A stretch of 64,000 nt of DNA from Mizuhopecten yessoensis (taxonomy: Eukaryota). How positions within the stretch are numbered: position 1 is the first letter of the stretch; the number at the start of each line of letters is the position of its first letter. The translations under genes were made by a program, and so were the position numbers. Shown piece by piece: positions 1-64,000 of this stretch. The notes under the pieces were generated by a model that had not been told where the DNA came from, did no database searches, and was given only the letters and a program-made list of their open reading frames with translations. The DNA lies in assembly GCF_002113885.1 (NCBI RefSeq), contig NW_018408774.1, forward strand, positions 148,164-212,163, read 5' to 3'.

Positions 1-1333
1 TCACATATCGTCTCGTTCCAGGAGTGATACACCTAGCACAATCAATTGTAATTTGATCATTCTCAATGTAGTTATCTGGAAAGAGATGAACGTTAGGTCA
101 AGTGCTCTTTGGTAGGTCTGTAATGTACACGAGAAGCATAAGAGGACATAACGCATTCCGCTGATGCTGCGTTCAAAGTATTTCTTTACTCGACTACAAG
201 TTAAACTCGAGTCCAGGTGAGCTGAAGGTCACGTTGACGTGAATTTTCTGTCTAATTCATTAACAAAAATATTGAAATAAAAAGTTTAAATTCGAAGTAG
301 ATGGTTGCAGACCAGATGAATAAAGACAAGAGTCGCTAAATATATTTGTCAGATTATTCTTAAAAATCATATCTTGAAATATGCCATCAACGATCAGTAA
401 AGCTTGCCAGGCTTTGAACAGATAGATCCAGCTGATTAAGAGATAACTTATTCTGGTATTCATCTTCCAACGCTGCTTCACAGAATTAGCTTGTTTTGGA
501 GTCTTTAGATGCGATACTCATCAAATGCTAAACAAAGACCATGAGGATAAGGTCCAGCTTCTATTATTTACCTACGTCCAGTTTGGATGATACGTTTTGA
601 GGACAACACAACGTTTGCCCCACAAGACCTGCCAGACATGAGTACAGGTAGTTTTTCCATAGAGATTGTTGTGTGACGTCACGTACTCATTGGTGGCGCT
701 GACTAGGATATGGTCAGTTATTCTCTTGGTGAAAGGCTAACAGATCTGTAGTAAGGCGCATGATAAAACGTTATTCTCTTACATCTGACAAGTCAGGGGG
801 ATATTGGCAAATGTCCAACCAGCTTGTGATTCAATATGAGGGTAGTAACTGTATATTTGTTTTGCGTGTTAGAAATGAATGTAACTATTACCTGGTATAA
901 TACATTACGTTTTTTATCACAATAATTAAAACAACGGGAAACGTAATCATAACATGACAAAGCGCACGTTTCAAATTGCGATTTAGGTGGTCAGGTTATT
1001 TCTTGGACCAAATGTCTCTAATAAAAATTAATGCAATAAAGTTTTTAAAATATATATAATAATTAATTTATTATATTTTTATACTCCATTGTTCAGTCCT
1101 CTAGTTCAAATTTTATCAAAACACGTGGAAAAAACCGCATATCAAAATACAAGCGTTAAGCTGTTATGTAAGATTGAGATTTTTATACGGTTCTGTCATT
1201 TCCTCGGAAGTAATTCATTATAATATTTGTTTCTCGAAGATTAATTGAAAAAAACCCAGAACGTCATCTTCAAAAGGTATCACCGGTAAGTACCCGTGAT
1301 TGAGATTGGTCTGTTCCTCATTGTAGATAAACC

Positions 1334-4300
1334 ATGGAGTACAACACATTGTCCCACAACCGGGAACCGTCCAATGACAGCGGGCTCCCTAAAAACAGTC
1401 TAAGCAGTGATGCTAGAGAAGAAGACCAAACATATGTGAAAAATGCTTTTCCTGGAAACCCACCTTCGCCCATGCTAGGTTCATACTCTCCTAAATCCGA
1501 ACCTGCTTTAGCACCATCGGAAATGAATTATAATGAGGTAAAATTGGACGTAAACACTTCTCAATACTTTTCCGGTCAGAAAGTGCCCCCTAGGACGGCT
1601 GAACCAAATTATGTCACGCTTCATCCAAAACCTGACAATCCTGTTAATATGGACATTGGCGACGTTATCAAGCAAGCAATTGCAGCAGGTCAGGAAAAGA
1701 ACCCGAATTCTTCAGTTGTTATACACATAGGAAATGTAACAATTAACAACGCCCCTGATCCTACTTATTACGGGCACGTGACCCGACCCCCTCCTGAACC
1801 CTGTCTGCCCCATCAATACCACGACGTAGGACAGCCAGGAGGTAAGTAATTCATTCTCGTGTACAAAACACTGCACCATCTTTATAATATGTTTTTGTTA
1901 ACTTTAGATTTGCTCTCCGTGCGAAAAAGACGGTTGACATGGTAATTAGTTATCATTGGTTAGGTTTCTACAAATACTTTCACATGGTGTTACAGTTATA
2001 GGTGTTAATTTAGGTATGTCGAATTCTCCTAATCAGACAGACCAATGGTAAGACGGAAGGGCGACAGACTGCCAATAAAGCATAATTCTATTTGTAATAG
2101 ATGTCTTCGTTTATCAAATAATAAATGAATAAACAAATAACAGCAGAATCAACACATAATAGTTCTACAAATCGTATAAAACACATAAACACTACAAAAT
2201 TGATTCTACCTGGGAAATTATCCCTAAAAAAATGATGGAATAGCCACCCAGACTGTATTTGTTTACAACAGTATAATGTCGTTCCATAAAACCAACAAAG
2301 TAAACATTTTACTGCATCGTACGACCACTTTTCCCATTGATCTGTTGCCCCATTGCAACATGTTGGATTTGAAATTTTCTCTACTTCCTGGAAACCTTTT
2401 AGTTCCTAGTGCCCTGCTTGACAATACCTCACTTTTGGCTATAAAGTTGTGCATTCTCCCAAGTGGGGTAGGCAATGGGTTCTGTCCCCAGGCCGGGCCA
2501 TACCAAGGGAGGGTAGGCAATGGGTACTGGACCCAGGCCGGGCCATACAAAGGTAGGGAAGGCAATTGGTTGTGGCCACAGGCCGGGCCATACCACGGAA
2601 GGGTAGGCAATGGGTACTGTCCCCAGGCCGGGCCATACCAAGGTAGGGAAGGCAATCGGTTCTGTCCCCAGGCCGGGCCATACCACGGTAGGGTAGGCAA
2701 TGGGTACTGTACTCAGGCCGGGCCAAACCAAGGTAGGGTAGGCAATTGGTTCTGTCCCCAGGCCGGGCCATACTAAGGTAGGGTAGGCAATTGGTTCTGT
2801 CCCCTGGCCCGGCCATACCAAGGCGGGGTAGGCAATGGGTACTGTCCCCAGGCCGGGCCAAACCAAGGTAGGGTAGGCAATTGGTTCTGTCCCAAGGCCG
2901 GGCCATACCAAGGTGGGGTAGGCAAGGGGTACTGTCCCCAGGCCGGGCCATACCAAGGTAGGGTAGCCAATGGGTTCTGTCCCCAGACCGGGCCATACCA
3001 AGGTAGGGTAGGCAATCGGTTCTGTCCCAAGGCCGGGTCATACCACGTTAGGGTAGGCAAGCGGTACTGTACCCAGGCCGGGCCATACCAAGGTAGGGTA
3101 GGCAATTGGTTCTGTCCCCAGGCCGGGCCATACCAAGGTGGGGTAGGCAATGGGTACTGTCCCCAGACCGGGCCATACCAATATCCTTATATATTCCCTG
3201 CTTAACTTTCAGCATTTAGGATTATCGCAACAACTGGTTCACCCGTTGTCAGTATAATGTGACCGGGCAGAATGCTGTTCTTGGTCCGCACTATAAAGTC
3301 AGCATCAGATCCGCGCTATCACTAGGAGGCAAGTACCCCAACATACCCTTCTCCAGCACACATACACACAAACACACATGCACACATGCACGTTTACACA
3401 TCACGCACGGAGTTACGTCCTTAAATAACCTTAACTGTAGACAGGACGTTAAACAAAATAAAAGCAAACCAATTATGACCTTGAATGAGGGTCAGCATGT
3501 GTAGAGATACAGCTTAAGAAGGAATATGACAATACAACATTTGATACCATTACAAACCTTACGATATAGCGTACGGAGGCACGGTAGTTTAGTGGTAGGA
3601 CGCCGGGCTCGTGACCGAAGGGTTGTGGGTTCGAGTCACGGCACGGCACTGTGTTGTATCTTTGAGCAAGATCTTTTAACTTTGTTGAATGCTAGCTGTT
3701 AGCGCCGAAATGGCAGCTCCGGCTGTGTGCTCCCCAGGGATTGGCTGGTTGCAAAGGCCCTATAACCACGGATAATAATTTGTGAACAGCTTTGAGACGA
3801 CCTACAAACTAGGTTGTGATAAAGCGGTATATAAGAACCTCGAAGTATTATTATTATTATTATTTAATATTTGCCTACAGCAGCATTTCATTAGAACAGT
3901 ACCAGGACACTTGGTCCACCAGCAGAGTCAACAATTTTGACTTAAATGAATAATGTAAATATAAAGAAAGAGATGCCTATTTAAAAAACAGTTTCTTGAT
4001 GCGAAAAGTACAGCTTGTCATTGTGATATATATTTGATTATGCTAGTTGAACCAATATCTTGTAATTGATTCCATATAAAGATGATCATCTCCGTCGGAA
4101 AAGTTTATCAACATCAGAAGAAGAAATGTACATTGGTATTCCTGGTAATAGAACACCGGTGGAACACAGCGGGACAGAGCAGCCGTCCTTGATAGTTGAC
4201 GACCATATCGACCCCTATAGAGAAACACAAAACTTCTTAATCCAATCCAGACCCAACTCCACAAGATCACAGGTATGTAATATCCAAAACATGTAACAGG

Positions 4301-7300
4301 AGAGGGAAAATGCACGGCCAGACCGGGGTTCGAACCCGGGACCTTCCGAACTCTAGACGGACGCTCAACCAATTGAGCTATCTGGTCGCCGACGATCGAC
4401 CCAGTCCAGTTTCGCTACATTCCTCCTTCCTTTAATAAAGTCTTCGACCCCGAAGACACTAGACCCTATACTATATGCTGTGGGTATATTTCGTTGGGCG
4501 CCAAATGTAACAGGAGAGGAAAAATGCACGGCCAGACCGGAAAAGATATTTTTCTCATGTTTCCTAATGAAGTTTGTTGATTTTTGCATTGTAAAACATA
4601 GGATCATCGGTGGACTGTATAGCTAATATTGGTGGGTTCCAGCCAACGTCTCTTCTTAAACCGTGTTTATCTTAAATATTATTTGGTTGTTGAAAAAGAA
4701 TTTGGATATTTTTATCAGGATGCACAACAGAACCTTGAAAATGTTTGTGAAACAACCTAAACAGATGGAACAAAACACATCTGGAAGCAGGATAATGTAG
4801 CTATCTAGTCCATTTGGGTGTTGTTTAAATTCAAACTGCTGTATCATTGAGCAGTGAGTTTTGGGCCATTCAAAGAGGTGACTGTAGGGCTAAGACAAAG
4901 TGTTTCTGTGTATATATCAACGACATTTATGATAAAATCCGGAAAATATGAAAGAAAATACAAAAGCTCACTTATCAATTATTCTTTTGGGTTTTAAATT
5001 AAGAAATACAGATTGATTGGTAACATCGGATAGATAAATGTATTTTTTTTTATCGAAACGACGTCAGGCTAAACTGAAATTTCTTCGAGGTATTTCTCCT
5101 TGAACAAACGTTTAAGAGGTAAGGAAACTATCCAAGATTATGCCATATGCGCACAGGAAACATATATTTAGGCTTTAGCTATTCCATTTGAATCTTTGCG
5201 TTACTCATTGAAATGAGTATATCTTGCTATGGATACATAGTTATTGAACTACTGCATGCATATACAATTTGATACACAATCTTTTTTATTGGCGATATTC
5301 CAAGTTGCTTTTCATCGCCGACGACTCTGTTGTAGCACACACAATCCTCCCCTCAGACGGAACAAAGGGATGCAGAGCCCGTCAAACCACATGGTAAGTT
5401 GATATATAAACAATAAACAGCAGTATTAAATTCTTCATGATATCCTCAGGTAAATACATGTATTGATGTATTTGTGTGTGAAGGAAGGGTGTGGGGTAGT
5501 GGGAGTGGATGTGTGCTAAAATGTCTATTTAGCTTGATGCCAGCTGTTTTGTAAAAACTTTGATTTCCGAACAGGATGTTATTGTCTATTTGTCATATTA
5601 CACCTTAATTTGTTTTTCAGTTTTCAGACACAATATTACGTGGGTTAGTTATGGTTCATCTCCGTAAACAACGGCTCCGTAGCCAATCTTTAAAGACATG
5701 AGTACTTCGGTCAGTTGTCCAATCTTTATAGACAACATTACTTCGGACATTTGTCCAATCTTTAAAGACAATATTACTTCGGTCAAATGTCCAAACGTTA
5801 AAAACAATAGTTTCTGGTCAGTTGTCATATCTTAATAGATAATATAACTTCAGTCGGTTGTCCAATCCTTAGAGACAATATTACTTCAGTCAGTTGTCCA
5901 ATCTTTATAGACAATATTTTACTATGAAAAGAGAAGACTTTATTTAAAAAGCAGAATCGGTATCGTGTTGGATATATGCAATTAACTGTCTGATATGTGA
6001 AACTTGTGGCATGACTGGTATAACAAATTATTCCAGTAAAGATATTTTGGACTTCAGCCAACAGGATGTCATTTTGTTTAAATAGTGTGATACTTTATCA
6101 AGATATTTTATTTGTTACGGCATTGAAAACCTCATTTTGAAGGATCATACTTCTGCTGCACATATAAATCTCCTGATTAAAAACTGAGGTATTTCGTAAC
6201 CGACATATATGTTTACATAGTCTATGGTAGACATCTTACCAGACATAGAGGCGGAGGAAATAGTAGAAGTAAGAAAAAAGTACTACCTCAACCAATCAGC
6301 ACACCAAATATCTCAGTCCGTTTTTATATAAAAAAAAAAACACGACACGTTTATCAAGACGTCTTTTACCTATGCATATATTGTCATGAATATCCTCTGT
6401 TCTCGTCAATAGTAACATAACAGCCTCCACACATAAGTACACACACACCCATCCACACACACACACTAACACACCTACCAGTAACATAACAGCATCCACT
6501 TCTCATTATTAACACACAAACTTCCCCCTCTTACTAGTAACATAACAGCCTCCCCTTCTCATTAGTAACACACAAACCTCCTCTCCGTACTAGTAACATA
6601 ACAGCCTCCCCTTCTCTTTATTAACACACAAACTTCCCCCTCTTACTAGTAACATAACAGCATCCCCTTCTCTTTATTAACACACAAACTTCACCTCTTA
6701 CTAGTAACATAACAGCCTCCCCTTCTCATTAGTAACACACAAACCTCCTCCCCGTACTAGTAACATAACAGCCTCCCCTTCTCATTATTAACACACAAAC
6801 CTCCTCTCCGTTCTAGTAACATAACAGCCTCCCCTTTTCATTAGTAACACACAAACCTCCTCTCCCTACCAGTAACATAACAGCCTCCCCTTCTCATTAT
6901 TAACACACAAACCTCCTCTCCGTTCTAGTAACATAACAGCCTCCCCTTTTCATTAGTAACACACAAACCTCCTCTCCGTACTAGTAACATAACAGCCGCC
7001 CCTACTCACTAGTAACACACAAACCTCCTCTCCTTACTATAAACAAAATTGCTAGTTTGAAGTAGAACATTCTTTATTATTCAAATATTATTTAACAGGC
7101 CCGGAGGGAAACCCTACCCAAATGACGATACACCCCCGACATTCCCCAGACGGTGTAAGTATGGTTTACTTAATGTGTAATAAGGGATGTTTTATTTGAT
7201 AGTATGCTAACTGTAAAAGGGAAACGTTTCGTTTTACACATATTTTATCATACCGTGTCTTTGACCTTTTAAGTCAATTTATGATAACATGAAAATAGCC

Positions 7301-10300
7301 ATTCTATGAAATAGGTAAATTACACGAATCCTCATGCTTGATATAATTGGTATACAGTAACGTCGCTTCACTTGCTTTTCTAGTCTCTCGAGAAGTTTGA
7401 TGTCCAGCTGGTCAGGCAGGGTTCGAATCAACGTTGGACATGCGAATTGAAGCCCTCACAAACTTCAAAGTCTCACTCAAGATCACCATCCATCGACACA
7501 TTAGATACCGATGTTACGTACGACAGTCATAGACAAGCACGTGACAGAAATCGTCCTACAGTGCCGTTAACCTTAGAGAGCGCGGGAACCCTCCAACCAA
7601 CAGAACGGTGGCCGAATACAGATCCCAGCTACAAGACGACCTTTAACGAGGATAGGAGGTTGCCTTACTGTGGCGACGACAACACATTGGTGAAGGAGAT
7701 ATCGTCACCGGTGGGGGAGGAACTCTGCAGACATATCGGACAAAGGGTAACATATGTAGAAAACCCTGTCTACATGGCCGACCAACCCTTCAGGTCAACA
7801 AATAACCTGACGTCATCTGTCAACACGCAGAATATGTTAGGTAAGAGAGACCTGGCCGCCAGTTAATACAATATTATATATGTATTCACTAATTCTGGTT
7901 GTGTTTGTAGTTGTGGGTTCGAATCCCTGTGCAACAAACAACTTTTTTCTCTGGTTACTACACAGGTCACAAAACAATAGTATAAGTCTGTATCTCGAGG
8001 CAACCCTTGGAAATGTTAAGGCGTTACCGCGTCAAATATGTATGTTAAGCTAGTATTAAATAGGTTGCAGATAAACCTTCATGCCTACTATGATTATAAT
8101 ATGAGTAGTTGAAAAAAACCATCTGATATATTTCTATTTCGGATTTAATACATCTTGGTTGATCATATATATAGTTTTAAAGGCTCAGGTTGCTTTTAAC
8201 AAAAACAGATATTAAATATTCCGGTTTGTAGTCAAAACAAACTTAGCCTTTATTATTTGTACCAGCCTTATGAATATTATTGTGAATGTATATATTTGTA
8301 TACAGCAAGACACGAGAGACCTCCCCTGATCAAAAGAGTTAATATATTAGGAGAACACGGTTATTAATAGACCACCTCCATTAACACTCTACATCTATCA
8401 AGAAACCGCCTCAATTTAAAGCCTACCTCGTGTAGGAGACCTACTCTATCAAAGTACTCACTGTATTAAGGGACCATCTCTTTAAAAGATTACCTCTGAT
8501 AAGAGACCATGTTTAAAACTGTTTACCGAGTCGGTTTTTAAAAGGTATCTGACATACGTGACCACTTATGAACGCCCTGAAGTTGGCATGTAATGATAAT
8601 TTTGAGTATGCAGTATGTGAGTTATTAATAAAAAGTCATGATTCAATTATGTTTTTCCTGTCTGATATAGGATACAGTGGTGAAATGGTATGTAAAATTG
8701 ACCAAATATCAACAATTTTAACTAATGCCTTTAAATAACATATATATAACATCTACTACTGCACTAGTTGTCAGTCGTATGACTGATCCCTGTTACTTAA
8801 CACAGCTAAGTGGGATCAGTATTCCAAAATTGTTCAGCACATTAATGAATGTGTATATATATGTATACTATCAGGTCCACATAGCGTCTTAAGTCGGATC
8901 AGTATTACAATGATGTGCAGAACATTAATAAATCTCTCTATATATATCACATATATAGTTTTATAAATATTTTATGCATAAACAAAAGACAAGAGTTTTC
9001 TACCGATTTCTCCTCTTTAGACGTTATTCATGTTGACAGGACAACAACAACAACACAGGAAGTCAATACTTCTTTGCTCACCTGATTACTTTTCTCAGAA
9101 AGAGAAGACTTTTTGTGTTGTCCTGTCAACATGAATAAACAATTCCCCTGATGAACTGATGAACCTCTAAAGAGGAGAAATCGCTAGGGAATTCTAAGAA
9201 ACTCTTGTCTTTTTTTTTTTTATATTCAACCATCACAAGGACTTTTTATCTGATTATATATATATATGCATATTTGTATCTGTTGCTAAGTGGCTTTGTT
9301 CTGTACATCCACACATCACTATATCTATGCACACATATTTTAATATTTTATAACTTTTATCAAACAATATTACGAACTGATTATATCATAACATGCCTTC
9401 CTTGAAATATATACGTGTGTCTCTGCGCTAGTCATACCAGGTACATAGTCAGACCATAACTATCTGTCGTGTTGACCTTCCAGTGTCATATCGATGACAG
9501 GCTATTCAATATACATACAGGGAAAACACGCAGATATGTTGTTCACATAATTTTCTTTTGAAGTAAAATGACTATATCATATATATGGCCGTTTAACGGA
9601 CCGTAAAGATTACCTTTCCTCGATACACCTAAAAAGTAAACAGGTGAGCAGATCTTAAATAAAATCCAGTCAGTGATTTGATTTTTCCATGACGTTCAAT
9701 CTAACAGGAAATTTTGGTCTGACTATGTATATCTTAAATAAAATCCAGTCAGTGATTTGATTGTTCCATGACGTTCAATCTAACCGGAAATTTTGGTCTG
9801 ACTATGTATACACCGCAATTTACAATGTTAATCATATAAACGGTCTATCATAATAATGTTGTTCCTATTTAACAACAATTGATTATCACGTTCATATAGT
9901 TCTGGTATAAAGTAAAAATATAAGATGGAGTGATATAGTAACTGTGTCGTTCCTTGATATCAAATCTTTTTTTAGAGTTGAAGCAAAGAGAAATAGAACT
10001 GATCGAGGGAAACCAAAATCATCATCTATCCAAAAATCCCTTGCGTTAACTATTCTTTTATACCGATAATTTTTTTTTTTATTAAAAGCAATGTCAGGAT
10101 TGCCATTTCCAACAAAACATGGAGAGCTTTATCTGCTCTTTCGATATCGTATCCCTTTGCGTTTTTATCTCACGATCGATAGAAATTGGGAGGGGTCAGG
10201 TCAGTACAAAGTCCGCCCACCTCTTATGTGATTGGCTTAGTCATTTCTGCGAAGCTTAAACTGATGAGGTAGTTAGTATGAACACGACTTGAGGGGGATT

Positions 10301-13300
10301 GAATTCCTGGCAACAAAATCAGAATTAAAAACACGGAGATACAGCTTATTAAAATTATAATATTTTCGATTACATATGTAAAGTTTCTTTTAAAACATTT
10401 AGACTAACTAATGAGAGTTGGATCGATATGATTACCTACCGTCTCCAATTTGGGACATTCTTTCCCACAACATGCGCCCGAATTGTCGATCTATTCATAC
10501 ACGAAAAACTCTTGTCAACTAGAGCAACACTTCAGTAGCTTTAACCTCACTATACTAACAACTACATTAATATGACGTCATAAATATGTGTGTGGTCAAA
10601 GGTCAACTAAATGGTGTGACCCGTATTTTAACCAATTAAACGCTCCCAAAGTGTTGCCCAAGTGATTGGGGCATGTGCTCAAGGCTTTAACAAATAGTTA
10701 CTTGCGTTGATTATACTATGGAAATGATAAAATATTATATCTATTGGAAAACAAATACCGTACTACAAAGTTTAAAGCATATGTCACGAAAACTGTTGAT
10801 GCATATCATTAAAAATTGTATATATGAATGCTAGTAACATGAAAGGTACCAAGCCGATAACAAACAAAAAGTATGTCGATTTGACCAAGATAAATCTGTG
10901 TATATTTTTTATTTGTAACTGTGAATTTAACACCTTTAGAATGAGGAAAATTTAAGAGACACCCCTTTTCAACCATTATATTGAATTAAATAAACAAAAA
11001 AAATTAACAAACATCTTTTTTTTTTATTTTTCTCTTTATATTTTTAGTAATACAACTTTCATCAAACCTTAATACATAGATAGACCCAGTGTTTATATTT
11101 ACTTTTTAATCGCGCGGACGTGGTAAGGAACGAAATTGCGAAATTTTCTCCCCGCGAAAATAAAACACGGTACATTGATTTAGTAAAGAGTTAAAACTGT
11201 TTTTGTTTAACAGGAACCGTCCCGGCCAGGCGTACACATGAATACAGGTAAGGATTTACATGGTTTTGATGATTATAATGATATTGCAGATAAATAAAAT
11301 TTGGTAAGGTTGCTATGGTTCGTAATATATAACTTACGTCTGATTTACATGAATTAATAGTTTAAGGATATATTATAGTATCTGCTGTGGTCAATTTGTA
11401 ACATAATCAATGGTTTCATATGCACCTTCCCCTTTGCTGTATTTCTAAGGACGTGTAAGAACACATTTGACATTGATGTTCATTATTTTTGTTTCACTGA
11501 AGGAAGTGCCCGTAAGGTGTAGTAAATGGCTACTTTTGTTGGATGTCGGCATCAATTAGCTAAATTGTATAATAAGTAATTACTGACTGTGTATTTCTAG
11601 TGACTAGTCGGGTTGTTCTGGTAGAAAACATTATGTGAAAGGTATCATGATAGTGGTTTCATAGACCGACACTTCCTACGTCATATTTGCTAATATATGT
11701 ACATTATACACATATAAAAGCCACCAAAATACCACATACTACCGAATAGATGAAAGCATTATTCTCTAAATCATACTTAAATCAGTGAACTTTTCTATTT
11801 TTCTTTTTGTATAGCTCGACTCTTCAAATATTTGGCGTGTACATCGTTACATGTTGGCAAGGATACATTGGAATAGTGTTATCGTAGGAGTATTTCGATT
11901 GTTTATTTTACCGTGTATTCTGTCCCTAGAACAATAAAATGAATCACCTTTGATGTCGAAACAATTTGCGTCCTGTAAGTTTGTGCAGACGTTTATCATA
12001 TATTGTGAGGAAGAAATAAACCAACGCGAGCTTCTAGTACCTAGTTTCATATATAAACATATTAATTTTGCAAATAAATAAAAACTAAGACGAGCACAAC
12101 TGAAAGTTGGTATCGTGTTCCATGTCGCCAGTCGTACGATACCATACATCTGACGCGTACAGCGAAGCTCGTTTAACAGACCTATATATCCTGTAGGCGT
12201 ATTGTTATAAGTGTATGCGTTTTGAACTGTTGCCAATTCTTTTCCTTTTGACTGTCATATCAAAACGACGTGGAACGTATATTTATGTTGTCAACTTTAT
12301 CAAAGCTTCCTTAAGTTATATAAAAGTTTATGGTACACTTATTGAAAAATATCGTATAACAGCTGTGTTGATATGTAAATATCCGTGGAGTAAAGTAGGT
12401 TAGCCTTGAAGTATGCATAACACCGCGTTGTCTTCCGGGTGTGAATAGCGGTATGTCTCTTTTAACGCAAAATTATAAACAATTGGGTTAGTTTAAAATA
12501 CATAATATGAAACAGGAACATATGCGTCGATGATGTCTTGACTAAACTATGAGAATGTGTTTAATATATTAACTTGTTAAAGTGTCCCCTGACATACACC
12601 TCCCCCATATTGTTTCTCGTCCTTCATTTCCCAAGCATAAACGAAGCCGACACCCTTCGTGGAAATTGCCCGGTGTATTTCATGGAACTTGTGCTGTCGT
12701 AGGTTTAAACAAAACCAATGAAAGAGCCTAAAAATCAAATTCGGTCATGTGGAAATGTGAAACCCGCTCCATTTAAAACTACTCAAGCACGGTACCTGTG
12801 CAGTGTTAGATGTTGGGCAATGTTTTGTGTTACTACGCATTACTTATGTACTCAATCATGTTTTTATCTTAACGAATGCAGATTCAGACTTAAAAAAATA
12901 TAAAGTGCTTATGAAATTTTCTTTATAAATATTATTACTTAATAATTTTATTAGTATCCTTTATTAATGCTTCAGTTCAAATGCGTTTTAAATGTTCATT
13001 ATCGGTACAAGGTTAAGGACAAGGGCAAAATCGAAACTCTGAAATCAATAAAATAGCTAATATTACATAGGTTATAATGTTCTAAAATCTCGAGAGAACA
13101 TGTTTTCACATGTCTTCGCTCTTTCGACTTTGTTATTGGACGTTAATTTTAAATTTGTGTACTATAAACTAGCTTAACCAGGAAGTAGGACGGACTGACA
13201 CGGTTATCGGACTATAACTATTATCTATTGATGTTTAAAAGAGGTTTGAGTACCGTGACATACAAAACATTTCAAGGTGGAAATTACAGACGTCAGTTTT

Positions 13301-16300
13301 AAAGGTCCGGTTAAGAAAACGATACGTAACTGCATTATAATTATTTTTTTAAATGTTTGAGATAAAATCTGACTTTAAATAACAGTATTAAGCTTCACAA
13401 TGTTTCTTTTTGAAGATTATACCAAATATGAGATACTGTTCATGTGTCGTAATTTATTTTTGTGGATACAATTTCAATGGCCAATAAACTCAATAATGTC
13501 AAATGTCAATTAAATAATTTAATTCAATAAAGTACTTTAACTGTAATTGATACGGTGGATCAATTATGGTTTCTTAGCAGATGACTTAGATGAATCCCCC
13601 CCCCCCCCCCTAAGTGTCATCATTAAATATACAACGAGCAATGGTCGATGAATCACCTCATTATTAGTATTGACGTCATTTCTGTCTGGGAAAAAGTCAA
13701 ACTTTTAGCTATAATTCTGATAAAATCTAGATAATGTTTTCTGTCTTGTATACAAACAGAAAAGTAAAGGATTTATTTAAAAAATGATATTGTGCAGTTA
13801 AGTTTTGTGGGGGTTCACATGAATTTTGTTGAGTTTTGTTATCTTCTCTGTTCTTATTGTTGTCTTCTCTGTTCCTATTGTTGTCTTCTCTGTTCCTATC
13901 GTTGTCTTCTCTGTTCCTATTGTTGTCTTCTCTGTTCCTATTGTTGTCTTCTCTGTTCCTATTGTTATCTTCTCTGTTCCTATTGTTATCTTCTCTATTC
14001 CTATTGTTATCTTCTCTGTTCATATTGTTGTCTTCTCTGTTCCTATTGTTGTTTTCTCTGTTCCTATTGTTTTCCTCTCTGTTCCTATTGTTGTCTTCTC
14101 TGTTCCTATTGTTATCTTCTCTGTTCCTATTGTTATCTTCGCTGTTCCCATTGTTGTCTTCTCTGTTCCTATTGTTGTCTTCTCTGTTCCTATTGTTGTC
14201 GCCTTCTCTGTTCCTATCGTTGTCTTCTCTGTTCCTATTGTTGTCTTCTCTGTTCCTTTTGTTGTCTTCTCTGTTCCTATTGTTATCTTCTCTGTTCCTA
14301 TTGTTATCTTCTCTGTTCCTATTGTTATCTTCTCTATTCCTATTATTATCTTCTCTGTTCCTATTGTTGTCTTCTCTGTTCCTATTGTTGTTTTCTCTGT
14401 TCCTATTGTTGTCTTCTCTGTTCCTATTGTTTTCTTCTCTGTTCCTATTGTTGTCTTCTCTGTTCCTATTGTTATCTTCGCTGTTCCCTTTGTTGTCTTC
14501 TCTTTCCTATTGTTGTCTTCTCTGTTCCTATTGTTGTCGCCTTCTCTGTTCCTATTGTTGTCTTCTCTGTTCCTATCGTTGTCTTCTCTGTTCCTATTGT
14601 TGTCTTCTCTGTTCCTATTGTTGTCTTTTCTGTTCCTTTTGTTGTCTTCTCTGTTCCTATTGTTATCTTCGTTGTTCCTATTGTTATCTTCTCTGTTCTT
14701 ATTGCTATCTTCTCTGTTCCTATTGTTGTCGTCTTCTCTGTTCCTATTGTTGTCTTCTCTGTTCCTATTGTTGTCTTCTCTGTTCCTATTGTTGTCTTCT
14801 CTGTTCCTATTGCTATCTTCTCTGTTCCTTTTGTCGTCTTCTCTGTTCCTTTTGTTGTTTTCTCTGTACCTATTGTTGTCTTCTCTGTTCCTATTGTTAT
14901 CTTCTCTGTTCCTTTTGTCGTCTTCTCTGTTCCTTTTGTTGTTTTCTCTGTACCTATTGTTATCTTCTCTGTTCCTATTGTTGTCGTCTTCTCTGTTCCT
15001 ATTGTTGTGTTATCTGTTCCTATTGTTGTGTTCTCTGTTCCTATTGTTATCTTCTCTGTTCCTATTGTTGTCTTCTCTGTTCCTACGTTGTCTTCTCTGT
15101 TCCTATTGTTGTCATGTACTTTTTGTGTTGCCTGATATAAAGTTTCCCAAACGAGTTTGTGGATTTGTTGCTTTTACTTTTGACTTTTGTCATTGGTAAT
15201 ATTGTCTGGATACTAATGGCATCTCACATGCACATCAGTGTTTCATTCTCATGGCCGTAGTGGCTTATAATAGATCGACATGTTTATGGTTGGTCGCCAC
15301 GGTGATGAGAACGGTTCTTCTTTATGTCAGTTTTTGCCCAAGCTTGGTATGAAGGTGCATTATTGCACTGTAAATTCTTTTCGGTGGACCATTTGCGACT
15401 ACAAGGGATTTATTTTTATTTGACTTCCATTTCAGATAAATCTTGTAACTATTATTATTTGTTCCGCATGACGGTTTATGGACTTTTCTCAAAACCTAAT
15501 GAAAGGATACGTTTGAAACCTTTCGTAGACATTGGTTGACATGTGTAGCTTTGCGTAACATGTTCCATGTGTATGACCGTCAAGACCTCTGATTGATTGA
15601 CATATTTATATGTCTACGCCAGGGTGATGCGACTAGTCCCTCTCTGTGTTTTGGTGTCTCCTTGTTCCTGTCTTTGTCCCTCCTTTTGTTTCGATGTCTC
15701 CTTTGTTCCTGTCCTTGTTTTTTTTCTTTTGCTTTGGTGTTTCCTCTGTTTCTGTTTTTCTTTGTTTTTCCTTCGATGTCTCCTCTGTTTCTGTCCTTGT
15801 TTTTTTCTTTTGCTTCAGTATCTCCTTGTTTTTTGTTGTTGTCCTCTCCCCATTCGCTGTGGTGTATCATCTGTTCCTCGTGTTGTATTTTATCTAGACT
15901 TTGACTAATGTGATTTTACCCTGGTAGGTAGACAATCTGGCACCTTTTGATTCCAATTACACTGAAATAAGCATTATGCTCTAGACGTGATAATTGATGG
16001 ATTGAATAATGACTGTTATTAAATATATTTATCATTTGTTGGCATTGAGTATCCATACTAATTTTATAAATTAAAATCAGTAACTTCAAAAATATCAGCA
16101 AACTATTAGATAAGACTGAAGGTCGTTTTTTGTTAAAGGAAACTTGCGGCGGATACATGATACAAGTTAATATTTGTGTAGAGTTACAAAAACAAATCCT
16201 AACATATAACAAACAGTACTTAATCAAGTAGGGACCTTTGTAGTGACATTGTAGGGACCATCGTAGTAACATTGTCGGGTCCTTTGTAGTAACATTGTAG

Positions 16301-19300
16301 GGACCTTTGTAGTAACATTGTAGGGACCATCGTAGTGACATTGTAGGGACCTTTGTAGTAACATTGTAGGGACCTTTGTAGTAACATTGTAAGGACCATC
16401 GTAGTAACATTGTAGGGACCTTTGTAGTAACATTGTAGTAACATTGCAGTAACATTGTAGGGACCTTCGTAGTAACATTGTAGGGACCTTTGTAGCAACA
16501 TTGTAGGGACCTTTGTAGTAACATTATAGAGACCTTTGTAGTGACATTGTAGAGACCTTTGAAGTAACATTGTCGGGACCTTTGTAGTAACATTGTAGTA
16601 ACATTGTAGGGACCTTTGCAGTTACATTGTAGGGACCTTTGTAGTAACATTGTCGGGACCTTTGTAGTAACATTGTAGTAACATTGTAGGGACCTTTGCA
16701 GTTACATTGTAGGGACCATTGTAGTAACATTGTAGGGACCTTTGTAGTAATATTATAGAGACCTTTGTAGTGACATTGTAGAGACCTTTGTAGTAACATT
16801 GTAGGGACCTTTGAAGTAGCATTGTAGGGACCTTTGTAGTAACATTGTAGGGACCATTGTAGTAACACTGTAGGGACCATTGTAGTAACATTATAGAGAC
16901 CTTTGTAGTAACATTGTAGTAACATTGTAGAGACCTTTGCAGTAACATTATAGGGACCTTTGTAGTAACATTGTAGGGACCTTTGTAGTAACATTGTAGG
17001 GACCTTTGCAGTAACATTGTAAATATGATCTTGAATTTTAATAGGATCATTATTTCCTGTTGTTTTGAAGTCTCGGCTTTAAAAAAATATCTTTTTTTTC
17101 TTTGGTTGACGTAATGGTGTCTTTTCTACTTTTCAAGGAGTTGCTCCAGTAGACATATTAATTACAACACGTGTATCCATACTTTTCCTCGTTTCACTAG
17201 CCGCCTTCCATACCTCAACATATCTCAAAGCCCTCCTCCCCCATACCTTTTTTTCTTAACAATTATTTCATAGATTTCTATGCCTCCCTCCATACAATGT
17301 CCAACCCCTTTATAATGCCGAAATTTCTTCAGACAAATGATGACAGTATAACAGGATTTTACTGCAAACATTTTCCTACGTAAATACAGAACAAAAACAC
17401 CACAGCGTCAGCACAAAAGGAAAACAATAAGGAGAAAATAAACGAGAAGGCACAAAAGGAAACCAGCTCTAAATAAGTAAATGTTCGCACTCAATGTTAC
17501 TCATTTCCTCTAGACTTTACCATTTGTCTAGACTTTAGATTTTCTCTTGACTTTGCCTTTACTTTAGACTTTAACTTTACTCTAGACTTTATACTTTACT
17601 TTAGACTTTCCTTTTCCTCTAGATTTTAGATTTTTCTCTAGATTTTACCTTTTCTTTAGTCTTTACTTTTCCTCTAGTCTTGACCTTTTTTTAGACTTTA
17701 CCTTTTCTCTAGGGTTGACCTTTTCTTAGACTTTACCTTTCCTCCAGACTTTAGATTTTTCTCTAGACTTGACCTTTTCTTTAGACTTTACCTTTCCTCT
17801 AGTCTTTATACTTTACCTTTCCTCTAGGCTTTATACTGTACCTTTCCTCTAGTCTTTATACTGTACCTTTCCTCTAGTCTTTATACTGTACCTTTCCTCT
17901 AGTCTTTATACTTTACCTTTCCTCTAGTCTTTATACTTTACCTTTCCTCTAGTCTTTATACTGTACCTTTCCTCTAGTCTTTATACTTTACCTTTCCTCT
18001 AGACTTTATACTGTACCTTTCCTCTTGTCTTTATACTGTACCTTTCCTCTAGTCTTTATACTTTACATTTCCTCTAGACTTTATACTGTACCTTTCCTCT
18101 AGTCTTTATACTGTACCTTTCCTCTAGTCTTTATACTTAACCTTTCCTCTGGTCTTTATACTTAACCTTTCCTCTAGTCTTTATACTTTACCTTTCCTCT
18201 AGACTTTATACTGTACCTTTCCTCTAGATTTTATACTGTACCTTTCCTCTAGTCTTTATTCTGTACCTTTCCTCTAGTCTTTATACTGTACCTTTCCTTT
18301 AGACTTTATACTGTACCTTTCCTCTAGACTTTATACTGTACCTTTCATCTAGTCTTTATACTGTACCTTTCCTCTAGTATTTATACTGTACCTTTCCTCT
18401 AGTCTATATACTGTACCTTTCCTCTAGTCTTTATACTGTACCTTTCCTCTAGACTTTATACTGTACCTTTCCTCTAGTCTTTATACTGTACCTTTCCTCT
18501 GGACTTTATACTGTACCTTTCTTCTAGTCTTTATACTTTACCTTTCCTCTTGTCTTTATACTGTACCTTTCCTCTAGTCTATATACTGTACCTTTCCTCT
18601 AGTCTTTATACTGTACCTTTCCTCTAGACTTTATACTGTACCTTTCCTCTAGTCTTTATACTGTACCTTTCCTCTAGTCTTTATACTGTACCTTTCCTCT
18701 AGTCTTTATACTGTACCTTTCCTCTAGTCTTTATACTGTACCTTTCCTCTTGTCTTTATACTGTACCTTTCCTCTAGACTTTATACTGTACCTTTCCTCT
18801 AGTCTTTATACTGTACCTTTCCTCTAGTCTTTATACTGTACCTTTCCTCTAGTCTTTATACTGTACCTTTCCTCTAGTCTTTATACTGTACCTTTCCTCT
18901 AGTCTTTATACTGTACCTTTCCTCTAGTCTTTATACTGTACCTTTCCTCTAGTCTTTATACTGTACCTTTCCTCTAGTCTTTATACTGTACCTTTCCTCT
19001 AGTCTTTATACTGTACCTTTCCTCTAGTCTTTATACTGTACCTTTCCTCTAGTCTTTATACTGTACCTTTCCTCTAGTCTTTATACTGTACCTTTCCTCT
19101 AGTCTTTATACTGTACCTTTCCTCTAGTCTTTATACTGTACCTTTCCTCTAGTCTTTATACTGTACCTTTCCTCTAGTCTTTATACTGTACCTTTCCTCT
19201 AGTCTTTATACTGTACCTTTCCACTAGTCTTTATACTTTACCTTTCCTCTAGTCTTTATACTTTACCTTTCCTCTAGACTTTATACTGTACCTTTCATCT

Positions 19301-21206
19301 AGTCTTTATACTGTACCTTTCCTCTTGTCTTTATACTGTACCTTTCCTCTAGACTTTATACTGTACCTTTCCTCTAGTCTTTATACTGTACCTTTCCTCT
19401 AGTTGTAGGTAGATCAATGTCCCAGTCAGCACCAGACATCAGACAAGTCACCCCCTTCCCACCACAGACAACACGTCGACCCACAGTTTTCCCGAATAAG
19501 CTGAAGACAAGGGGCCATGCATGTGTGGTACATGGTTACTTCAACATTCACGACGAGAAAGCTATAGAAGACGCCAAGAAGAGGCTGGAGACTGATGGGG
19601 AGGTAAACTAAACTTCGTACGAAAACAATCGTTTCTTGAGAGCAGCCCGAATCCTATATTTAACATTCGTATTGCCCAAAGAACGGACATGTACGTCGAA
19701 ACTGGTTGGGATTAGAGAACTAGCGCGTGAAAGATGTGCTCCGGGGAAGAAATTAGTTTCTGGTCTGTCCTGCCACAAAATCTCATTCTGTACAAGATAT
19801 CTTATATAGCAACGATATTTCAACTATATAAAATATCTTAAATTAAATAAGATGCCTTATAAAGTATACGAGATAATGTATATATTATATAATACTTGGA
19901 TTGCCGTAAACATAGTTTGATTTACTCCCAGGGTAAGGATAAATAATCGTTTCGCTGTGAATGACTTGTTTTCATTTTAAATCTGGTTCTAGGACGGAAA
20001 CTGGCTGGTGACGTTAGCAATAAGACAGCCAATGCACTCCATTTGTCTCCACGTTCGGCTACAAAACAAGACCAACTCATTTCCCATCAACAACCTCAAA
20101 GGCGAAAGGATCAGCATCGATACGACAAACAAAAAGGTAGAAATACAAATTTAGCCATTATTGGCCAAGTTATAACTTAATGGTTTGTTTTATGTCATCT
20201 CCCTCACCGCAACCAACTTTATATTGCTCTTTTTATTTACATTTACTTGAAAAGTGTCCCTCAAAATGTCGCTAATACCAACATCAAATTGCTATGCAGA
20301 ATGCAATGAGTGCAATTTAAATATATAACAAACACAGCGCAAGTTATACCTTTTTTCTGGCATACGGATTCTCCGTTATTAGTCCCCCATCGGTTCCCGG
20401 GGGGGAGGGACTATAATTTTGCGCTCCATCCGTCCGTCCGTCCGAGAAGTTTTTCCGGGGCGTAACACCTTTATTATTTCACCTGGAGTAACCAGATTTG
20501 GTGTACAAGGACATCTTGGTATGGCGGAGTACGGAGTGCATAATAAAGGTCACTATGACCTCACTGTGATCTATGCTTTGACCTTTGACCTTTACTTTTG
20601 AAAATGTTTGCCCGGGTCATATATTCTACATTATTTCATCTGGAGTTACCAGATTTGGTGTACAATAACATCTTGGGATGGCGGAGTGTGAAGTATGACT
20701 TGACCTTTGACCTTTAAGTTTTAAAAAGTTTGTCTGGGGCATAACTTCTATACTATTTTACTTGGAGTAACCAGATGGTGTTCAAGGAAATCTTGGGATG
20801 GCGGAGTGCAAGAAGTAGGTCACTGTGGCCTCACTATGACCTATGCTTCCGGACATGAATGTACTTTCGTTAAATATAGAAAGCATCACCGGTGGGGGAC
20901 TATGGATTGCCTTGTTGTAAAAAAGGCTTAAACACAAATGACTTGTTTCTTGCTCATAACTCATATTTCTTTATTATTTCCAATCAGAAATCACATGTAA
21001 CTGACACCATATTCAACTTCATCAATGTATGTTTTGTACTTTTATGTATTATTTTCCAGTCGTTTAAGTGTCTCTGTAAGCTGATCAACTATTACACAGT
21101 GAAGAAAACCTTACCTAACCAGAAAGTCAAGCTGGCTAAGGCTTTTCAACTACAGCAGCGAGGGAGTGGAGTGTATGACTCCTGTACCGAAGTGTCACAT
21201 CTCTGA
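1334..21206 (+). CDS. Uncharacterised multi-exon adaptor-like protein (~603 aa): disordered Tyr/Pro-rich N-terminus with RHIM-like motif, C-terminal degenerate SH2 domain
   Basis: Phase-consistent GT-AG exon chain: 1334-1841, 4082-4272, 5336-5393, 7099-7154, 7384-7840, 8671-8687, 11214-11247, 19403(or 19409)-19602, 19993-20136, 21060-21206 (1812 nt, stop TGA). ATG 1334 has aaccATGg context and an in-frame upstream TAA. The last three exons read HGYFNIHDEKAIEDAKKRLETDGE-DGNWLVTLAIRQPMHSICLHVRLQNKTNSFPINNLKGERISIDTTNKK-SFKCLCKLINYYTVKKTLPNQKVKLAKAF, matching the SH2 pattern (A..LL...DG.FLVR...F..L..LI.YY...L...L). The acceptor at 4081 (AAG) is the weakest junction. Confidence 0.65.
2377..3472 (+). 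mobile_element. SINE-like dispersed repeat carrying an internal 45-bp minisatellite
   Basis: Both flanks of the array align with the reverse complement of 46919-47372, including the 3' tail ggacgttaaacaaaataaaa(g/c)caaacca. Confidence 0.7.
2465..3181. repeat. 45-bp GC-rich minisatellite, ~16 copies
   Basis: Unit ggtagggtaggcaat(t/g)ggttctgtccccaggccgggccataccaa, seen as 15-aa periodicity in the overlapping ORFs. Confidence 0.95.
3576..3863 (+). mobile_element. tRNA-headed SINE (CORE-SINE-like), copy with internal deletion
   Basis: A box tagtttagtggta, B box ggttcgagtc and (ATT)n tail. Near-identical to 56057-56406. Confidence 0.8.
4292..4540 (-). mobile_element. TRIM (miniature non-autonomous LTR retrotransposon) with a tRNA-like sequence in its LTR (Helenus-like)
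   Basis: On the - strand: truncated 5' LTR ending TGTTACA (4540-4506), PBS TGGCGCCCAACG complementary to the tRNA-Lys 3' end (4503-4492), short internal region, polypurine tract AAAGGAAGGAGGAA (4433-4420), then a complete 128-bp LTR TGTAGCG...TGTTACA (4419-4292). Confidence 0.8.
4316..4387 (-). pseudogene. tRNA-like cloverleaf (anticodon AGA, short variable loop) inside the TRIM LTR
   Basis: gaccaga TAGCTCAATTGGTTGAGCG tccgt CTAGAGT tcgga AGGTC CCGGG TTCGAAC CCCGG tctggcc has A and B boxes and all four stems, with single mismatches in the acceptor and anticodon stems. It lacks the long variable arm of a real tRNA-Ser. Confidence 0.7.
5690..5916. repeat. ~36-bp degenerate tandem repeat, ~6 copies
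   Basis: Recurring ttgtccaatcttta(t/a)agacaatattacttcggtca. Confidence 0.8.
6409..7038. repeat. Minisatellite with ~28-bp alternating subunits (~57-bp dimer)
   Basis: agtaacataacagcctccccttctcatt alternates with (a/t)taacacacaaacctcctctccgtact. Confidence 0.9.
8980..9220. mobile_element. Foldback/MITE-like inverted repeat
   Basis: Nested arms: gacaagagtttt/aaactcttgtc, cgatttctcctctttaga/tctaaagaggagaaatcg and ttattcatgttgacaggacaaca/tgttgtcctgtcaacatgaataa. Confidence 0.7.
9441..9812. mobile_element. MITE-like element with duplicated right end
   Basis: TIR tacatagtcagacca / tggtctgactatgta, with a 79-bp direct duplication (9652-9730, 9731-9809) that includes the right TIR. Confidence 0.55.
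13836..15113. repeat. 21-bp pyrimidine-rich minisatellite, ~60 copies
   Basis: Unit ttgttgtcttctctgttccta. Confidence 0.97.
16227..17021. repeat. 23-bp minisatellite, ~34 copies
   Basis: Unit gtagggacctttgtagtaacatt. Confidence 0.95.
17505..19402. repeat. 25-bp minisatellite (~64 regular copies plus a degenerate 5' part) ending at a 3' splice site
   Basis: Unit tctttatactgtacctttcctctag. The last unit abuts the exon at 19403. Confidence 0.97.
19403..21206 (+). CDS. SH2-like domain exons of the + strand adaptor gene (19403-19602, 19993-20136, 21060-21206)
   Basis: Three exons join in phase 0 with canonical sites. The translation follows SH2 secondary-structure spacing: DGNWLVT at the FLVR position and F..L..LINYY at alpha-B. 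Confidence 0.75.
20376..20912 (+). mobile_element. Non-autonomous Helentron/HINE-like element
   Basis: Subterminal inverted repeat gtcccccatcgg (~20382) / ccggtgggggac (~20889), a (TCCG)n microsatellite, and ~3 internal repeats containing ggagt(a/t)accagat. Confidence 0.55.
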
Positions 21207-21774
21207 CCACCCATGTAATGAAGTGTCACATCTCTGATCACTCCTGTACCGAAGTGTCAGATCTCTGATCACCCCTGTACCGAAGTGTCACATATCTGAT
21301 CACTCCTGTACCGAAGTGTCACATCTCTGATCACTCCTGTACCGAAGTGTCACATCTCTGACCACTCCTGTACCGAAGTGTTACATCTCTGATCACTCCT
21401 GTACCGAAGTGTCACATCTTTGATCACTTCTGTACCGAAGTGTCACATCTCTGATCACTCCTGTACCGAAGTGTCACATCTCTGATCACTCCTGTACAGA
21501 AGTGTCACATCTCTGATCAATCCTGTACCGAAGTGTCACGTCTCTGATCACTCCTGTACCGAAGTGTCACATCTCTGAGCACTCCTGTACCGAAGTGTCA
21601 CATCTCTGATCACTCCTGTACCGAAGTGTCACATCCCTGATCACTGCTGTACAGAAGTGTCACATCTCTGATCACTCCTGTACCGAAGTGTCACATCTCT
21701 GATCACTCCTGTACCGAAGTGTCACATCTCTGATCACTGCTGTACAGAAGTGTCACGTCTCTGATCACTCCTGT
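21178..21774. repeat. 31-bp minisatellite, ~19 copies, beginning in the last codons of the SH2 gene
   Basis: Unit actcctgtaccgaagtgtcacatctctgatc. The first unit encodes SCTEVSHL-stop. Confidence 0.95.
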
Positions 21775-22265
21775 GTGACGCGTGCCTCTCAGAGCGGCAT
21801 GTTTTCAGTTTTCTGTTATCAAATGAGACTATGAAAACTTCAAAAATATTTCCTTCCTTTTTTTTTGATAATCTATTTTCTTAGAATTTTAAAACATTTT
21901 TTGGGAATTTTGCCAAAAGCTATGAGAGATTTACAGTGAAACCTGTTTAATTCGACCTTACGGGAGATTGATTGACATAATGATCAGATATGAGAGGATG
22001 CCAGAATACACAGGTATTAATTGTCAGTTTTAATGTTAAATAGGATTACAGGCTTACATGAGATCAGACAGGCGGTCAGGCTACTCAAGGATGTATTAGA
22101 AAACATTAGATGGTGTGTTGTAATACCTAGAGGTCGTACTAGACAGGGTGTCAGAATAACCAGGGTATGTTTTGTGCAGTGTCAGGTTAGACAGGTTTCA
22201 TTGTATTGTTACTACAAACTCGTAAGAGTTGGGCGAGTGGATACAGCTTTGTAAAATAGTTTACT

Positions 22266-22496
22266 TCTCCCGTGGGAGTTAGAGGTTATTGAGTACAGGG
22301 AGACAATCAAATCTCCCGTGGGAGTTAGAGGTTATTGAGTACAGGGAGACAATCAAATCTCCCGTGGGAGTTAGAGGTTATTGAGTGCAGGGAGACAATC
22401 AAATCTCCCGTGGGAGTTAGAGGTTATTGAGTACAGGGAGACAATCAAATCTCCCGTGGGAGTTAGAGGTTATTGAGTACAGGGAGACAATCAAAT
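22266..22496. repeat. 46-bp tandem repeat, 5 copies
   Basis: Unit tctcccgtgggagttagaggttattgagtacagggagacaatcaaa. Confidence 0.95.
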
Positions 22497-24328
22497 GTTT
22501 ATTATCGATACATCCGAACATACAGGAGGCACACGAATCTTAACGCTATATGGTATGAATTGACACTGTATATATGATTTTGTTATACAGCCGTTATTTC
22601 AACAAGGCTACCCAAATTCGATCCCCTGTATGGGACACATGTCCGATCACGTGGGATTTCTCCGGGTTGTAGGGTAACCCTGTTTTCTCCCACATCCATG
22701 TTGATACTTAGGCTATTTAGAAACCAAATTATGCTGTGCCAACATCCTTACACTCCCCCATTGTTTTGTAAAATTTCATGAATATTATTTGTATATTGCG
22801 TGTCATAAATTTCACAAACTGCCTTTTTTGTAATCATTCACGAGGATAATTCGCACTTCATATCTTAGGTTTAATCTTTAAAAATATGTCTACGTGTACC
22901 TGAATTTTACATTAACGCAAATATTCACAATTACTTGTACAGCATTAAAGACTAACAGGTAGGTCTCCTCTATCAAGGGAATTGGGGGTTGGCTGTAAAA
23001 AGGAAATTGTAATGATATATGTGTGTTTACACAGGCTGTTAATAGGTAATAGGGAAAGAAAGCGTAGCTTATTTTCATGTATTTAACCTTTGCGTATGAT
23101 ATCCGTCCGCCAAACTGTTTCATGATCTATACAACGGAGAAATAACGTTTGACTTGAGCGAGTGTTCTTGGTTACTCCGTGTCAGATCTCGACATAGCGT
23201 CATGTATATGATGTTAAATCCATTGTCTGCATCAAGTTTAGTGTAATTTGTTTATCAAATAAAGATAAAGAGCTTTGCTGGATTCAACACTTTTCCTTAA
23301 ATAAGTAAATATACCGGAAGCTTTTTGTTTGACAGTACTTACACTTGCCTATTAATCTACAAATCGCTTGTTTTATTTTATTCATTATGTTCCCTCTTCG
23401 CCAATTTCAGCAACACTTCCATATCTCAGCAAGTTCTTTGTTTTCATTTCAGCCCCCCCCCCCCCCAACCCCATCCCAAATGACATTTTCATGCCATTTC
23501 GTACCTGTACAGCCCTATTTCACCAACATTTTAATTAATAAAAAAGCAATTAACTGATTTTATCAAAACACTTTTTGATACATTTTTAATGTGCCAGTAT
23601 CTTTACTAATTTTATCATGATATGAGTGTGTACATTATACAATGTAACGCGTTTTACACATATTACATGTTTGTTGCTCAATCTTTGGCTTTGGCACCTT
23701 TCGTGTACTTGAATACTAGACCGAAAATTTTAGTATCTAAAACTGTTATTACTTATAAAATATTCACGTTTAAGGTCACTTTTATTTATTTATTTATGAA
23801 TTACACTTTTGTGTTAAAATAAGTTTCTCTTTGAAACGGGGATAATTAATTTATTATACAGGTTTTGTGATATTTTAGAAGCTGAAATGTTCGGTCCAGT
23901 AAAGGCTGCTGTCACCACAGGGACCAGGTTTAGGACACACTATGTTTGTTGAGAGAGTTACTAATGTTTAGAAAGAATTGGACGTTGTAAAAAAAACCAC
24001 CTCAATGATGGTGTCAAATCATGTCCCTGCTATCAAAATATATTAACGCATCATGTTTTCCCGGTTGATTTGTTACGAAAAGAGGTATGATACAATTAAT
24101 TTGTTGTCAGTTGTAAACCGTGACTGTGGTAGCTAGTTGTCGGTCTAGGCTACTTCTGAACATATTTGAGGTCAGTAGACAACCAAATATGATATGGCAG
24201 CTTGTATGTATTCTTATAAACGTTGTATAAGCACTACAACAAAATAAAGGCTTCCGTATATCCTTAAGTTGTCCTTTGTTATTTCTGTTCAGAGTTTTTA
24301 TTTGAGTATGAAAATAATTATCTTGAAG

Positions 24329-24420
24329 TTAACTCATTCACCCCTGAAATTTCATAATGAGCTATTCCAACACACGAATTGGAGGAGTTCAAATGTGTCT
24401 TCAGGGGTGAATGAGTTTAA
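24329..24420. mobile_element. ~90-bp MITE flanked by TTAA
   Basis: TIR actcattcacccctgaa / ttcaggggtgaatgagt. An inverted second copy lies at 27229-27319. Confidence 0.7.
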
Positions 24421-24687
24421 GGTCATTGATATTGTGAAAGTTGCAGTAGTTTATCTTGGGAACCTACAGGTTAAAATTAGCCCTAGGCCATATGGTATGG
24501 TGGAAGATTCCTAATAGTTCTTCTTAAAATAGGTCAAGGTCATTGATATGAGGGCTTCATAGCACTAGCCAAAAATCAGGTCCCGTTTTCACGCTCAAAC
24601 TCAGGTTCTGTGCTCAAATCCAGTACCTAAATCCAGGGATAAATTTATAACTAACACAATGTCATTAATCCGGAAAAATGCTCGAGA

Positions 24688-24847
24688 CATTTCAAGCCGA
24701 ATGTAATTTAAGATGTTGCATTTCGAGCCGAATGTAATTTAAGATGTTGCATTTCGAGCCGAATGTAATTTAAGATGTTGCATTCCAAGCCGAATGTAAT
24801 TTAAGATGTTGCATTTCAAGCCGAATGTAATTTAAGATGTTGCATTT
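24688..24847. repeat. 31-bp tandem repeat, 5 copies
   Basis: Unit catttc(g/a)agccgaatgtaatttaagatgttg. Confidence 0.9.
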
Positions 24848-25525
24848 GACTTTTGACCGTGCCACATGATTTAGGAGTTATAAGAAAGTCAGTTTAACAC
24901 TGAACTCGCGATTCGTCACAGAATGGTTTAATGAATGGGGCACAGGATCCTGGGTATTTCAGTTTTCAAGGAGCCAGCCAATCAAAAAAGTTCAGACATA
25001 TCGCTGCACTATACTTTAACCTCACATGGACTTCACGCCATGTGAACTTAAAATTATATATCAGTTAAAAAGAAATAAATGAAATCAATCTTTACTTCCT
25101 CCACAAAAATAAACCGTTTTTAAAATCGTTGCAAGGCATAATTAAACAAAAACGTGTATCGTATACAAATTTTATTGTGACTAAAACCATGTTTACATGA
25201 CAATATCAATTCATATTTATTCCAATTTCTAATATGGGTATCAATCTCATATTATCACTGAGAGACAAAAGTTTGTACAAGTAAAGCTGCCAACTTATGG
25301 GTACCTAGAGATTTACCTATAACTCCCGTTATCACAGTAACCTTCCATCAGAAATACACACGACCCTACGACTGGAGCGTCACATTGTATTGTTAATCAT
25401 ACAGATAACACTTAATACAGCCAAACTAGTACAGAGCCCCACCAAAAGGTAGGTTAGAAAGTGGTCTCCTAGCAGAAATGGTGTCTAAGAAACAGAAGAT
25501 GGTTTAAAATAGGTGGTTTGTAGAA

Positions 25526-25768
25526 CAGGGCCCAATTGTTTAAAAGGGGATTAGCTTAATCAGTGATTAGCGCAAATTCCAATTTTTGTGTAACTTTAAA
25601 ACGCAACCATTGAATTAGTTGCAACTTTCCAGATATCAAATATTTACTAGAGTGAACTTACATGCAAAATTGTTAGACTTTACCTTGTTTATTAAGGGAA
25701 TGATTAAAGGTTGAAAAATGTCGTTAAACAGTGGTTTAGCTAACCACCTTTTGAACAACTGGGCCCTG
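25526..25768. mobile_element. ~243-bp MITE
   Basis: TIR cagggcccaattgtttaaaa / ttttgaacaactgggccctg. A second copy lies at 27569-27811. Confidence 0.75.
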
Positions 25769-27228
25769 ATACTCAGAATTTTCTAAAATAATGCTATCCA
25801 AACGTTAAACGTGAGGGTTTTTATTTTTATTTTACCTAATAACTGTAGTCAACAAGCTGTCATACCTTTAAGTATGAAAATAACACGAGATCTAAGTTCC
25901 AGAAAGTTTGTATGCTCAAATGTTATTGCGGTTAGCCAAGTTAGACACTTAGTTTAAATGGAGGCCATCTGTAACTCTCCATGCTAAATAAGTTTCAAAA
26001 CCATTCATTTGAACTAAGGAGTAGTCTTATAAAGCTATCCCCCATTTCTGCTTTTGGGTTCGTTTCCTCTGCCCCTATCAATTTTCATTTTTAAATAATG
26101 TATCCCAGTGAACCTGCCCTTTTCATCCCCTCCCACAGAAGGAAATCCTTTAATAGTTGTATAATATTGAATTCCCTTGGGTGTCTCCATGCGAAACATT
26201 AAAATTCATTATACTTATGGTAGTCTTCACGTTTCTACAGAGTACAGGCTTCACAAAGTTATTTTTGTTAACTTAATGTTACTTTATCTTCATGCAAAGA
26301 CAATACAGGGTACTGAGAACCTCTAGATTATGGAGTAGTCTTTTTTTTAAGACTTACTCCCATTTTTTTCTATTGGGCCTCACCTGTCTGCCCAAAACGG
26401 AGACCCAAATCCTCGTTTATACAACAATTACTTCCCTTGGTCCAGGGATGAATGATTTACGCCTTATCTACCGGGTAGTTCAAATATGTTCAACTGTTTA
26501 TGACTAGTAGTCTTCAAAGAAAACCTTACAATGGATTACTTGCGAGTGAGAAAATAACACCCACACCCAGCAATCTCCAAGAAGCGTGTGCACAACATTC
26601 GTTTATACCAGCAAGGCTATCAAAAAATGATGCTGACTGGCTGATGGAAAAAACAGAAGAAGGAAATAATAGATCAAACTGACACAGATGCCGATACTTG
26701 TGCTCTATGTTAAATTTTCAGAATATCAGTTCTCATTTATATTTGAAGAAAGAAAAGGAAAATAAATAAACTCTTTCTACGACTAGGACAAATAAGCATA
26801 CAGTGTCAACAATAAAAATGTTCCAAGAAAAAAAATGATATTTTGACTACTTTCAGTTAAAAGTCTGAAATTGAGAAATATTCTCAAATTCTACTTTCAT
26901 AAAATTAACTAGTTTTGTTACTGGGATATCTTGATGATTAGAGAAAAATTATGTCGGAAAGGAGAAAATTGGTTGGGTATTTTGTTTACAGCCTCGTACA
27001 TCATCAAGATGAAATTAAAGAGAACAGGATGTGATATAATTTTTCAATGAAAATTGACACTTTAACTACATGCATGGAAACTTATAAAATAAATACTGTA
27101 GAATATGAAGATAAAAATGAAATCTATTATTTAAAAATACTCGAAGAAATTCTACCACAGAATAGCATCACCAACTCTAATGTACCGAAGACCTAGTGGA
27201 TATTAAAATGGACTCATAATACACTTCC

Positions 27229-27319
27229 TTAACTCATTCACCCCTGAAGACACATTTGAACCCTTCCAATTCATAGGTTGGACTAGTTCATTACGAAATT
27301 TCAGGGGTGAATGATTTAA
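27229..27319. mobile_element. ~90-bp MITE, second copy (opposite orientation)
   Basis: Same TIRs, with an internal sequence that is the reverse complement of 24329-24420. Confidence 0.7.
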
Positions 27320-27568
27320 ATCCTCTAATTGTACAAACAGTTTAAATAAATACATAACAATATCATACAATGTTTATCTACAAATGAAATATAAACATGA
27401 TTAATGCATCAGACATTCTATCTGTTGATGATAATATGTATGAAGTTACTGCCATCAGGAATCAATGCTAAATCTATGTACATGTTAAACATCACGAGAT
27501 AACACACTGTACAGTCATTAATGTAATAATTCAAATAATTAAGAGAAAACTAGATCTACCCTACACAT

Positions 27569-27811
27569 CAGGGCCCAGTTGTTTAAAAGACTTAATAATA
27601 AGTGATACACACAATTTTTAATTTTTGTATAACTTTAAAACACAACCATCAAATTAGTTACAACTTTCGAGATAGCAAATGTTAAGTCTTCAGAGTGAAT
27701 TACTTGCAAAATTGTGAGATTTTACCTTGTATATTGAAGAAACTATTAAAGGTTGAAAAATGGTGTTAAACAGTGATTAAGGTAATCACCTGTTGAACAA
27801 CTGGGCCCCAG
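27569..27811. mobile_element. ~243-bp MITE, second copy
   Basis: Collinear similarity to 25526-25768 with the same TIRs. Confidence 0.75.
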
Positions 27812-28506
27812 TGATCCTTTGCTGCCAAATTATTTCTTGAATCCCTGAATACAACTTTTATCCAAACAATCGATGATAATAAATTTATATGTAATTTTTA
27901 TTTTTTTTAAATTCAGCGATAAAAAGTAAAGTATATTTGTAATACTTCATTTTGAAATCATCATACACTGGATTTCTGTCAAGTCTTCAAAAATTTAGCA
28001 AGGACATGTTTTCTAGTAGATTATCAAATAGATAGAATGTCAAATAATGTTGATCGGCGTAGTTAAACCAACATGGAGGACTAGATTTGTGTAGACATCG
28101 GTACATTCTTGCAAAAAAGTCTCTGAGATCAAATGAAGTTTCAAACATAGCTAAACTTAAAATGTATCATAATATATATAACTATCCCAAATCATTTATC
28201 ATTATTTGATCACAAGTGCTGGTCTGCCAGTTACACAATCATTTATGAAGGATATATTCTACTTTGTTGTGAAATAAGTAGTTTTTCACTTGAGTTTCAA
28301 TTGGTAACAATTCGTACAGTTCTCCATAGGAAATCTGCTTAATCTTTAGGGACTTTTCTATGCCCCCCCCCCCCAAATTCCCCTAAATTTGACAAATCTA
28401 TTATCTATTTCTTTTCGTGTGGATTCTCTTCACTACTGACAGCGGACAGCAAGAATGTCAGTGAATATCACCAGAGGTTTATTACAGAGGACTAGACAGT
28501 TCACCA

Positions 28507-31500
28507 TCACGATCTCATGTACACTGGGAAGCCGTACACAACAGGAGCAGAACCGATGAGGTACGGAAGCTGACACACCTCCCGTGCAGCTGGTAGTATG
28601 TCCAGTAGGGAACAAGGCTTGTCCGCCGACAGCCAGGTGGTCAACAGGCTCTCCAGGAACCGGTCAATGTCGCGGTCAGTCACATCCCACAGGTTGGACA
28701 CGATACAGGGGCTACAATGTAAAACACACCAAGTTGAGAAATAGTACCTAAATTGTACAGCTGAAAGCTGGGCAGTATGCATGGTCTAACAACACAAACA
28801 CAAGTCATATCATGAAATTTTCCCCCTCTGTGTCATATTAAAGCTGAAATGATTGATGAATTTATCAATTATTGATAATCATCAAAACAAAAAGGTTATA
28901 AAGAATCTTTTATACATGTAGTAAAATAAAATATCATTGGTAGGATCTAGGTCTTTCTCTATCCTATAGTAGGAAGGGTCAACTTTTTTCAATACAACAT
29001 GCAGGAAATGTTTTTTTTATCAATTGCCTAAAATTGCGGTTTTAATTTAACAAAGTTGTTTATTGGAAAAATATAAGATGATAGTAATAATTCAGCAGAT
29101 AATACTTAACACAAGAAAGAGGTCAGAAAATGAAGTACAGAATAAAATATGCAAACTCAAATAATAGCTAAGTCATATTTTGGCCCCATTGCTGTTTATT
29201 TCTCCAATAACACCCTATACAAGTTTTTTTCCACTTCTAAATTATCTGAACTTAAACCTAAAACCTAAAATACCAATTATCACTACTATTTTATGGTTCC
29301 AGCTACATTAAATGTTACCCACCATCCGGACAGGAAGTAGTTCAGCATTATCCCAGAAGCCTCTAGCTGACCTTTGACCTGAAGACGGCCACTGCTACAG
29401 CCCATCAGAATGGTGGCAGCTCGACAGTTGACCTGTTGAAGGTCGTCACCATGGAAATACTTGCTGCCACTGCCATGACCACAGTAGCTGTAATATAAAC
29501 ACATTTAAAGTCTCGTTATCAGTTTTACATTATTGTTTGGAACAGTTGCAACTCTATGAGAATTTTCTTTTTTAATAACATGCAGTAATGTACAATTTCA
29601 ATAGCCTGGTGCTCAGTGCTAGTAAATTTGCTGTCAGAGCAAGTGATCATTTTCAATATTTTTTCGATGAAATTACAGGTTGGGATAGAAGGGTTTTTCA
29701 AAATCTGCCTGCAGCCTAATACTTTAGACAGGAAATCGGAAACCACAGACAGGCAAATCCTGGTATTTAACAGAGATGAAAATTGTGTAGCCGATGTAAT
29801 CTACTGTAAGTGCTGAAGATAAATATATGGGACCCAGTGTTTAAAGTCATAAAACAGTTCCAGATTAGACATACATGTCGACAGCAGATAAAGGACTGCA
29901 ATAAAAATCAGTGAAACACAACAGAATCTGTGTGTGATTATACAGTTGTGTATTAAATCAGGGAATAATGTGGGGGAAAATATAGCTAATAACACTGACA
30001 CATTCCCTTAATATTGAAATTGACATACAAATCATAATATTATCCCTGGACTGGTAAACTATTATTCACATCTATTTATCACTAGGTGAATGGCTGTCAT
30101 TTTTCTATACTTTTCTCTCTCTCCAGCACAGCGACATAACACAATACAGCGTTAAGTCATAAAACCTATGATAAAATCTAACATATAATCTATAACAGAA
30201 CTTACATCACCAGGTCACTCTGTGTCAGAGCCTCTTTGAACAGGTCAGCTGATGGTTTCTCTCCCACAAGTCCCTTCCAGCCAGGCTCTCTGTAAAACAC
30301 AATGTTCTGTTGTACAGAATTTGCTCAGTATGTTAAAATGTTTCTGAAGTAAGTGTCCAATTGATGCCCTTAGCCTAAGTACTCTTTATGTTGGCCTTGA
30401 TAAGAATAAAGATGAATGGAAACAATCCGATTGAGATCTATTACAGTACAAAAGGTAGCTCAAACTTGTTTGTTTTGGCTTAAAAGCTTCTTGATACAAA
30501 TAAGCCATTCCGATTGATATGTCTTGTCTGTGCCCCGCTTTGACCATCTATACACATGTCAAGTTTGGTTGGTCTAGCACTTACAGTTTCAGAGAAACTA
30601 ACCTAAACCTAAAATGCTGACAAAGTCAATAGATCATAAAAGGTAGGCCGCACCCAGCATTTGATGTATGGGTTGAGATGTACTACCTAAGATGCATCTA
30701 TGTTCCAGGTTTGGTTAGCACTTATACTTTCAGTGAAACTAACATAAGCGTAAAAACGTAATGTTGACGACGTAGGGAGGAAAAGCAACACCTTAGTCTC
30801 ACTTACGCTACTTCGTGGTGGCAACACAAAAAGGCTATTTGGGCCTAAATTGATAAATTCAAAACACTGCATACACAGGGACAACTAAATGCTAAATATA
30901 TGTTCAAGGATTGCAGTAGTGACTTACTTTTGAAACCAAGCCTGAAACGTTTCTCTTGTGGAGGACAGATTGCCATCCGGATCCAGGAAATAAAAGGTCT
31001 GTCGACTGTCGATTCCATTCTTATAAATGGTGTTCTCATCTGTTTGGAGGCAAGATAGCTGCACACACATGTGGTAAAAGGATGGAACACGAGAGACAGA
31101 ATGTTTCCTCAGAATTGGTATGCTTTCCCACGGGAGATGCTGAATAGTCTGAAATATAAAATAAAATAAACATTATAGCAATTTACAAATGACAAGACCC
31201 TGATTTCTTCCAAGGTATTTTTTTATCAAATATTTTACAGGTTTTCTTGTGAATGTATGTAACTGTTTTACAATTTTGACATCCTTTAATTCTTACCTTG
31301 AGTTGGCCCTTTAAAAATAAAAAATAAATATACCTAGGATGCATTCATTTATCGCGATCCAAACGGTTGAACCAATGTTGTTTGTTTATGAAATAAGGTC
31401 GGACCTGGTAATCTGATGCTGCCTTCAAGTGAGCCTAAACAAAGCCTTGTAAGACCTGCGTATACATTTGCAGATCCTACAGGATTTGGAAACAGACAAA

Positions 31501-34500
31501 CTGGTTGAACTGGAAACACATAAGGGGCCCTACAAAAACTAACCAAATGTCATTTAGGCAGTGATATTGTTAATATCCTACTCTAATCTGCACTAGTTGT
31601 TGATAGAATTGTTTTAAGTGCAGAAATTTTGACATAATTTAAGAAACCAAATAATTGGGATAATGAAGCATCCTTTACCTTGTCCAGTACCAGAATGACG
31701 TGCTGAGGCTTTGTGTCTTCACACGGTATTCCAGCATCCCTACATCGGCTTCTGATTGAGGAGACAAGTTGAGGGATGACCGCAGATCCAAGTGGACACC
31801 TGGTCAGTTCAGACAATGCAGTGGTCAGGTGCTGGTCAGATAAGTCATCCCCAGACTGAAGTAAAACCTATAAAACAAATACATTGCGGGTATCTGGGTA
31901 ATAACTGACTGGTGAACAGGCAGAGTACCAGTAGACTGAATAAGCATTCAAATCTATATATGATACAGGGGTACAACTGTACTAACTTTAACCTTGGAAG
32001 GACATGTGAAGATATTCTGTATTTACAATAAAATATCGGTTGGGCAAGTATTATTTGTTAAAATATGCTTGCAGGCTAGTACTCTTATATGAAATCCAAC
32101 ACCAATGATAAATGGACTGTGCTCTTCCAAGCGCTAATGGAATAGTTATCTGGACAGGTGCTGGTATTTCAATAGACAGACAAATATAGGGACAAAATGA
32201 TTCCTATATTCATTAACAATAACTACCCATTCATCAAAACAATTTCTTGCCAGGGTTGGAGTTCATCGGAGGTTATAATGTTTCTACACACCCTAAGGGT
32301 TGGAGTTCACCGGAGGTTATAATTTTTATACACACCCTAAGGGTTGGAGTTCCCCGGAGGTTATAATGTTTCTATACACCCTAAGGGTTGGAGTTCCCCG
32401 GAGGTTACAATGTTTCTACACACCCTAAGGGTTGGAGTTCACCAGAGGTTATAATGTTTATACACACCCTAAGGGTTGGAGTTCATCGGAGGTTATAATG
32501 TTTCTACACACCCTAAGGGTTGGAGTTCCCCAGAGGTTACAATGTTTATACACACCCTAAGGGTTGGAGTTCCCTGGAGGTTATAATGTTTATACACAGC
32601 CTAAGGGTTGGAGTTCCCCGGAGGTTATAATGTTTATACACACCCTAACGGTTGGAGTTCATAGGAGGATATAATGTTTATACACACCCTAAGGGTTGGA
32701 GTCCACCGGAGGTTATAATGTTCATACACACCCTAAGGGTTGGAGTTCACCGGAGGTTATAAAGTTTCTACACACCCTAAGGGTTGGAGTTCACCGGAGG
32801 TTATAATTTTTATACACACCCTAAGGGTTGGAGTTCCCCGGAGGTTATAATGTTTCTATACACCCTAAGGGTTGGAGTTCCCCGGAGGTTACAATGTTTC
32901 TACACACCCTAAGGGTTGGAGTTCACCAGAGGTTATAATGTTTATACACACCCTAAGGGTTGGAGTCCACCGGAGGTTATAATGTTCATACACACCCTAA
33001 GGGTTGGAGTTCACCGGAGGGTATAATGTTTATACACACCCTAAGGGTTGGAGTTCCCTGGAGGTTATAATGTTTCTAGACACCCTAAGGGTTGGAGTTC
33101 ACCGGAGGTTATAATGTTTTTACACACCCTAAGGGTTGGAGTTCACAGGAGGTTATAATGTTTATACAGACCCTAAGGGTTGGAGTTCCCCGGAGGTTAT
33201 AATGTTTCTACACACCCTAAGGGTTGGAGTTCACCGGAGGGTATAATGTTTATACACACCCTAAGGGTTGGAGTCCACCGGAGGTTATAATGTTCATACA
33301 CACCCTAAGGGTTGGAGTTCACCGGAGGTTATAAAGTTTCTACACACCCTAAGGGTTGGAGTTCACCGGAGGTTATAAAGTTTCTACACACCCTAAGGGT
33401 TGGAGTTCACCGGAGGGTATAATGTTTCTACACACCCTAAGGGTTGGAGTTCCCCGGAGGTTATAATGTTTATACACACCCTAACGGTTGGAGTTCATAG
33501 GAGGATATAATGTTTATACACACCCTAAGGGTTGGAGTTCCCTGGAGGTTATAATGTTTCTACACACCCTAAGGGTTGGAGTTCCCCGGAGGTTATAATG
33601 TTTATACACACCCTAAGCTTGGCTCTGGACACCACAGCTCCAGTGCGTTGTTGTATTTCGGTGTGGACGGCCTCAGTCAGAGCGGTCAGTTTCTGTCTGT
33701 CCTGGTCACTCACACAGAGACTGCCCAGTAGTAACACCTTCCAGTGACTGAGCCAGTAGTTCTCCATACCGTCCAGCACACTCTGTAACACATACATGGG
33801 AATAATCATATACTTAAGAGTCATTACTAAGTGTGTTTGGTTTGATCCATTATTTTTTCCCCTTGATTTCCATTCTGTCACAATTTGAGCCTTAGTTTGG
33901 GCCATTTAAGCCTAAGTTTCAGTGTAACACTCACTTTTATAGGCTGTGAAGATGAAAGTCTACAACAATGTTTTTGCTAGTTTCATTAACACCCTATTCT
34001 TGCTTACATGCATGCGGTCGTCCAGTCCTCTGCGGACTTTCCACCACTCGGCCTTCTTTGTCAGTTTGAGGCTCTGTCGACTCTCCTCCATTACAGCCGT
34101 GAACTCCGGCAGTATCTGCTGTCCCTATAGACAACATAGCACCAAACTTTAATTGGTTGAGATCTTATAAAATTCATGTGACACAACTATGATGTACATT
34201 TATCACCTTATTTGTTAAAAGTTGGACCATACCATTATTGAACTTTTAGTAAAAAATTTAAGTGTCAGTGTGATTCACCTGAATTTTAAGGTACCTTTAT
34301 AGATTTCTTAAAAGTACGTTTTAACTTTATTGACTTGTAACTATCTCGGATAACAATTTTTCTCTGTTTACATGATGAAAGCAAGTTCTACCAAATCCCT
34401 ATCAATCAATTTGTTTGCGAATTAAACCTGATTTCTTACCAGGAGACTGGAGATTCCTGGAAGGCTGACGATGACCGGCTCTGCGTGTTTCTCCAGCCGA

Positions 34501-37500
34501 CTGACCAGTAGGTGTGAGTGATGAGTGGGATGATTGACCACCGACAGATGACATACAACTATATCTGTAATTACAAGAAAGGTGATCAAAATAAAACAAT
34601 CTGTTTCGTCCTTTCTCTTCCTGCCCTTGATTTGTGTCAACCCTGATTTTTGGCATATTTTACAAGCACTATTAATACTTAAAAAATACTTTCTTCTTAT
34701 AACCTCAAAAAAGTTTAGTTTACATTGAGATAATACAGAAGTGAAAAAAACTATTCCGTCTTTGCGTATTGCAGAGTTATCTTCTCTTGTGAGCAAGTAT
34801 TGATTGTTACGTCATTGGTTTGTGTGAGAAAATTATGTCGTTTTCTCAAAAATTGATGACGTTACTCTCACAAACAAATGACGTAACAATCAATACCTGC
34901 TCACAAGAGAAGATAACTCTGCAATACGCAAAGACGGAATAGGGTTTGGAGGACAACACAACATTCCACAATATCTTTCATCCAAAACACACTTCAGAGA
35001 CTGATTTGAATTATAATGACACTTGAAAACAATTCAGTACATTGATGACAGAATTAAAGCAATTGTCGACCTGTGAATAGCAAGTGACCTAGGCCCCCTG
35101 AAATTCAATCTCTTCCAATTCAATGTATTTTCATACTTGACCTTTGTATAAACTTTGTTGTAAACCAGTTAAGAATGAAGTCAGTAGAGCAGTGACAAAA
35201 GTAAGGGCTGGACATGGGTAACACTATATGCTCCAGTTGGCGGGGGGGGGGCTTAATGAAAATAAACTATGGAATCTAAATTGAATCATAATAAAATATA
35301 AAATGAGTTCTGCAGAATACATACTACGGACGTTGAATGACTTAGGGAACTGAATTATGTGACTGGAAATTGACTTTAAGCCAGTACAGAAAAGTTCCTC
35401 AAACTAACAGCAGAAGGCCAGTAAAAACAAGGTATTATTTTAACAGCTGTCATACCATGAGGAAGTGCCTCCATCATCTTCTCAAGGTCACATTCAGATT
35501 TCGTGAATTGTAGACTTTCTTGTTCAATCCTGAGTTTATCCATGTCTGATTCCTCCTCCCTGTTACATTTGGTCACTTTCTGTTCACCAGTTTGTCCCCT
35601 TGTCAGCTTTGAATCCTTGCGTTGTACTTTGCCGGTCTGTTTTGCCTTGGACACCTTGGGGTTTGAGTTTAGGTTTTCTTTCTCTGTAAAAGCTTGCCCT
35701 TCCGAGTCAGTCGGTTCCTCAGTCACCTCCATATGTTCCGCATTCTGTTGACGCTTCATCTTTCTGGAAAAGAATATTGTAAGTTTTATTACCCAACTAA
35801 ATTTTTCTTGTCTACTTTGGTTATATATATGAAATGAATGTGTCATCTGGACCCAAATATCTAGGTAAATTACACAGGGTCATCACAAGCATTTTGTTTA
35901 CAAAAACAAATCTAGAATTCAGATAATTGTCTGATAATTGAGGAAATTCTTTCCACTGTTTGGCACAGATATTAAGGTCATAGGAGTGGATTGATAAACG
36001 GAAATAGGAAGTACATCAATGTAGGGAGACAGTATTACAATTTCCGCATATTCTAATGTTTAATATCAAACTGATGAATATTGTATGTTTATTATTGACA
36101 GAACAGTGTGTTCTCTCAATATTAAAGTATTTCAAAACAATCCAGGCATTAATTCGGGTTTTTTTATCAATGAGTCACATGTGTCCATTTTTCTGTACTT
36201 CAGGAAACCGGCTGCCTATTTTACTACTGTGAAGTTTTTCAAGAAATATAACTCTTACCTGCAATTAATATGTGTATATGGTTTTATTATAAAATGTCAA
36301 TTTTTAATCCTTTATAGATAAATCATTTTACATAATTTCAGCATTTTTTAAATTGATATACATTAATTCAATACTATGGCAGTATCATTTTTATTGACAT
36401 TATTTTGCAAAAAATTGTGTCTTTCATTTTCCCCCCCAAAAGTCACTCCTTTTTACATAAATTTCCATTTAAAATCCTTAAAATTGTGACAACCTATTTT
36501 TTTTTTGTGGCAGAACATTTTCTTTACTTCAAAGCAATATAACTACAAAATTTGAAGAAATTCTACTGAGAAATGGTGACACAATCCTATTACCTTAATG
36601 GCTAACAATGACAGCTGGAAAGCTACAGTAACTATAGTTTAGCCTGACAGGAACATCATTAGCTTATTACATTTTAATTGGCTTGACAATACCTGTTTGC
36701 TTATATATCATATAGGGACATATCTTGTAACTCTTATCAATGTTTTTTTTTATGATCTGAATTTCAGAAACAATGATGAACCAGTTGCATCACATAAATG
36801 AAATGGCCCAACGTTTGATCTGATGTAAAGTTCCACCTTGAGAGTGTTGGCTCACCAAGGTTTGATCTGATGTAAAGTTCCACCTTGAGGGTGTTGGCTC
36901 ACCAAGGTTTGATCTGATGTAAAGTTCCACCTTGAGTGTTGGCTTACCTGATTTTCTTGCCAGAGTTGACCAGAGCTTGGTGACGGAAAGTGACAGCCAG
37001 AGCCTCACACAGGTAGAAAGCAGCTTTAAGGGGAGATGACTCCAGATGGTGCAGAGCCTTCATGTGACAGATCTGGCTGTACAGGCCGGGAGACGGCATG
37101 TGGTGGACCTGCTGGAATGCTTTCTCCAGGGTTTCCTCTATGGATGCGTCCAGTTGACGAGCTGCTGTGTTTTCTGTAAATGTAATCGGTAATTGCTTTA
37201 ATACATGTATTAGTTGTGAGCATTTGTTAGTCATATATATTAGTAATCAAGCCTATAGAAGACCTGTGCAGGTTAACGGTTAGAGGAAACAATAATCCTA
37301 CTATATCTCGACAAATTATTACAAAAGTCAACTAATATTGAGTCCCTTATTTTACAGGCTGTTGAAACCTAAATTGACCTTCTGCACTTCTGCAACAGAT
37401 GAGATACTTATATTCAAAGTATTAAGCACTTCATTTTTATGGTATTTTGGTTTTAAAACAACCCTTTCCAGAAGGAATAAATTTGGTCACTAAAAAAACT

Positions 37501-40500
37501 TCTCAAAAATGTCTTTGTAAAGTTTGATGACTGAAATAAACATTATTATAATTCTTCTGCATTGTATACTCATGTGAGTTGTATCAGCATCACAGTAAAG
37601 TAATGCCCCAGTTAGACACTAATATTACTTATATGGTAAAGTAATACCACAGTTAAACTAATATTACTTATATGGTAAATTAATACCACAGTTAAACACT
37701 AATATTACTTATATGGTAAAGTAATATCACAGTTAGACACTAATATTACTTATATGGTAAAGTAATACCACAGTTAAACACTAATATTACTTATATGGTA
37801 AAGTAATACCACAGTTAAACACTAATATTACTTATATGGAAGGGCTGGGAAGCAACTTGAAAACTACAACAAATCACAGTTTTCAACACTGTTTAAAAAT
37901 ATTTGACATCAAAAAGCGATGATTTTTCTCCAGTGTAATTGATAAAGCAAACTCTATAATATTGGCTCAAGCCATTCTTCAAATTCTCCAGCATTTCGAA
38001 TTGTAGTGTCAGAGTTGATAAGACATTTTGATAGAGTCTGCATTACTCGACCACCCAGTCTTTTTACTTTCCTCCTACCGCTCTAGTACAACTTATTACA
38101 GAACAGCCTTTTAGAAACTAACCCTGGACGGCTGGAGCATGTGGTATTTTGACCGTAGGTTCGTAGACACCAGTCACCTGTGGGATCTTGGTATGGAGTA
38201 TATGTGTGGATCGCAGGACCTCGGTTGTCTCCCCTGATGTTGACCCAGTGTCCGAGACAGAAGAATCTTCTTTCTTTCGCCCTCGACCCTTCTTTGTATA
38301 TGTTGTTGTGACTTTCCTCTTTCCCTTATCATCTCCTCTCAATAACTCAATGGAATCATTCAAATCATGCAGTTCTGTAACACACACAAAATAAAATATC
38401 TTTCAAATGTGCATATTGTTATTGCATAAGGATTGAATGGCGTTTTTTAAATTTTCATGCCGGTACGAACACTAATCGGTTACATCCATATCGCATGAAC
38501 CCGCTAATAATTTATAATTAATTTACTGTGTTTTGTTTATCCTTCTAACGACATTAGCGGAATAGCCCTATTTTAGTCAAATTGGCGCTACTAATTAATC
38601 GTAGTCAACTGAGTGTTTGACGTAGGGGGGGGCATTCTCCATGTTAACCATAGCGGAGCGACAAGACTCTCATTGAACAAGGTTAATCCATGACATCATA
38701 AGTAAACCAAGTGTTACGTCACAAGTTTTTGCTTTCATACTCAAATGAAATGCATTTCTGCTGGTAATGTTCATATATAGTGGGTTGCAGCGCAAATGTA
38801 AATATACGACATTAATTAATATTATTTGCCAAAAACTAACAAAGTAAATTGCAATGTACTAAGCAAAGCAGTATTGACACTTCTAACAAAACAAAGTTTT
38901 GTAAGGAATCCACAATTCTGAAAAGTTTGGTATTTTTTTTAAACTTTTTGTTTTTCCAAAATTAAGGACATAACTCTATTTATAGTTGGGCATGTGCATC
39001 AGACATAGCTACAGTATAATACAGTACAAAATTTAACACCATATAGTTACACGACATAACCTTTTGAAACACCTAAAAGTATTAACATATACATTCTGTT
39101 ATGAGGGATTTTAATTACATTTTAAATTCATATCCTTAAATTTACATTAACATTTAATTTTTTTCATCCACATCTTCAAAAACCTACCTTCAGGAGCCAC
39201 AACCCCCAGATCTGCTGGACTTAACTCAATCGTCTGGCAGTCACCATCACTGCTTTGTGGACACTTCACGTCCAACAAATCTATCTCCACATCTCTACTC
39301 AAGTTCAACTCCACCTTGGGTGAGCAAGGCTCCTCTAAACCTATGACCGGCAAATCCAAACATTTGACCAGACTGAATATTTTTTCCTCGTTTTCCCCTG
39401 TATTATCCCTGACTTTTTCCTGTCCGTTCACTCTGCGAGAGTTTCGCATGTTTTGTGTACGACATTTCACTTCAGTTGTACGACTCTTCACTTCAGTTGT
39501 ACATTTACTCGTTGCAGGTTTACGTTTTCCTGTTATTTTCTTTGTCGTCTTGGTAGCACAAACCTCCTCTTCGTTGTCGGACACATCAAAGGTGTAAACA
39601 TCCGTGGCAGCAACAGATGCACAGTTGATGTCGGGATCTTCATTTTTACGCTCAAATTCAATATCTGCAACATTTTTCGATGACATGTCTTTGTTTCCTT
39701 TCCTAGCCGGACGTCCCTTTACAATTTTATCACAGGTTTGATTTTTACTGTTATTTAATTTTGTTTTTCGTCCCTCTTGATTCTCTGTTGTTTTAAGTCT
39801 AATATTTTTATTATTGTCTTTCTCTACAGGGACCTCTGCTGTTTTTGCAGTCTTGACACGACACGGAATCCTAGACCGTCCTTTCTTGTTGGGGTCACTT
39901 TCCCCTGTAGATGTTGAAATTGCTTTTAATAAATCAAGTTTTGGAGTTTTCATAATGTCACACGCATTGCTCGTTTTCTTTCCAGATTTCTTCGTATAGT
40001 TCCTCCCCGTTGTTTTCCCTCGTACAGACTTGACTTTGATATCATCATCACTGTCATCCAGCAGGAGATCGAGTCTTGCTTTGCGACTACACACACTCCG
40101 TGGTGTCTTGAGGGGCATGGACACAGTGTCCTTGTTGTCAGTATACACATATTGTTGACCATGAGGAGTATTACACAGGTCAGTACTCAGTGTTGACCGG
40201 TCACGCTTCGGTGTACTAATGATCGCCTCTTCTCTCAGTAACTTTACTTTTTTGACCGCTGGTTTCTTTACAGTGTTTTCCTTGGCTTCAACAGAAGCAT
40301 TTTTATTTGCTAGCGAAGTCTTTTTGTTCTTTGTCGTCGTCTCCTTTCCTGTGGCACACTGATCAACTTCCACTGTTTCCATATCACTTAATGCCGAGTT
40401 CACACTGGAACAGTCTTCAATCTTGACCTGAGACATTGAGGAAGTGACTTGTGTCATTTCGTCGTCATTATAGAACAGATCAGATGACATGGCCGAGATG

Positions 40501-43500
40501 TTGGTGGCTGAACAGTCCCCTGATACAACCTGCTGCACAGTGTTGAATAGTGGATCACACTGAGACAACACCTGGTGGAGCCGGAGATTGGCCTCCAGCT
40601 GATTGACATGGACGGAAACTCCGGGGACGGCCTCACAGGTGGCTAGTCCTGTTCTAGCTACATTGGCACAGAGTTCCATATCCCCAGAGTCGGACAAAGT
40701 CTGAGCCTGTAGTGTCATCGCCTCCAAGTAGAGTTCTTTCAACGACAGTTTATTTACCTCAGCAACGATCAGTTCGGACTTTAAACAATCCTCATTTAAC
40801 TTTTTCTTCTGTTTCTTTCTCTCTGTTTTACTATTTGAAATTGATGTTCCATCAGACATACGAGTCTCACAAATATTTTGAATACATTTCAATGTCTCTG
40901 ACACCCCTTCACCTAGGCTGACCTGACAGTGTGTCACGACCATTGTCACATTCAGGACCCACAGCGACATCCACGGGTCCGTACAGACGTCACAGGTTTT
41001 CTTGTCTACAATATGGTGATAACATTTCGGCAACACTAATCGACTAGAAAGATTTTCCTCATGGTCCTGTGCCATTTCTTCCTCACTTTCAAACCCAAAG
41101 TTTTCCTCTAATTTCCTGTTCACTGAATGTTTACTTAATATTTTTGTTGGTACGGAAGGTTTGACTTTCACACGTAAAGACGTTGCTGCAATCCGATCAA
41201 GTGTATAACTTTCTAACATGTGATGGCAGTCGGAGACGGTACTTGTTGCATCCTCTATGTTTCCAGACAGGTTATGAATTTTAGCCAGTTCAATCGAAAA
41301 CTGCATAGTCCTGAAATAAAGGGGGGAAAAGAGAAAAATTTAGATAAAATTGCTGGCACGTGAATTAAAGATATTCATCCTTAAATGACATACTTTTACC
41401 AGGAAAAAAGAAAAGCTATACTGAATAAACATTTTCTGAAGTAGTGAAACATACAACCATCACAGAGAATGACTTGTGTGTCTGATACAAATCAGTTCAA
41501 CACTGTGTTCTCATTAGAGTCCTCAACCCTGTCTGCATGTGTAAATGTCTCAGCCGTGTACCTACACAACATTCTGCTGACGGGTATTTAGTGACGTGAT
41601 GTCTACTTTATTGTGACTTGTATGGTTCTCTTGGTTAACATTTAGTATAGTAAAAGTATTTAGCATAATGCAGCCATTTCAATAACCTTAAAGTCATTAC
41701 AGTTGCACAAACTTACAAACAAGTGTACAGTCACTTAACTGAAGATTTACAATATGTTACACCCAACAAAGTTTAAAGGGACCAGCTGATATCTCCCGTA
41801 CTTACCAGTAGGGTAGACAGAGGTGTGAGAGAGTTGCCAGCCCTCCTGTACTTACCAGTAGGGTAGACAGAGGTGGTGAGAGAGTTGCCAGCCCTCCCGT
41901 ACTTACCAGTAGGGTAGACAGAGGTGTGAGAGAGTTGCCAGCCCTCCCGTACTTACCAGTAGGGTAGACAGAGGTGGTGAGAGAGTTGCCAGCCCTCCCG
42001 TACTTACCAGTAGGGTAGACAGAGGTGTGAGAGAGTTGCCAGCCCTCCCGTACTTACCAGTAGGGTAGACAGAGGTGGTGAGAGAGTTGCCAGCCCTCCC
42101 GTAGAAAGCACCTGGCTTCCCTGTCCTCCCCGGCTAGACTGTACAGCCTTCCCAGGTGTAACAGAGATTCCACGAGGTCCCCTACTGCAGACCACTTGTC
42201 AAACGAGTTGCTGCCTACAAAACAGTACACAATTTCAGGAATAAGCTAAACAAGAGGCACACTATGTACAGTTCAAACGTGAAACAATACTAAAACCTTT
42301 CTAAAAAACGTTGGGGAGTTAGAACCAAGGCCCCAAAGTATGCTAGGTAACATTCCACACACCCCACAATCATTTTATAATTAACTCTAAAAGTACATTT
42401 CATCTAATAAAGCATTTATTATTACACAAAAGTTCCTGTTTGTAACTAGATTCTAATATCAGTTACTTTACCATATAACATATTTCAGTCAGCTGGTACT
42501 ATGAAGCATACAAATAATACAAGACACCCACAGTGATCAATCTACATATGAGTCCAGAGTCCTATACTCATAGGGTTTTGATGGGACTCTTAGAATTTCT
42601 GGAAATACTGAAATTTAACAATGTGGGACCCATTGTTTTTAGCAATACAGTTGAAAAGGACCCATGAAAATAAATTGTAGATTGATCACTGCACTAGCTA
42701 GAGCTGTCGCCAGGATGGCTGACTAATACCCTAGCTTTCACCAAGTTATGTATATTTGAGAGTTATACTTCTACGTATTTAGCAGGATAAATAATATTTT
42801 TGTTAACGGGTCAAAACTTTCACAAAAATAACTGATTGCAAATATCCCTAGGGGCAAAACAAAGGGGAATAAAACTCCAGCAAAAAGGGTTGAAATCCCA
42901 ACTTAAAATGCAGCTGCACAACTACATAAGATATCGATCGTTTATGCAAAGCTTCACGGAAATCCACCTGTTAGTTAAGGAGGAGTTGTGCGGACAAGTA
43001 TTTCACACAAAGGGGCATAACTCCATCAAAATGGTCAAAATCCCAAATTAAAATGACGGTGCACAACTACATAAGATACCGAAACTAAATGGTTCCAGTA
43101 TATCCTCCCAGTATACAATCATTCATGCAAAGTTTTAATGAAATACACGTGATAGTTAAGCGAAGTTTTCCGGACAAATTACTACGGACGACATCCGGAC
43201 AGGGTGATTCCAGTATACCCCCCGCCCCCCCACCTCCCTAACTTTGTTGCGGGGGTATCATGATTGTGCTACAGTATATAAATAAACAGTGTACCTATTG
43301 ACTGTTCCATCGTGAAGTTGAGGAACTCCTTCCCCAGGATCAGTTGGACGACACCTGTGTGCATCCTGATGGCATCGAGGGCCAAGTCGAGGATGTACAC
43401 GTTCCGGTACTGCTGTGAACAGTCAGGAAGGCCCAGGAACATGGACATCAGGCGTTTGGCAGTTCCTTCAGCAGAGCACACAGAGCGGGTCTTACACGTC

Positions 43501-46500
43501 TGTGACTCCAGGAGTGATATCACAGAGGTGAGCTGGGTCATACCCTTCTCCAGCTGTAATTACAAAAACCTTTATTAGTATATCCTAATACAGCTTCATC
43601 CCAATATATTCAGCCCGACAAAATGCATGCCAAATGACTTTATTTGGATGTGTATTTAAGACAATGAAACCTTTTATATTGAGAACTAATCACTAAAACT
43701 AGATGTACTGATATACTCTCTCAATGAAACTTTTTATACTGACAGACTTTCACTGAACCTTACTGAAAGATTGTCACAGAAACCTTTTCCTATTGAGAGA
43801 CTGTGTCAAGGAAAAACCTTTATATATTGAGAGTCAATCTCTCTCAAAGAAACTTTTTTACAGAAAAGCTTTCACTGAACCTACCAAAAACCTTTATATA
43901 TTGACACACTCTGTCACAGAAACCTTTATATATTGACACACTCTGTCACAGAAACCTTTATATATTGACACACTCTGTCACAGAAACCTTTTCATATTGA
44001 GAGACTGTGTCAATGAAAGCTTTCGTACTGACAAGACTTCTCATTAAGTCTTCATACCTGGTTATGGTAGAAAGCCTGACGAATGTGGACCAGCATGGCG
44101 TGTACAGCATTGTCCCTCTGTGACCCCTGGAGTTCAGCAAGCTGGTCAGCATCCTCCAGCCACTGTGGTCCAGTGCAGCTTCTGTCTGTTTGTCCCACTA
44201 GGATTCGGGCCTCCAACAACCTGATGTCCAGAGCTGACCGGTCCAAAGTAGGATGTTTGTCCACAAGTTGTTGGGCAAGGTACAGCACGCGTAGCTCATT
44301 TTTTATCTGTTCAGAGAAAGAGATTCTTTATTACTTCAGAATGTTTTGGGCCATTACATTAAAACATATGGAAAAGACACTTTAAAAAGCCTGGTGTTGG
44401 CAGCCAAAATGTCATGCAAAATAATACCTTGTTTTAACTAAAAGGAAAGTCATATCCACCCACTGAAGCAAATTTAGCAACTGTGTATCATAAATTAGAT
44501 TGGTGTTTCAACCAATTGCACCTAGCCATATACTAAGACTTAAGTTAAGTGCTTCTGTGCCTTGCAGGCTATCATATACAGTCATCAGTTATCTTATTTT
44601 ATGTTTTCATACTTCAAACAGAAATGGCTGACAACATTTCTATATTATTAACAAGTTGACAACATATGTCTAATTAAAAAGTTAACTTCATAAATGAATA
44701 TCATAAATTTGTATCACCTATGAATGTGAATCAACTAAACAGCAAAATTAATTCCCTTATTTTTAATCTGCTATGCCCAATACTATCAATCAGTATTTGT
44801 GGTGACAAAGGAAATGGTCGTACCCTCCTGGACAGTCGCAGTATGCTGGAACACAGCATCAAGGTGGTCAGAAGCACACCGGGGTCGGTCCTGTTGTCTA
44901 AACCATCACTTCCTGTCAGGATAGCTTCCCACAATGCAAGAGCACTTTCCAGTTTTTCCATAGCAACAGTTTCCATGGTAAATGTAAACATGGCTGGAGA
45001 TGGGTGTTTTAGAGAGGTGTGGCTACTTGTATCATCCTCTGTGTCTACCGATTCCCCTGTAGACAGATCAGCAGTGGGCGTCGCCTCAGTCACTGGTGGG
45101 GTGGTATGGGACAGGTGAAACATCTGGTCAAATAGAAATATGTGATAGAATAAGATAAATAGATTACCAATCACAGAAAACTAACCAGTCAAATAGAAAT
45201 AGGTAGGTGACCTATCACAAGTTATGCATTTTTTTGTATTCACTTGACAATTTTAGTAGTTAATTCTTCTTCCGTTATTCTTGGAACTCTGTTATTCGAG
45301 TCGTGACCTCATGCTTTTCCTGTGGGATTCATAAACTTTTTAAAGAACCATTATATCTCTTAGTAATGGAACGCATCAAAATTTTGTGGAAAAAAAATCA
45401 GGACTCGCCTGAACTTTTTTTACAAAATCGTTTTTTTTAGAGAACTCTGCAGAGCTATACCTTCCCACATTGAATTCAGCATGTTTTACATTTTTACCTA
45501 TTCAGCATCGTGTTCAATTTACATGAATACTAAACTAGACTTCTTACATTAAATTATAGATGTTTTTATAGATTATTATAGCATTTCCTCACTTTATTAC
45601 AGCATTTCGTGACATAGAACAATCAACTTGTTCCATATATACATACTACTTTATCAAGTACACACCAGACCACAGGAAAGGGAACCTCAAAATCTGTGTT
45701 CAGGAAAAAGTGAAGGAGACGTGTTATAAAATAATATTTCATTCCAAACTGAAGCTCTGTCCTGCTATTTATAACAACTCTGTAAAGCGTTCTCTAACCT
45801 GGTGACACTGGACCTCGTGTTGTATGATATAGGACCAGAGGTAGACCTCGGCTAGAAGTACACTAGATATCGTGTCCCTAGACCCTGACAACACCTCCTC
45901 TGCTTCTTGTATGTAGTCCAGTGAAGACCTACAGAAAACAAAATGTACTCTGATATTGTAAATCTAATTTTATAATTTCATTAAAATGTTTTCATTTTTA
46001 ATGTCAAAATGTAAACATCTCAATCTTGGGAATCTCTATTGACGTAAAAAGAAAAGTTGACTCAAAATAAATATACAGTGTATCACTAAGACTGTATACC
46101 AAGAGTATACTATCCATGTTTCTATAAATATTGTTTATGTATCTGCCTTAGGTCTGTTTCCGAATTGACTGTTGCAGAAGAGTGGGAGGCACCTTTTTAG
46201 AAACCACACGTCACCATTCATGAAATATTAAAAGTGATTTAACATTAGGAATGTTAATATACAGGTGCCTCCCACCTCGACCGTACAATAAATTATAATA
46301 AAAAAAATAATTTGCAATAAACTTACTTGTCTTCAGTGATCCCTTTCATCCATATAAGCTGACCAATGTCCAAGAGTGCCCTGGCCTGGACCGTGGGTGC
46401 TTTGGACACAGTCAGTATCACCTTCAGAATAGTCACTTCCACCTCATTATAACTTCGCCTGTACAAAAAGACACCGACGGATCATTTACCAAGGTATTCT

Positions 46501-49500
46501 ACAAAATACAATCACTTCTGTCCAATGAAATGATAACATGGTGTTAAACAAATCACAACAATAGGAGATGATGTTGTTCTACAAAGAAGATTGTTTCATA
46601 TATCTCCCAGGTATGTTTTCTTCTTTAATCACCTTTTGTTTATTATCTAATTCTGCTTTATTGATTGTTTTGTTGAAGTATTCAGGTAACACAGGATTGA
46701 TATATCCGTAGTGCTATACATGACTAAATAGACCAAGGTCTTCAGCAGGCTTTATAAATCATCAGCTGCCAATTCTGGTAAGTTCTTATAACCTACAATG
46801 TTGATAAACCTTTGACTGAAGTAATGTCTTTGTCAGTTAAATACTTACCTTGTAATTATTGGCTACAATTTGAAAGTATGACACAATTTTCTGTGTGCTG
46901 ACAATGGAAGCTTTGAAATTTGGTTTGGTTTGGTTTTATTTTGTTTAACGTCCTATTAACATCTAAGGTCATTTAAGGACTTGCCTCCGTGTATGTTGTG
47001 TAAGCATGCATGTGTGTATGTGTGCCCGAGACAGGATATCTTTGTGCAGTTGCCTCCTTGTGATAGCACGTATCTGTTGCCGACTTTATAGTGCTATCTC
47101 ACTGAAATACCATGCCGAAGGCACCCAGCACAGCATTCCGCCCGGTCACATTATACTGACAAGTTGACAACAGATGAACCAGTTGTTGCCATTCCCCTAA
47201 ATGTTGAACGTTAAGCAGGGAAAAAACCACTACCATTATTAAGGACTTTGGTATGTTCCAGGCCTGGAGACAAAACACATTGCCTTCCTCACCTGAGCAA
47301 ATGCTCAGCATTAAAGCCAAACCTGAGGTATTGCCAAGCAAGGCGCTGGGAAATAAAAGGTAGTTAGAAGTATAGAGATATATTAAGATCCCAAATTTTG
47401 TGATGGATGCAGTAGATTTATTTTGGTTGCCTTTGTGTCCCCAAATAGAGGACAACAAAGCAAATCCCCAATTCTGCAGGGGTTCCCCACATTAGTCGCC
47501 TCCAACGATTACATGCTGTAGGTACCAGCAGGTGTATTCTTTTCTTGATCCCCGGCCTGGAAGCTTTGACATGTTAACCTACTGAGTACTGAACTGTAAT
47601 TAACCTTTAAAGGTTTATTGGATGATGCTTCATTTACACGTATTTTTGTGTGGTGTCGGTCAAAATGAAAATGTGTTCATCAATGATCGCACCAAAGCAA
47701 GGGACGTTATCAGAAGTTAAACCATTACATGGATTATACAGAGGAAAAACAGTGTTTCAAGGAAACATTATATCACCTGATAGCGACATTAAACAGCCCG
47801 ACATCAAGGAATATGTACTGTACTGAAATATTTGAATATCTGAAAGAATCTGTTCATCGTTTGTCCCCAACTTTGAATCCTAAGCTTCTTCAAATGATCA
47901 GACTTTCTGTAAACAAAGAATGATCACAGAACGTGATTTTTTTTGGAAGTGTCATAAAACATTACCTGTTGTTTCTAAAAGCTAGCAGCTCGAGGTTGAG
48001 TAAATCTGTGATGTCCAGTTTGGTGTCCGGACACCTGGCCAACAGCTGGTCACCTAAAACCCTGCAAATGAGAAAAAATATTAAATCAAGAAGAAGTCAA
48101 ATAGAATCTGACCATGGGAAATGGTAGTTAAACCCTGTAAAATCAAATGGTCACAAGAAAAATCTCAACATAGTCAAAAAGATGAAACCCAATAAAAATA
48201 TATTATAGTCAGAAGAAACTTTGGTATCAACTTCTGCAAAAATCGTTCTATATTACCGGCAATGATGAGGCTCAAACAATGTTAAAAGTTTACTCTATAA
48301 AATTAGCATAAAGGAACACAAATATTTCTATACAAAAAGGTGATCCCCCAATATATTATTTTCCCAGAACTTAATTGTAGGAATCAATGCAAATTAGTGT
48401 TGATTTATGACTTTGAACAATTTGGAGGGGGCAGGATGGATTTTAACAACACTACATGCAACTGCAACCATATAATGGTACAAGTCATAAAAAAACATAC
48501 AAGTCCAAATCTTACATCTGTTTGACAGTGTTGGTTTCGTTTTTGATGGCTTCTTTCTTGGTTCTCACCCACAGCTTGACAGCTGAGGTCATGTGACTGG
48601 AATCTATCAGCAGACAATTCTGGATCGTCTCCATGGCACTCGGTAAATCTCCACACTTCTTTTGGCAATCTGATAAACACTCGTACACCAACCATAAGGA
48701 GACCTGTAACAAAAGACCGAACAGTTACACGGCTGCTTTCTTAAACAATCATAATGTCCAGACATGAACTCATGACTAACGAGATTTTTTTTTTCTCCGA
48801 TTCAAAGTCAACCCAACCCCCTCTACACTGTCATACTATTTTATGATAATGCCCCTTTTTTTTGTTTTGTAGTAACTTCTTTTCTTGATTTTCCTTGTGA
48901 ATTACAGTTTAGCTTTGAGTAAACTTGTGTAATATCACAGAGGTATCTCAAAAGAAGTATACAATATCAAAGTTAACAGAAGATGCCTTTTTAATACAGA
49001 AATCATTTTCGAGAGACCCACAGGACCATTGGTTTCAAATAACCCTTCAAATCTTGTAGAATTAAAACAATTCTGCTAACTAAAAAATTATTGTTTGCTG
49101 ACTTAACACTTTGGAAATTTCCTCCTAAACAGTGAATTGAATTCCATACTTCAGCCATGGAAACATGTCTTTCTCAAACTGACGATACGGTTAAAGTTTT
49201 AGCCCTAGAGAAATCTAACCTCCTGAAGCCTCTGTTGTGTGAGTGACACATCGGATTTCACCCACTGGGTCAGCTGACGACAAGAGATGGTGTACAGTTT
49301 GCAGGCAGAAGTGTTATCTCCCTTTGTAGAGTACAGATGACCAAGCTTGGACATGAGATAACCTGAAATGATAGTGATGGAAATACAGTGTATAACAAGA
49401 TGTCTACCCATGCAAAATGTTTCTGCCAATAATATCACATAATTTCACATTAAATAAACTGCATTTTTATGTTACCGTAGGTTTAAAAATCTAATTCATT

Positions 49501-52500
49501 TTTATGTATTTAAATATATATATAGGTAATGAAGTTGAAACTATTTCAAACTATCAATAATACAGGCAAAATGTTTCTGCCAATATCACATAATTTCACA
49601 TTAAATCCACTGCATTTCCATGTTACCGTAGATTTAAAAATTTAATTTATCTTGGTATTTAAATATGAGAGTTCATGAAGTTGAAATTATTTCAAACTGT
49701 TTGTTCAACCTGCAGATTTTGGCCAAGATAGTTAAGATCAAAACATGTCAAAAATTCCACCAAAAAGTATCAAATATGCCCCATTTTCATTTATAAAACA
49801 ACATTAATGCTAAAATGTAAAGATACTTGTCAAAAACTTTAACCTAAAGGAAACAGCTGGCAGGACTGACAGATGAACAATTGCAGACAAAACTTATAGT
49901 CCCATGGTTTCACCAAAAGGGGGCTAAAAAAATGTTCCTACCACAATAGTGTCTCTCTTGATTAAGTTTCTTTGTGGACCAGTCTAAGGCATCTGACTCC
50001 AGTATTGTATTGTAGCGGTCGGACAGTTCTATCACAGTCTCCATAAAAAACAGGTACGAGTCTCCTTCTGCAAATACAAGGATTTGGAACCACTTACATA
50101 ACAAGACAGTTGAAACTACAATAATTCTATTTGATACTAGTTATCATTTTTATTGTAGCACAACAACTTCGCTGATCTGTGTATTGGTATTCTTACCAAA
50201 TTGATGTGGGCACATCAGAAATTATTTTAAAACTGAACTTTAATTTCTTCCAATACTAAGGTGTAAAGTAACATTGCACATTGTTGTCCATATTGCTGAA
50301 GAAATGATTTTGATAGGAAAATACATGTTTTTGAAAACTTTCTTTTTTATCATAATCATTAGAAAAAATCTTTTTGGATTATTTGTATAGATCTATAAAC
50401 AAACCTTGAGTGTCTTTCAGATATTTGAACAAGATTCGTAGACAAAGTTGTAGATGTTCTACTGATGCAGACTGTTGTTGACCAATCTCAACATCTGCTG
50501 AAAACGAAGCAGCTCCAATCTTCAAAATTTCTCGAACAGTTTCAACAGCAGGAAAGGGAGTTAAATTTTCCATATGTTTCAGCAGAAGTGTGACCATGTC
50601 ATGGATGAATGTCTTGCAGGTCTGTGGCCAGGATGTATAACTATTGTCAAAGGAACTACAGAAAATTTCACTTACATTGGACAACTGTGAAGCAATCTTT
50701 TTCCCACACTTTCCAGTTGTACCCTTGAATAACAAATCCACTACCAGAAAGAGATTTTTAACAACAGAAAAAGCATCTGATACTTGACAAGTAACATTCA
50801 ATTTTGTTTCTTCCAATATATTTTGACAATCACTGATCTTATTTTGAAGAGATCTCTGTAGAATGTACTTAAAGAGGCCTAAAAAGACAGAGAGCAGACT
50901 CCAAGCTTCAGCTTCCGTAGAGAAACCATCTGAGGCCCGTTTGATGAGACTCGACAGAAGATCCTGGGTCAGATCCACATACATCTCTGCGTCTGTGTAC
51001 ATGCCTTTGTCCCTGTACTGAACAGTCACTCTGTCATATCTGACAAAATAAAAACAACACTCAAATTTAAAAGACCTGCACTTTCCCTTTTACAAATCAG
51101 TAAGCCATGGCTTATCAACTTGAAAGTCAAACTTAACAAGGAACACATACCAATTATTTTTCTACACATTACATTACAAAAGAAAATTGATTTTTTATAA
51201 GTTCTGAACACATTGCATACTGTATATGTATATATAATACCAGTATTATTTATTGAAATAATCTTTTATCAAGTTCCCTCTCCTTTTTCTAAACTTATGA
51301 TATAATTGACAAAACAAATACTACAATCTAAAACCATTAACTTTTTAATCACATTTCTAAACTGATTACATGTATTACAAATGTATTTAGATAGTTTGAT
51401 TCTGGTCATCACCTGCTAAATGCCACGAGGTATTTTTCCACAAACACAGCGACAGTAGATGGGCCCAACAGAAGTGTTTTCAGGGCTGCATGTCTTAGTT
51501 TAAGCACAGTGTCTGGTGAGCCGTTACTCTGGTCCTGTTCCAGTTTGGCTGCCACGTTCCACAGGTAACTGTAGGTGTTGTGTATAATGGTATCCACGTT
51601 ACCGGGCGTCGCCTCAATGTTGTAGGATAACTCATCATGTAAGTGTTCAGCAATGGTCAGCTGACTTTCTGGAATTCCCTACAAGAGACAAATTAATAGT
51701 TCTTGCAAAAATTGTTAGTTTTGTTTATTTGTGTTTTACGTCCTATTTAACAGCTATGGTAATTTAATATAAGAACATGCCAGGTTTTGGTGGTGGAGGA
51801 AAGTCAATGTTCTTGGAGAAAAACCACCAACCAACGGCCAGTACCTAACTGCCCCATGCAGGCCTCGAACCCGTGACCCAGTGGTGGAGGGCTAGTGGTA
51901 GCAGGATGTCAAGACGCCTCAACCACTTGGCCACTGCAGCCCCATAATTATTATTTTTTGTAGAAAATGTCAATCAGCCTTTAAAAAAACTTACCATCCA
52001 AAAGAGTACCAATTAATAATGCAATTGAACATTAAAATGCATTTTTTTTATAATCTCAATTATTCTTATATTTCTTTTTAGGGTGTGATATCTATTTCTT
52101 TTGATTTATATTTAAAATTATTTTGATTATACAACCTTTTGTGGGAGTTTAGTAAGGAGATGGTACAGAAGCTTCAACACGGTCAAAGGTTCATTCAGCT
52201 TGACTTCCTCCCTGGCAACCTTGTATCCTAGGTAACAGCTACAGACAGCTTGAAGAAGACTTGTAGATTCTCGACTGCTGCTCACATGGGATACAGATGT
52301 GTGGAGGAACTTGACTGTATACAATCCATACTTGGATTTGTCCTCCCTTTCAGCAGGATTCTTTTTACACAGCAGTGGAGACAGGTAGTTCTAGACGAGA
52401 AATAATTCAAAAAGACAGAAGTTTAATATAGTTTAACATGTTGTACATATGTTTCAGTACTTTCCAGAAGTTATTTCAATATCTTAAAAAAGAGTATCGG

Positions 52501-53272
52501 CACTTGGACTAACATTATAAACCTGTTCATGTTTAAATTGTTGTGATTTGTGTCTTGCTGTATTATTCAATATTCTTCAATATTTTTCTTATTTACCAAA
52601 AAGGTGCCCTTAAATCCTATTCAAATTTCTTAAGTAATGAAACTACTTGGTACCAATTATTGGGTTGTAAGGGAAATTATCTGATTATTAGTTATTTTCA
52701 GTGTTTGAATCATGTAGTGACGTATTCCTTGCCTTTCTTTTGAAACTCCTATAATTATATAACACGTCCATCCACAGGGATAATCCTGGAGTGGGGCCAT
52801 TGATCCCCCCTTCCCATCTTTCAATTTAATTCTAATTTTACATAGAATGGCCCCTCTTAATTTTGATATTGACCAACCAAAAAATTGCTGAAAATGACCC
52901 ATTGCTCTCAAATACCATGATATTCCTTCATCCATACGTTATCGCAACCCCTCTTTTCAAACAGAAGAAATTGGTGAATTACTGAACTACAGTGGGCGGG
53001 GCGTTTAACTTTTCGAACATTTACACAACGTACATCAGAATTTATTTCATCCTGTTTGAAAAGTGCATCTGTTTACTACCTAAAATCAATGCTAAGTTCC
53101 TGATCAATGTGAATATCAACGATAAACCGTAAGTTAACTTATCAGCCACATAACTGAATAAGTCAGTCTGTCAAAATATATTGTAAACAAACGGCCAAAT
53201 AACCTCGATGTCTTGTCCGATGGTTTCATGGTTTCCAGACTGCAAATCGGACAAGAAAAGTTGTCCTGCCAT
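28507..53272 (-). CDS. ESPL1: Separase (separin, peptidase family C50), ~2396 aa, 26 coding exons
   Basis: Exons (- strand): 53272-53204, 52390-52136, 51678-51413, 51039-50405, 50067-49942, 49362-49220, 48703-48516, 48061-47966, 46458-46327, 45928-45799, 45123-44824, 44306-44058, 43553-43295, 42214-42058, 41310-39188, 38374-38123, 37173-36948, 35763-35456, 34564-34440, 34124-34008, 33782-33612, 31867-31679, 31148-30928, 30289-30206, 29487-29323, 28711-28507. All are GT-AG and phase-compatible (7191 nt). Diagnostic motifs: EWWKVRRGLDDRM, LVLDK..QHLPWESIP, YCGHGSG (catalytic His), LMGCSSG (catalytic Cys), NLWDVTDRDIDRF, YLIGSAPVVYGFP. Confidence 0.96.
30500..30835 (-). mobile_element. Dispersed repeat (HINE-like), same family as 58880-59370
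   Basis: Reverse-complement matches at both ends (aagccattc...gatatgtcttg and ccttagtct...gctacttc). The 58880 copy has more ~160-bp internal units. Confidence 0.6.
32252..33617. repeat. 44-bp minisatellite, ~31 copies, containing the donor site of a separase exon
   Basis: Unit ccctaagggttggagttcaccggaggttataatgtttatacaca. On the - strand each unit has CTTAGG|GTGTGT, identical to the donor at 33612/33611. Confidence 0.95.
34751..34942. mobile_element. Near-perfect 192-bp palindrome (MITE-like foldback)
   Basis: ctattccgtctttgcgtattgcagagttatcttctcttgtgagca...tgctcacaagagaagataactctgcaatacgcaaagacggaatag, with arms of ~75 bp. Confidence 0.85.
36813..36948. repeat. 47-bp tandem repeat, 3 copies, starting at a separase donor site
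   Basis: The - strand reads AG|gtaagccaacactcaaggtggaac followed by units ttg gtgagccaacac...aaggtggaactttacatcagatcaaac. Confidence 0.85.
37595..37838. repeat. 41-bp tandem repeat, ~6 copies
   Basis: Unit gtaaagtaataccacagttaaacactaatattacttatatg. Confidence 0.9.
39188..41310 (-). CDS. ESPL1: Giant 2.1-kb separase exon encoding the central Lys/Ser/Thr-rich disordered region
   Basis: Covers the 719-aa ORF 39147-41306. Acceptor tttcag at 41311 and donor G|gtaggt at 39187, in phase with the flanking exons. Confidence 0.9.
41795..42103. repeat. Alternating 50/51-bp repeat, 6 copies of a separase exon end plus donor
   Basis: cttaccag occurs at 41801, 41851, 41902, 41952, 42003 and 42053. On the - strand the unit is gggagggctggcaactctctcac(c)acctctgtctaccctactg|gtaagtac. 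Confidence 0.95.
43700..44030. repeat. Degenerate ~31-bp tandem repeat
   Basis: aaacctttatatattgacacactctgtcacag and decayed variants. Confidence 0.7.
46919..47372 (-). mobile_element. SINE-like dispersed repeat, same family as 2377-3472, with a single 45-bp unit
   Basis: Shared sequence on both sides of the unit at ~47248-47293 and a (AAACC)n-type tail. Confidence 0.7.
49411..49700. repeat. ~155-bp direct duplication
   Basis: gcaaaatgtttctgccaata...gaagttgaaa.tatttcaaact is present twice. Confidence 0.75.
51722..51943 (-). mobile_element. tRNA-derived SINE-like element
   Basis: The - strand reads ggggctgcagtggccaagtggttgagg...cgggttcgaggcc...ggtggttttctcc, with a tail taggacgtaaaacacaaataaacaa resembling the 46919 family tail. 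Confidence 0.6.
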
Positions 53273-53618
53273 ATCCACACGGAATAGGCTCTTCGGGCAG
53301 CCACTGCACCGTTTCTAGTTCATAAATATTCGATGTTTGACAGTATCCATTTCAATGTTCCCGCTCAACGTGTTTAAAATGGCCGACGTTGACTGCGGAA
53401 CTGACCGGAAATACACTATGATTTAAATTATTTATTCATATTCTTCAACATATCAGAGATCCAAACATTAAAATGTTCAAAATAATAATATCCTTTAACT
53501 GATCGATATTTATATATTTATAATAAATAACTGTTCTAACTTGTTTGACGTTGTAGTTTCTGTTTATAACTTCCGGTCATAACATTGCAGTGCGTTTGGG
53601 TGGTCCACACATGAAATC
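53273..53618. promoter_or_regulatory. Putative bidirectional promoter between ESPL1 and CFAP410
   Basis: The two start codons diverge 346 bp apart. The interval has a YY1-type AAAATGGCCG (53376-53385) and two ETS-type sites, ACCGGAAA (53404-53411) and ACTTCCGGT (53569-53577), motifs typical of bidirectional promoters. Confidence 0.7.
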
Positions 53619-56600
53619 ATGGAATACCAGGAGGAAAAACTGACCGAAGCACTCGTTCTTGCCAGGACAAGAGCAATAGACCTTGAAAGCGTCACGAAAT
53701 TAAATTTCTGGTAAACCTTATTGAAATGAAATATCTAACGTTGTTTTGACTTGAAGTGAAACAAAACACTGGAGTTTGGAAAGCAAAAATTAAAATAATT
53801 TACTTAGACAATACTCAGATACCTCTATAGGATATTTATTGGATCTGTAAGAGTCATTATTGATTAAATTATGTGACCGTAAATTCTTCTGATCATCATC
53901 GATCGCGGCATATAACATTTGTCAATCAGCACCAATATTACTGCCATTCACAGGCGCCTGCATCTTCACTGTAAGGTGACAGTACCCAAATCCGATCAAC
54001 AAACCATCATTTTATTCATTCATTGAAAATTCTGAGAATGAACTATATTACTTTATGGTTGTATCAAAGGAAGTCTATCGATGGGTGTTTATACAAAAAA
54101 AAAATAGCACCCCAGGCTCAAGTGAATTATTTTTAGAACGCTCTGAAGTCGCCTATCAGCGGTTCCATTTTTTGCGAATGTCAGGACCCAAATAATCGGA
54201 ACAAGGCTTGAATTTTGCAGTATCTTACACTTCAAATGAACAACTTCACTGTAATGTTACACATGTAAACCAAACAAGAAATAGAGTAGTGTGCTACCAC
54301 CGACGATTGAACCAGTGATCCTCAGCCTCCTAGTCCACGGCTGTGCTAGTCGAGTGCAAGAATATATCCCTCGAGTGTAAAGCTGAAACAGTGACCATCA
54401 TGCATCCTATGCTACTCCAACAGTGTTAGAGGTTTTGACAGGTGCAGTGTAACCGGCAAAATCATATATTCGATAGAAAAGGGCCGACCAGTGGCCTCTT
54501 ATTTATAGGAGAAGTATCCTATGTACAATTAAAACCTCCGACAAATGAATAAAAAAGGGGTTAAATTATAGACATTGGAACCTGATGATTTCTGTACAAA
54601 AAAAATATTGTTGAAAATTATCGAAACAATTTTAATGAAGTGCAGTAATGAAATGTCTTATAGAAACATATATAACACCCATACTGAAATAACTGAATAC
54701 TGATGTGGTAGATTTTAATTGTACATAGAATTACAGTCACTTTCTAGCTTATTGCTAGAGGGACTTTCCACACTCCACGGTGGAAGCACATACATTGCTC
54801 TTTTTCCAAATGGTGACCATGGTCTTTGTTGTGTGTGAGGGTGAACACATTTAAAAAGGGGAAGTAATGCAGCTGATTTTATAAAATTATGGTTGCCTTA
54901 TTAAGAAGTCTACAGTTACAGGTTTGATATCCCCTGTTGGGTTAGATATCCCCTGTTGGGTTTGGTATCCCCTGTTGGGTTAGATATCCCCTGTTGGGTT
55001 TGGTATCTCCTGTTGGGTTTGATATCCCCTGTTGGGTTAGATATCCCCTGTTTTAAAAGCGCTACTCTCTTTCCTGTTACACTGAGGCGTCAGTATCCCA
55101 TCCCAGTATCCCACCACCCAACGAGACTGAAGAAATAAACCAATCCAAAATGACTGCTGGAAGCTGAAACTTTTGTTCGATTTGAGAGAACTGTTCATTA
55201 TTTGTGTAACAGGAGAGGAAAAATGCACGGCCAGACCATGGTTAAGTTTAATACCTTGATTAAAATCCTTTAATAAATATAAATGAGTACAAACCTAACA
55301 TCTCAAAGATTAAAGCATAATGTCTGTCAATAAAAACACAAAGCAAATTGTTAAAAGTACTGTATCTCCCTATTTGTTAATTTTATTTGTATTGAGTAAA
55401 CATTAGTGTAGTAGTGTCAATCAAAATATCCACATATATCCACACATATCCACACACATGTCCACATATATCCACACATATCCACACATATCCACATATA
55501 TTCACAAATATCCACATATATCCACACATATCTACATATATCCACACATATCCACATATATCCACATATATCCAAACACACATACCCACACACACATATC
55601 TACACATATCCACATATATTCACATATATCTACATATATCCACATATATCCACACACATATCTACACATATTCACATATATCCATACATATCCACATATA
55701 TCCACACACACATATCCACATATATCCACACACACATATCCACACATATCAACTAAGAGGTATATCCTAATACTTTGACTGGTATATTCTCTTTTTGTTA
55801 TGCTTCAAGTAGTTCCCCATCCAAATACCATTCTTATGTTAATTTTTTGAAGATTGTTTCATAAATGTTCATGATATATGTTGATAGAATACAGTATTCT
55901 TATTGTAATAACACACATACGGAAATGAACCCTAACATATCTATTGCACTTCAGTAAAAATTCCAACTGATGCTATTTTGTGGTGCTGTAATTAATAACT
56001 TTGGGTCGAACATGGGTGTTGGCCAGTGTGCTTATTGAAGGATAAGTTTGGTATAAGGAGGCACAGTAGTCTAGTGGTAGGACGCCGGGCTCGCGACCGA
56101 AGGGTTGCGGGATCGAGGCACGGCACTGTGTTGTATCTTTGAGCAAGTTACTTAACTCAGCTTGTTCCAGTCTACTCAGCTGTAAATGAGTACATGGTTG
56201 GGCAGTGCTAGAATTGTAGAACACTAGCTGTGAGTGCCGAAATGGCAGCACCGGCTGTATGCTCCTCATGGAGTTTAGAAAGATATTGGCTGGTTGCAAA
56301 GGCCCTATAACCATGGATAATAATTTGTGAACCGCTTTCAGACGACCTACAAACTAGGTTATGATTAAGCGGTAAATAAGAACCTCAAATTATTATTATT
56401 ATTATTACATTCTAGTATGACATATCACTATACAGTTTATGTAAATGGAAGAAACATTATATATTGCATGAAACATGAAAATATGAGGTTATCTTTTATG
56501 AAATTTTCTTTATTTTATGTACAGGGGTTCCGATATTGACAATGTCAGTGTGGTACGCAAAATGCCTAACCTAGAAGTATGTAGCCTGAGGTAATTATAC

Positions 56601-59600
56601 ATTTATATATTAACCTGTCAAAGATCACGTGATAACTATGGAGCATCATGATTTATGTACAGTTTATGATTATAAAATCTGTATGAAAATTGTATTTATT
56701 ATTTTCTTAAGATGTTTAATGTTAGTATAATTGACCAATTCATAAGTCTCTATTGGCAGAAACATTACAATGTATAATGAGATTGTTATTGAAATGAGGT
56801 AGATTTCCTTAGAGTGTTAAATATTGGTTGGTTGGTCAACATGCAGACTGCTTGTACATGATTTGTGTGTTGACATGTACACTAGCTGGTAAATCTACCT
56901 TTGTTTTTATCTAACTAAATGATAAGGATGTTATATACTTGACTTACAAATCAAAGCCATCTTTTTAAATCATATTTGATTTTAAAACAGTCATCTTTGT
57001 CTGATATGCACAAATCAATGAATTGTTAATATCGTTTACAGTGTCAATAGCATTAAGACGTTGGAGGACTTTTCCTACTGTCCAAATTTACAAGAACTTT
57101 ATATTAGAAAAAATAAGATTGAAGACCTATCAGAAATCAATCATCTTGCCACGTTGCCACGGTTACGGAATCTATGGCTTGCTGACAACCCATGTGCGGA
57201 GACAGAAAACTATAGATCAAATGTTCTCAAGACACTGCCAACCCTACAGAAATTAGACAATATTGGTAAGTCTGTCTCTCCGTCGATCATGGTGTGCAGA
57301 TCGGTGATACTTATTGATATATTATCATTAAATATTGTATTTAGCAAATCTTGAAATTGTGTTTCCCTGTTAATAATGTATGAATACTCTTGTCTTGTTA
57401 AAACAACTGAATCACATTTTGGCCCAAATCGTGTAACTTCACTGTACATCTAGTATACACTGTTCATGGCCATTTCCAAGTTTGTCTATATATGCTTGAC
57501 TGGGCATGTTATTGTATGGATTTGAATTGTCTTTCCATATGCTGTAAAGTACTTTAATTTCACTGTGTCAGATTTTTGCGTTTTCGTACCTGGAACTTAT
57601 TCGCTGGGTCTTAAATTCACATTACTAGCTAGGTGAGCATTTCAAGCCTCTTGGATGCGTTAACATTGTGGTTTAATGATGTCAGAAGCATTCAAAGTGG
57701 GATGAAGTTACATACATTGACCTTTTGGAGTCATTATTTAATTCATGAAATCATTAATCACCAATTTTATGATGTATCAGGGTCAGTCATTGCCATCATT
57801 AACAGTTGTTATTAGTATATATATTATATATTGCCTTACTCCTTTCAGTCGTAACAGAAAGTGAAAGATCTGAATTTGCTGATACTGAACTGCTTGAGAA
57901 CAACACTGAGGACCCGGACCCTGAGACGACAGGTGCAGGGATCGCTGGTATAGAGGATTCAAGTTCAGACCTCACAGAAATAAAGGATGACAGAGAACCA
58001 GAAACCTCGTTCGTTGATAAGGATCCAGAACTGGCCGGAAACTCGAGACACATGAACTTAAATGGTGATAGAGAGGCAGAGAAATCTCCTGATGAATCTG
58101 AAACAGAGGTCAAGGCTGAAACAGAGGTCAAGGATGAAACAGAGGTCAAGACTGAAACAGAGGAGAAGTCTGAGGTGAAGGACAATGACCCAAAGCCACA
58201 TAAAAGTGCTGCACTGGATCCTGTAACACTGACATGGGAGGAAACAAAGTGAGTCAGACTAGTTTCAGTGGTACTGTATAGGTAGTCCACATGTATTTGG
58301 GTTTTTGTCTCACTGTAGTCCACATGTATTTGGGGTTTTGTCTCACTGTAGTCCACATGTATTTGGGTTTTTGGCTCACTGTAGTCCACATGTATTTGGG
58401 GTTTTGTCTCACTGTAGTCCACATGTATTTGGGTTTTCGTCTCGCTGTAGTCCACATGTATTTGGGTTTTTGTCTCACTGAAGTCCACATGTATTTGGGT
58501 TTTTGTCTCACTGTAGTCAACATGTATTTGGGTTTTTGTCTCACTGAAGTCCACATGTATTTGGGTTTTTGTCTCACTGTAGTCAACATGTATTTGGGTT
58601 TTTGTCTCACTGAAGTCCACATGTATTTGGGTTTTTGTCTCACTGTAGTCAACATGTATTTGGGTTTTTGTCTCACTGAAGTCCACATGTATTTGGGTTT
58701 TTGTCTCACTGTAGACGACATGTATTTGGGATTTTGTCTCACTGTAGTCCACATGTATTTGGGTTTTTGTCTCACTGAAGTCCACATGTATTTGGGTTTT
58801 TGTCTCACTGTAGTCGACATGTATTTGGGTTTTTGTCTCGCTGTAGTCCACATGTATTTGGGTTTTTGTCTCACTGAGATGAAGTAGCGGAAGCAAGACT
58901 AAAGTGTTTTTTTCCGGCAGTGTCAACATTAAGTTTTTGCGTTTAAGTTAGGTTTACTGAAAGTATAAGTACTGGACCAACCAAAGGTGGACCATAGATC
59001 TATGCATCTTGGGTAGTTCATACCAACCCATGCATCAAATGCGGGATGCGGCCTACCTTTCATGGTCCTTTGACTTTGTCAGCATCTCCATCAACATTAA
59101 GATTTTGTGTTAAAAAACTGTAAGTGCTAGACCAACCAAACTTGGACCAGAGATGCATCTTAGGTAGTACATACCAACCCATGCATCAAATGCTTGATAC
59201 GGCCTAGCTACCTTTCATGGTCCATTGACTTTGTCAGCATCTCCATCAACATTAAGTTTTTGCATTTAAGTTAGTTTCTCTGAAACTATAACTGCTAGAC
59301 CAAACTTGACATGTGCATTGATGGTCAAAGCAGGCCACAGGCAAGACATATCATTCTGAATGGCTTGTTTTACGTTTCAATGACACTCAACAGGGAATCT
59401 AATTTTTGGATCCTTTTATGGCTTCTCAAGAAATTCACTTATTAATGAAAGTGCTCCATGAGACTATGCAAATATAGAGTAAGGTATGAATGATTACTGG
59501 AAACCATTTGTTGTTGATGCTACTTTTATTTATAAATGTGTCAGATTTCAACAGGAATTGGTTTGCTACTGAAGTCATGAACATGAGTCAAACTATGTTT

Positions 59601-60769
59601 CCAGCCAATTTTCAAAATTTATATTTTCATTGAAGGCCATAAAGGAGGGTTTTCAATTACAAAAATATTTTAGCCAATCGGGGCAATAACTATTTTAAAT
59701 CATTTTAGCGCAGTAAACTCAAATAAAAGTAAGGATAAAAAGATCTAAATTTTCTAATTTTGTGTCACTATGCCATATGGGGGGCTGAGTGAGACTATAT
59801 GGCTCAAAGGGCTTCTGCCGTCATACAAAGTAGATCACACTCATGTGTTTTAGCGGCCCGTAGATAGTTATGTAGGATATGAATAAAGTGCAAGTAGTTT
59901 CAAAAGAATTAAATATTACAATAGCTTTTGATGGATTAGAAGATACAAATGTACAAAATAGTTTTTTTTTAAATGTTTGTGTTACACTCAATTTTTATAT
60001 AATTTCAGTAAAATTCGACAAGAGGTTGGATTAAAGCCGTTACCTTACGAGAAGATTACATCTACTAGGCCTGTTCCTGGTAGTGCAATGACGTCACGGG
60101 TAAGATACCATTTCTTCAGAGTTTATTTAATACATGAACATTATATGTTCTATGTAAGGGTGGTTGGATGGTGCAGTGGATAGCGCGCTTCCCTTTCACC
60201 AAGGCGACCAGGGTTTGATTACCCGATTAAATGTGAAAAGATATGGGGTCACTGCCTGACTGTGTGGGTTTTCTCTGGGTACTCCAGTTAAGAACAGACA
60301 CACACCCCTTACCTTACCTAGGCATGATATAGCTAACATGGGATTACATTACCTATCAGGGGCCAAGTTAAAAAAGTATCAACAACTTACCACAAAATTT
60401 AAAATGAGTATATTTTCAAATGTATCGAAATTCAAAGCTCAAGTTCTATGTGTAAAGTTTTCTAATGATTTTCTAATGAGAAGAAGCACAAAATATTTGT
60501 AAATTCTTAGATATTTCACAAAAACATTATTTTAAAATTTTGCATTAATTCTGATTATTTAAATATTCAACAAAGCATACATAGTGTATTAAACTCAACA
60601 AATGTGTACAAGTTTGTCTTTTGTGGGTTATATTTGACTATAGCATATTGATGTGTTCCAGAATGCCCATGTACTACAGGCAGTGTTGATACTGATACGA
60701 GAGTTAGACGATGACAGTCTGGAGACGATACAATACGCCATACAGAGGAAGCTCAACCCACCTTCTTGA
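53619..60769 (+). CDS. CFAP410: Cilia- and flagella-associated protein 410 (C21orf2/LRRC76), LRR protein, ~326 aa, 6 exons
   Basis: Exons 53619-53710, 56525-56590, 57042-57265, 57849-58248, 60009-60099, 60662-60769 (981 nt). The N-terminus [85 protein letters not shown] and the C-terminus [21 protein letters not shown] match the C21orf2 LRR/LRRcap and C-terminal helical domain. Confidence 0.93.
54921..55052. repeat. 19-bp tandem repeat, ~7 copies
   Basis: Unit gggtt(a/t)gatatcccctgtt. Confidence 0.9.
55205..55237 (-). mobile_element. Fragment of the same TRIM LTR 3' end
   Basis: tgtaacaggagaggaaaaatgcacggccagacc is identical to 4506-4538. Confidence 0.7.
55426..55750. repeat. (ATCCACATAT)n-type 10-bp simple repeat
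   Basis: Directly visible in the sequence. Confidence 0.95.
56057..56406 (+). mobile_element. tRNA-headed CORE-SINE-like element
   Basis: tRNA-like head, central ctttgagcaagttacttaactc...ctcagctgtaaatgag resembling the MIR/CORE domain, and (ATT)n tail. A second copy lies at 3576-3863. Confidence 0.8.
58282..58877. repeat. 33-bp minisatellite, ~18 copies
   Basis: Unit gtagtccacatgtatttgggtttttgtctcact. It explains the 376/206/198-aa repetitive ORFs. Confidence 0.95.
58880..59370 (+). mobile_element. Dispersed repeat with ~160-bp internal tandem units (HINE-like)
   Basis: Internal repeats caacattaag...catgcatcaaatgc...gactttgtcagcatctccat. The related copy is at 30500-30835. Confidence 0.6.
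60160..60290 (+). mobile_element. Degenerate SINE-like fragment
   Basis: tggtgcagtggatagcgc...agggtttgattacc head followed by gtgggttttctctgggtactccagtt. A similar core occurs at ~22615-22693. Confidence 0.45.
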
Positions 60770-60923
60770 TCACCATCGCAGCAACTTCCCTAACTACACA
60801 CAACAGCACCAACAGTCTGGAGATGATACAGTACGCCATACAGAGGAAGCTCAACCCACCTTCTTGATCACCATCGCAGCAACTTCCATAACTTCACACA
60901 ATGGCACCAACAGTCTGGAGACG
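60714..60923. repeat. 98-bp tandem duplication (2.1 copies) spanning the CFAP410 stop codon
   Basis: acagtctggaga occurs at 60714, 60812 and 60910, with a TGA copy at 60767 and 60865. Confidence 0.9.
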
Positions 60924-62344
60924 GCCGAGTACGCTAAAAATTCATAGTCAACTAATGTGCTTCAGACTTAATGCAAAAAAGAGACAGATTCTTATTTCAT
61001 CTGTTTACGTAAGATTAAACACAGTTCATATTCAAGATAACTGATCTTTTAAGTTTGGGAAATGTTACGTTTATTTAATGTTGTTATTATTGTTCGCTCC
61101 AGAAACAACAGTAATAGAGACCTGTGTGTCACTACCTTTCATTCCTATCAGTGGTAGAAAACTTAGACAAGATTGAGGGTTAGGTGGTCAACACCTTCCT
61201 TGAAGTGTAAATATTATTTTTGAGAAGACTTCAGTGTGTTTTACTGAAATGATTTCCAGGCAGGGTGAATTTGTCGACTGTTGTTTACTGTTATATCACC
61301 ACCCTGGTACACTTTCCTTGTCGGGCGTTTCAAATCAAGGTCACCCTGTACTAGAAGTTATTAAACCTCATGTTAAAATATTCAAAATGCACGAAGTTCC
61401 TGTTTTATTTTGTATATAAAGATGATATTTATCAGGACATTTTATTGAGGTGCATAAATTAATTAGATATAATTATTGTTGTATATGTCTACTACGATTT
61501 TGTGTATGTGGGTTACAAGAGATTTATTACTTTTGTGGAGACAGATAACGCCTCCAACAGTGTGAATTACTTCCCTTTGAACAGGTATGATAATATATTA
61601 GGTCGCTTTTGCATATCCAGGTTGAAAAGATTCAGGTTGTGCAGAAACATTCTGTAATAAACAAACGTGCTGGGATAGGAACTGTGCCAAACTTATAGGC
61701 AGAGGTACACATACCGGGTACATGGTTTTGGAGTTTTGTGACAAATAAATGACAGTTTATGAAGAATAATTTGTCCTTCTTCCATGCATCCACCAAATTT
61801 GGTACGATATTCTAAAATATACATGTAAAGCAACCCTATTGTATGCAGAAAGTAATGTAAACTAGCTGTAGTCAGTATTTCAGTTTTGGTCAGACACCTC
61901 TTGACCCCTTGTTACGTACATACTGAATATTCCAAAAGTTGGCCTTAGTTTAGATCTGAGTCTGCCAATTTCTCTTCAGATTCAGCTGATTTAAAAGGTT
62001 GAACTGGAAACGCAAAAGGAAACTATTTTTAGAGGATTTATCACTTAATATTTTCTGTGGCTGATATTCATTTCATCCTGATCCTCAAGCATCATTTATT
62101 CAAATCAGCCCTCTACCGTCACTTTTCAAACACAAATTAGACCATCTCGTATCTTTTAAAAGCAATCTCTTTCCATGTTTCACTCCTCGCCTGACATTTT
62201 ATCTTCAAATTGTTGAAGTTGGTCAGTACAATTTAGAAGTAGAAGTAGAAACGCTCTGTATTATCAACACCATACAGCATTACATGTATTGACTGAATTT
62301 AGATCTGTTCTTGAGTAATTGTCAACACATAGAATATTTCTCAC

Positions 62345-62493
62345 ATTATCTTATGGTTTATTGAGGACTTTTCTTTATACTTTAAGATAAAGTTTCTGGT
62401 TTATTGAGGACTTTACTTTATACTTTAAGAGAAAGTTTCTGGTTCATTGAGGACTTTTCTTTATACTTTAAGATAAAGTTTCTGGTTCATTGA
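62345..62493. repeat. ~46-bp tandem repeat, 3 copies
   Basis: ggtttattgaggacttttctttatactttaagataaagtttct. Confidence 0.85.
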
Positions 62494-63477
62494 GTTCAGA
62501 AAGTTTTCTAAGTCAATACGAGATACCTGGTACAAAGGGAGATAACTCATGCAGTTTGACGTTATCTATGCCACAGAGAGGGAGTAATGAATTAAGGAAG
62601 TTAATATTTGTGATTTTTTTCCCTGTGATTTTGTATATAATTTTATGTATATGGTTTACAGAAGATTTATAACTTAATATATTGACCATAAGTTATTGTC
62701 TCCTGTGGTTTAGTATCCATAACCCTCACTATATTGCCGTTCGAATGGTAACCAGTTCTGAGGGATATATTTCATACTTATTTTCTCCTGCCAAGAGTAG
62801 AGAGATTATCGATTGTTGACACTCATGCAGATTTCAATTAAAATGTGGATAAAAAATAAGCTCAATGTTTAAAACATTCTGTGCACCATTTTGTGAGAGG
62901 GAAATTCAAGAGTGAGTTATATAAAGTTTTCAACATTCTTCCATTCAAAATGATTAATTGTGCAAATTTTCCATCTAGCTCAATGACATTTTTTTGTCAG
63001 AAAGTAAGTAGTATGGCTTGAAGTTTGGTTTGGTTTTGAAGTTAGCAGCATTTTCCTTAACAGACAATAAGTAACAGTTAGTTGGGACTTCAGTCACATG
63101 TTACTGCATGACTCTGTTAGCAGGGAATTTCCATTTACCTCAATTAGCAGAGCACTGGATTACCGGTAGTAATTGGTAGTCTCCTGTTATACTCCTATTA
63201 GTGAGAAGTGAGTTAGTGTTTTTTGATGTTTTCAAAAACCATTCTTGCCAAATGTAATACAAATTGACTGCCTTAGTAAAATACTTTAGTAACGTTAAAT
63301 GTTCTGGAATGTAATTGATCAGCTGTTATTTACAGTACTGTTGTTATTGTACAATAGATAATAGACTGCTACCAATTCATTTACTGATCACGAAACCTTT
63401 CTTATTCTTGAAAAGACCTATTTTCAACAAACTTGTGAATAAAATACACAACATTTGTGTATTGTAAAGTTTAAAAA

Positions 63478-63780
63478 CCATTTTATTCACTGTAACTTGT
63501 AAAGACCATTTGTTCACTGTAACTTGTAAAGACTTTTTATGTACTGTAACATGTAGACTATTTTTTTCACTGTAACTTGTAGACTATTTGTTCACTGTAA
63601 CTTGTAGACTATTTGTTCACTGTAACTTGTAAAGAGATAATTTGTTCACTGTAACTTGTAAAGACTTTTTTATGTACTGTAACATGTAGACTATTTTTTT
63701 CACTGTAACTTGTAGACTATTTGTTCACTGTAACTTGTAAAGACCATTTGTTCACTGTAACTTGTAAAGAATGTGTTCAC
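63478..63780. repeat. ~25-28-bp degenerate tandem repeat
   Basis: ttgttcactgtaacttgta(aa)gac. Confidence 0.85.
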
Positions 63781-64000
63781 CTAGTTATTTTGGCACTCTC
63801 ATATTTGTGCATTTTAATTTTTAACAGATAAGTGCATTGATGAATTATGATTTAACACAATATTTAAAGCATGCAAAGTGCTGAAATACAATTGCTGCTG
63901 AGTTAAGTACAGGGTCAGTAACGTAGATGACTTCATGCTTTTAGTGCACATTTGAACAGGAATCATATTTTTGGTAGGAAACACTTCCTACACTTCCACA

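What the first reader, a model, noticed from the sequence alone, without database searches (positions are those of the whole stretch)
1334..21206. Candidate novel signalling adaptor: RHIM-like amyloid motif + tyrosine docking sites + C-terminal pseudo-SH2
Seen: one phase-consistent exon chain links a ~500-aa low-complexity region (many Tyr motifs, PxxP stretches, a single hydrophobic IHIG island) to a C-terminal SH2-like domain. Known: a disordered pTyr-rich region plus C-terminal SH2 is the layout of SLP-76/BLNK- and SHB-type adaptors, and RHIM/cRHIM motifs drive amyloid signalling in RIPK1/RIPK3 and in Drosophila PGRP-LC/LE-Imd. I do not know a characterised protein combining RHIM and SH2. 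Inference: this may be a lineage-specific immune adaptor coupling tyrosine-kinase signalling to amyloid signalosome assembly.
Basis: partly seen in the sequence, partly recalled or inferred. Interest (0 to 1): 0.75.

Follow-up and report, generated by a model that had tools for sequence, protein, structure and literature searches.

The report
Scallop scaffold gene with degenerate SH2
This is a real ten-exon scallop gene for a mostly disordered scaffold protein, rich in tyrosine motifs, that ends in an SH2 domain lacking the usual phosphotyrosine-binding residues; its short hydrophobic island is conserved but cannot be shown to be a RHIM amyloid motif.

Summary
The interval 1334-21206 (+) carries a 10-exon, GT-AG, phase-consistent coding chain. 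Its product equals a public 603-aa record, [quoted passage not shown]. Orthologues of 562-569 aa exist in three other scallop genera. Two lie on 1.8-kb contigs that can only be spliced transcripts, so the N-terminus and the SH2 share one mRNA there.

The C-terminal domain is a true but very divergent SH2. Pfam scores are below threshold in 4 of 4 proteins. hhalign against seven canonical scallop SH2s gives 90.6% probability, against at most 4.6% in 100 shuffles. The ESM model matches SH2 folds at TM 0.65-0.70. Both phosphate-binding arginines and the betaD4 histidine are replaced in all four proteins, so "pseudo-SH2" is right.

Outside the SH2, tyrosine is the best-conserved residue: 10 of 17 invariant against 99 of 478 overall.

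The IHIG island is conserved in place, but 0 of 4 proteins have the RHIM glutamine. The RHIM profile does not match it. No second copy exists in the genome.

Verdict: a scallop-restricted, uncharacterised scaffold; the RHIM/amyloid reading is unsupported.

The parts
1334..1841 (+). Coding exon 1 (ATG at 1334; aa 1-169 plus 1 nt; donor GTAAGT). Holds six invariant tyrosines (Y66, Y78, Y93, Y145, Y146, Y162), the hydrophobic island and an invariant R-x-PP-x-PC-x-P stretch.
1706..1750 (+). Conserved strand-prone island (aa 125-139; IHIG at 1721-1732). V129, I130, I132, G133, I137 and N139 are invariant in 4 of 4 orthologues. The tetrad is IHIG, INIG, IHIG, INIG.
4082..4272 (+). Coding exon 2 (aa 170-233). 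Acidic-run tyrosine motif EEE-x-Y-I (Y186) and D/T/K-P-Y-R (Y215), both invariant.
5336..5393 (+). Coding exon 3 (aa 234-253, phase 1 end).
7099..7154 (+). Coding exon 4 (aa 253-271).
7384..7840 (+). Coding exon 5 (aa 272-424). Conserved FDVQL...QRW.GELK block, T-Y-D/N-S-H (Y317), and N-P-x-Y-M (Y401, window 7762-7776).
8671..8687 (+). Coding micro-exon 6 (17 nt; aa 424-429).
11214..11247 (+). Coding micro-exon 7 (34 nt; aa 430-441).
19403..19602 (+). Coding exon 8 (aa 441-507): linker plus the first strand and helix alphaA of the SH2-like domain. Its acceptor is the last unit of a 25-bp satellite.
19993..20136 (+). Coding exon 9 (48 codons, aa 508-555): central sheet of the SH2-like domain. 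WLVT takes the place of FLVR.
21060..21206 (+). Coding exon 10 (aa 556-603 plus TGA): helix alphaB of the SH2-like domain and a tail ending S-H-L.
19516..21149 (+). Genomic span of the SH2-like domain (aa about 479-585), interrupted by two phase-0 introns.
21178..21774 (.). 31-bp satellite (19.3 copies). Its first unit supplies the last nine codons and the stop codon of the gene.

Best explanation
The interval is one protein-coding gene of a scallop. In the public record it is an uncharacterised protein of Mizuhopecten yessoensis, and UniRef's name for the alternative model of the same locus (P0007) is 'SH2 domain-containing protein'.

Its product is most likely a cytoplasmic scaffold. About 480 residues without a recognisable fold carry a set of strongly conserved short motifs:
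- ten invariant tyrosines, including an acidic-run EEE-x-Y-I site and an N-P-x-Y site;
- an invariant proline-rich stretch;
- one 12-15-residue strand-prone island;
- a C-terminal [S/T]-[H/R]-L end.

A C-terminal SH2-fold domain follows these.

Inferred mechanism. Tyrosine kinases phosphorylate the conserved tyrosines. These then recruit SH2- and PTB-domain proteins, while the proline stretch and the C-terminal tripeptide bind SH3 and PDZ modules.

The protein's own SH2 has lost the two phosphate-binding arginines (alphaA2, betaB5) and the betaD4 histidine in every orthologue, yet it is the best-conserved part of the protein. It therefore probably works as a phosphotyrosine-independent, or non-canonically binding, targeting or regulatory module.

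The hydrophobic island is a conserved functional element of unknown partner. Most likely it is a strand-forming docking or self-association motif. It is not a demonstrable RHIM.

Shown: gene structure, orthologues, SH2 homology, loss of the pocket residues, conservation of the tyrosines and the island. Inferred: phosphorylation, partners, cytoplasmic location, any role in immunity.
For: GENE MODEL.
- Ten GT-AG exons reproduce P0001 exactly.
- Exon 1 at 100% identity sits in a 603-aa public protein.
- Orthologues P0002 (Pecten maximus), P0004 (Ylistrum balloti) and P0003/P0008 (Argopecten irradians cluster) are colinear from N-terminus to SH2 at 43-45% identity.
- P0003 and P0009 (562 aa) come from contigs of 1826 and 1786 nt. 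That leaves no room for introns, so these are spliced transcripts.

SH2 DOMAIN.
- PF00017 is the only Pfam family at E<=10 in 4 of 4 proteins, always at profile positions 9-77 of 77.
- hhalign against seven canonical single-exon SH2s of the same genome: probability 90.6%, E 1.3e-6, score 40.1 over 79 columns. The reversed query gives 0.3%. Across 100 column shuffles the maximum is 4.6% and score 20.
- The ESM Atlas model of residues 470-603 aligns to SH2-bearing clusters at TM 0.65-0.70. Nine of 10 rows list PF00017 and the tenth is RasGAP1.
- UniRef names the alternative model of this locus, P0007, 'SH2 domain-containing protein'.

POCKET LOSS.
- In the hhalign alignment the alphaA2 Arg pairs with invariant I495, the betaB5 Arg with T/T/S/T at 514, and the betaD4 His with invariant S536.
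- All 7 of 7 canonical scallop SH2s keep both arginines.

SELECTION.
- 47% of columns are invariant in aa 479-585, against 6-35% in the other segments measured.
- Tyr is invariant at 10 of 17 positions outside the SH2, against 99 of 478 for all residues; Fisher p = 5e-4.
- The window holding the first half of the island, aa 121-134 up to IHIGN, ties for the best-conserved 15-column window outside the SH2, with 8 invariant.
Against: - Pfam SH2 scores (14.9-17.5 bits) are below the 21-bit cut-off.
- Single exons give no SH2 match in Pfam or PDB.
- A profile of the four proteins finds no SH2 chain in the PDB at E<=10.
- The AlphaFold model from four sequences is poor: mean pLDDT 36, about 45 in the SH2. 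Foldseek found nothing at E<=0.001, although most weak top rows are SH2 chains at E 0.44-1.7.
- ESM feature scores of 0.88 or less are 'lead only' by the tool's own calibration.
- No transcript evidence was obtained for this species. The older model of the locus (P0007) uses another first exon.
- Phosphorylation, partners, localisation and expression are all inferred.
- Restriction to scallops rests on one search with the fast-evolving exon 1, so more distant orthologues may have been missed.
Confidence: 0.62

Rival explanations
1. The island (S-x-x-V-I-[H/N]-I-G-N-[V/I]-x-I-x-N) is a divergent RHIM/cRHIM-type amyloid nucleator. The protein would then couple tyrosine-kinase signalling to a templated amyloid signalosome.
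For: - The island is the most hydrophobic 9-mer of the protein.
- It lies in a region without a fold and is conserved in place in 4 of 4 genera: V129, I130, I132, G133, I137 and N139 are invariant.
- It alternates hydrophobic and polar residues around a Gly-Asn pair, as strand-turn-strand amyloid motifs do.
- Two orthologues have Asn, an amide like Gln, at the tetrad's second position.
- AlphaFold draws a strand at 127-138.
Against: - The defining Gln of the tetrad (PMC13506858, passages) is absent in 0 of 4.
- PF12721 does not list exon 1 or any of the four proteins at E<=10.
- In the whole genome PF12721 gives 2 matches at E<=10, neither in this contig.
- The loose tetrad occurs in 45% of 5000 shuffles.
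- A homotypic motif needs a partner. A profile of the island region finds only itself in the genome (E 6.6e-34); the next hits have E 1.4 and 4.6, and the one with a long open frame reads as an unrelated sequence.
- RHIM-bearing PGRPs and Imd have not been found in molluscs according to PMC9835746 (passages).
Confidence: 0.07
2. The island is an ordinary strand-type short linear motif that docks by beta-augmentation onto a folded partner. One candidate is a SUMO-interaction-type motif, a hydrophobic [V/I]-[V/I]-x-[V/I] core after a Ser/acidic run (consensus recalled, not from a call). Alternatively it mediates simple dimerisation, with no amyloid state.
For: - V-I-x-I is present in 4 of 4, preceded by E-K-N-x-x-S-(S/G) in 4 of 4.
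- The island sits among other conserved short motifs.
- There is no second copy in the genome, as expected for a motif-domain rather than a motif-motif contact.
Against: - No motif library was searched; the consensus is recalled.
- The invariant G133 and N139 and the downstream [V/I]-x-I-x-N are not explained by a four-residue core.
Confidence: 0.2
3. The N-terminal half is not fully disordered. The island strand, the strand at 68-78 and the three-strand block at 260-293 would form a small discontinuous sheet, so the island is a buried structural strand.
For: - The only parts of the AlphaFold model with block pLDDT above 60 are 111-120 and 261-290, and strands are drawn at 68-78, 127-138, 260-267, 273-281 and 288-293.
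- These segments are conserved.
Against: - pLDDT never reaches 70 over these blocks.
- The ESM Atlas finds no usable look-alike for residues 60-300: no feature hits, TM 0.26 or less.
- There are no Pfam families there.
- I could not inspect the strand pairing in the model.
Confidence: 0.1
4. The 603-aa model is chimeric in this species. Exon 1 would belong to another transcript, and the SH2 gene would start elsewhere, as in the older model P0007.
For: - P0007 (558 aa) matches P0001 only from residue 170 on and has a different N-terminus.
- No reads could be laid.
- A search for shorter proteins containing exon 1 found none.
Against: - The N-terminus of P0007 reads like the 45-bp tandem repeat at 2459-3181. 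It has no counterpart in the orthologues.
- All three other genera have an exon-1-like N-terminus fused to the same SH2, two of them on intron-free contigs.
- The exon 1 donor phase fits the exon 2 acceptor.
Confidence: 0.04

Closest known systems
SLP-76 / BLNK / CLNK adaptor family
   Same: Long region of tyrosine and proline motifs followed by a C-terminal SH2. BLNK clusters are the first two structural neighbours of the ESM model, at TM 0.70 and 0.69.
   Different: - No sequence orthology was shown.
- No SAM domain or any other Pfam family is present.
- The SH2 lacks both phosphate-binding arginines.
- The TM values equal those for SOCS7, Grb2 and SHP2 SH2s, so the ranking does not discriminate.
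SHB / SHD / SHE / SHF adaptors
   Same: Proline- and tyrosine-rich N-terminal part with a C-terminal SH2 at the very end of the protein (layout recalled, not from a call).
   Different: Not tested here by sequence. No PTB-like region was detected. The SH2 pocket is degenerate.
Human SH2 domains without the FLVR arginine (RIN2, TYK2, SH2D5)
   Same: The betaB5 arginine is replaced. PMC7530234 (passages read) says these three are the only human cases and that they cannot bind phosphotyrosine through that residue. TYK2 uses the domain for receptor binding.
   Different: Here the substitute is Thr or Ser, not His or Trp. The alphaA2 Arg and betaD4 His are lost as well. The domain context is different.
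RHIM (RIPK1, RIPK3, ZBP1, TRIF) and insect cRHIM (PGRP-LC/LE, Imd)
   Same: A short hydrophobic strand-prone segment with a central x-I-G, in a disordered region, conserved among orthologues.
   Different: - No Gln in the tetrad.
- No PF12721 match.
- No partner copy in the genome.
- No death, kinase or PGRP domain.
- Amyloid formation is untested.

Membership tests
SH2 domain superfamily (PF00017) | Profile-level sequence homology to SH2 domains | tested here: met
   hhalign of the four-protein C-terminal block against seven canonical SH2s of the same genome: probability 90.6%, E 1.3e-6, 79 columns. Reversed query 0.3%. In 100 column shuffles the maximum is 4.6%.
SH2 domain superfamily (PF00017) | Pfam score over the curated cut-off (21 bits) | tested here: not met
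   14.9, 15.9, 16.4 and 17.5 bits in P0001-P0004, at the same place each time. Single exons give no match. Membership therefore rests on the profile-profile and fold evidence, not on Pfam.
SH2 domain superfamily (PF00017) | SH2 fold (sheet flanked by helices alphaA and alphaB) | tested here: inconclusive
   For: the ESM Atlas model of aa 470-603 aligns to SH2 clusters at TM 0.65-0.70 in 10 rows, and AlphaFold's secondary-structure order is strand, helix, four strands, helix. Against: the AlphaFold model has low confidence, and Foldseek gives no match at E<=0.001.
Canonical phosphotyrosine-reading SH2 | FLVR (betaB5) arginine | tested here: not met
   T, T, S, T in the four orthologues, against R in 7 of 7 canonical scallop SH2s.
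Canonical phosphotyrosine-reading SH2 | alphaA2 arginine and betaD4 histidine | tested here: not met
   They pair with invariant I495 and invariant S536 in the hhalign alignment. An alternative register by eye also puts a hydrophobic residue at alphaA2.
RHIM (PF12721) | Core tetrad (V/I)-Q-(V/I/L/C)-G (PMC13506858) | tested here: not met
   IHIG, INIG, IHIG, INIG. The canonical pattern is found in 0 of 4 proteins anywhere.
RHIM (PF12721) | Match to the RHIM profile | tested here: not met
   Not listed at E<=10 for exon 1 or for the four proteins. The genome scan at E<=10 gave 2 matches out of 36 scored candidates, none on this contig. HMMER filters drop most matches above E of about 0.1.
RHIM (PF12721) | Same motif in a partner protein (homotypic interaction) | tested here: inconclusive
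   The island profile A2 against the own genome gives self at E 6.6e-34, then E 1.4 and 4.6. A motif of about 15 residues is near the limit of such a search.
RHIM (PF12721) | Forms cross-beta fibrils needed for signalling | not testable with these tools
   Needs peptide or cell experiments.
SLP-76/BLNK-type adaptors | Orthology by sequence outside the SH2, and a functional SH2 | tested here: not met
   The exon-1 search of 1.84 billion representatives found no SLP-76/BLNK-type protein: only the gene's own product, three scallop orthologues and two unrelated repeat proteins. No SAM or other family is present. The SH2 pocket is degenerate. The layout is shared; membership is not shown.

The most novel reading that the evidence does not exclude
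The conserved I-[H/N]-I-G-N-[V/I]-x-I-x-N island is a Gln-less relative of RHIM-type strand-turn-strand motifs. It would let a tyrosine-phosphorylated scaffold switch into a self-templating higher-order assembly. The degenerate SH2 would then act as a phosphorylation-independent anchor. This would be a tyrosine-kinase-to-amyloid link not described in any animal.
Probability: 0.06. Interest if true: 0.8.

Novelty: new variant of a known kind. Interest (0 to 1): 0.33.

Why it matters
If the reading holds, scallops carry a conserved scaffold of the SLP-76/SHB type whose own SH2 has lost all three canonical phosphotyrosine contacts, yet remains the most constrained part of the protein across four genera. 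Natural SH2 domains without the FLVR arginine are rare: three in humans according to PMC7530234. A stable invertebrate example with an intact set of tyrosine motifs would help in asking what an SH2 fold does when it no longer reads phosphotyrosine.

The conserved island is a small, testable candidate for a self-association element. For genome annotation, the result favours the 603-aa model over the older 558-aa model, whose N-terminus is read from a tandem repeat.

Tried and rejected
SEARCHES THAT GAVE LITTLE.
- Exon-by-exon searches gave no SH2 signal in Pfam or in PDB phmmer. The LRR/repebody rows for the last exon are sums of tiny repeat matches and are rejected.
- A PDB search with the profile of the four proteins found only acetate kinase at E 0.9; rejected as chance.
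- The PASTA resemblance of aa 100-137 is rejected. It appeared as Pfam E 0.079 and as a bacterial PASTA-repeat protein, P0005, with E 2.3e-8 summed over 10 stretches. It depends on residues not conserved in the orthologues, and PASTA is not listed for P0001-P0004.
- P0006 is a repeat protein and is rejected.
- The search for homologous proteins on the SH2 region of P0004 found only itself among 21 candidates. The same tool on exon 1 found nothing in its length range. Neither says anything about more distant relatives.

STRUCTURE.
- AlphaFold on four sequences gave mean pLDDT 36. Foldseek on that model gave nothing at E<=0.001.
- The ESM Atlas gave no usable look-alike for aa 60-300.

LITERATURE.
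- Searches for the gene's identifiers returned 0 papers.
- A search for RHIM, SH2 domain and bivalve terms gave nothing relevant.
- Supplementary files were not consulted. Expression tables in scallop transcriptome papers could bear on the immune claim.

NOT TESTED. Expression, haemocyte or infection response, and presence in non-pectinid molluscs.
Full report
WHAT IS THERE.

The window is AT-rich eukaryotic DNA, full of satellites. On the + strand I first worked out a phase-consistent set of exons by hand from open frames and splice sites.

A HMMER search of 1.84 billion representative proteins with the exon-1 peptide alone (169 aa) returned six proteins:
- P0001, 603 aa, 100% identical over residues 1-169.
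- Three proteins of 562-569 aa at 46-50% identity over the matched stretch (P0002, P0003, P0004).
- Two unrelated repeat proteins, P0005 and P0006.

The word-index search named the records:
- P0001 is [quoted passage not shown].
- P0007 is a second model of the same locus, "hypothetical protein KP79_PYT04937". UniRef calls it "SH2 domain-containing protein".
- P0002 is from Pecten maximus and P0004 from Ylistrum balloti.
- P0003 clusters with an Argopecten irradians protein.

Exact peptide mapping places P0001 on ten exons: 1334-1841, 4082-4272, 5336-5393, 7099-7154, 7384-7840, 8671-8687, 11214-11247, 19403-19602, 19993-20136 and 21060-21206. All have AG/GT borders.

The full-length analyses used the database record by its id.

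ONE TRANSCRIPT?

Support:
- The four proteins are colinear from the first residues to the C-terminus.
- P0003 and P0009 (562 aa, so 1689 nt of coding sequence with the stop) come from contigs of only 1826 and 1786 nt. Those contigs cannot contain introns, whereas the gene spans 20 kb here. In the Argopecten lineage, then, the N-terminal exon and the SH2 are on one spliced RNA.

Limits for this species:
- I have only the gene models.
- P0007 differs from P0001 solely in its first 124 residues. These read like the translation of the 45-bp tandem repeat at 2459-3181 and have no counterpart in the orthologues.
- Twenty of the 24 listed runs hold all sampled words of exon 5, but none is on record as RNA.
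No reads were laid.

THE SH2-LIKE DOMAIN.

Negative or weak results:
- Single exons give no SH2 match in Pfam or PDB.
- The full proteins give PF00017 as the only family at E<=10 in 4 of 4, always at profile positions 9-77 of 77. The scores are 14.9-17.5 bits, under the 21-bit cut-off.
- A profile of the four proteins finds no SH2 chain in the PDB.
- AlphaFold with four sequences is poor, with mean pLDDT 36.
- Foldseek on that model has nothing at E<=0.001, although most weak top rows are SH2 chains.

Test with canonical scallop SH2s:
- I took canonical SH2 domains from the same genome. The PF00017 scan gave 48 matches.
- Seven distinct ones lie in single exons over positions 1-75 or more of the profile.
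- I compared their alignment with the C-terminal block of the family by hhalign: probability 90.6%, E 1.3e-6, score 40.1, 79 columns.
- The reversed query gives 0.3%. In 100 column shuffles the maximum is 4.6% and score 20.

Independent support: the ESM Atlas holds a model of this protein. Its residues 470-603 align to SH2-bearing clusters at TM 0.65-0.70 in all ten rows (BLNK, SOCS7, Srms, SHP2, Grb2 and others). Feature scores of 0.88 or less also point to SH2, but are only leads.

I conclude that the domain is a real, very divergent SH2.

A DEGENERATE POCKET.

In the hhalign alignment:
- the alphaA2 arginine of canonical domains pairs with I495, which is invariant;
- the FLVR (betaB5) arginine pairs with T514 (T, T, S, T);
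- the betaD4 histidine pairs with S536, which is invariant.

All seven canonical scallop SH2s keep both arginines. The roles of these residues are established knowledge. PMC7530234 (passages read) states that very few SH2 domains lack the FLVR arginine, only RIN2, TYK2 and SH2D5 in humans, and that such domains cannot bind phosphotyrosine through it.

Yet this block is the most conserved part of the protein: 47% invariant columns, against 6-35% elsewhere.

THE N-TERMINAL 480 RESIDUES.

- No Pfam family is found there and no Atlas look-alike. The models are low-confidence.
- Conservation is concentrated in short blocks.
- Tyrosine is the best-conserved residue type: 10 of 17 invariant, against 99 of 478 for all residues, Fisher p = 5e-4.
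- The invariant sites include [M/I]-x-Y-N-x-V (Y66), P-x-Y-V (Y93), EE-x-x-Y-I (Y186), P-Y-R (Y215), T-Y-D/N-S-H (Y317) and N-P-x-Y-M (Y401).
- An R-x-P-P-x-P-C-x-P stretch is invariant.
- All four proteins end in [S/T]-[H/R]-L.

By recalled consensus motifs (no call), these read as kinase target and SH2/PTB docking sites, an SH3 ligand, and a class I PDZ ligand (or a PTS1-like tripeptide). This fits a phosphorylation-dependent scaffold, but none of it was tested.

THE ISLAND AND THE RHIM CLAIM.

For the island as a functional element:
- VIHIGNVTI is the most hydrophobic 9-mer in the protein.
- It is conserved in place, with V129, I130, I132, G133, I137 and N139 invariant. This rules out a chance feature.

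Against RHIM identity:
- The defining tetrad (V/I)-Q-(V/I/L/C)-G (PMC13506858, passages) is met by 0 of 4 proteins. They have IHIG or INIG.
- The loose form [VI]x[VILC]G appears in 45% of 5000 shuffles of the protein.
- PF12721 is not listed at E<=10 for exon 1 or for the proteins.
- A PF12721 scan of the whole genome gives two weak matches elsewhere and none here.
- A profile of the island region finds only itself in the genome (E 6.6e-34; next E 1.4 and 4.6). The long-frame hit reads as an unrelated sequence. No homotypic partner is visible, though a motif this short is hard to find.
- PMC9835746 (passages) reports that RHIM-bearing PGRPs and Imd have not been found in molluscs.
- An earlier follow-up in this scan reached a similar verdict for another RHIM-flagged scallop protein (s1-574230). 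I did not test that one.

I keep the amyloid reading as a low-probability possibility and prefer a strand-type docking or self-association motif.

VERDICT.

- Supported: adaptor layout, pseudo-SH2, restricted distribution.
- Unsupported: RHIM and amyloid.
- Untested: an immune role.

The gene is already in public databases as an uncharacterised protein. I found no paper naming it. It is best described as a scallop-lineage variant of the tyrosine-motif scaffold with a C-terminal SH2, unusual in that the SH2 pocket is completely degenerate.

Noticed in passing
window 21178-21774: A 31-bp satellite (19.3 copies) starts inside the last coding exon. Its first unit encodes the last nine residues and the TGA stop. 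Most later units re-encode the same C-terminal peptide plus stop in varying frames. The Ylistrum orthologue has a similar tail, so the array seems to have grown out of the gene's 3' end.
   Followed up: partly
window 17778-19403: A 25-bp satellite (65 copies, 95% matches) fills the end of intron 7 and runs exactly up to exon 8. Each unit is pyrimidine-rich and ends in CTAG, so the real acceptor is the last of about 65 look-alike acceptor sites. How splicing picks the last one is unexplained.
   Followed up: no
window 2459-3181: A 45-bp tandem repeat (16 copies) in intron 1 is open in several frames. It appears to supply the N-terminus of the older gene model P0007. This is probably an annotation artefact.
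   Followed up: partly
window 4314-4388 (-): ARAGORN calls a tRNA-Ser(aga)-like sequence 42 nt after the exon 2 donor. Similar tRNA-like peptide signatures appear in ORFs elsewhere in the window.
   Followed up: partly
window 13836-15113 and 16228-17021: Two further large satellites lie in intron 7: 21 bp x 60 and 23 bp x 30. They are open in all three + frames for over 430 codons and give spurious long ORFs.
   Followed up: no
window 33549-51029 (-): A large gene on the opposite strand has long exons (a 719-aa open exon at 39147-41306 and a 216-aa one at 50379-51029). One exon gives a weak Peptidase_C50 (separase) match, E 0.064 and below cut-off.
   Followed up: partly
L034 (own genome, another contig; match at local 1501-1533): The RHIM profile scan picked a short 34-aa open frame containing a canonical V-Q-I-G tetrad followed by Q-N-N-Y-L (18.3 bits, E 3.1, below cut-off). 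It could be a genuine RHIM of a scallop RIPK-like gene, or chance.
   Followed up: no
P0001-P0004 C-termini (window 21195-21203): All four orthologues end in [S/T]-[H/R]-L (SHL, TRL, THL, SHL). This fits a class I PDZ ligand, and in two cases a PTS1-like tripeptide (the consensus motifs are recalled).
   Followed up: no

What the first reader, a model, noticed from the sequence alone, without database searches (positions are those of the whole stretch)
17505..60923. Tandem arrays repeatedly built from the genes' own splice sites and stop codons
Seen in all three genes: six arrays whose terminal unit overlaps a functional signal. These are an acceptor (17505-19402), donors (32252-33617, 36813-36948, 41795-42103) and stop codons (21178-21774, 60714-60923). 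Each extends away from the coding sequence and leaves the protein intact. Inference: either a mutational process that nucleates amplification at exon edges, or ubiquitous local duplication filtered by selection so that only outward-growing arrays survive. Either way the spliceosome must pick one of up to ~60 near-identical sites, so array length could act as a tunable splicing/NMD control or a route to intron sliding.
Basis: partly seen in the sequence, partly recalled or inferred. Interest (0 to 1): 0.7.

Follow-up and report, generated by a model that had tools for sequence, protein, structure and literature searches.

The report
Scallop splice-site "mirage" repeats, counted
In this scallop about 8 in 100 sampled introns carry head-to-tail copies of their own splice signal, and the assembled RNA seen uses only the original signal, so these are likely tolerated copying by-products of a type known from lancelets and humans, with a mild unexplained excess at exon edges.

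Summary
Assembled RNA uses the original site at the four splice arrays (three joins seen, one inferred). This is the known "mirage" minisatellite type (lancelet Adh3 and globins; human F7 VNTR), and this scan noted it before in this genome and in other animals. "Outward growth" is geometry: the first donor, first stop and last acceptor always rebuild the old gene. An independent test on 803 introns of 18 dynein genes found 39 donor and 25 acceptor mirages against 24 expected each (1.6-fold, 1.0-fold), so the window (4 of 78 sites) is typical. Selection shows clearly: coding DNA is almost array-free, acceptor units always hold at least 21 intron bases, and no unit holds more than 51 exon bases. 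An edge excess remains (1.8-fold within 50 bases of splice sites, about 3-fold among tolerated geometries), only partly explained by GC. Nothing supports a splicing or NMD dial or intron sliding here; rare decoy use and copy numbers are untested.

The parts
17504..19403 (+). Acceptor mirage: 25-bp unit x 65 (17778-19403) plus a degenerate far end; the unit is the last 25 intron bases ending in AG; the real AG is the last one (19401-19402)
21178..21774 (+). Stop-codon array: 31-bp unit x 19.3; first copy holds the last 26 coding bases and TGA (21204-21206)
32252..33617 (-). Donor mirage of separase exon 21: 44-bp unit x 31, 6 exon + 38 intron bases; 25 decoys with the same 9-base donor as the real one (last exon base 33612)
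36808..36948 (-). Donor mirage of separase exon 17: 47-bp unit x 3, 1 exon base; two decoys much weaker than the real donor (0.4 vs 8.3 bits); first copy 45 or 47 bases by allele
41793..42103 (-). Donor mirage of separase exon 14: units alternate 51/50 bp x 6.2, 46 exon + 5 intron bases, 8-base terminal repeat; five decoys equal to the real donor (last exon base 42058)
60714..60923 (+). Stop-codon duplication of CFAP410: 98-bp unit x 2.1; first copy holds the coding end and TGA (60767-60769)
1334..21206 (+). 10-exon gene, 603 aa, identical to P0002; a UniRef name of its isoform P0001 says SH2 domain-containing, Pfam finds no family
28507..53272 (-). Separase (ESPL1), 26 modelled coding exons, about 2,400 aa, Peptidase_C50
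53619..60769 (+). CFAP410-like LRR gene, 6 exons, 326 aa, identical to P0271

Best explanation
These are 'mirage' minisatellites: short local duplications, common all over this genome's non-coding DNA, that happen to span an exon edge, likely expand like any minisatellite, and likely persist only when splicing or translation still uses the original signal. Shown: arrays are mostly locus-specific and occur about once per 1.6 kb of intron; coding DNA is nearly free of them; RNA contigs use the first donor and the last acceptor; surviving units keep enough intron sequence beside the working site and little exon sequence. Inferred: birth by slippage or template switching at short direct repeats; growth by unequal exchange; first-donor choice by 5'-3' scanning as in human F7 and last-acceptor choice by exon definition; rare errors removed by NMD; the 2-3-fold edge excess coming partly from higher GC and partly from better retention at protected edges.
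For: Window: one search shows joins 35763/36948 (X6, X11, X14) and 41309/42057 (X6, X14), and contigs of X6, X11, X14 that leave the stretch at 33610; one search shows the exon ending 11247 joined to the last AG in X6, X13, X14. Dynein sample (803 robust introns of 1123 predicted, 18 genes): 337 purely intronic arrays, 39 donor and 25 acceptor mirages, 24.0 expected each. One genuine array in 189,582 coding bases against about 100 at the intron-interior density of 0.53 per kb. Acceptor units hold >=21 intron bases in 25 of 25 (47% expected <=20, P=1e-7); donor units >=9 in 39 of 39 (P=4e-4); exon part <=51 bases in 64 of 64 (P=3e-6). Only 2 of 64 mirage units hit another sampled region. GC predicts 1.5-fold at donors and 1.2-fold at acceptors. 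Literature: PMC3087553, PMC3902484, PMC1557585.
Against: Within the tolerated geometry mirages are 3.4 times the interior rate on both sides, more than GC gives. Purely intronic arrays within 50 bases of a site are 1.8-fold denser (gene bootstrap 1.4-2.3), where GC predicts 0.87-1.03, and have more copies (median 5.1 vs 3.2). The drop beyond 50 bases is sharp, which simple retention does not obviously predict. The geometry thresholds were chosen after seeing pass 1. The window's 42058 array has only 5 intron bases per unit, below the dynein minimum of 9; its 8-base terminal repeat keeps 13 original intron bases, which may explain it. 35 of 39 donor and 20 of 25 acceptor arrays keep a decoy as strong as the real site, so decoys are not purged. 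RNA evidence is contigs, which drop rare forms.
Confidence: 0.72

Rival explanations
1. Exon edges are true mutational hot zones for tandem duplication and expansion, for example because allelic homology ends there in a highly polymorphic genome and recombination intermediates slip, or because of transcription or chromatin at the boundary; selection then trims the result. Not exclusive of the best explanation.
For: 3.4-fold excess in tolerated geometry on both sides, 1.8-fold for purely intronic arrays within 50 bases, higher copy numbers at edges; holds in unique DNA and in 336 junctions shared with paralogs (0.92 vs 0.56 per kb, P=0.006); 6-mer microhomology is not higher at edges.
Against: Raw enrichment is small (donor 1.6, bootstrap 1.06-2.28; acceptor 1.04, 0.65-1.49). 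No polarity of homogeneity toward the exon (n=22 and 12). Retention at protected edges and dilution of intron interiors by younger DNA were not excluded; only 11% of the sample could be masked as interspersed repeat.
Confidence: 0.2
2. Array length is a selected dial for splicing or NMD, or a step in intron sliding.
For: Many decoys are as strong as the real site. In human 6-16 and CBS the nearest pseudo-sites are used (PMC1557585 introduction). A model of intron gain from mirages is proposed in PMC3087553. Human tandem repeats do associate with splicing changes (PMC10078293, passages).
Against: Only the original site appears in RNA contigs. Nearest-decoy use gives a stop or frameshift in 38 of 39 and 24 of 25 arrays, and in the window at all four arrays. 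Arrays occur in 63 of 803 introns at close to background rate, mirage junctions are shared with paralogs as often as others (27 of 63 vs 309 of 740), and no dynein exon was found extended by a mirage.
Confidence: 0.06
3. The arrays are assembly artefacts.
For: The assembly is fragmented (82,659 contigs) with N gaps in the sampled regions (0-19%). No long reads were examined.
Against: Copies differ from each other and show higher-order structure (51/50 alternation). Contigs of run X11 (another study) break at the array edges 41822 and 42074 and one holds copies of the acceptor unit. X10 breaks at 33588 and 41822 but may be the source of this DNA.
Confidence: 0.02

Closest known systems
Amphioxus 'mirage' minisatellites (Adh3, globins BflGb6 and BflGb9, troponin C, PGBD5); PMC3087553 and PMC3902484, passages read
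   Same: Tandem copies of the gene's own intron-exon boundary, at both donor and acceptor sides; units of tens of bases; many copies keep AG/GT; normal splicing is kept.
   Different: Here in a bivalve; up to 65 copies (3-6 in BflGb6); two cases span stop codons; frequency and geometry were counted against a null, which the passages read do not do.
Human F7 intron-7 37-bp VNTR, with 6-16, CBS, LAMIN B2 and PDGF cases; PMC1557585, abstract and introduction read
   Same: First unit spans the exon-intron boundary (4 exon + 33 intron bases in F7; 6 + 38 at 33612 here); identical pseudo-donors follow; only the most upstream is used in F7.
   Different: Donor side only in that paper; rare in human, about 5% of donors in this scallop sample; scanning was shown by mutagenesis there and is only inferred here.
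Variable internal tandem repeats at exon-intron boundaries of human segmental-duplication genes; PMC2812944, passages read
   Same: Minisatellite-sized units at exon-intron boundaries.
   Different: Those create new introns and alternative transcripts; no such change was seen here.

Membership tests
Mirage minisatellite | Tandem unit spans an exon-intron boundary of the host gene | tested here: met
   Four arrays: exon/intron parts 0-1/25, 6/38, 1/46, 46/5. Two of them include at most one exon base.
Mirage minisatellite | Extra copies keep AG or GT signals | tested here: met
   71 acceptor, 25, 2 and 5 donor decoys
Mirage minisatellite | Regular splicing is not disturbed | tested here: met
   RNA contigs use the original site; the 33612 join is inferred because the partner exon lay outside the stretch; rare forms cannot be seen
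Mirage minisatellite | Unit is locus-specific, not a dispersed satellite or transposon part | tested here: met
   None of the six hits another of 18 sampled regions; this is 1.8 Mb of a 988 Mb genome
Mirage minisatellite | Copy-number instability between alleles or in soma | tested here: inconclusive
   Only a 2-base difference in one copy was seen (36933, X10 and X11); contigs cannot count copies
Mirage minisatellite (stop-codon arrays 21178 and 60714) | Unit spans an exon-intron boundary | tested here: not met
   These span a coding/3'-UTR boundary; same process likely, not mirages in the strict sense
Splicing-regulating tandem repeat (spl-TR) | Allele length changes splicing | not testable with these tools
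   Needs matched genotypes and raw RNA reads; no decoy join seen in contigs

The most novel reading that the evidence does not exclude
Exon edges are genome-wide hot zones of tandem duplication and expansion in scallops, two to three times the intron interior, driven by a process anchored at the boundary (such as the end of allelic homology), and the thousands of surviving mirages map in vivo how much intron and exon sequence the spliceosome needs to ignore a perfect decoy: at least about 21 intron bases at acceptors, at most about 50 exon bases on either side.
Probability: 0.3. Interest if true: 0.65.

Novelty: new member of a known kind. Interest (0 to 1): 0.36.

Why it matters
The type is known, and the lancelet paper calls its mechanism unclear (PMC3087553). 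What this adds is a count with a null. If the dynein rate holds, about 8% of scallop introns carry decoy copies of their own splice site, a large natural experiment in splice-site choice. The survival rules (acceptor units need the pyrimidine tract and branch region, exon parts stay short) are directly testable with existing long-read and RNA data. For these six loci the practical message is that they are ordinary.

Tried and rejected
1) I first took 19417-21206 for a three-exon gene with a 5'-UTR acceptor; RNA and P0002 showed it is the end of a 10-exon gene. 2) A candidate separase exon at 46897-46849 broke the frame and was dropped. 3) Polarity of homogeneity toward the exon: none. 4) Unit length mod 3 at donors was skewed (24/10/5 for remainder 2/1/0) but did not repeat in less certain junctions (5/9/5) and the simulation already expects 40% remainder 2; treated as chance. 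5) Depletion of in-frame, stop-free decoys (2 of 64; simulation 14% and 10%; P=0.018 and 0.27) is weak and could come from my junction filter. 6) Microhomology density does not explain the edge excess. 7) A near-shift test for intron sliding among paralogs was uninformative because most junctions have a paralog junction within 15 bases. 8) Stop codons: 0 of 10 dynein stops overlapped, one array starts about 40 bases downstream; too few to test. 9) Papers not held, so not read: Canestro 2002 (PMC117041), Gao and Lynch 2009, Zhuo 2007; known to me only through the citing text of PMC3087553. The classic in-vitro duplicated-splice-site experiments are recalled and were not found. 10) Searches for a mollusc or genome-wide mirage count found none; the library lacks most subscription journals, and no supplements were opened.

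Full report
Source. The window is G000:C5447:148164-212163 of a 988-Mb, 82,659-contig genome. Proteins identical to my gene models are named Mizuhopecten yessoensis, the Yesso scallop, by their sources. Three genes lie in it: a 10-exon gene equal to P0002 (1334-21206, +), separase (53272-28507, -; Peptidase_C50) and a CFAP410-like gene equal to P0271 (53619-60769, +).

Observation. TRF reports 43 rows, 28 array clusters. Five clusters contain a modelled coding signal: donors 33612, 36948, 42058 and stops 21206, 60769. The sixth ends at AG 19401-19402. In one search the loose ends of X6, X13 and X14 before 19401 are the exon that ends at 11247, so this AG is the working acceptor of an 8.15-kb intron and the last of 76 AG in the array, 71 of which score within 1 bit of it or better. 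In one search contigs join 35763 to 36948 (X6, X11, X14) and 41309 to 42057 (X6, X14), the first donor in each case. At 33612 contigs of X6, X11 and X14 leave the stretch at 33610; the two extra letters are GT, which also starts the next exon, so first-donor use is inferred, not seen. The tool only guesses that these runs are RNA; the spliced joins show it. Contigs drop rare forms. Other scallops end CFAP410 at the same place (P0272, P0274), so the stop duplication did not change the protein.

Geometry. A tandem duplication across a donor leaves the first copy preceded by the whole exon; across an acceptor it leaves the last copy followed by the whole exon; across a stop the first stop ends translation. 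Each therefore looks as if it grew outward. Orientation carries no information. What selection can act on is which site is used. In the window, use of the nearest decoy gives an immediate stop at 36948 and 42058 (phase-2 GTAA) and a frameshift at 33612 and 19403.

Independent test. The window was picked for this pattern, so I tested elsewhere. A family search located 18 dynein heavy-chain loci; I fetched 100 kb around each and aligned dynein profiles with my own spliced aligner in two passes. Of 1123 pass-2 junctions, 803 were identical in both passes and free of indels within 8 codons; 320 were set aside. Of the 803, 336 fall at exactly the same profile position as a junction in a paralog, against 9.5% by chance. 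The null is the chance that a position in collapsed intron DNA lies within one unit of a purely intronic array.

Result. Donor mirages 39 of 803, acceptor mirages 25 of 803, expected 24.0 each (P=0.003 and 0.44). With all 1123 junctions: 63 and 33 against 32.3. In unique DNA: 38 and 24 against 20.7. In the 336 shared junctions: 16 and 11 against 9.9. Gene-level bootstrap: donor 1.06-2.28, acceptor 0.65-1.49; 63 of 803 introns carry one, some with 40-60 copies. At these rates the window should have 3.1 and has 4. It is typical.

Selection. One genuine array lies in 189,582 coding bases (a second listed row is a misalignment), against about 100 at the interior density of 0.53 per kb. All 25 acceptor units hold at least 21 intron bases, where 47% should hold 20 or fewer; all 39 donor units hold at least 9; none of 64 holds more than 51 exon bases, where 19% should. 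The thresholds were read from pass 1, so the P values are optimistic. The reading is inferred: the last acceptor works only if the unit carries its pyrimidine tract and branch region, and a long exon part would make a decoy competitive. The window's 42058 array, with 5 intron bases per unit, falls outside the donor range; its 8-base terminal repeat preserves 13 original intron bases. Decoys are not purged: 289 of 394 donor and 220 of 334 acceptor copies keep the dinucleotide.

Edge excess. Purely intronic arrays within 50 bases of a site are 1.8 times denser than farther in (1.4-2.3) and have more copies. Among tolerated geometries mirages are 3.4 times the interior rate on both sides. GC-rich units are over-represented in intron interiors, which predicts 1.5 at donors and 1.2 at acceptors but about 1 for the near-edge intronic class. 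Microhomology and polarity gave nothing. So some edge effect is real. Its cause is open: retention at edges protected from deletion and insertion, or a mutational process tied to the boundary. It concerns edges, not the signals.

Mechanism, steps marked. Shown: local origin of units (2 of 64 hit another region; none of the six), frequency, geometry limits, original-site use in contigs. Inferred: birth by slippage or template switching, growth by unequal exchange, first-donor scanning as demonstrated for human F7 (PMC1557585), exon definition at acceptors and NMD of errors (general knowledge, recalled).

Comparison. Tandem copies of intron-exon boundaries were named mirages in lancelets and reported not to disturb splicing (PMC3087553, PMC3902484; passages). 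Human F7, 6-16, CBS, LAMIN B2 and PDGF carry donor-side cases (PMC1557585; abstract and introduction). Earlier notes of this scan report the same type in this genome and in annelid, comb jelly, urchin and octopus-like DNA (unchecked AI notes). My searches found no mollusc report and no genome-wide count, within a library that lacks most subscription journals.

Limits. One gene family, homology-predicted junctions, a gapped assembly that may lose or collapse arrays, no long reads, no raw RNA reads.

Verdict. Real, known in kind, ordinary at these six loci. The count, the survival rules and the modest edge excess are the additions. Interest 0.36.

Noticed in passing
window 19403-19412: A stronger AG (4.9 vs 0.0 bits) lies 6 bases inside the exon, outside the repeated unit; the deepest contig of X11 begins at 19407, as an in-frame alternative acceptor at 19408 would predict. 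A weak hint only.
   Followed up: partly
window 43888-44058 and 58248-58876: Two more arrays start 34-35 bases into the intron after a donor; at 44058 degenerate copies seem to reach back to the donor, as an aged mirage might.
   Followed up: partly
window 2459-3181: A GC-rich 45-bp array that a database model (P0001) translates as an N-terminal repeat, probably a prediction artefact; its unit also hits the C2871 region, so it is a dispersed repeat.
   Followed up: partly
window 36933: Runs X10 and X11 carry two extra bases in the first, donor-bearing copy (47 instead of 45 bases).
   Followed up: no
window 51528: RNA contigs of X6 and X14 carry a 6-base in-frame insertion and several substitutions in separase exon 3: a divergent allele.
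   Followed up: no
window 53272-53619: Separase and CFAP410 start codons are about 350 bases apart, head to head, suggesting a shared promoter.
   Followed up: no
window 58098-58163 and 39456-39502: Two short in-frame coding repeats (18 bp in CFAP410 exon 4, 21 bp in separase exon 15).
   Followed up: no
G000:C5330:90001-190000 and G000:C5316:130001-230000: Dynein loci rich in mirages: 7 in 22 and 8 in 57 robust introns, with arrays of 57-63 copies.
   Followed up: partly
dynein sample, intron interiors: Array units with GC above 46% are 2.8 times over-represented relative to intron background; cause or consequence of expansion is unknown.
   Followed up: partly
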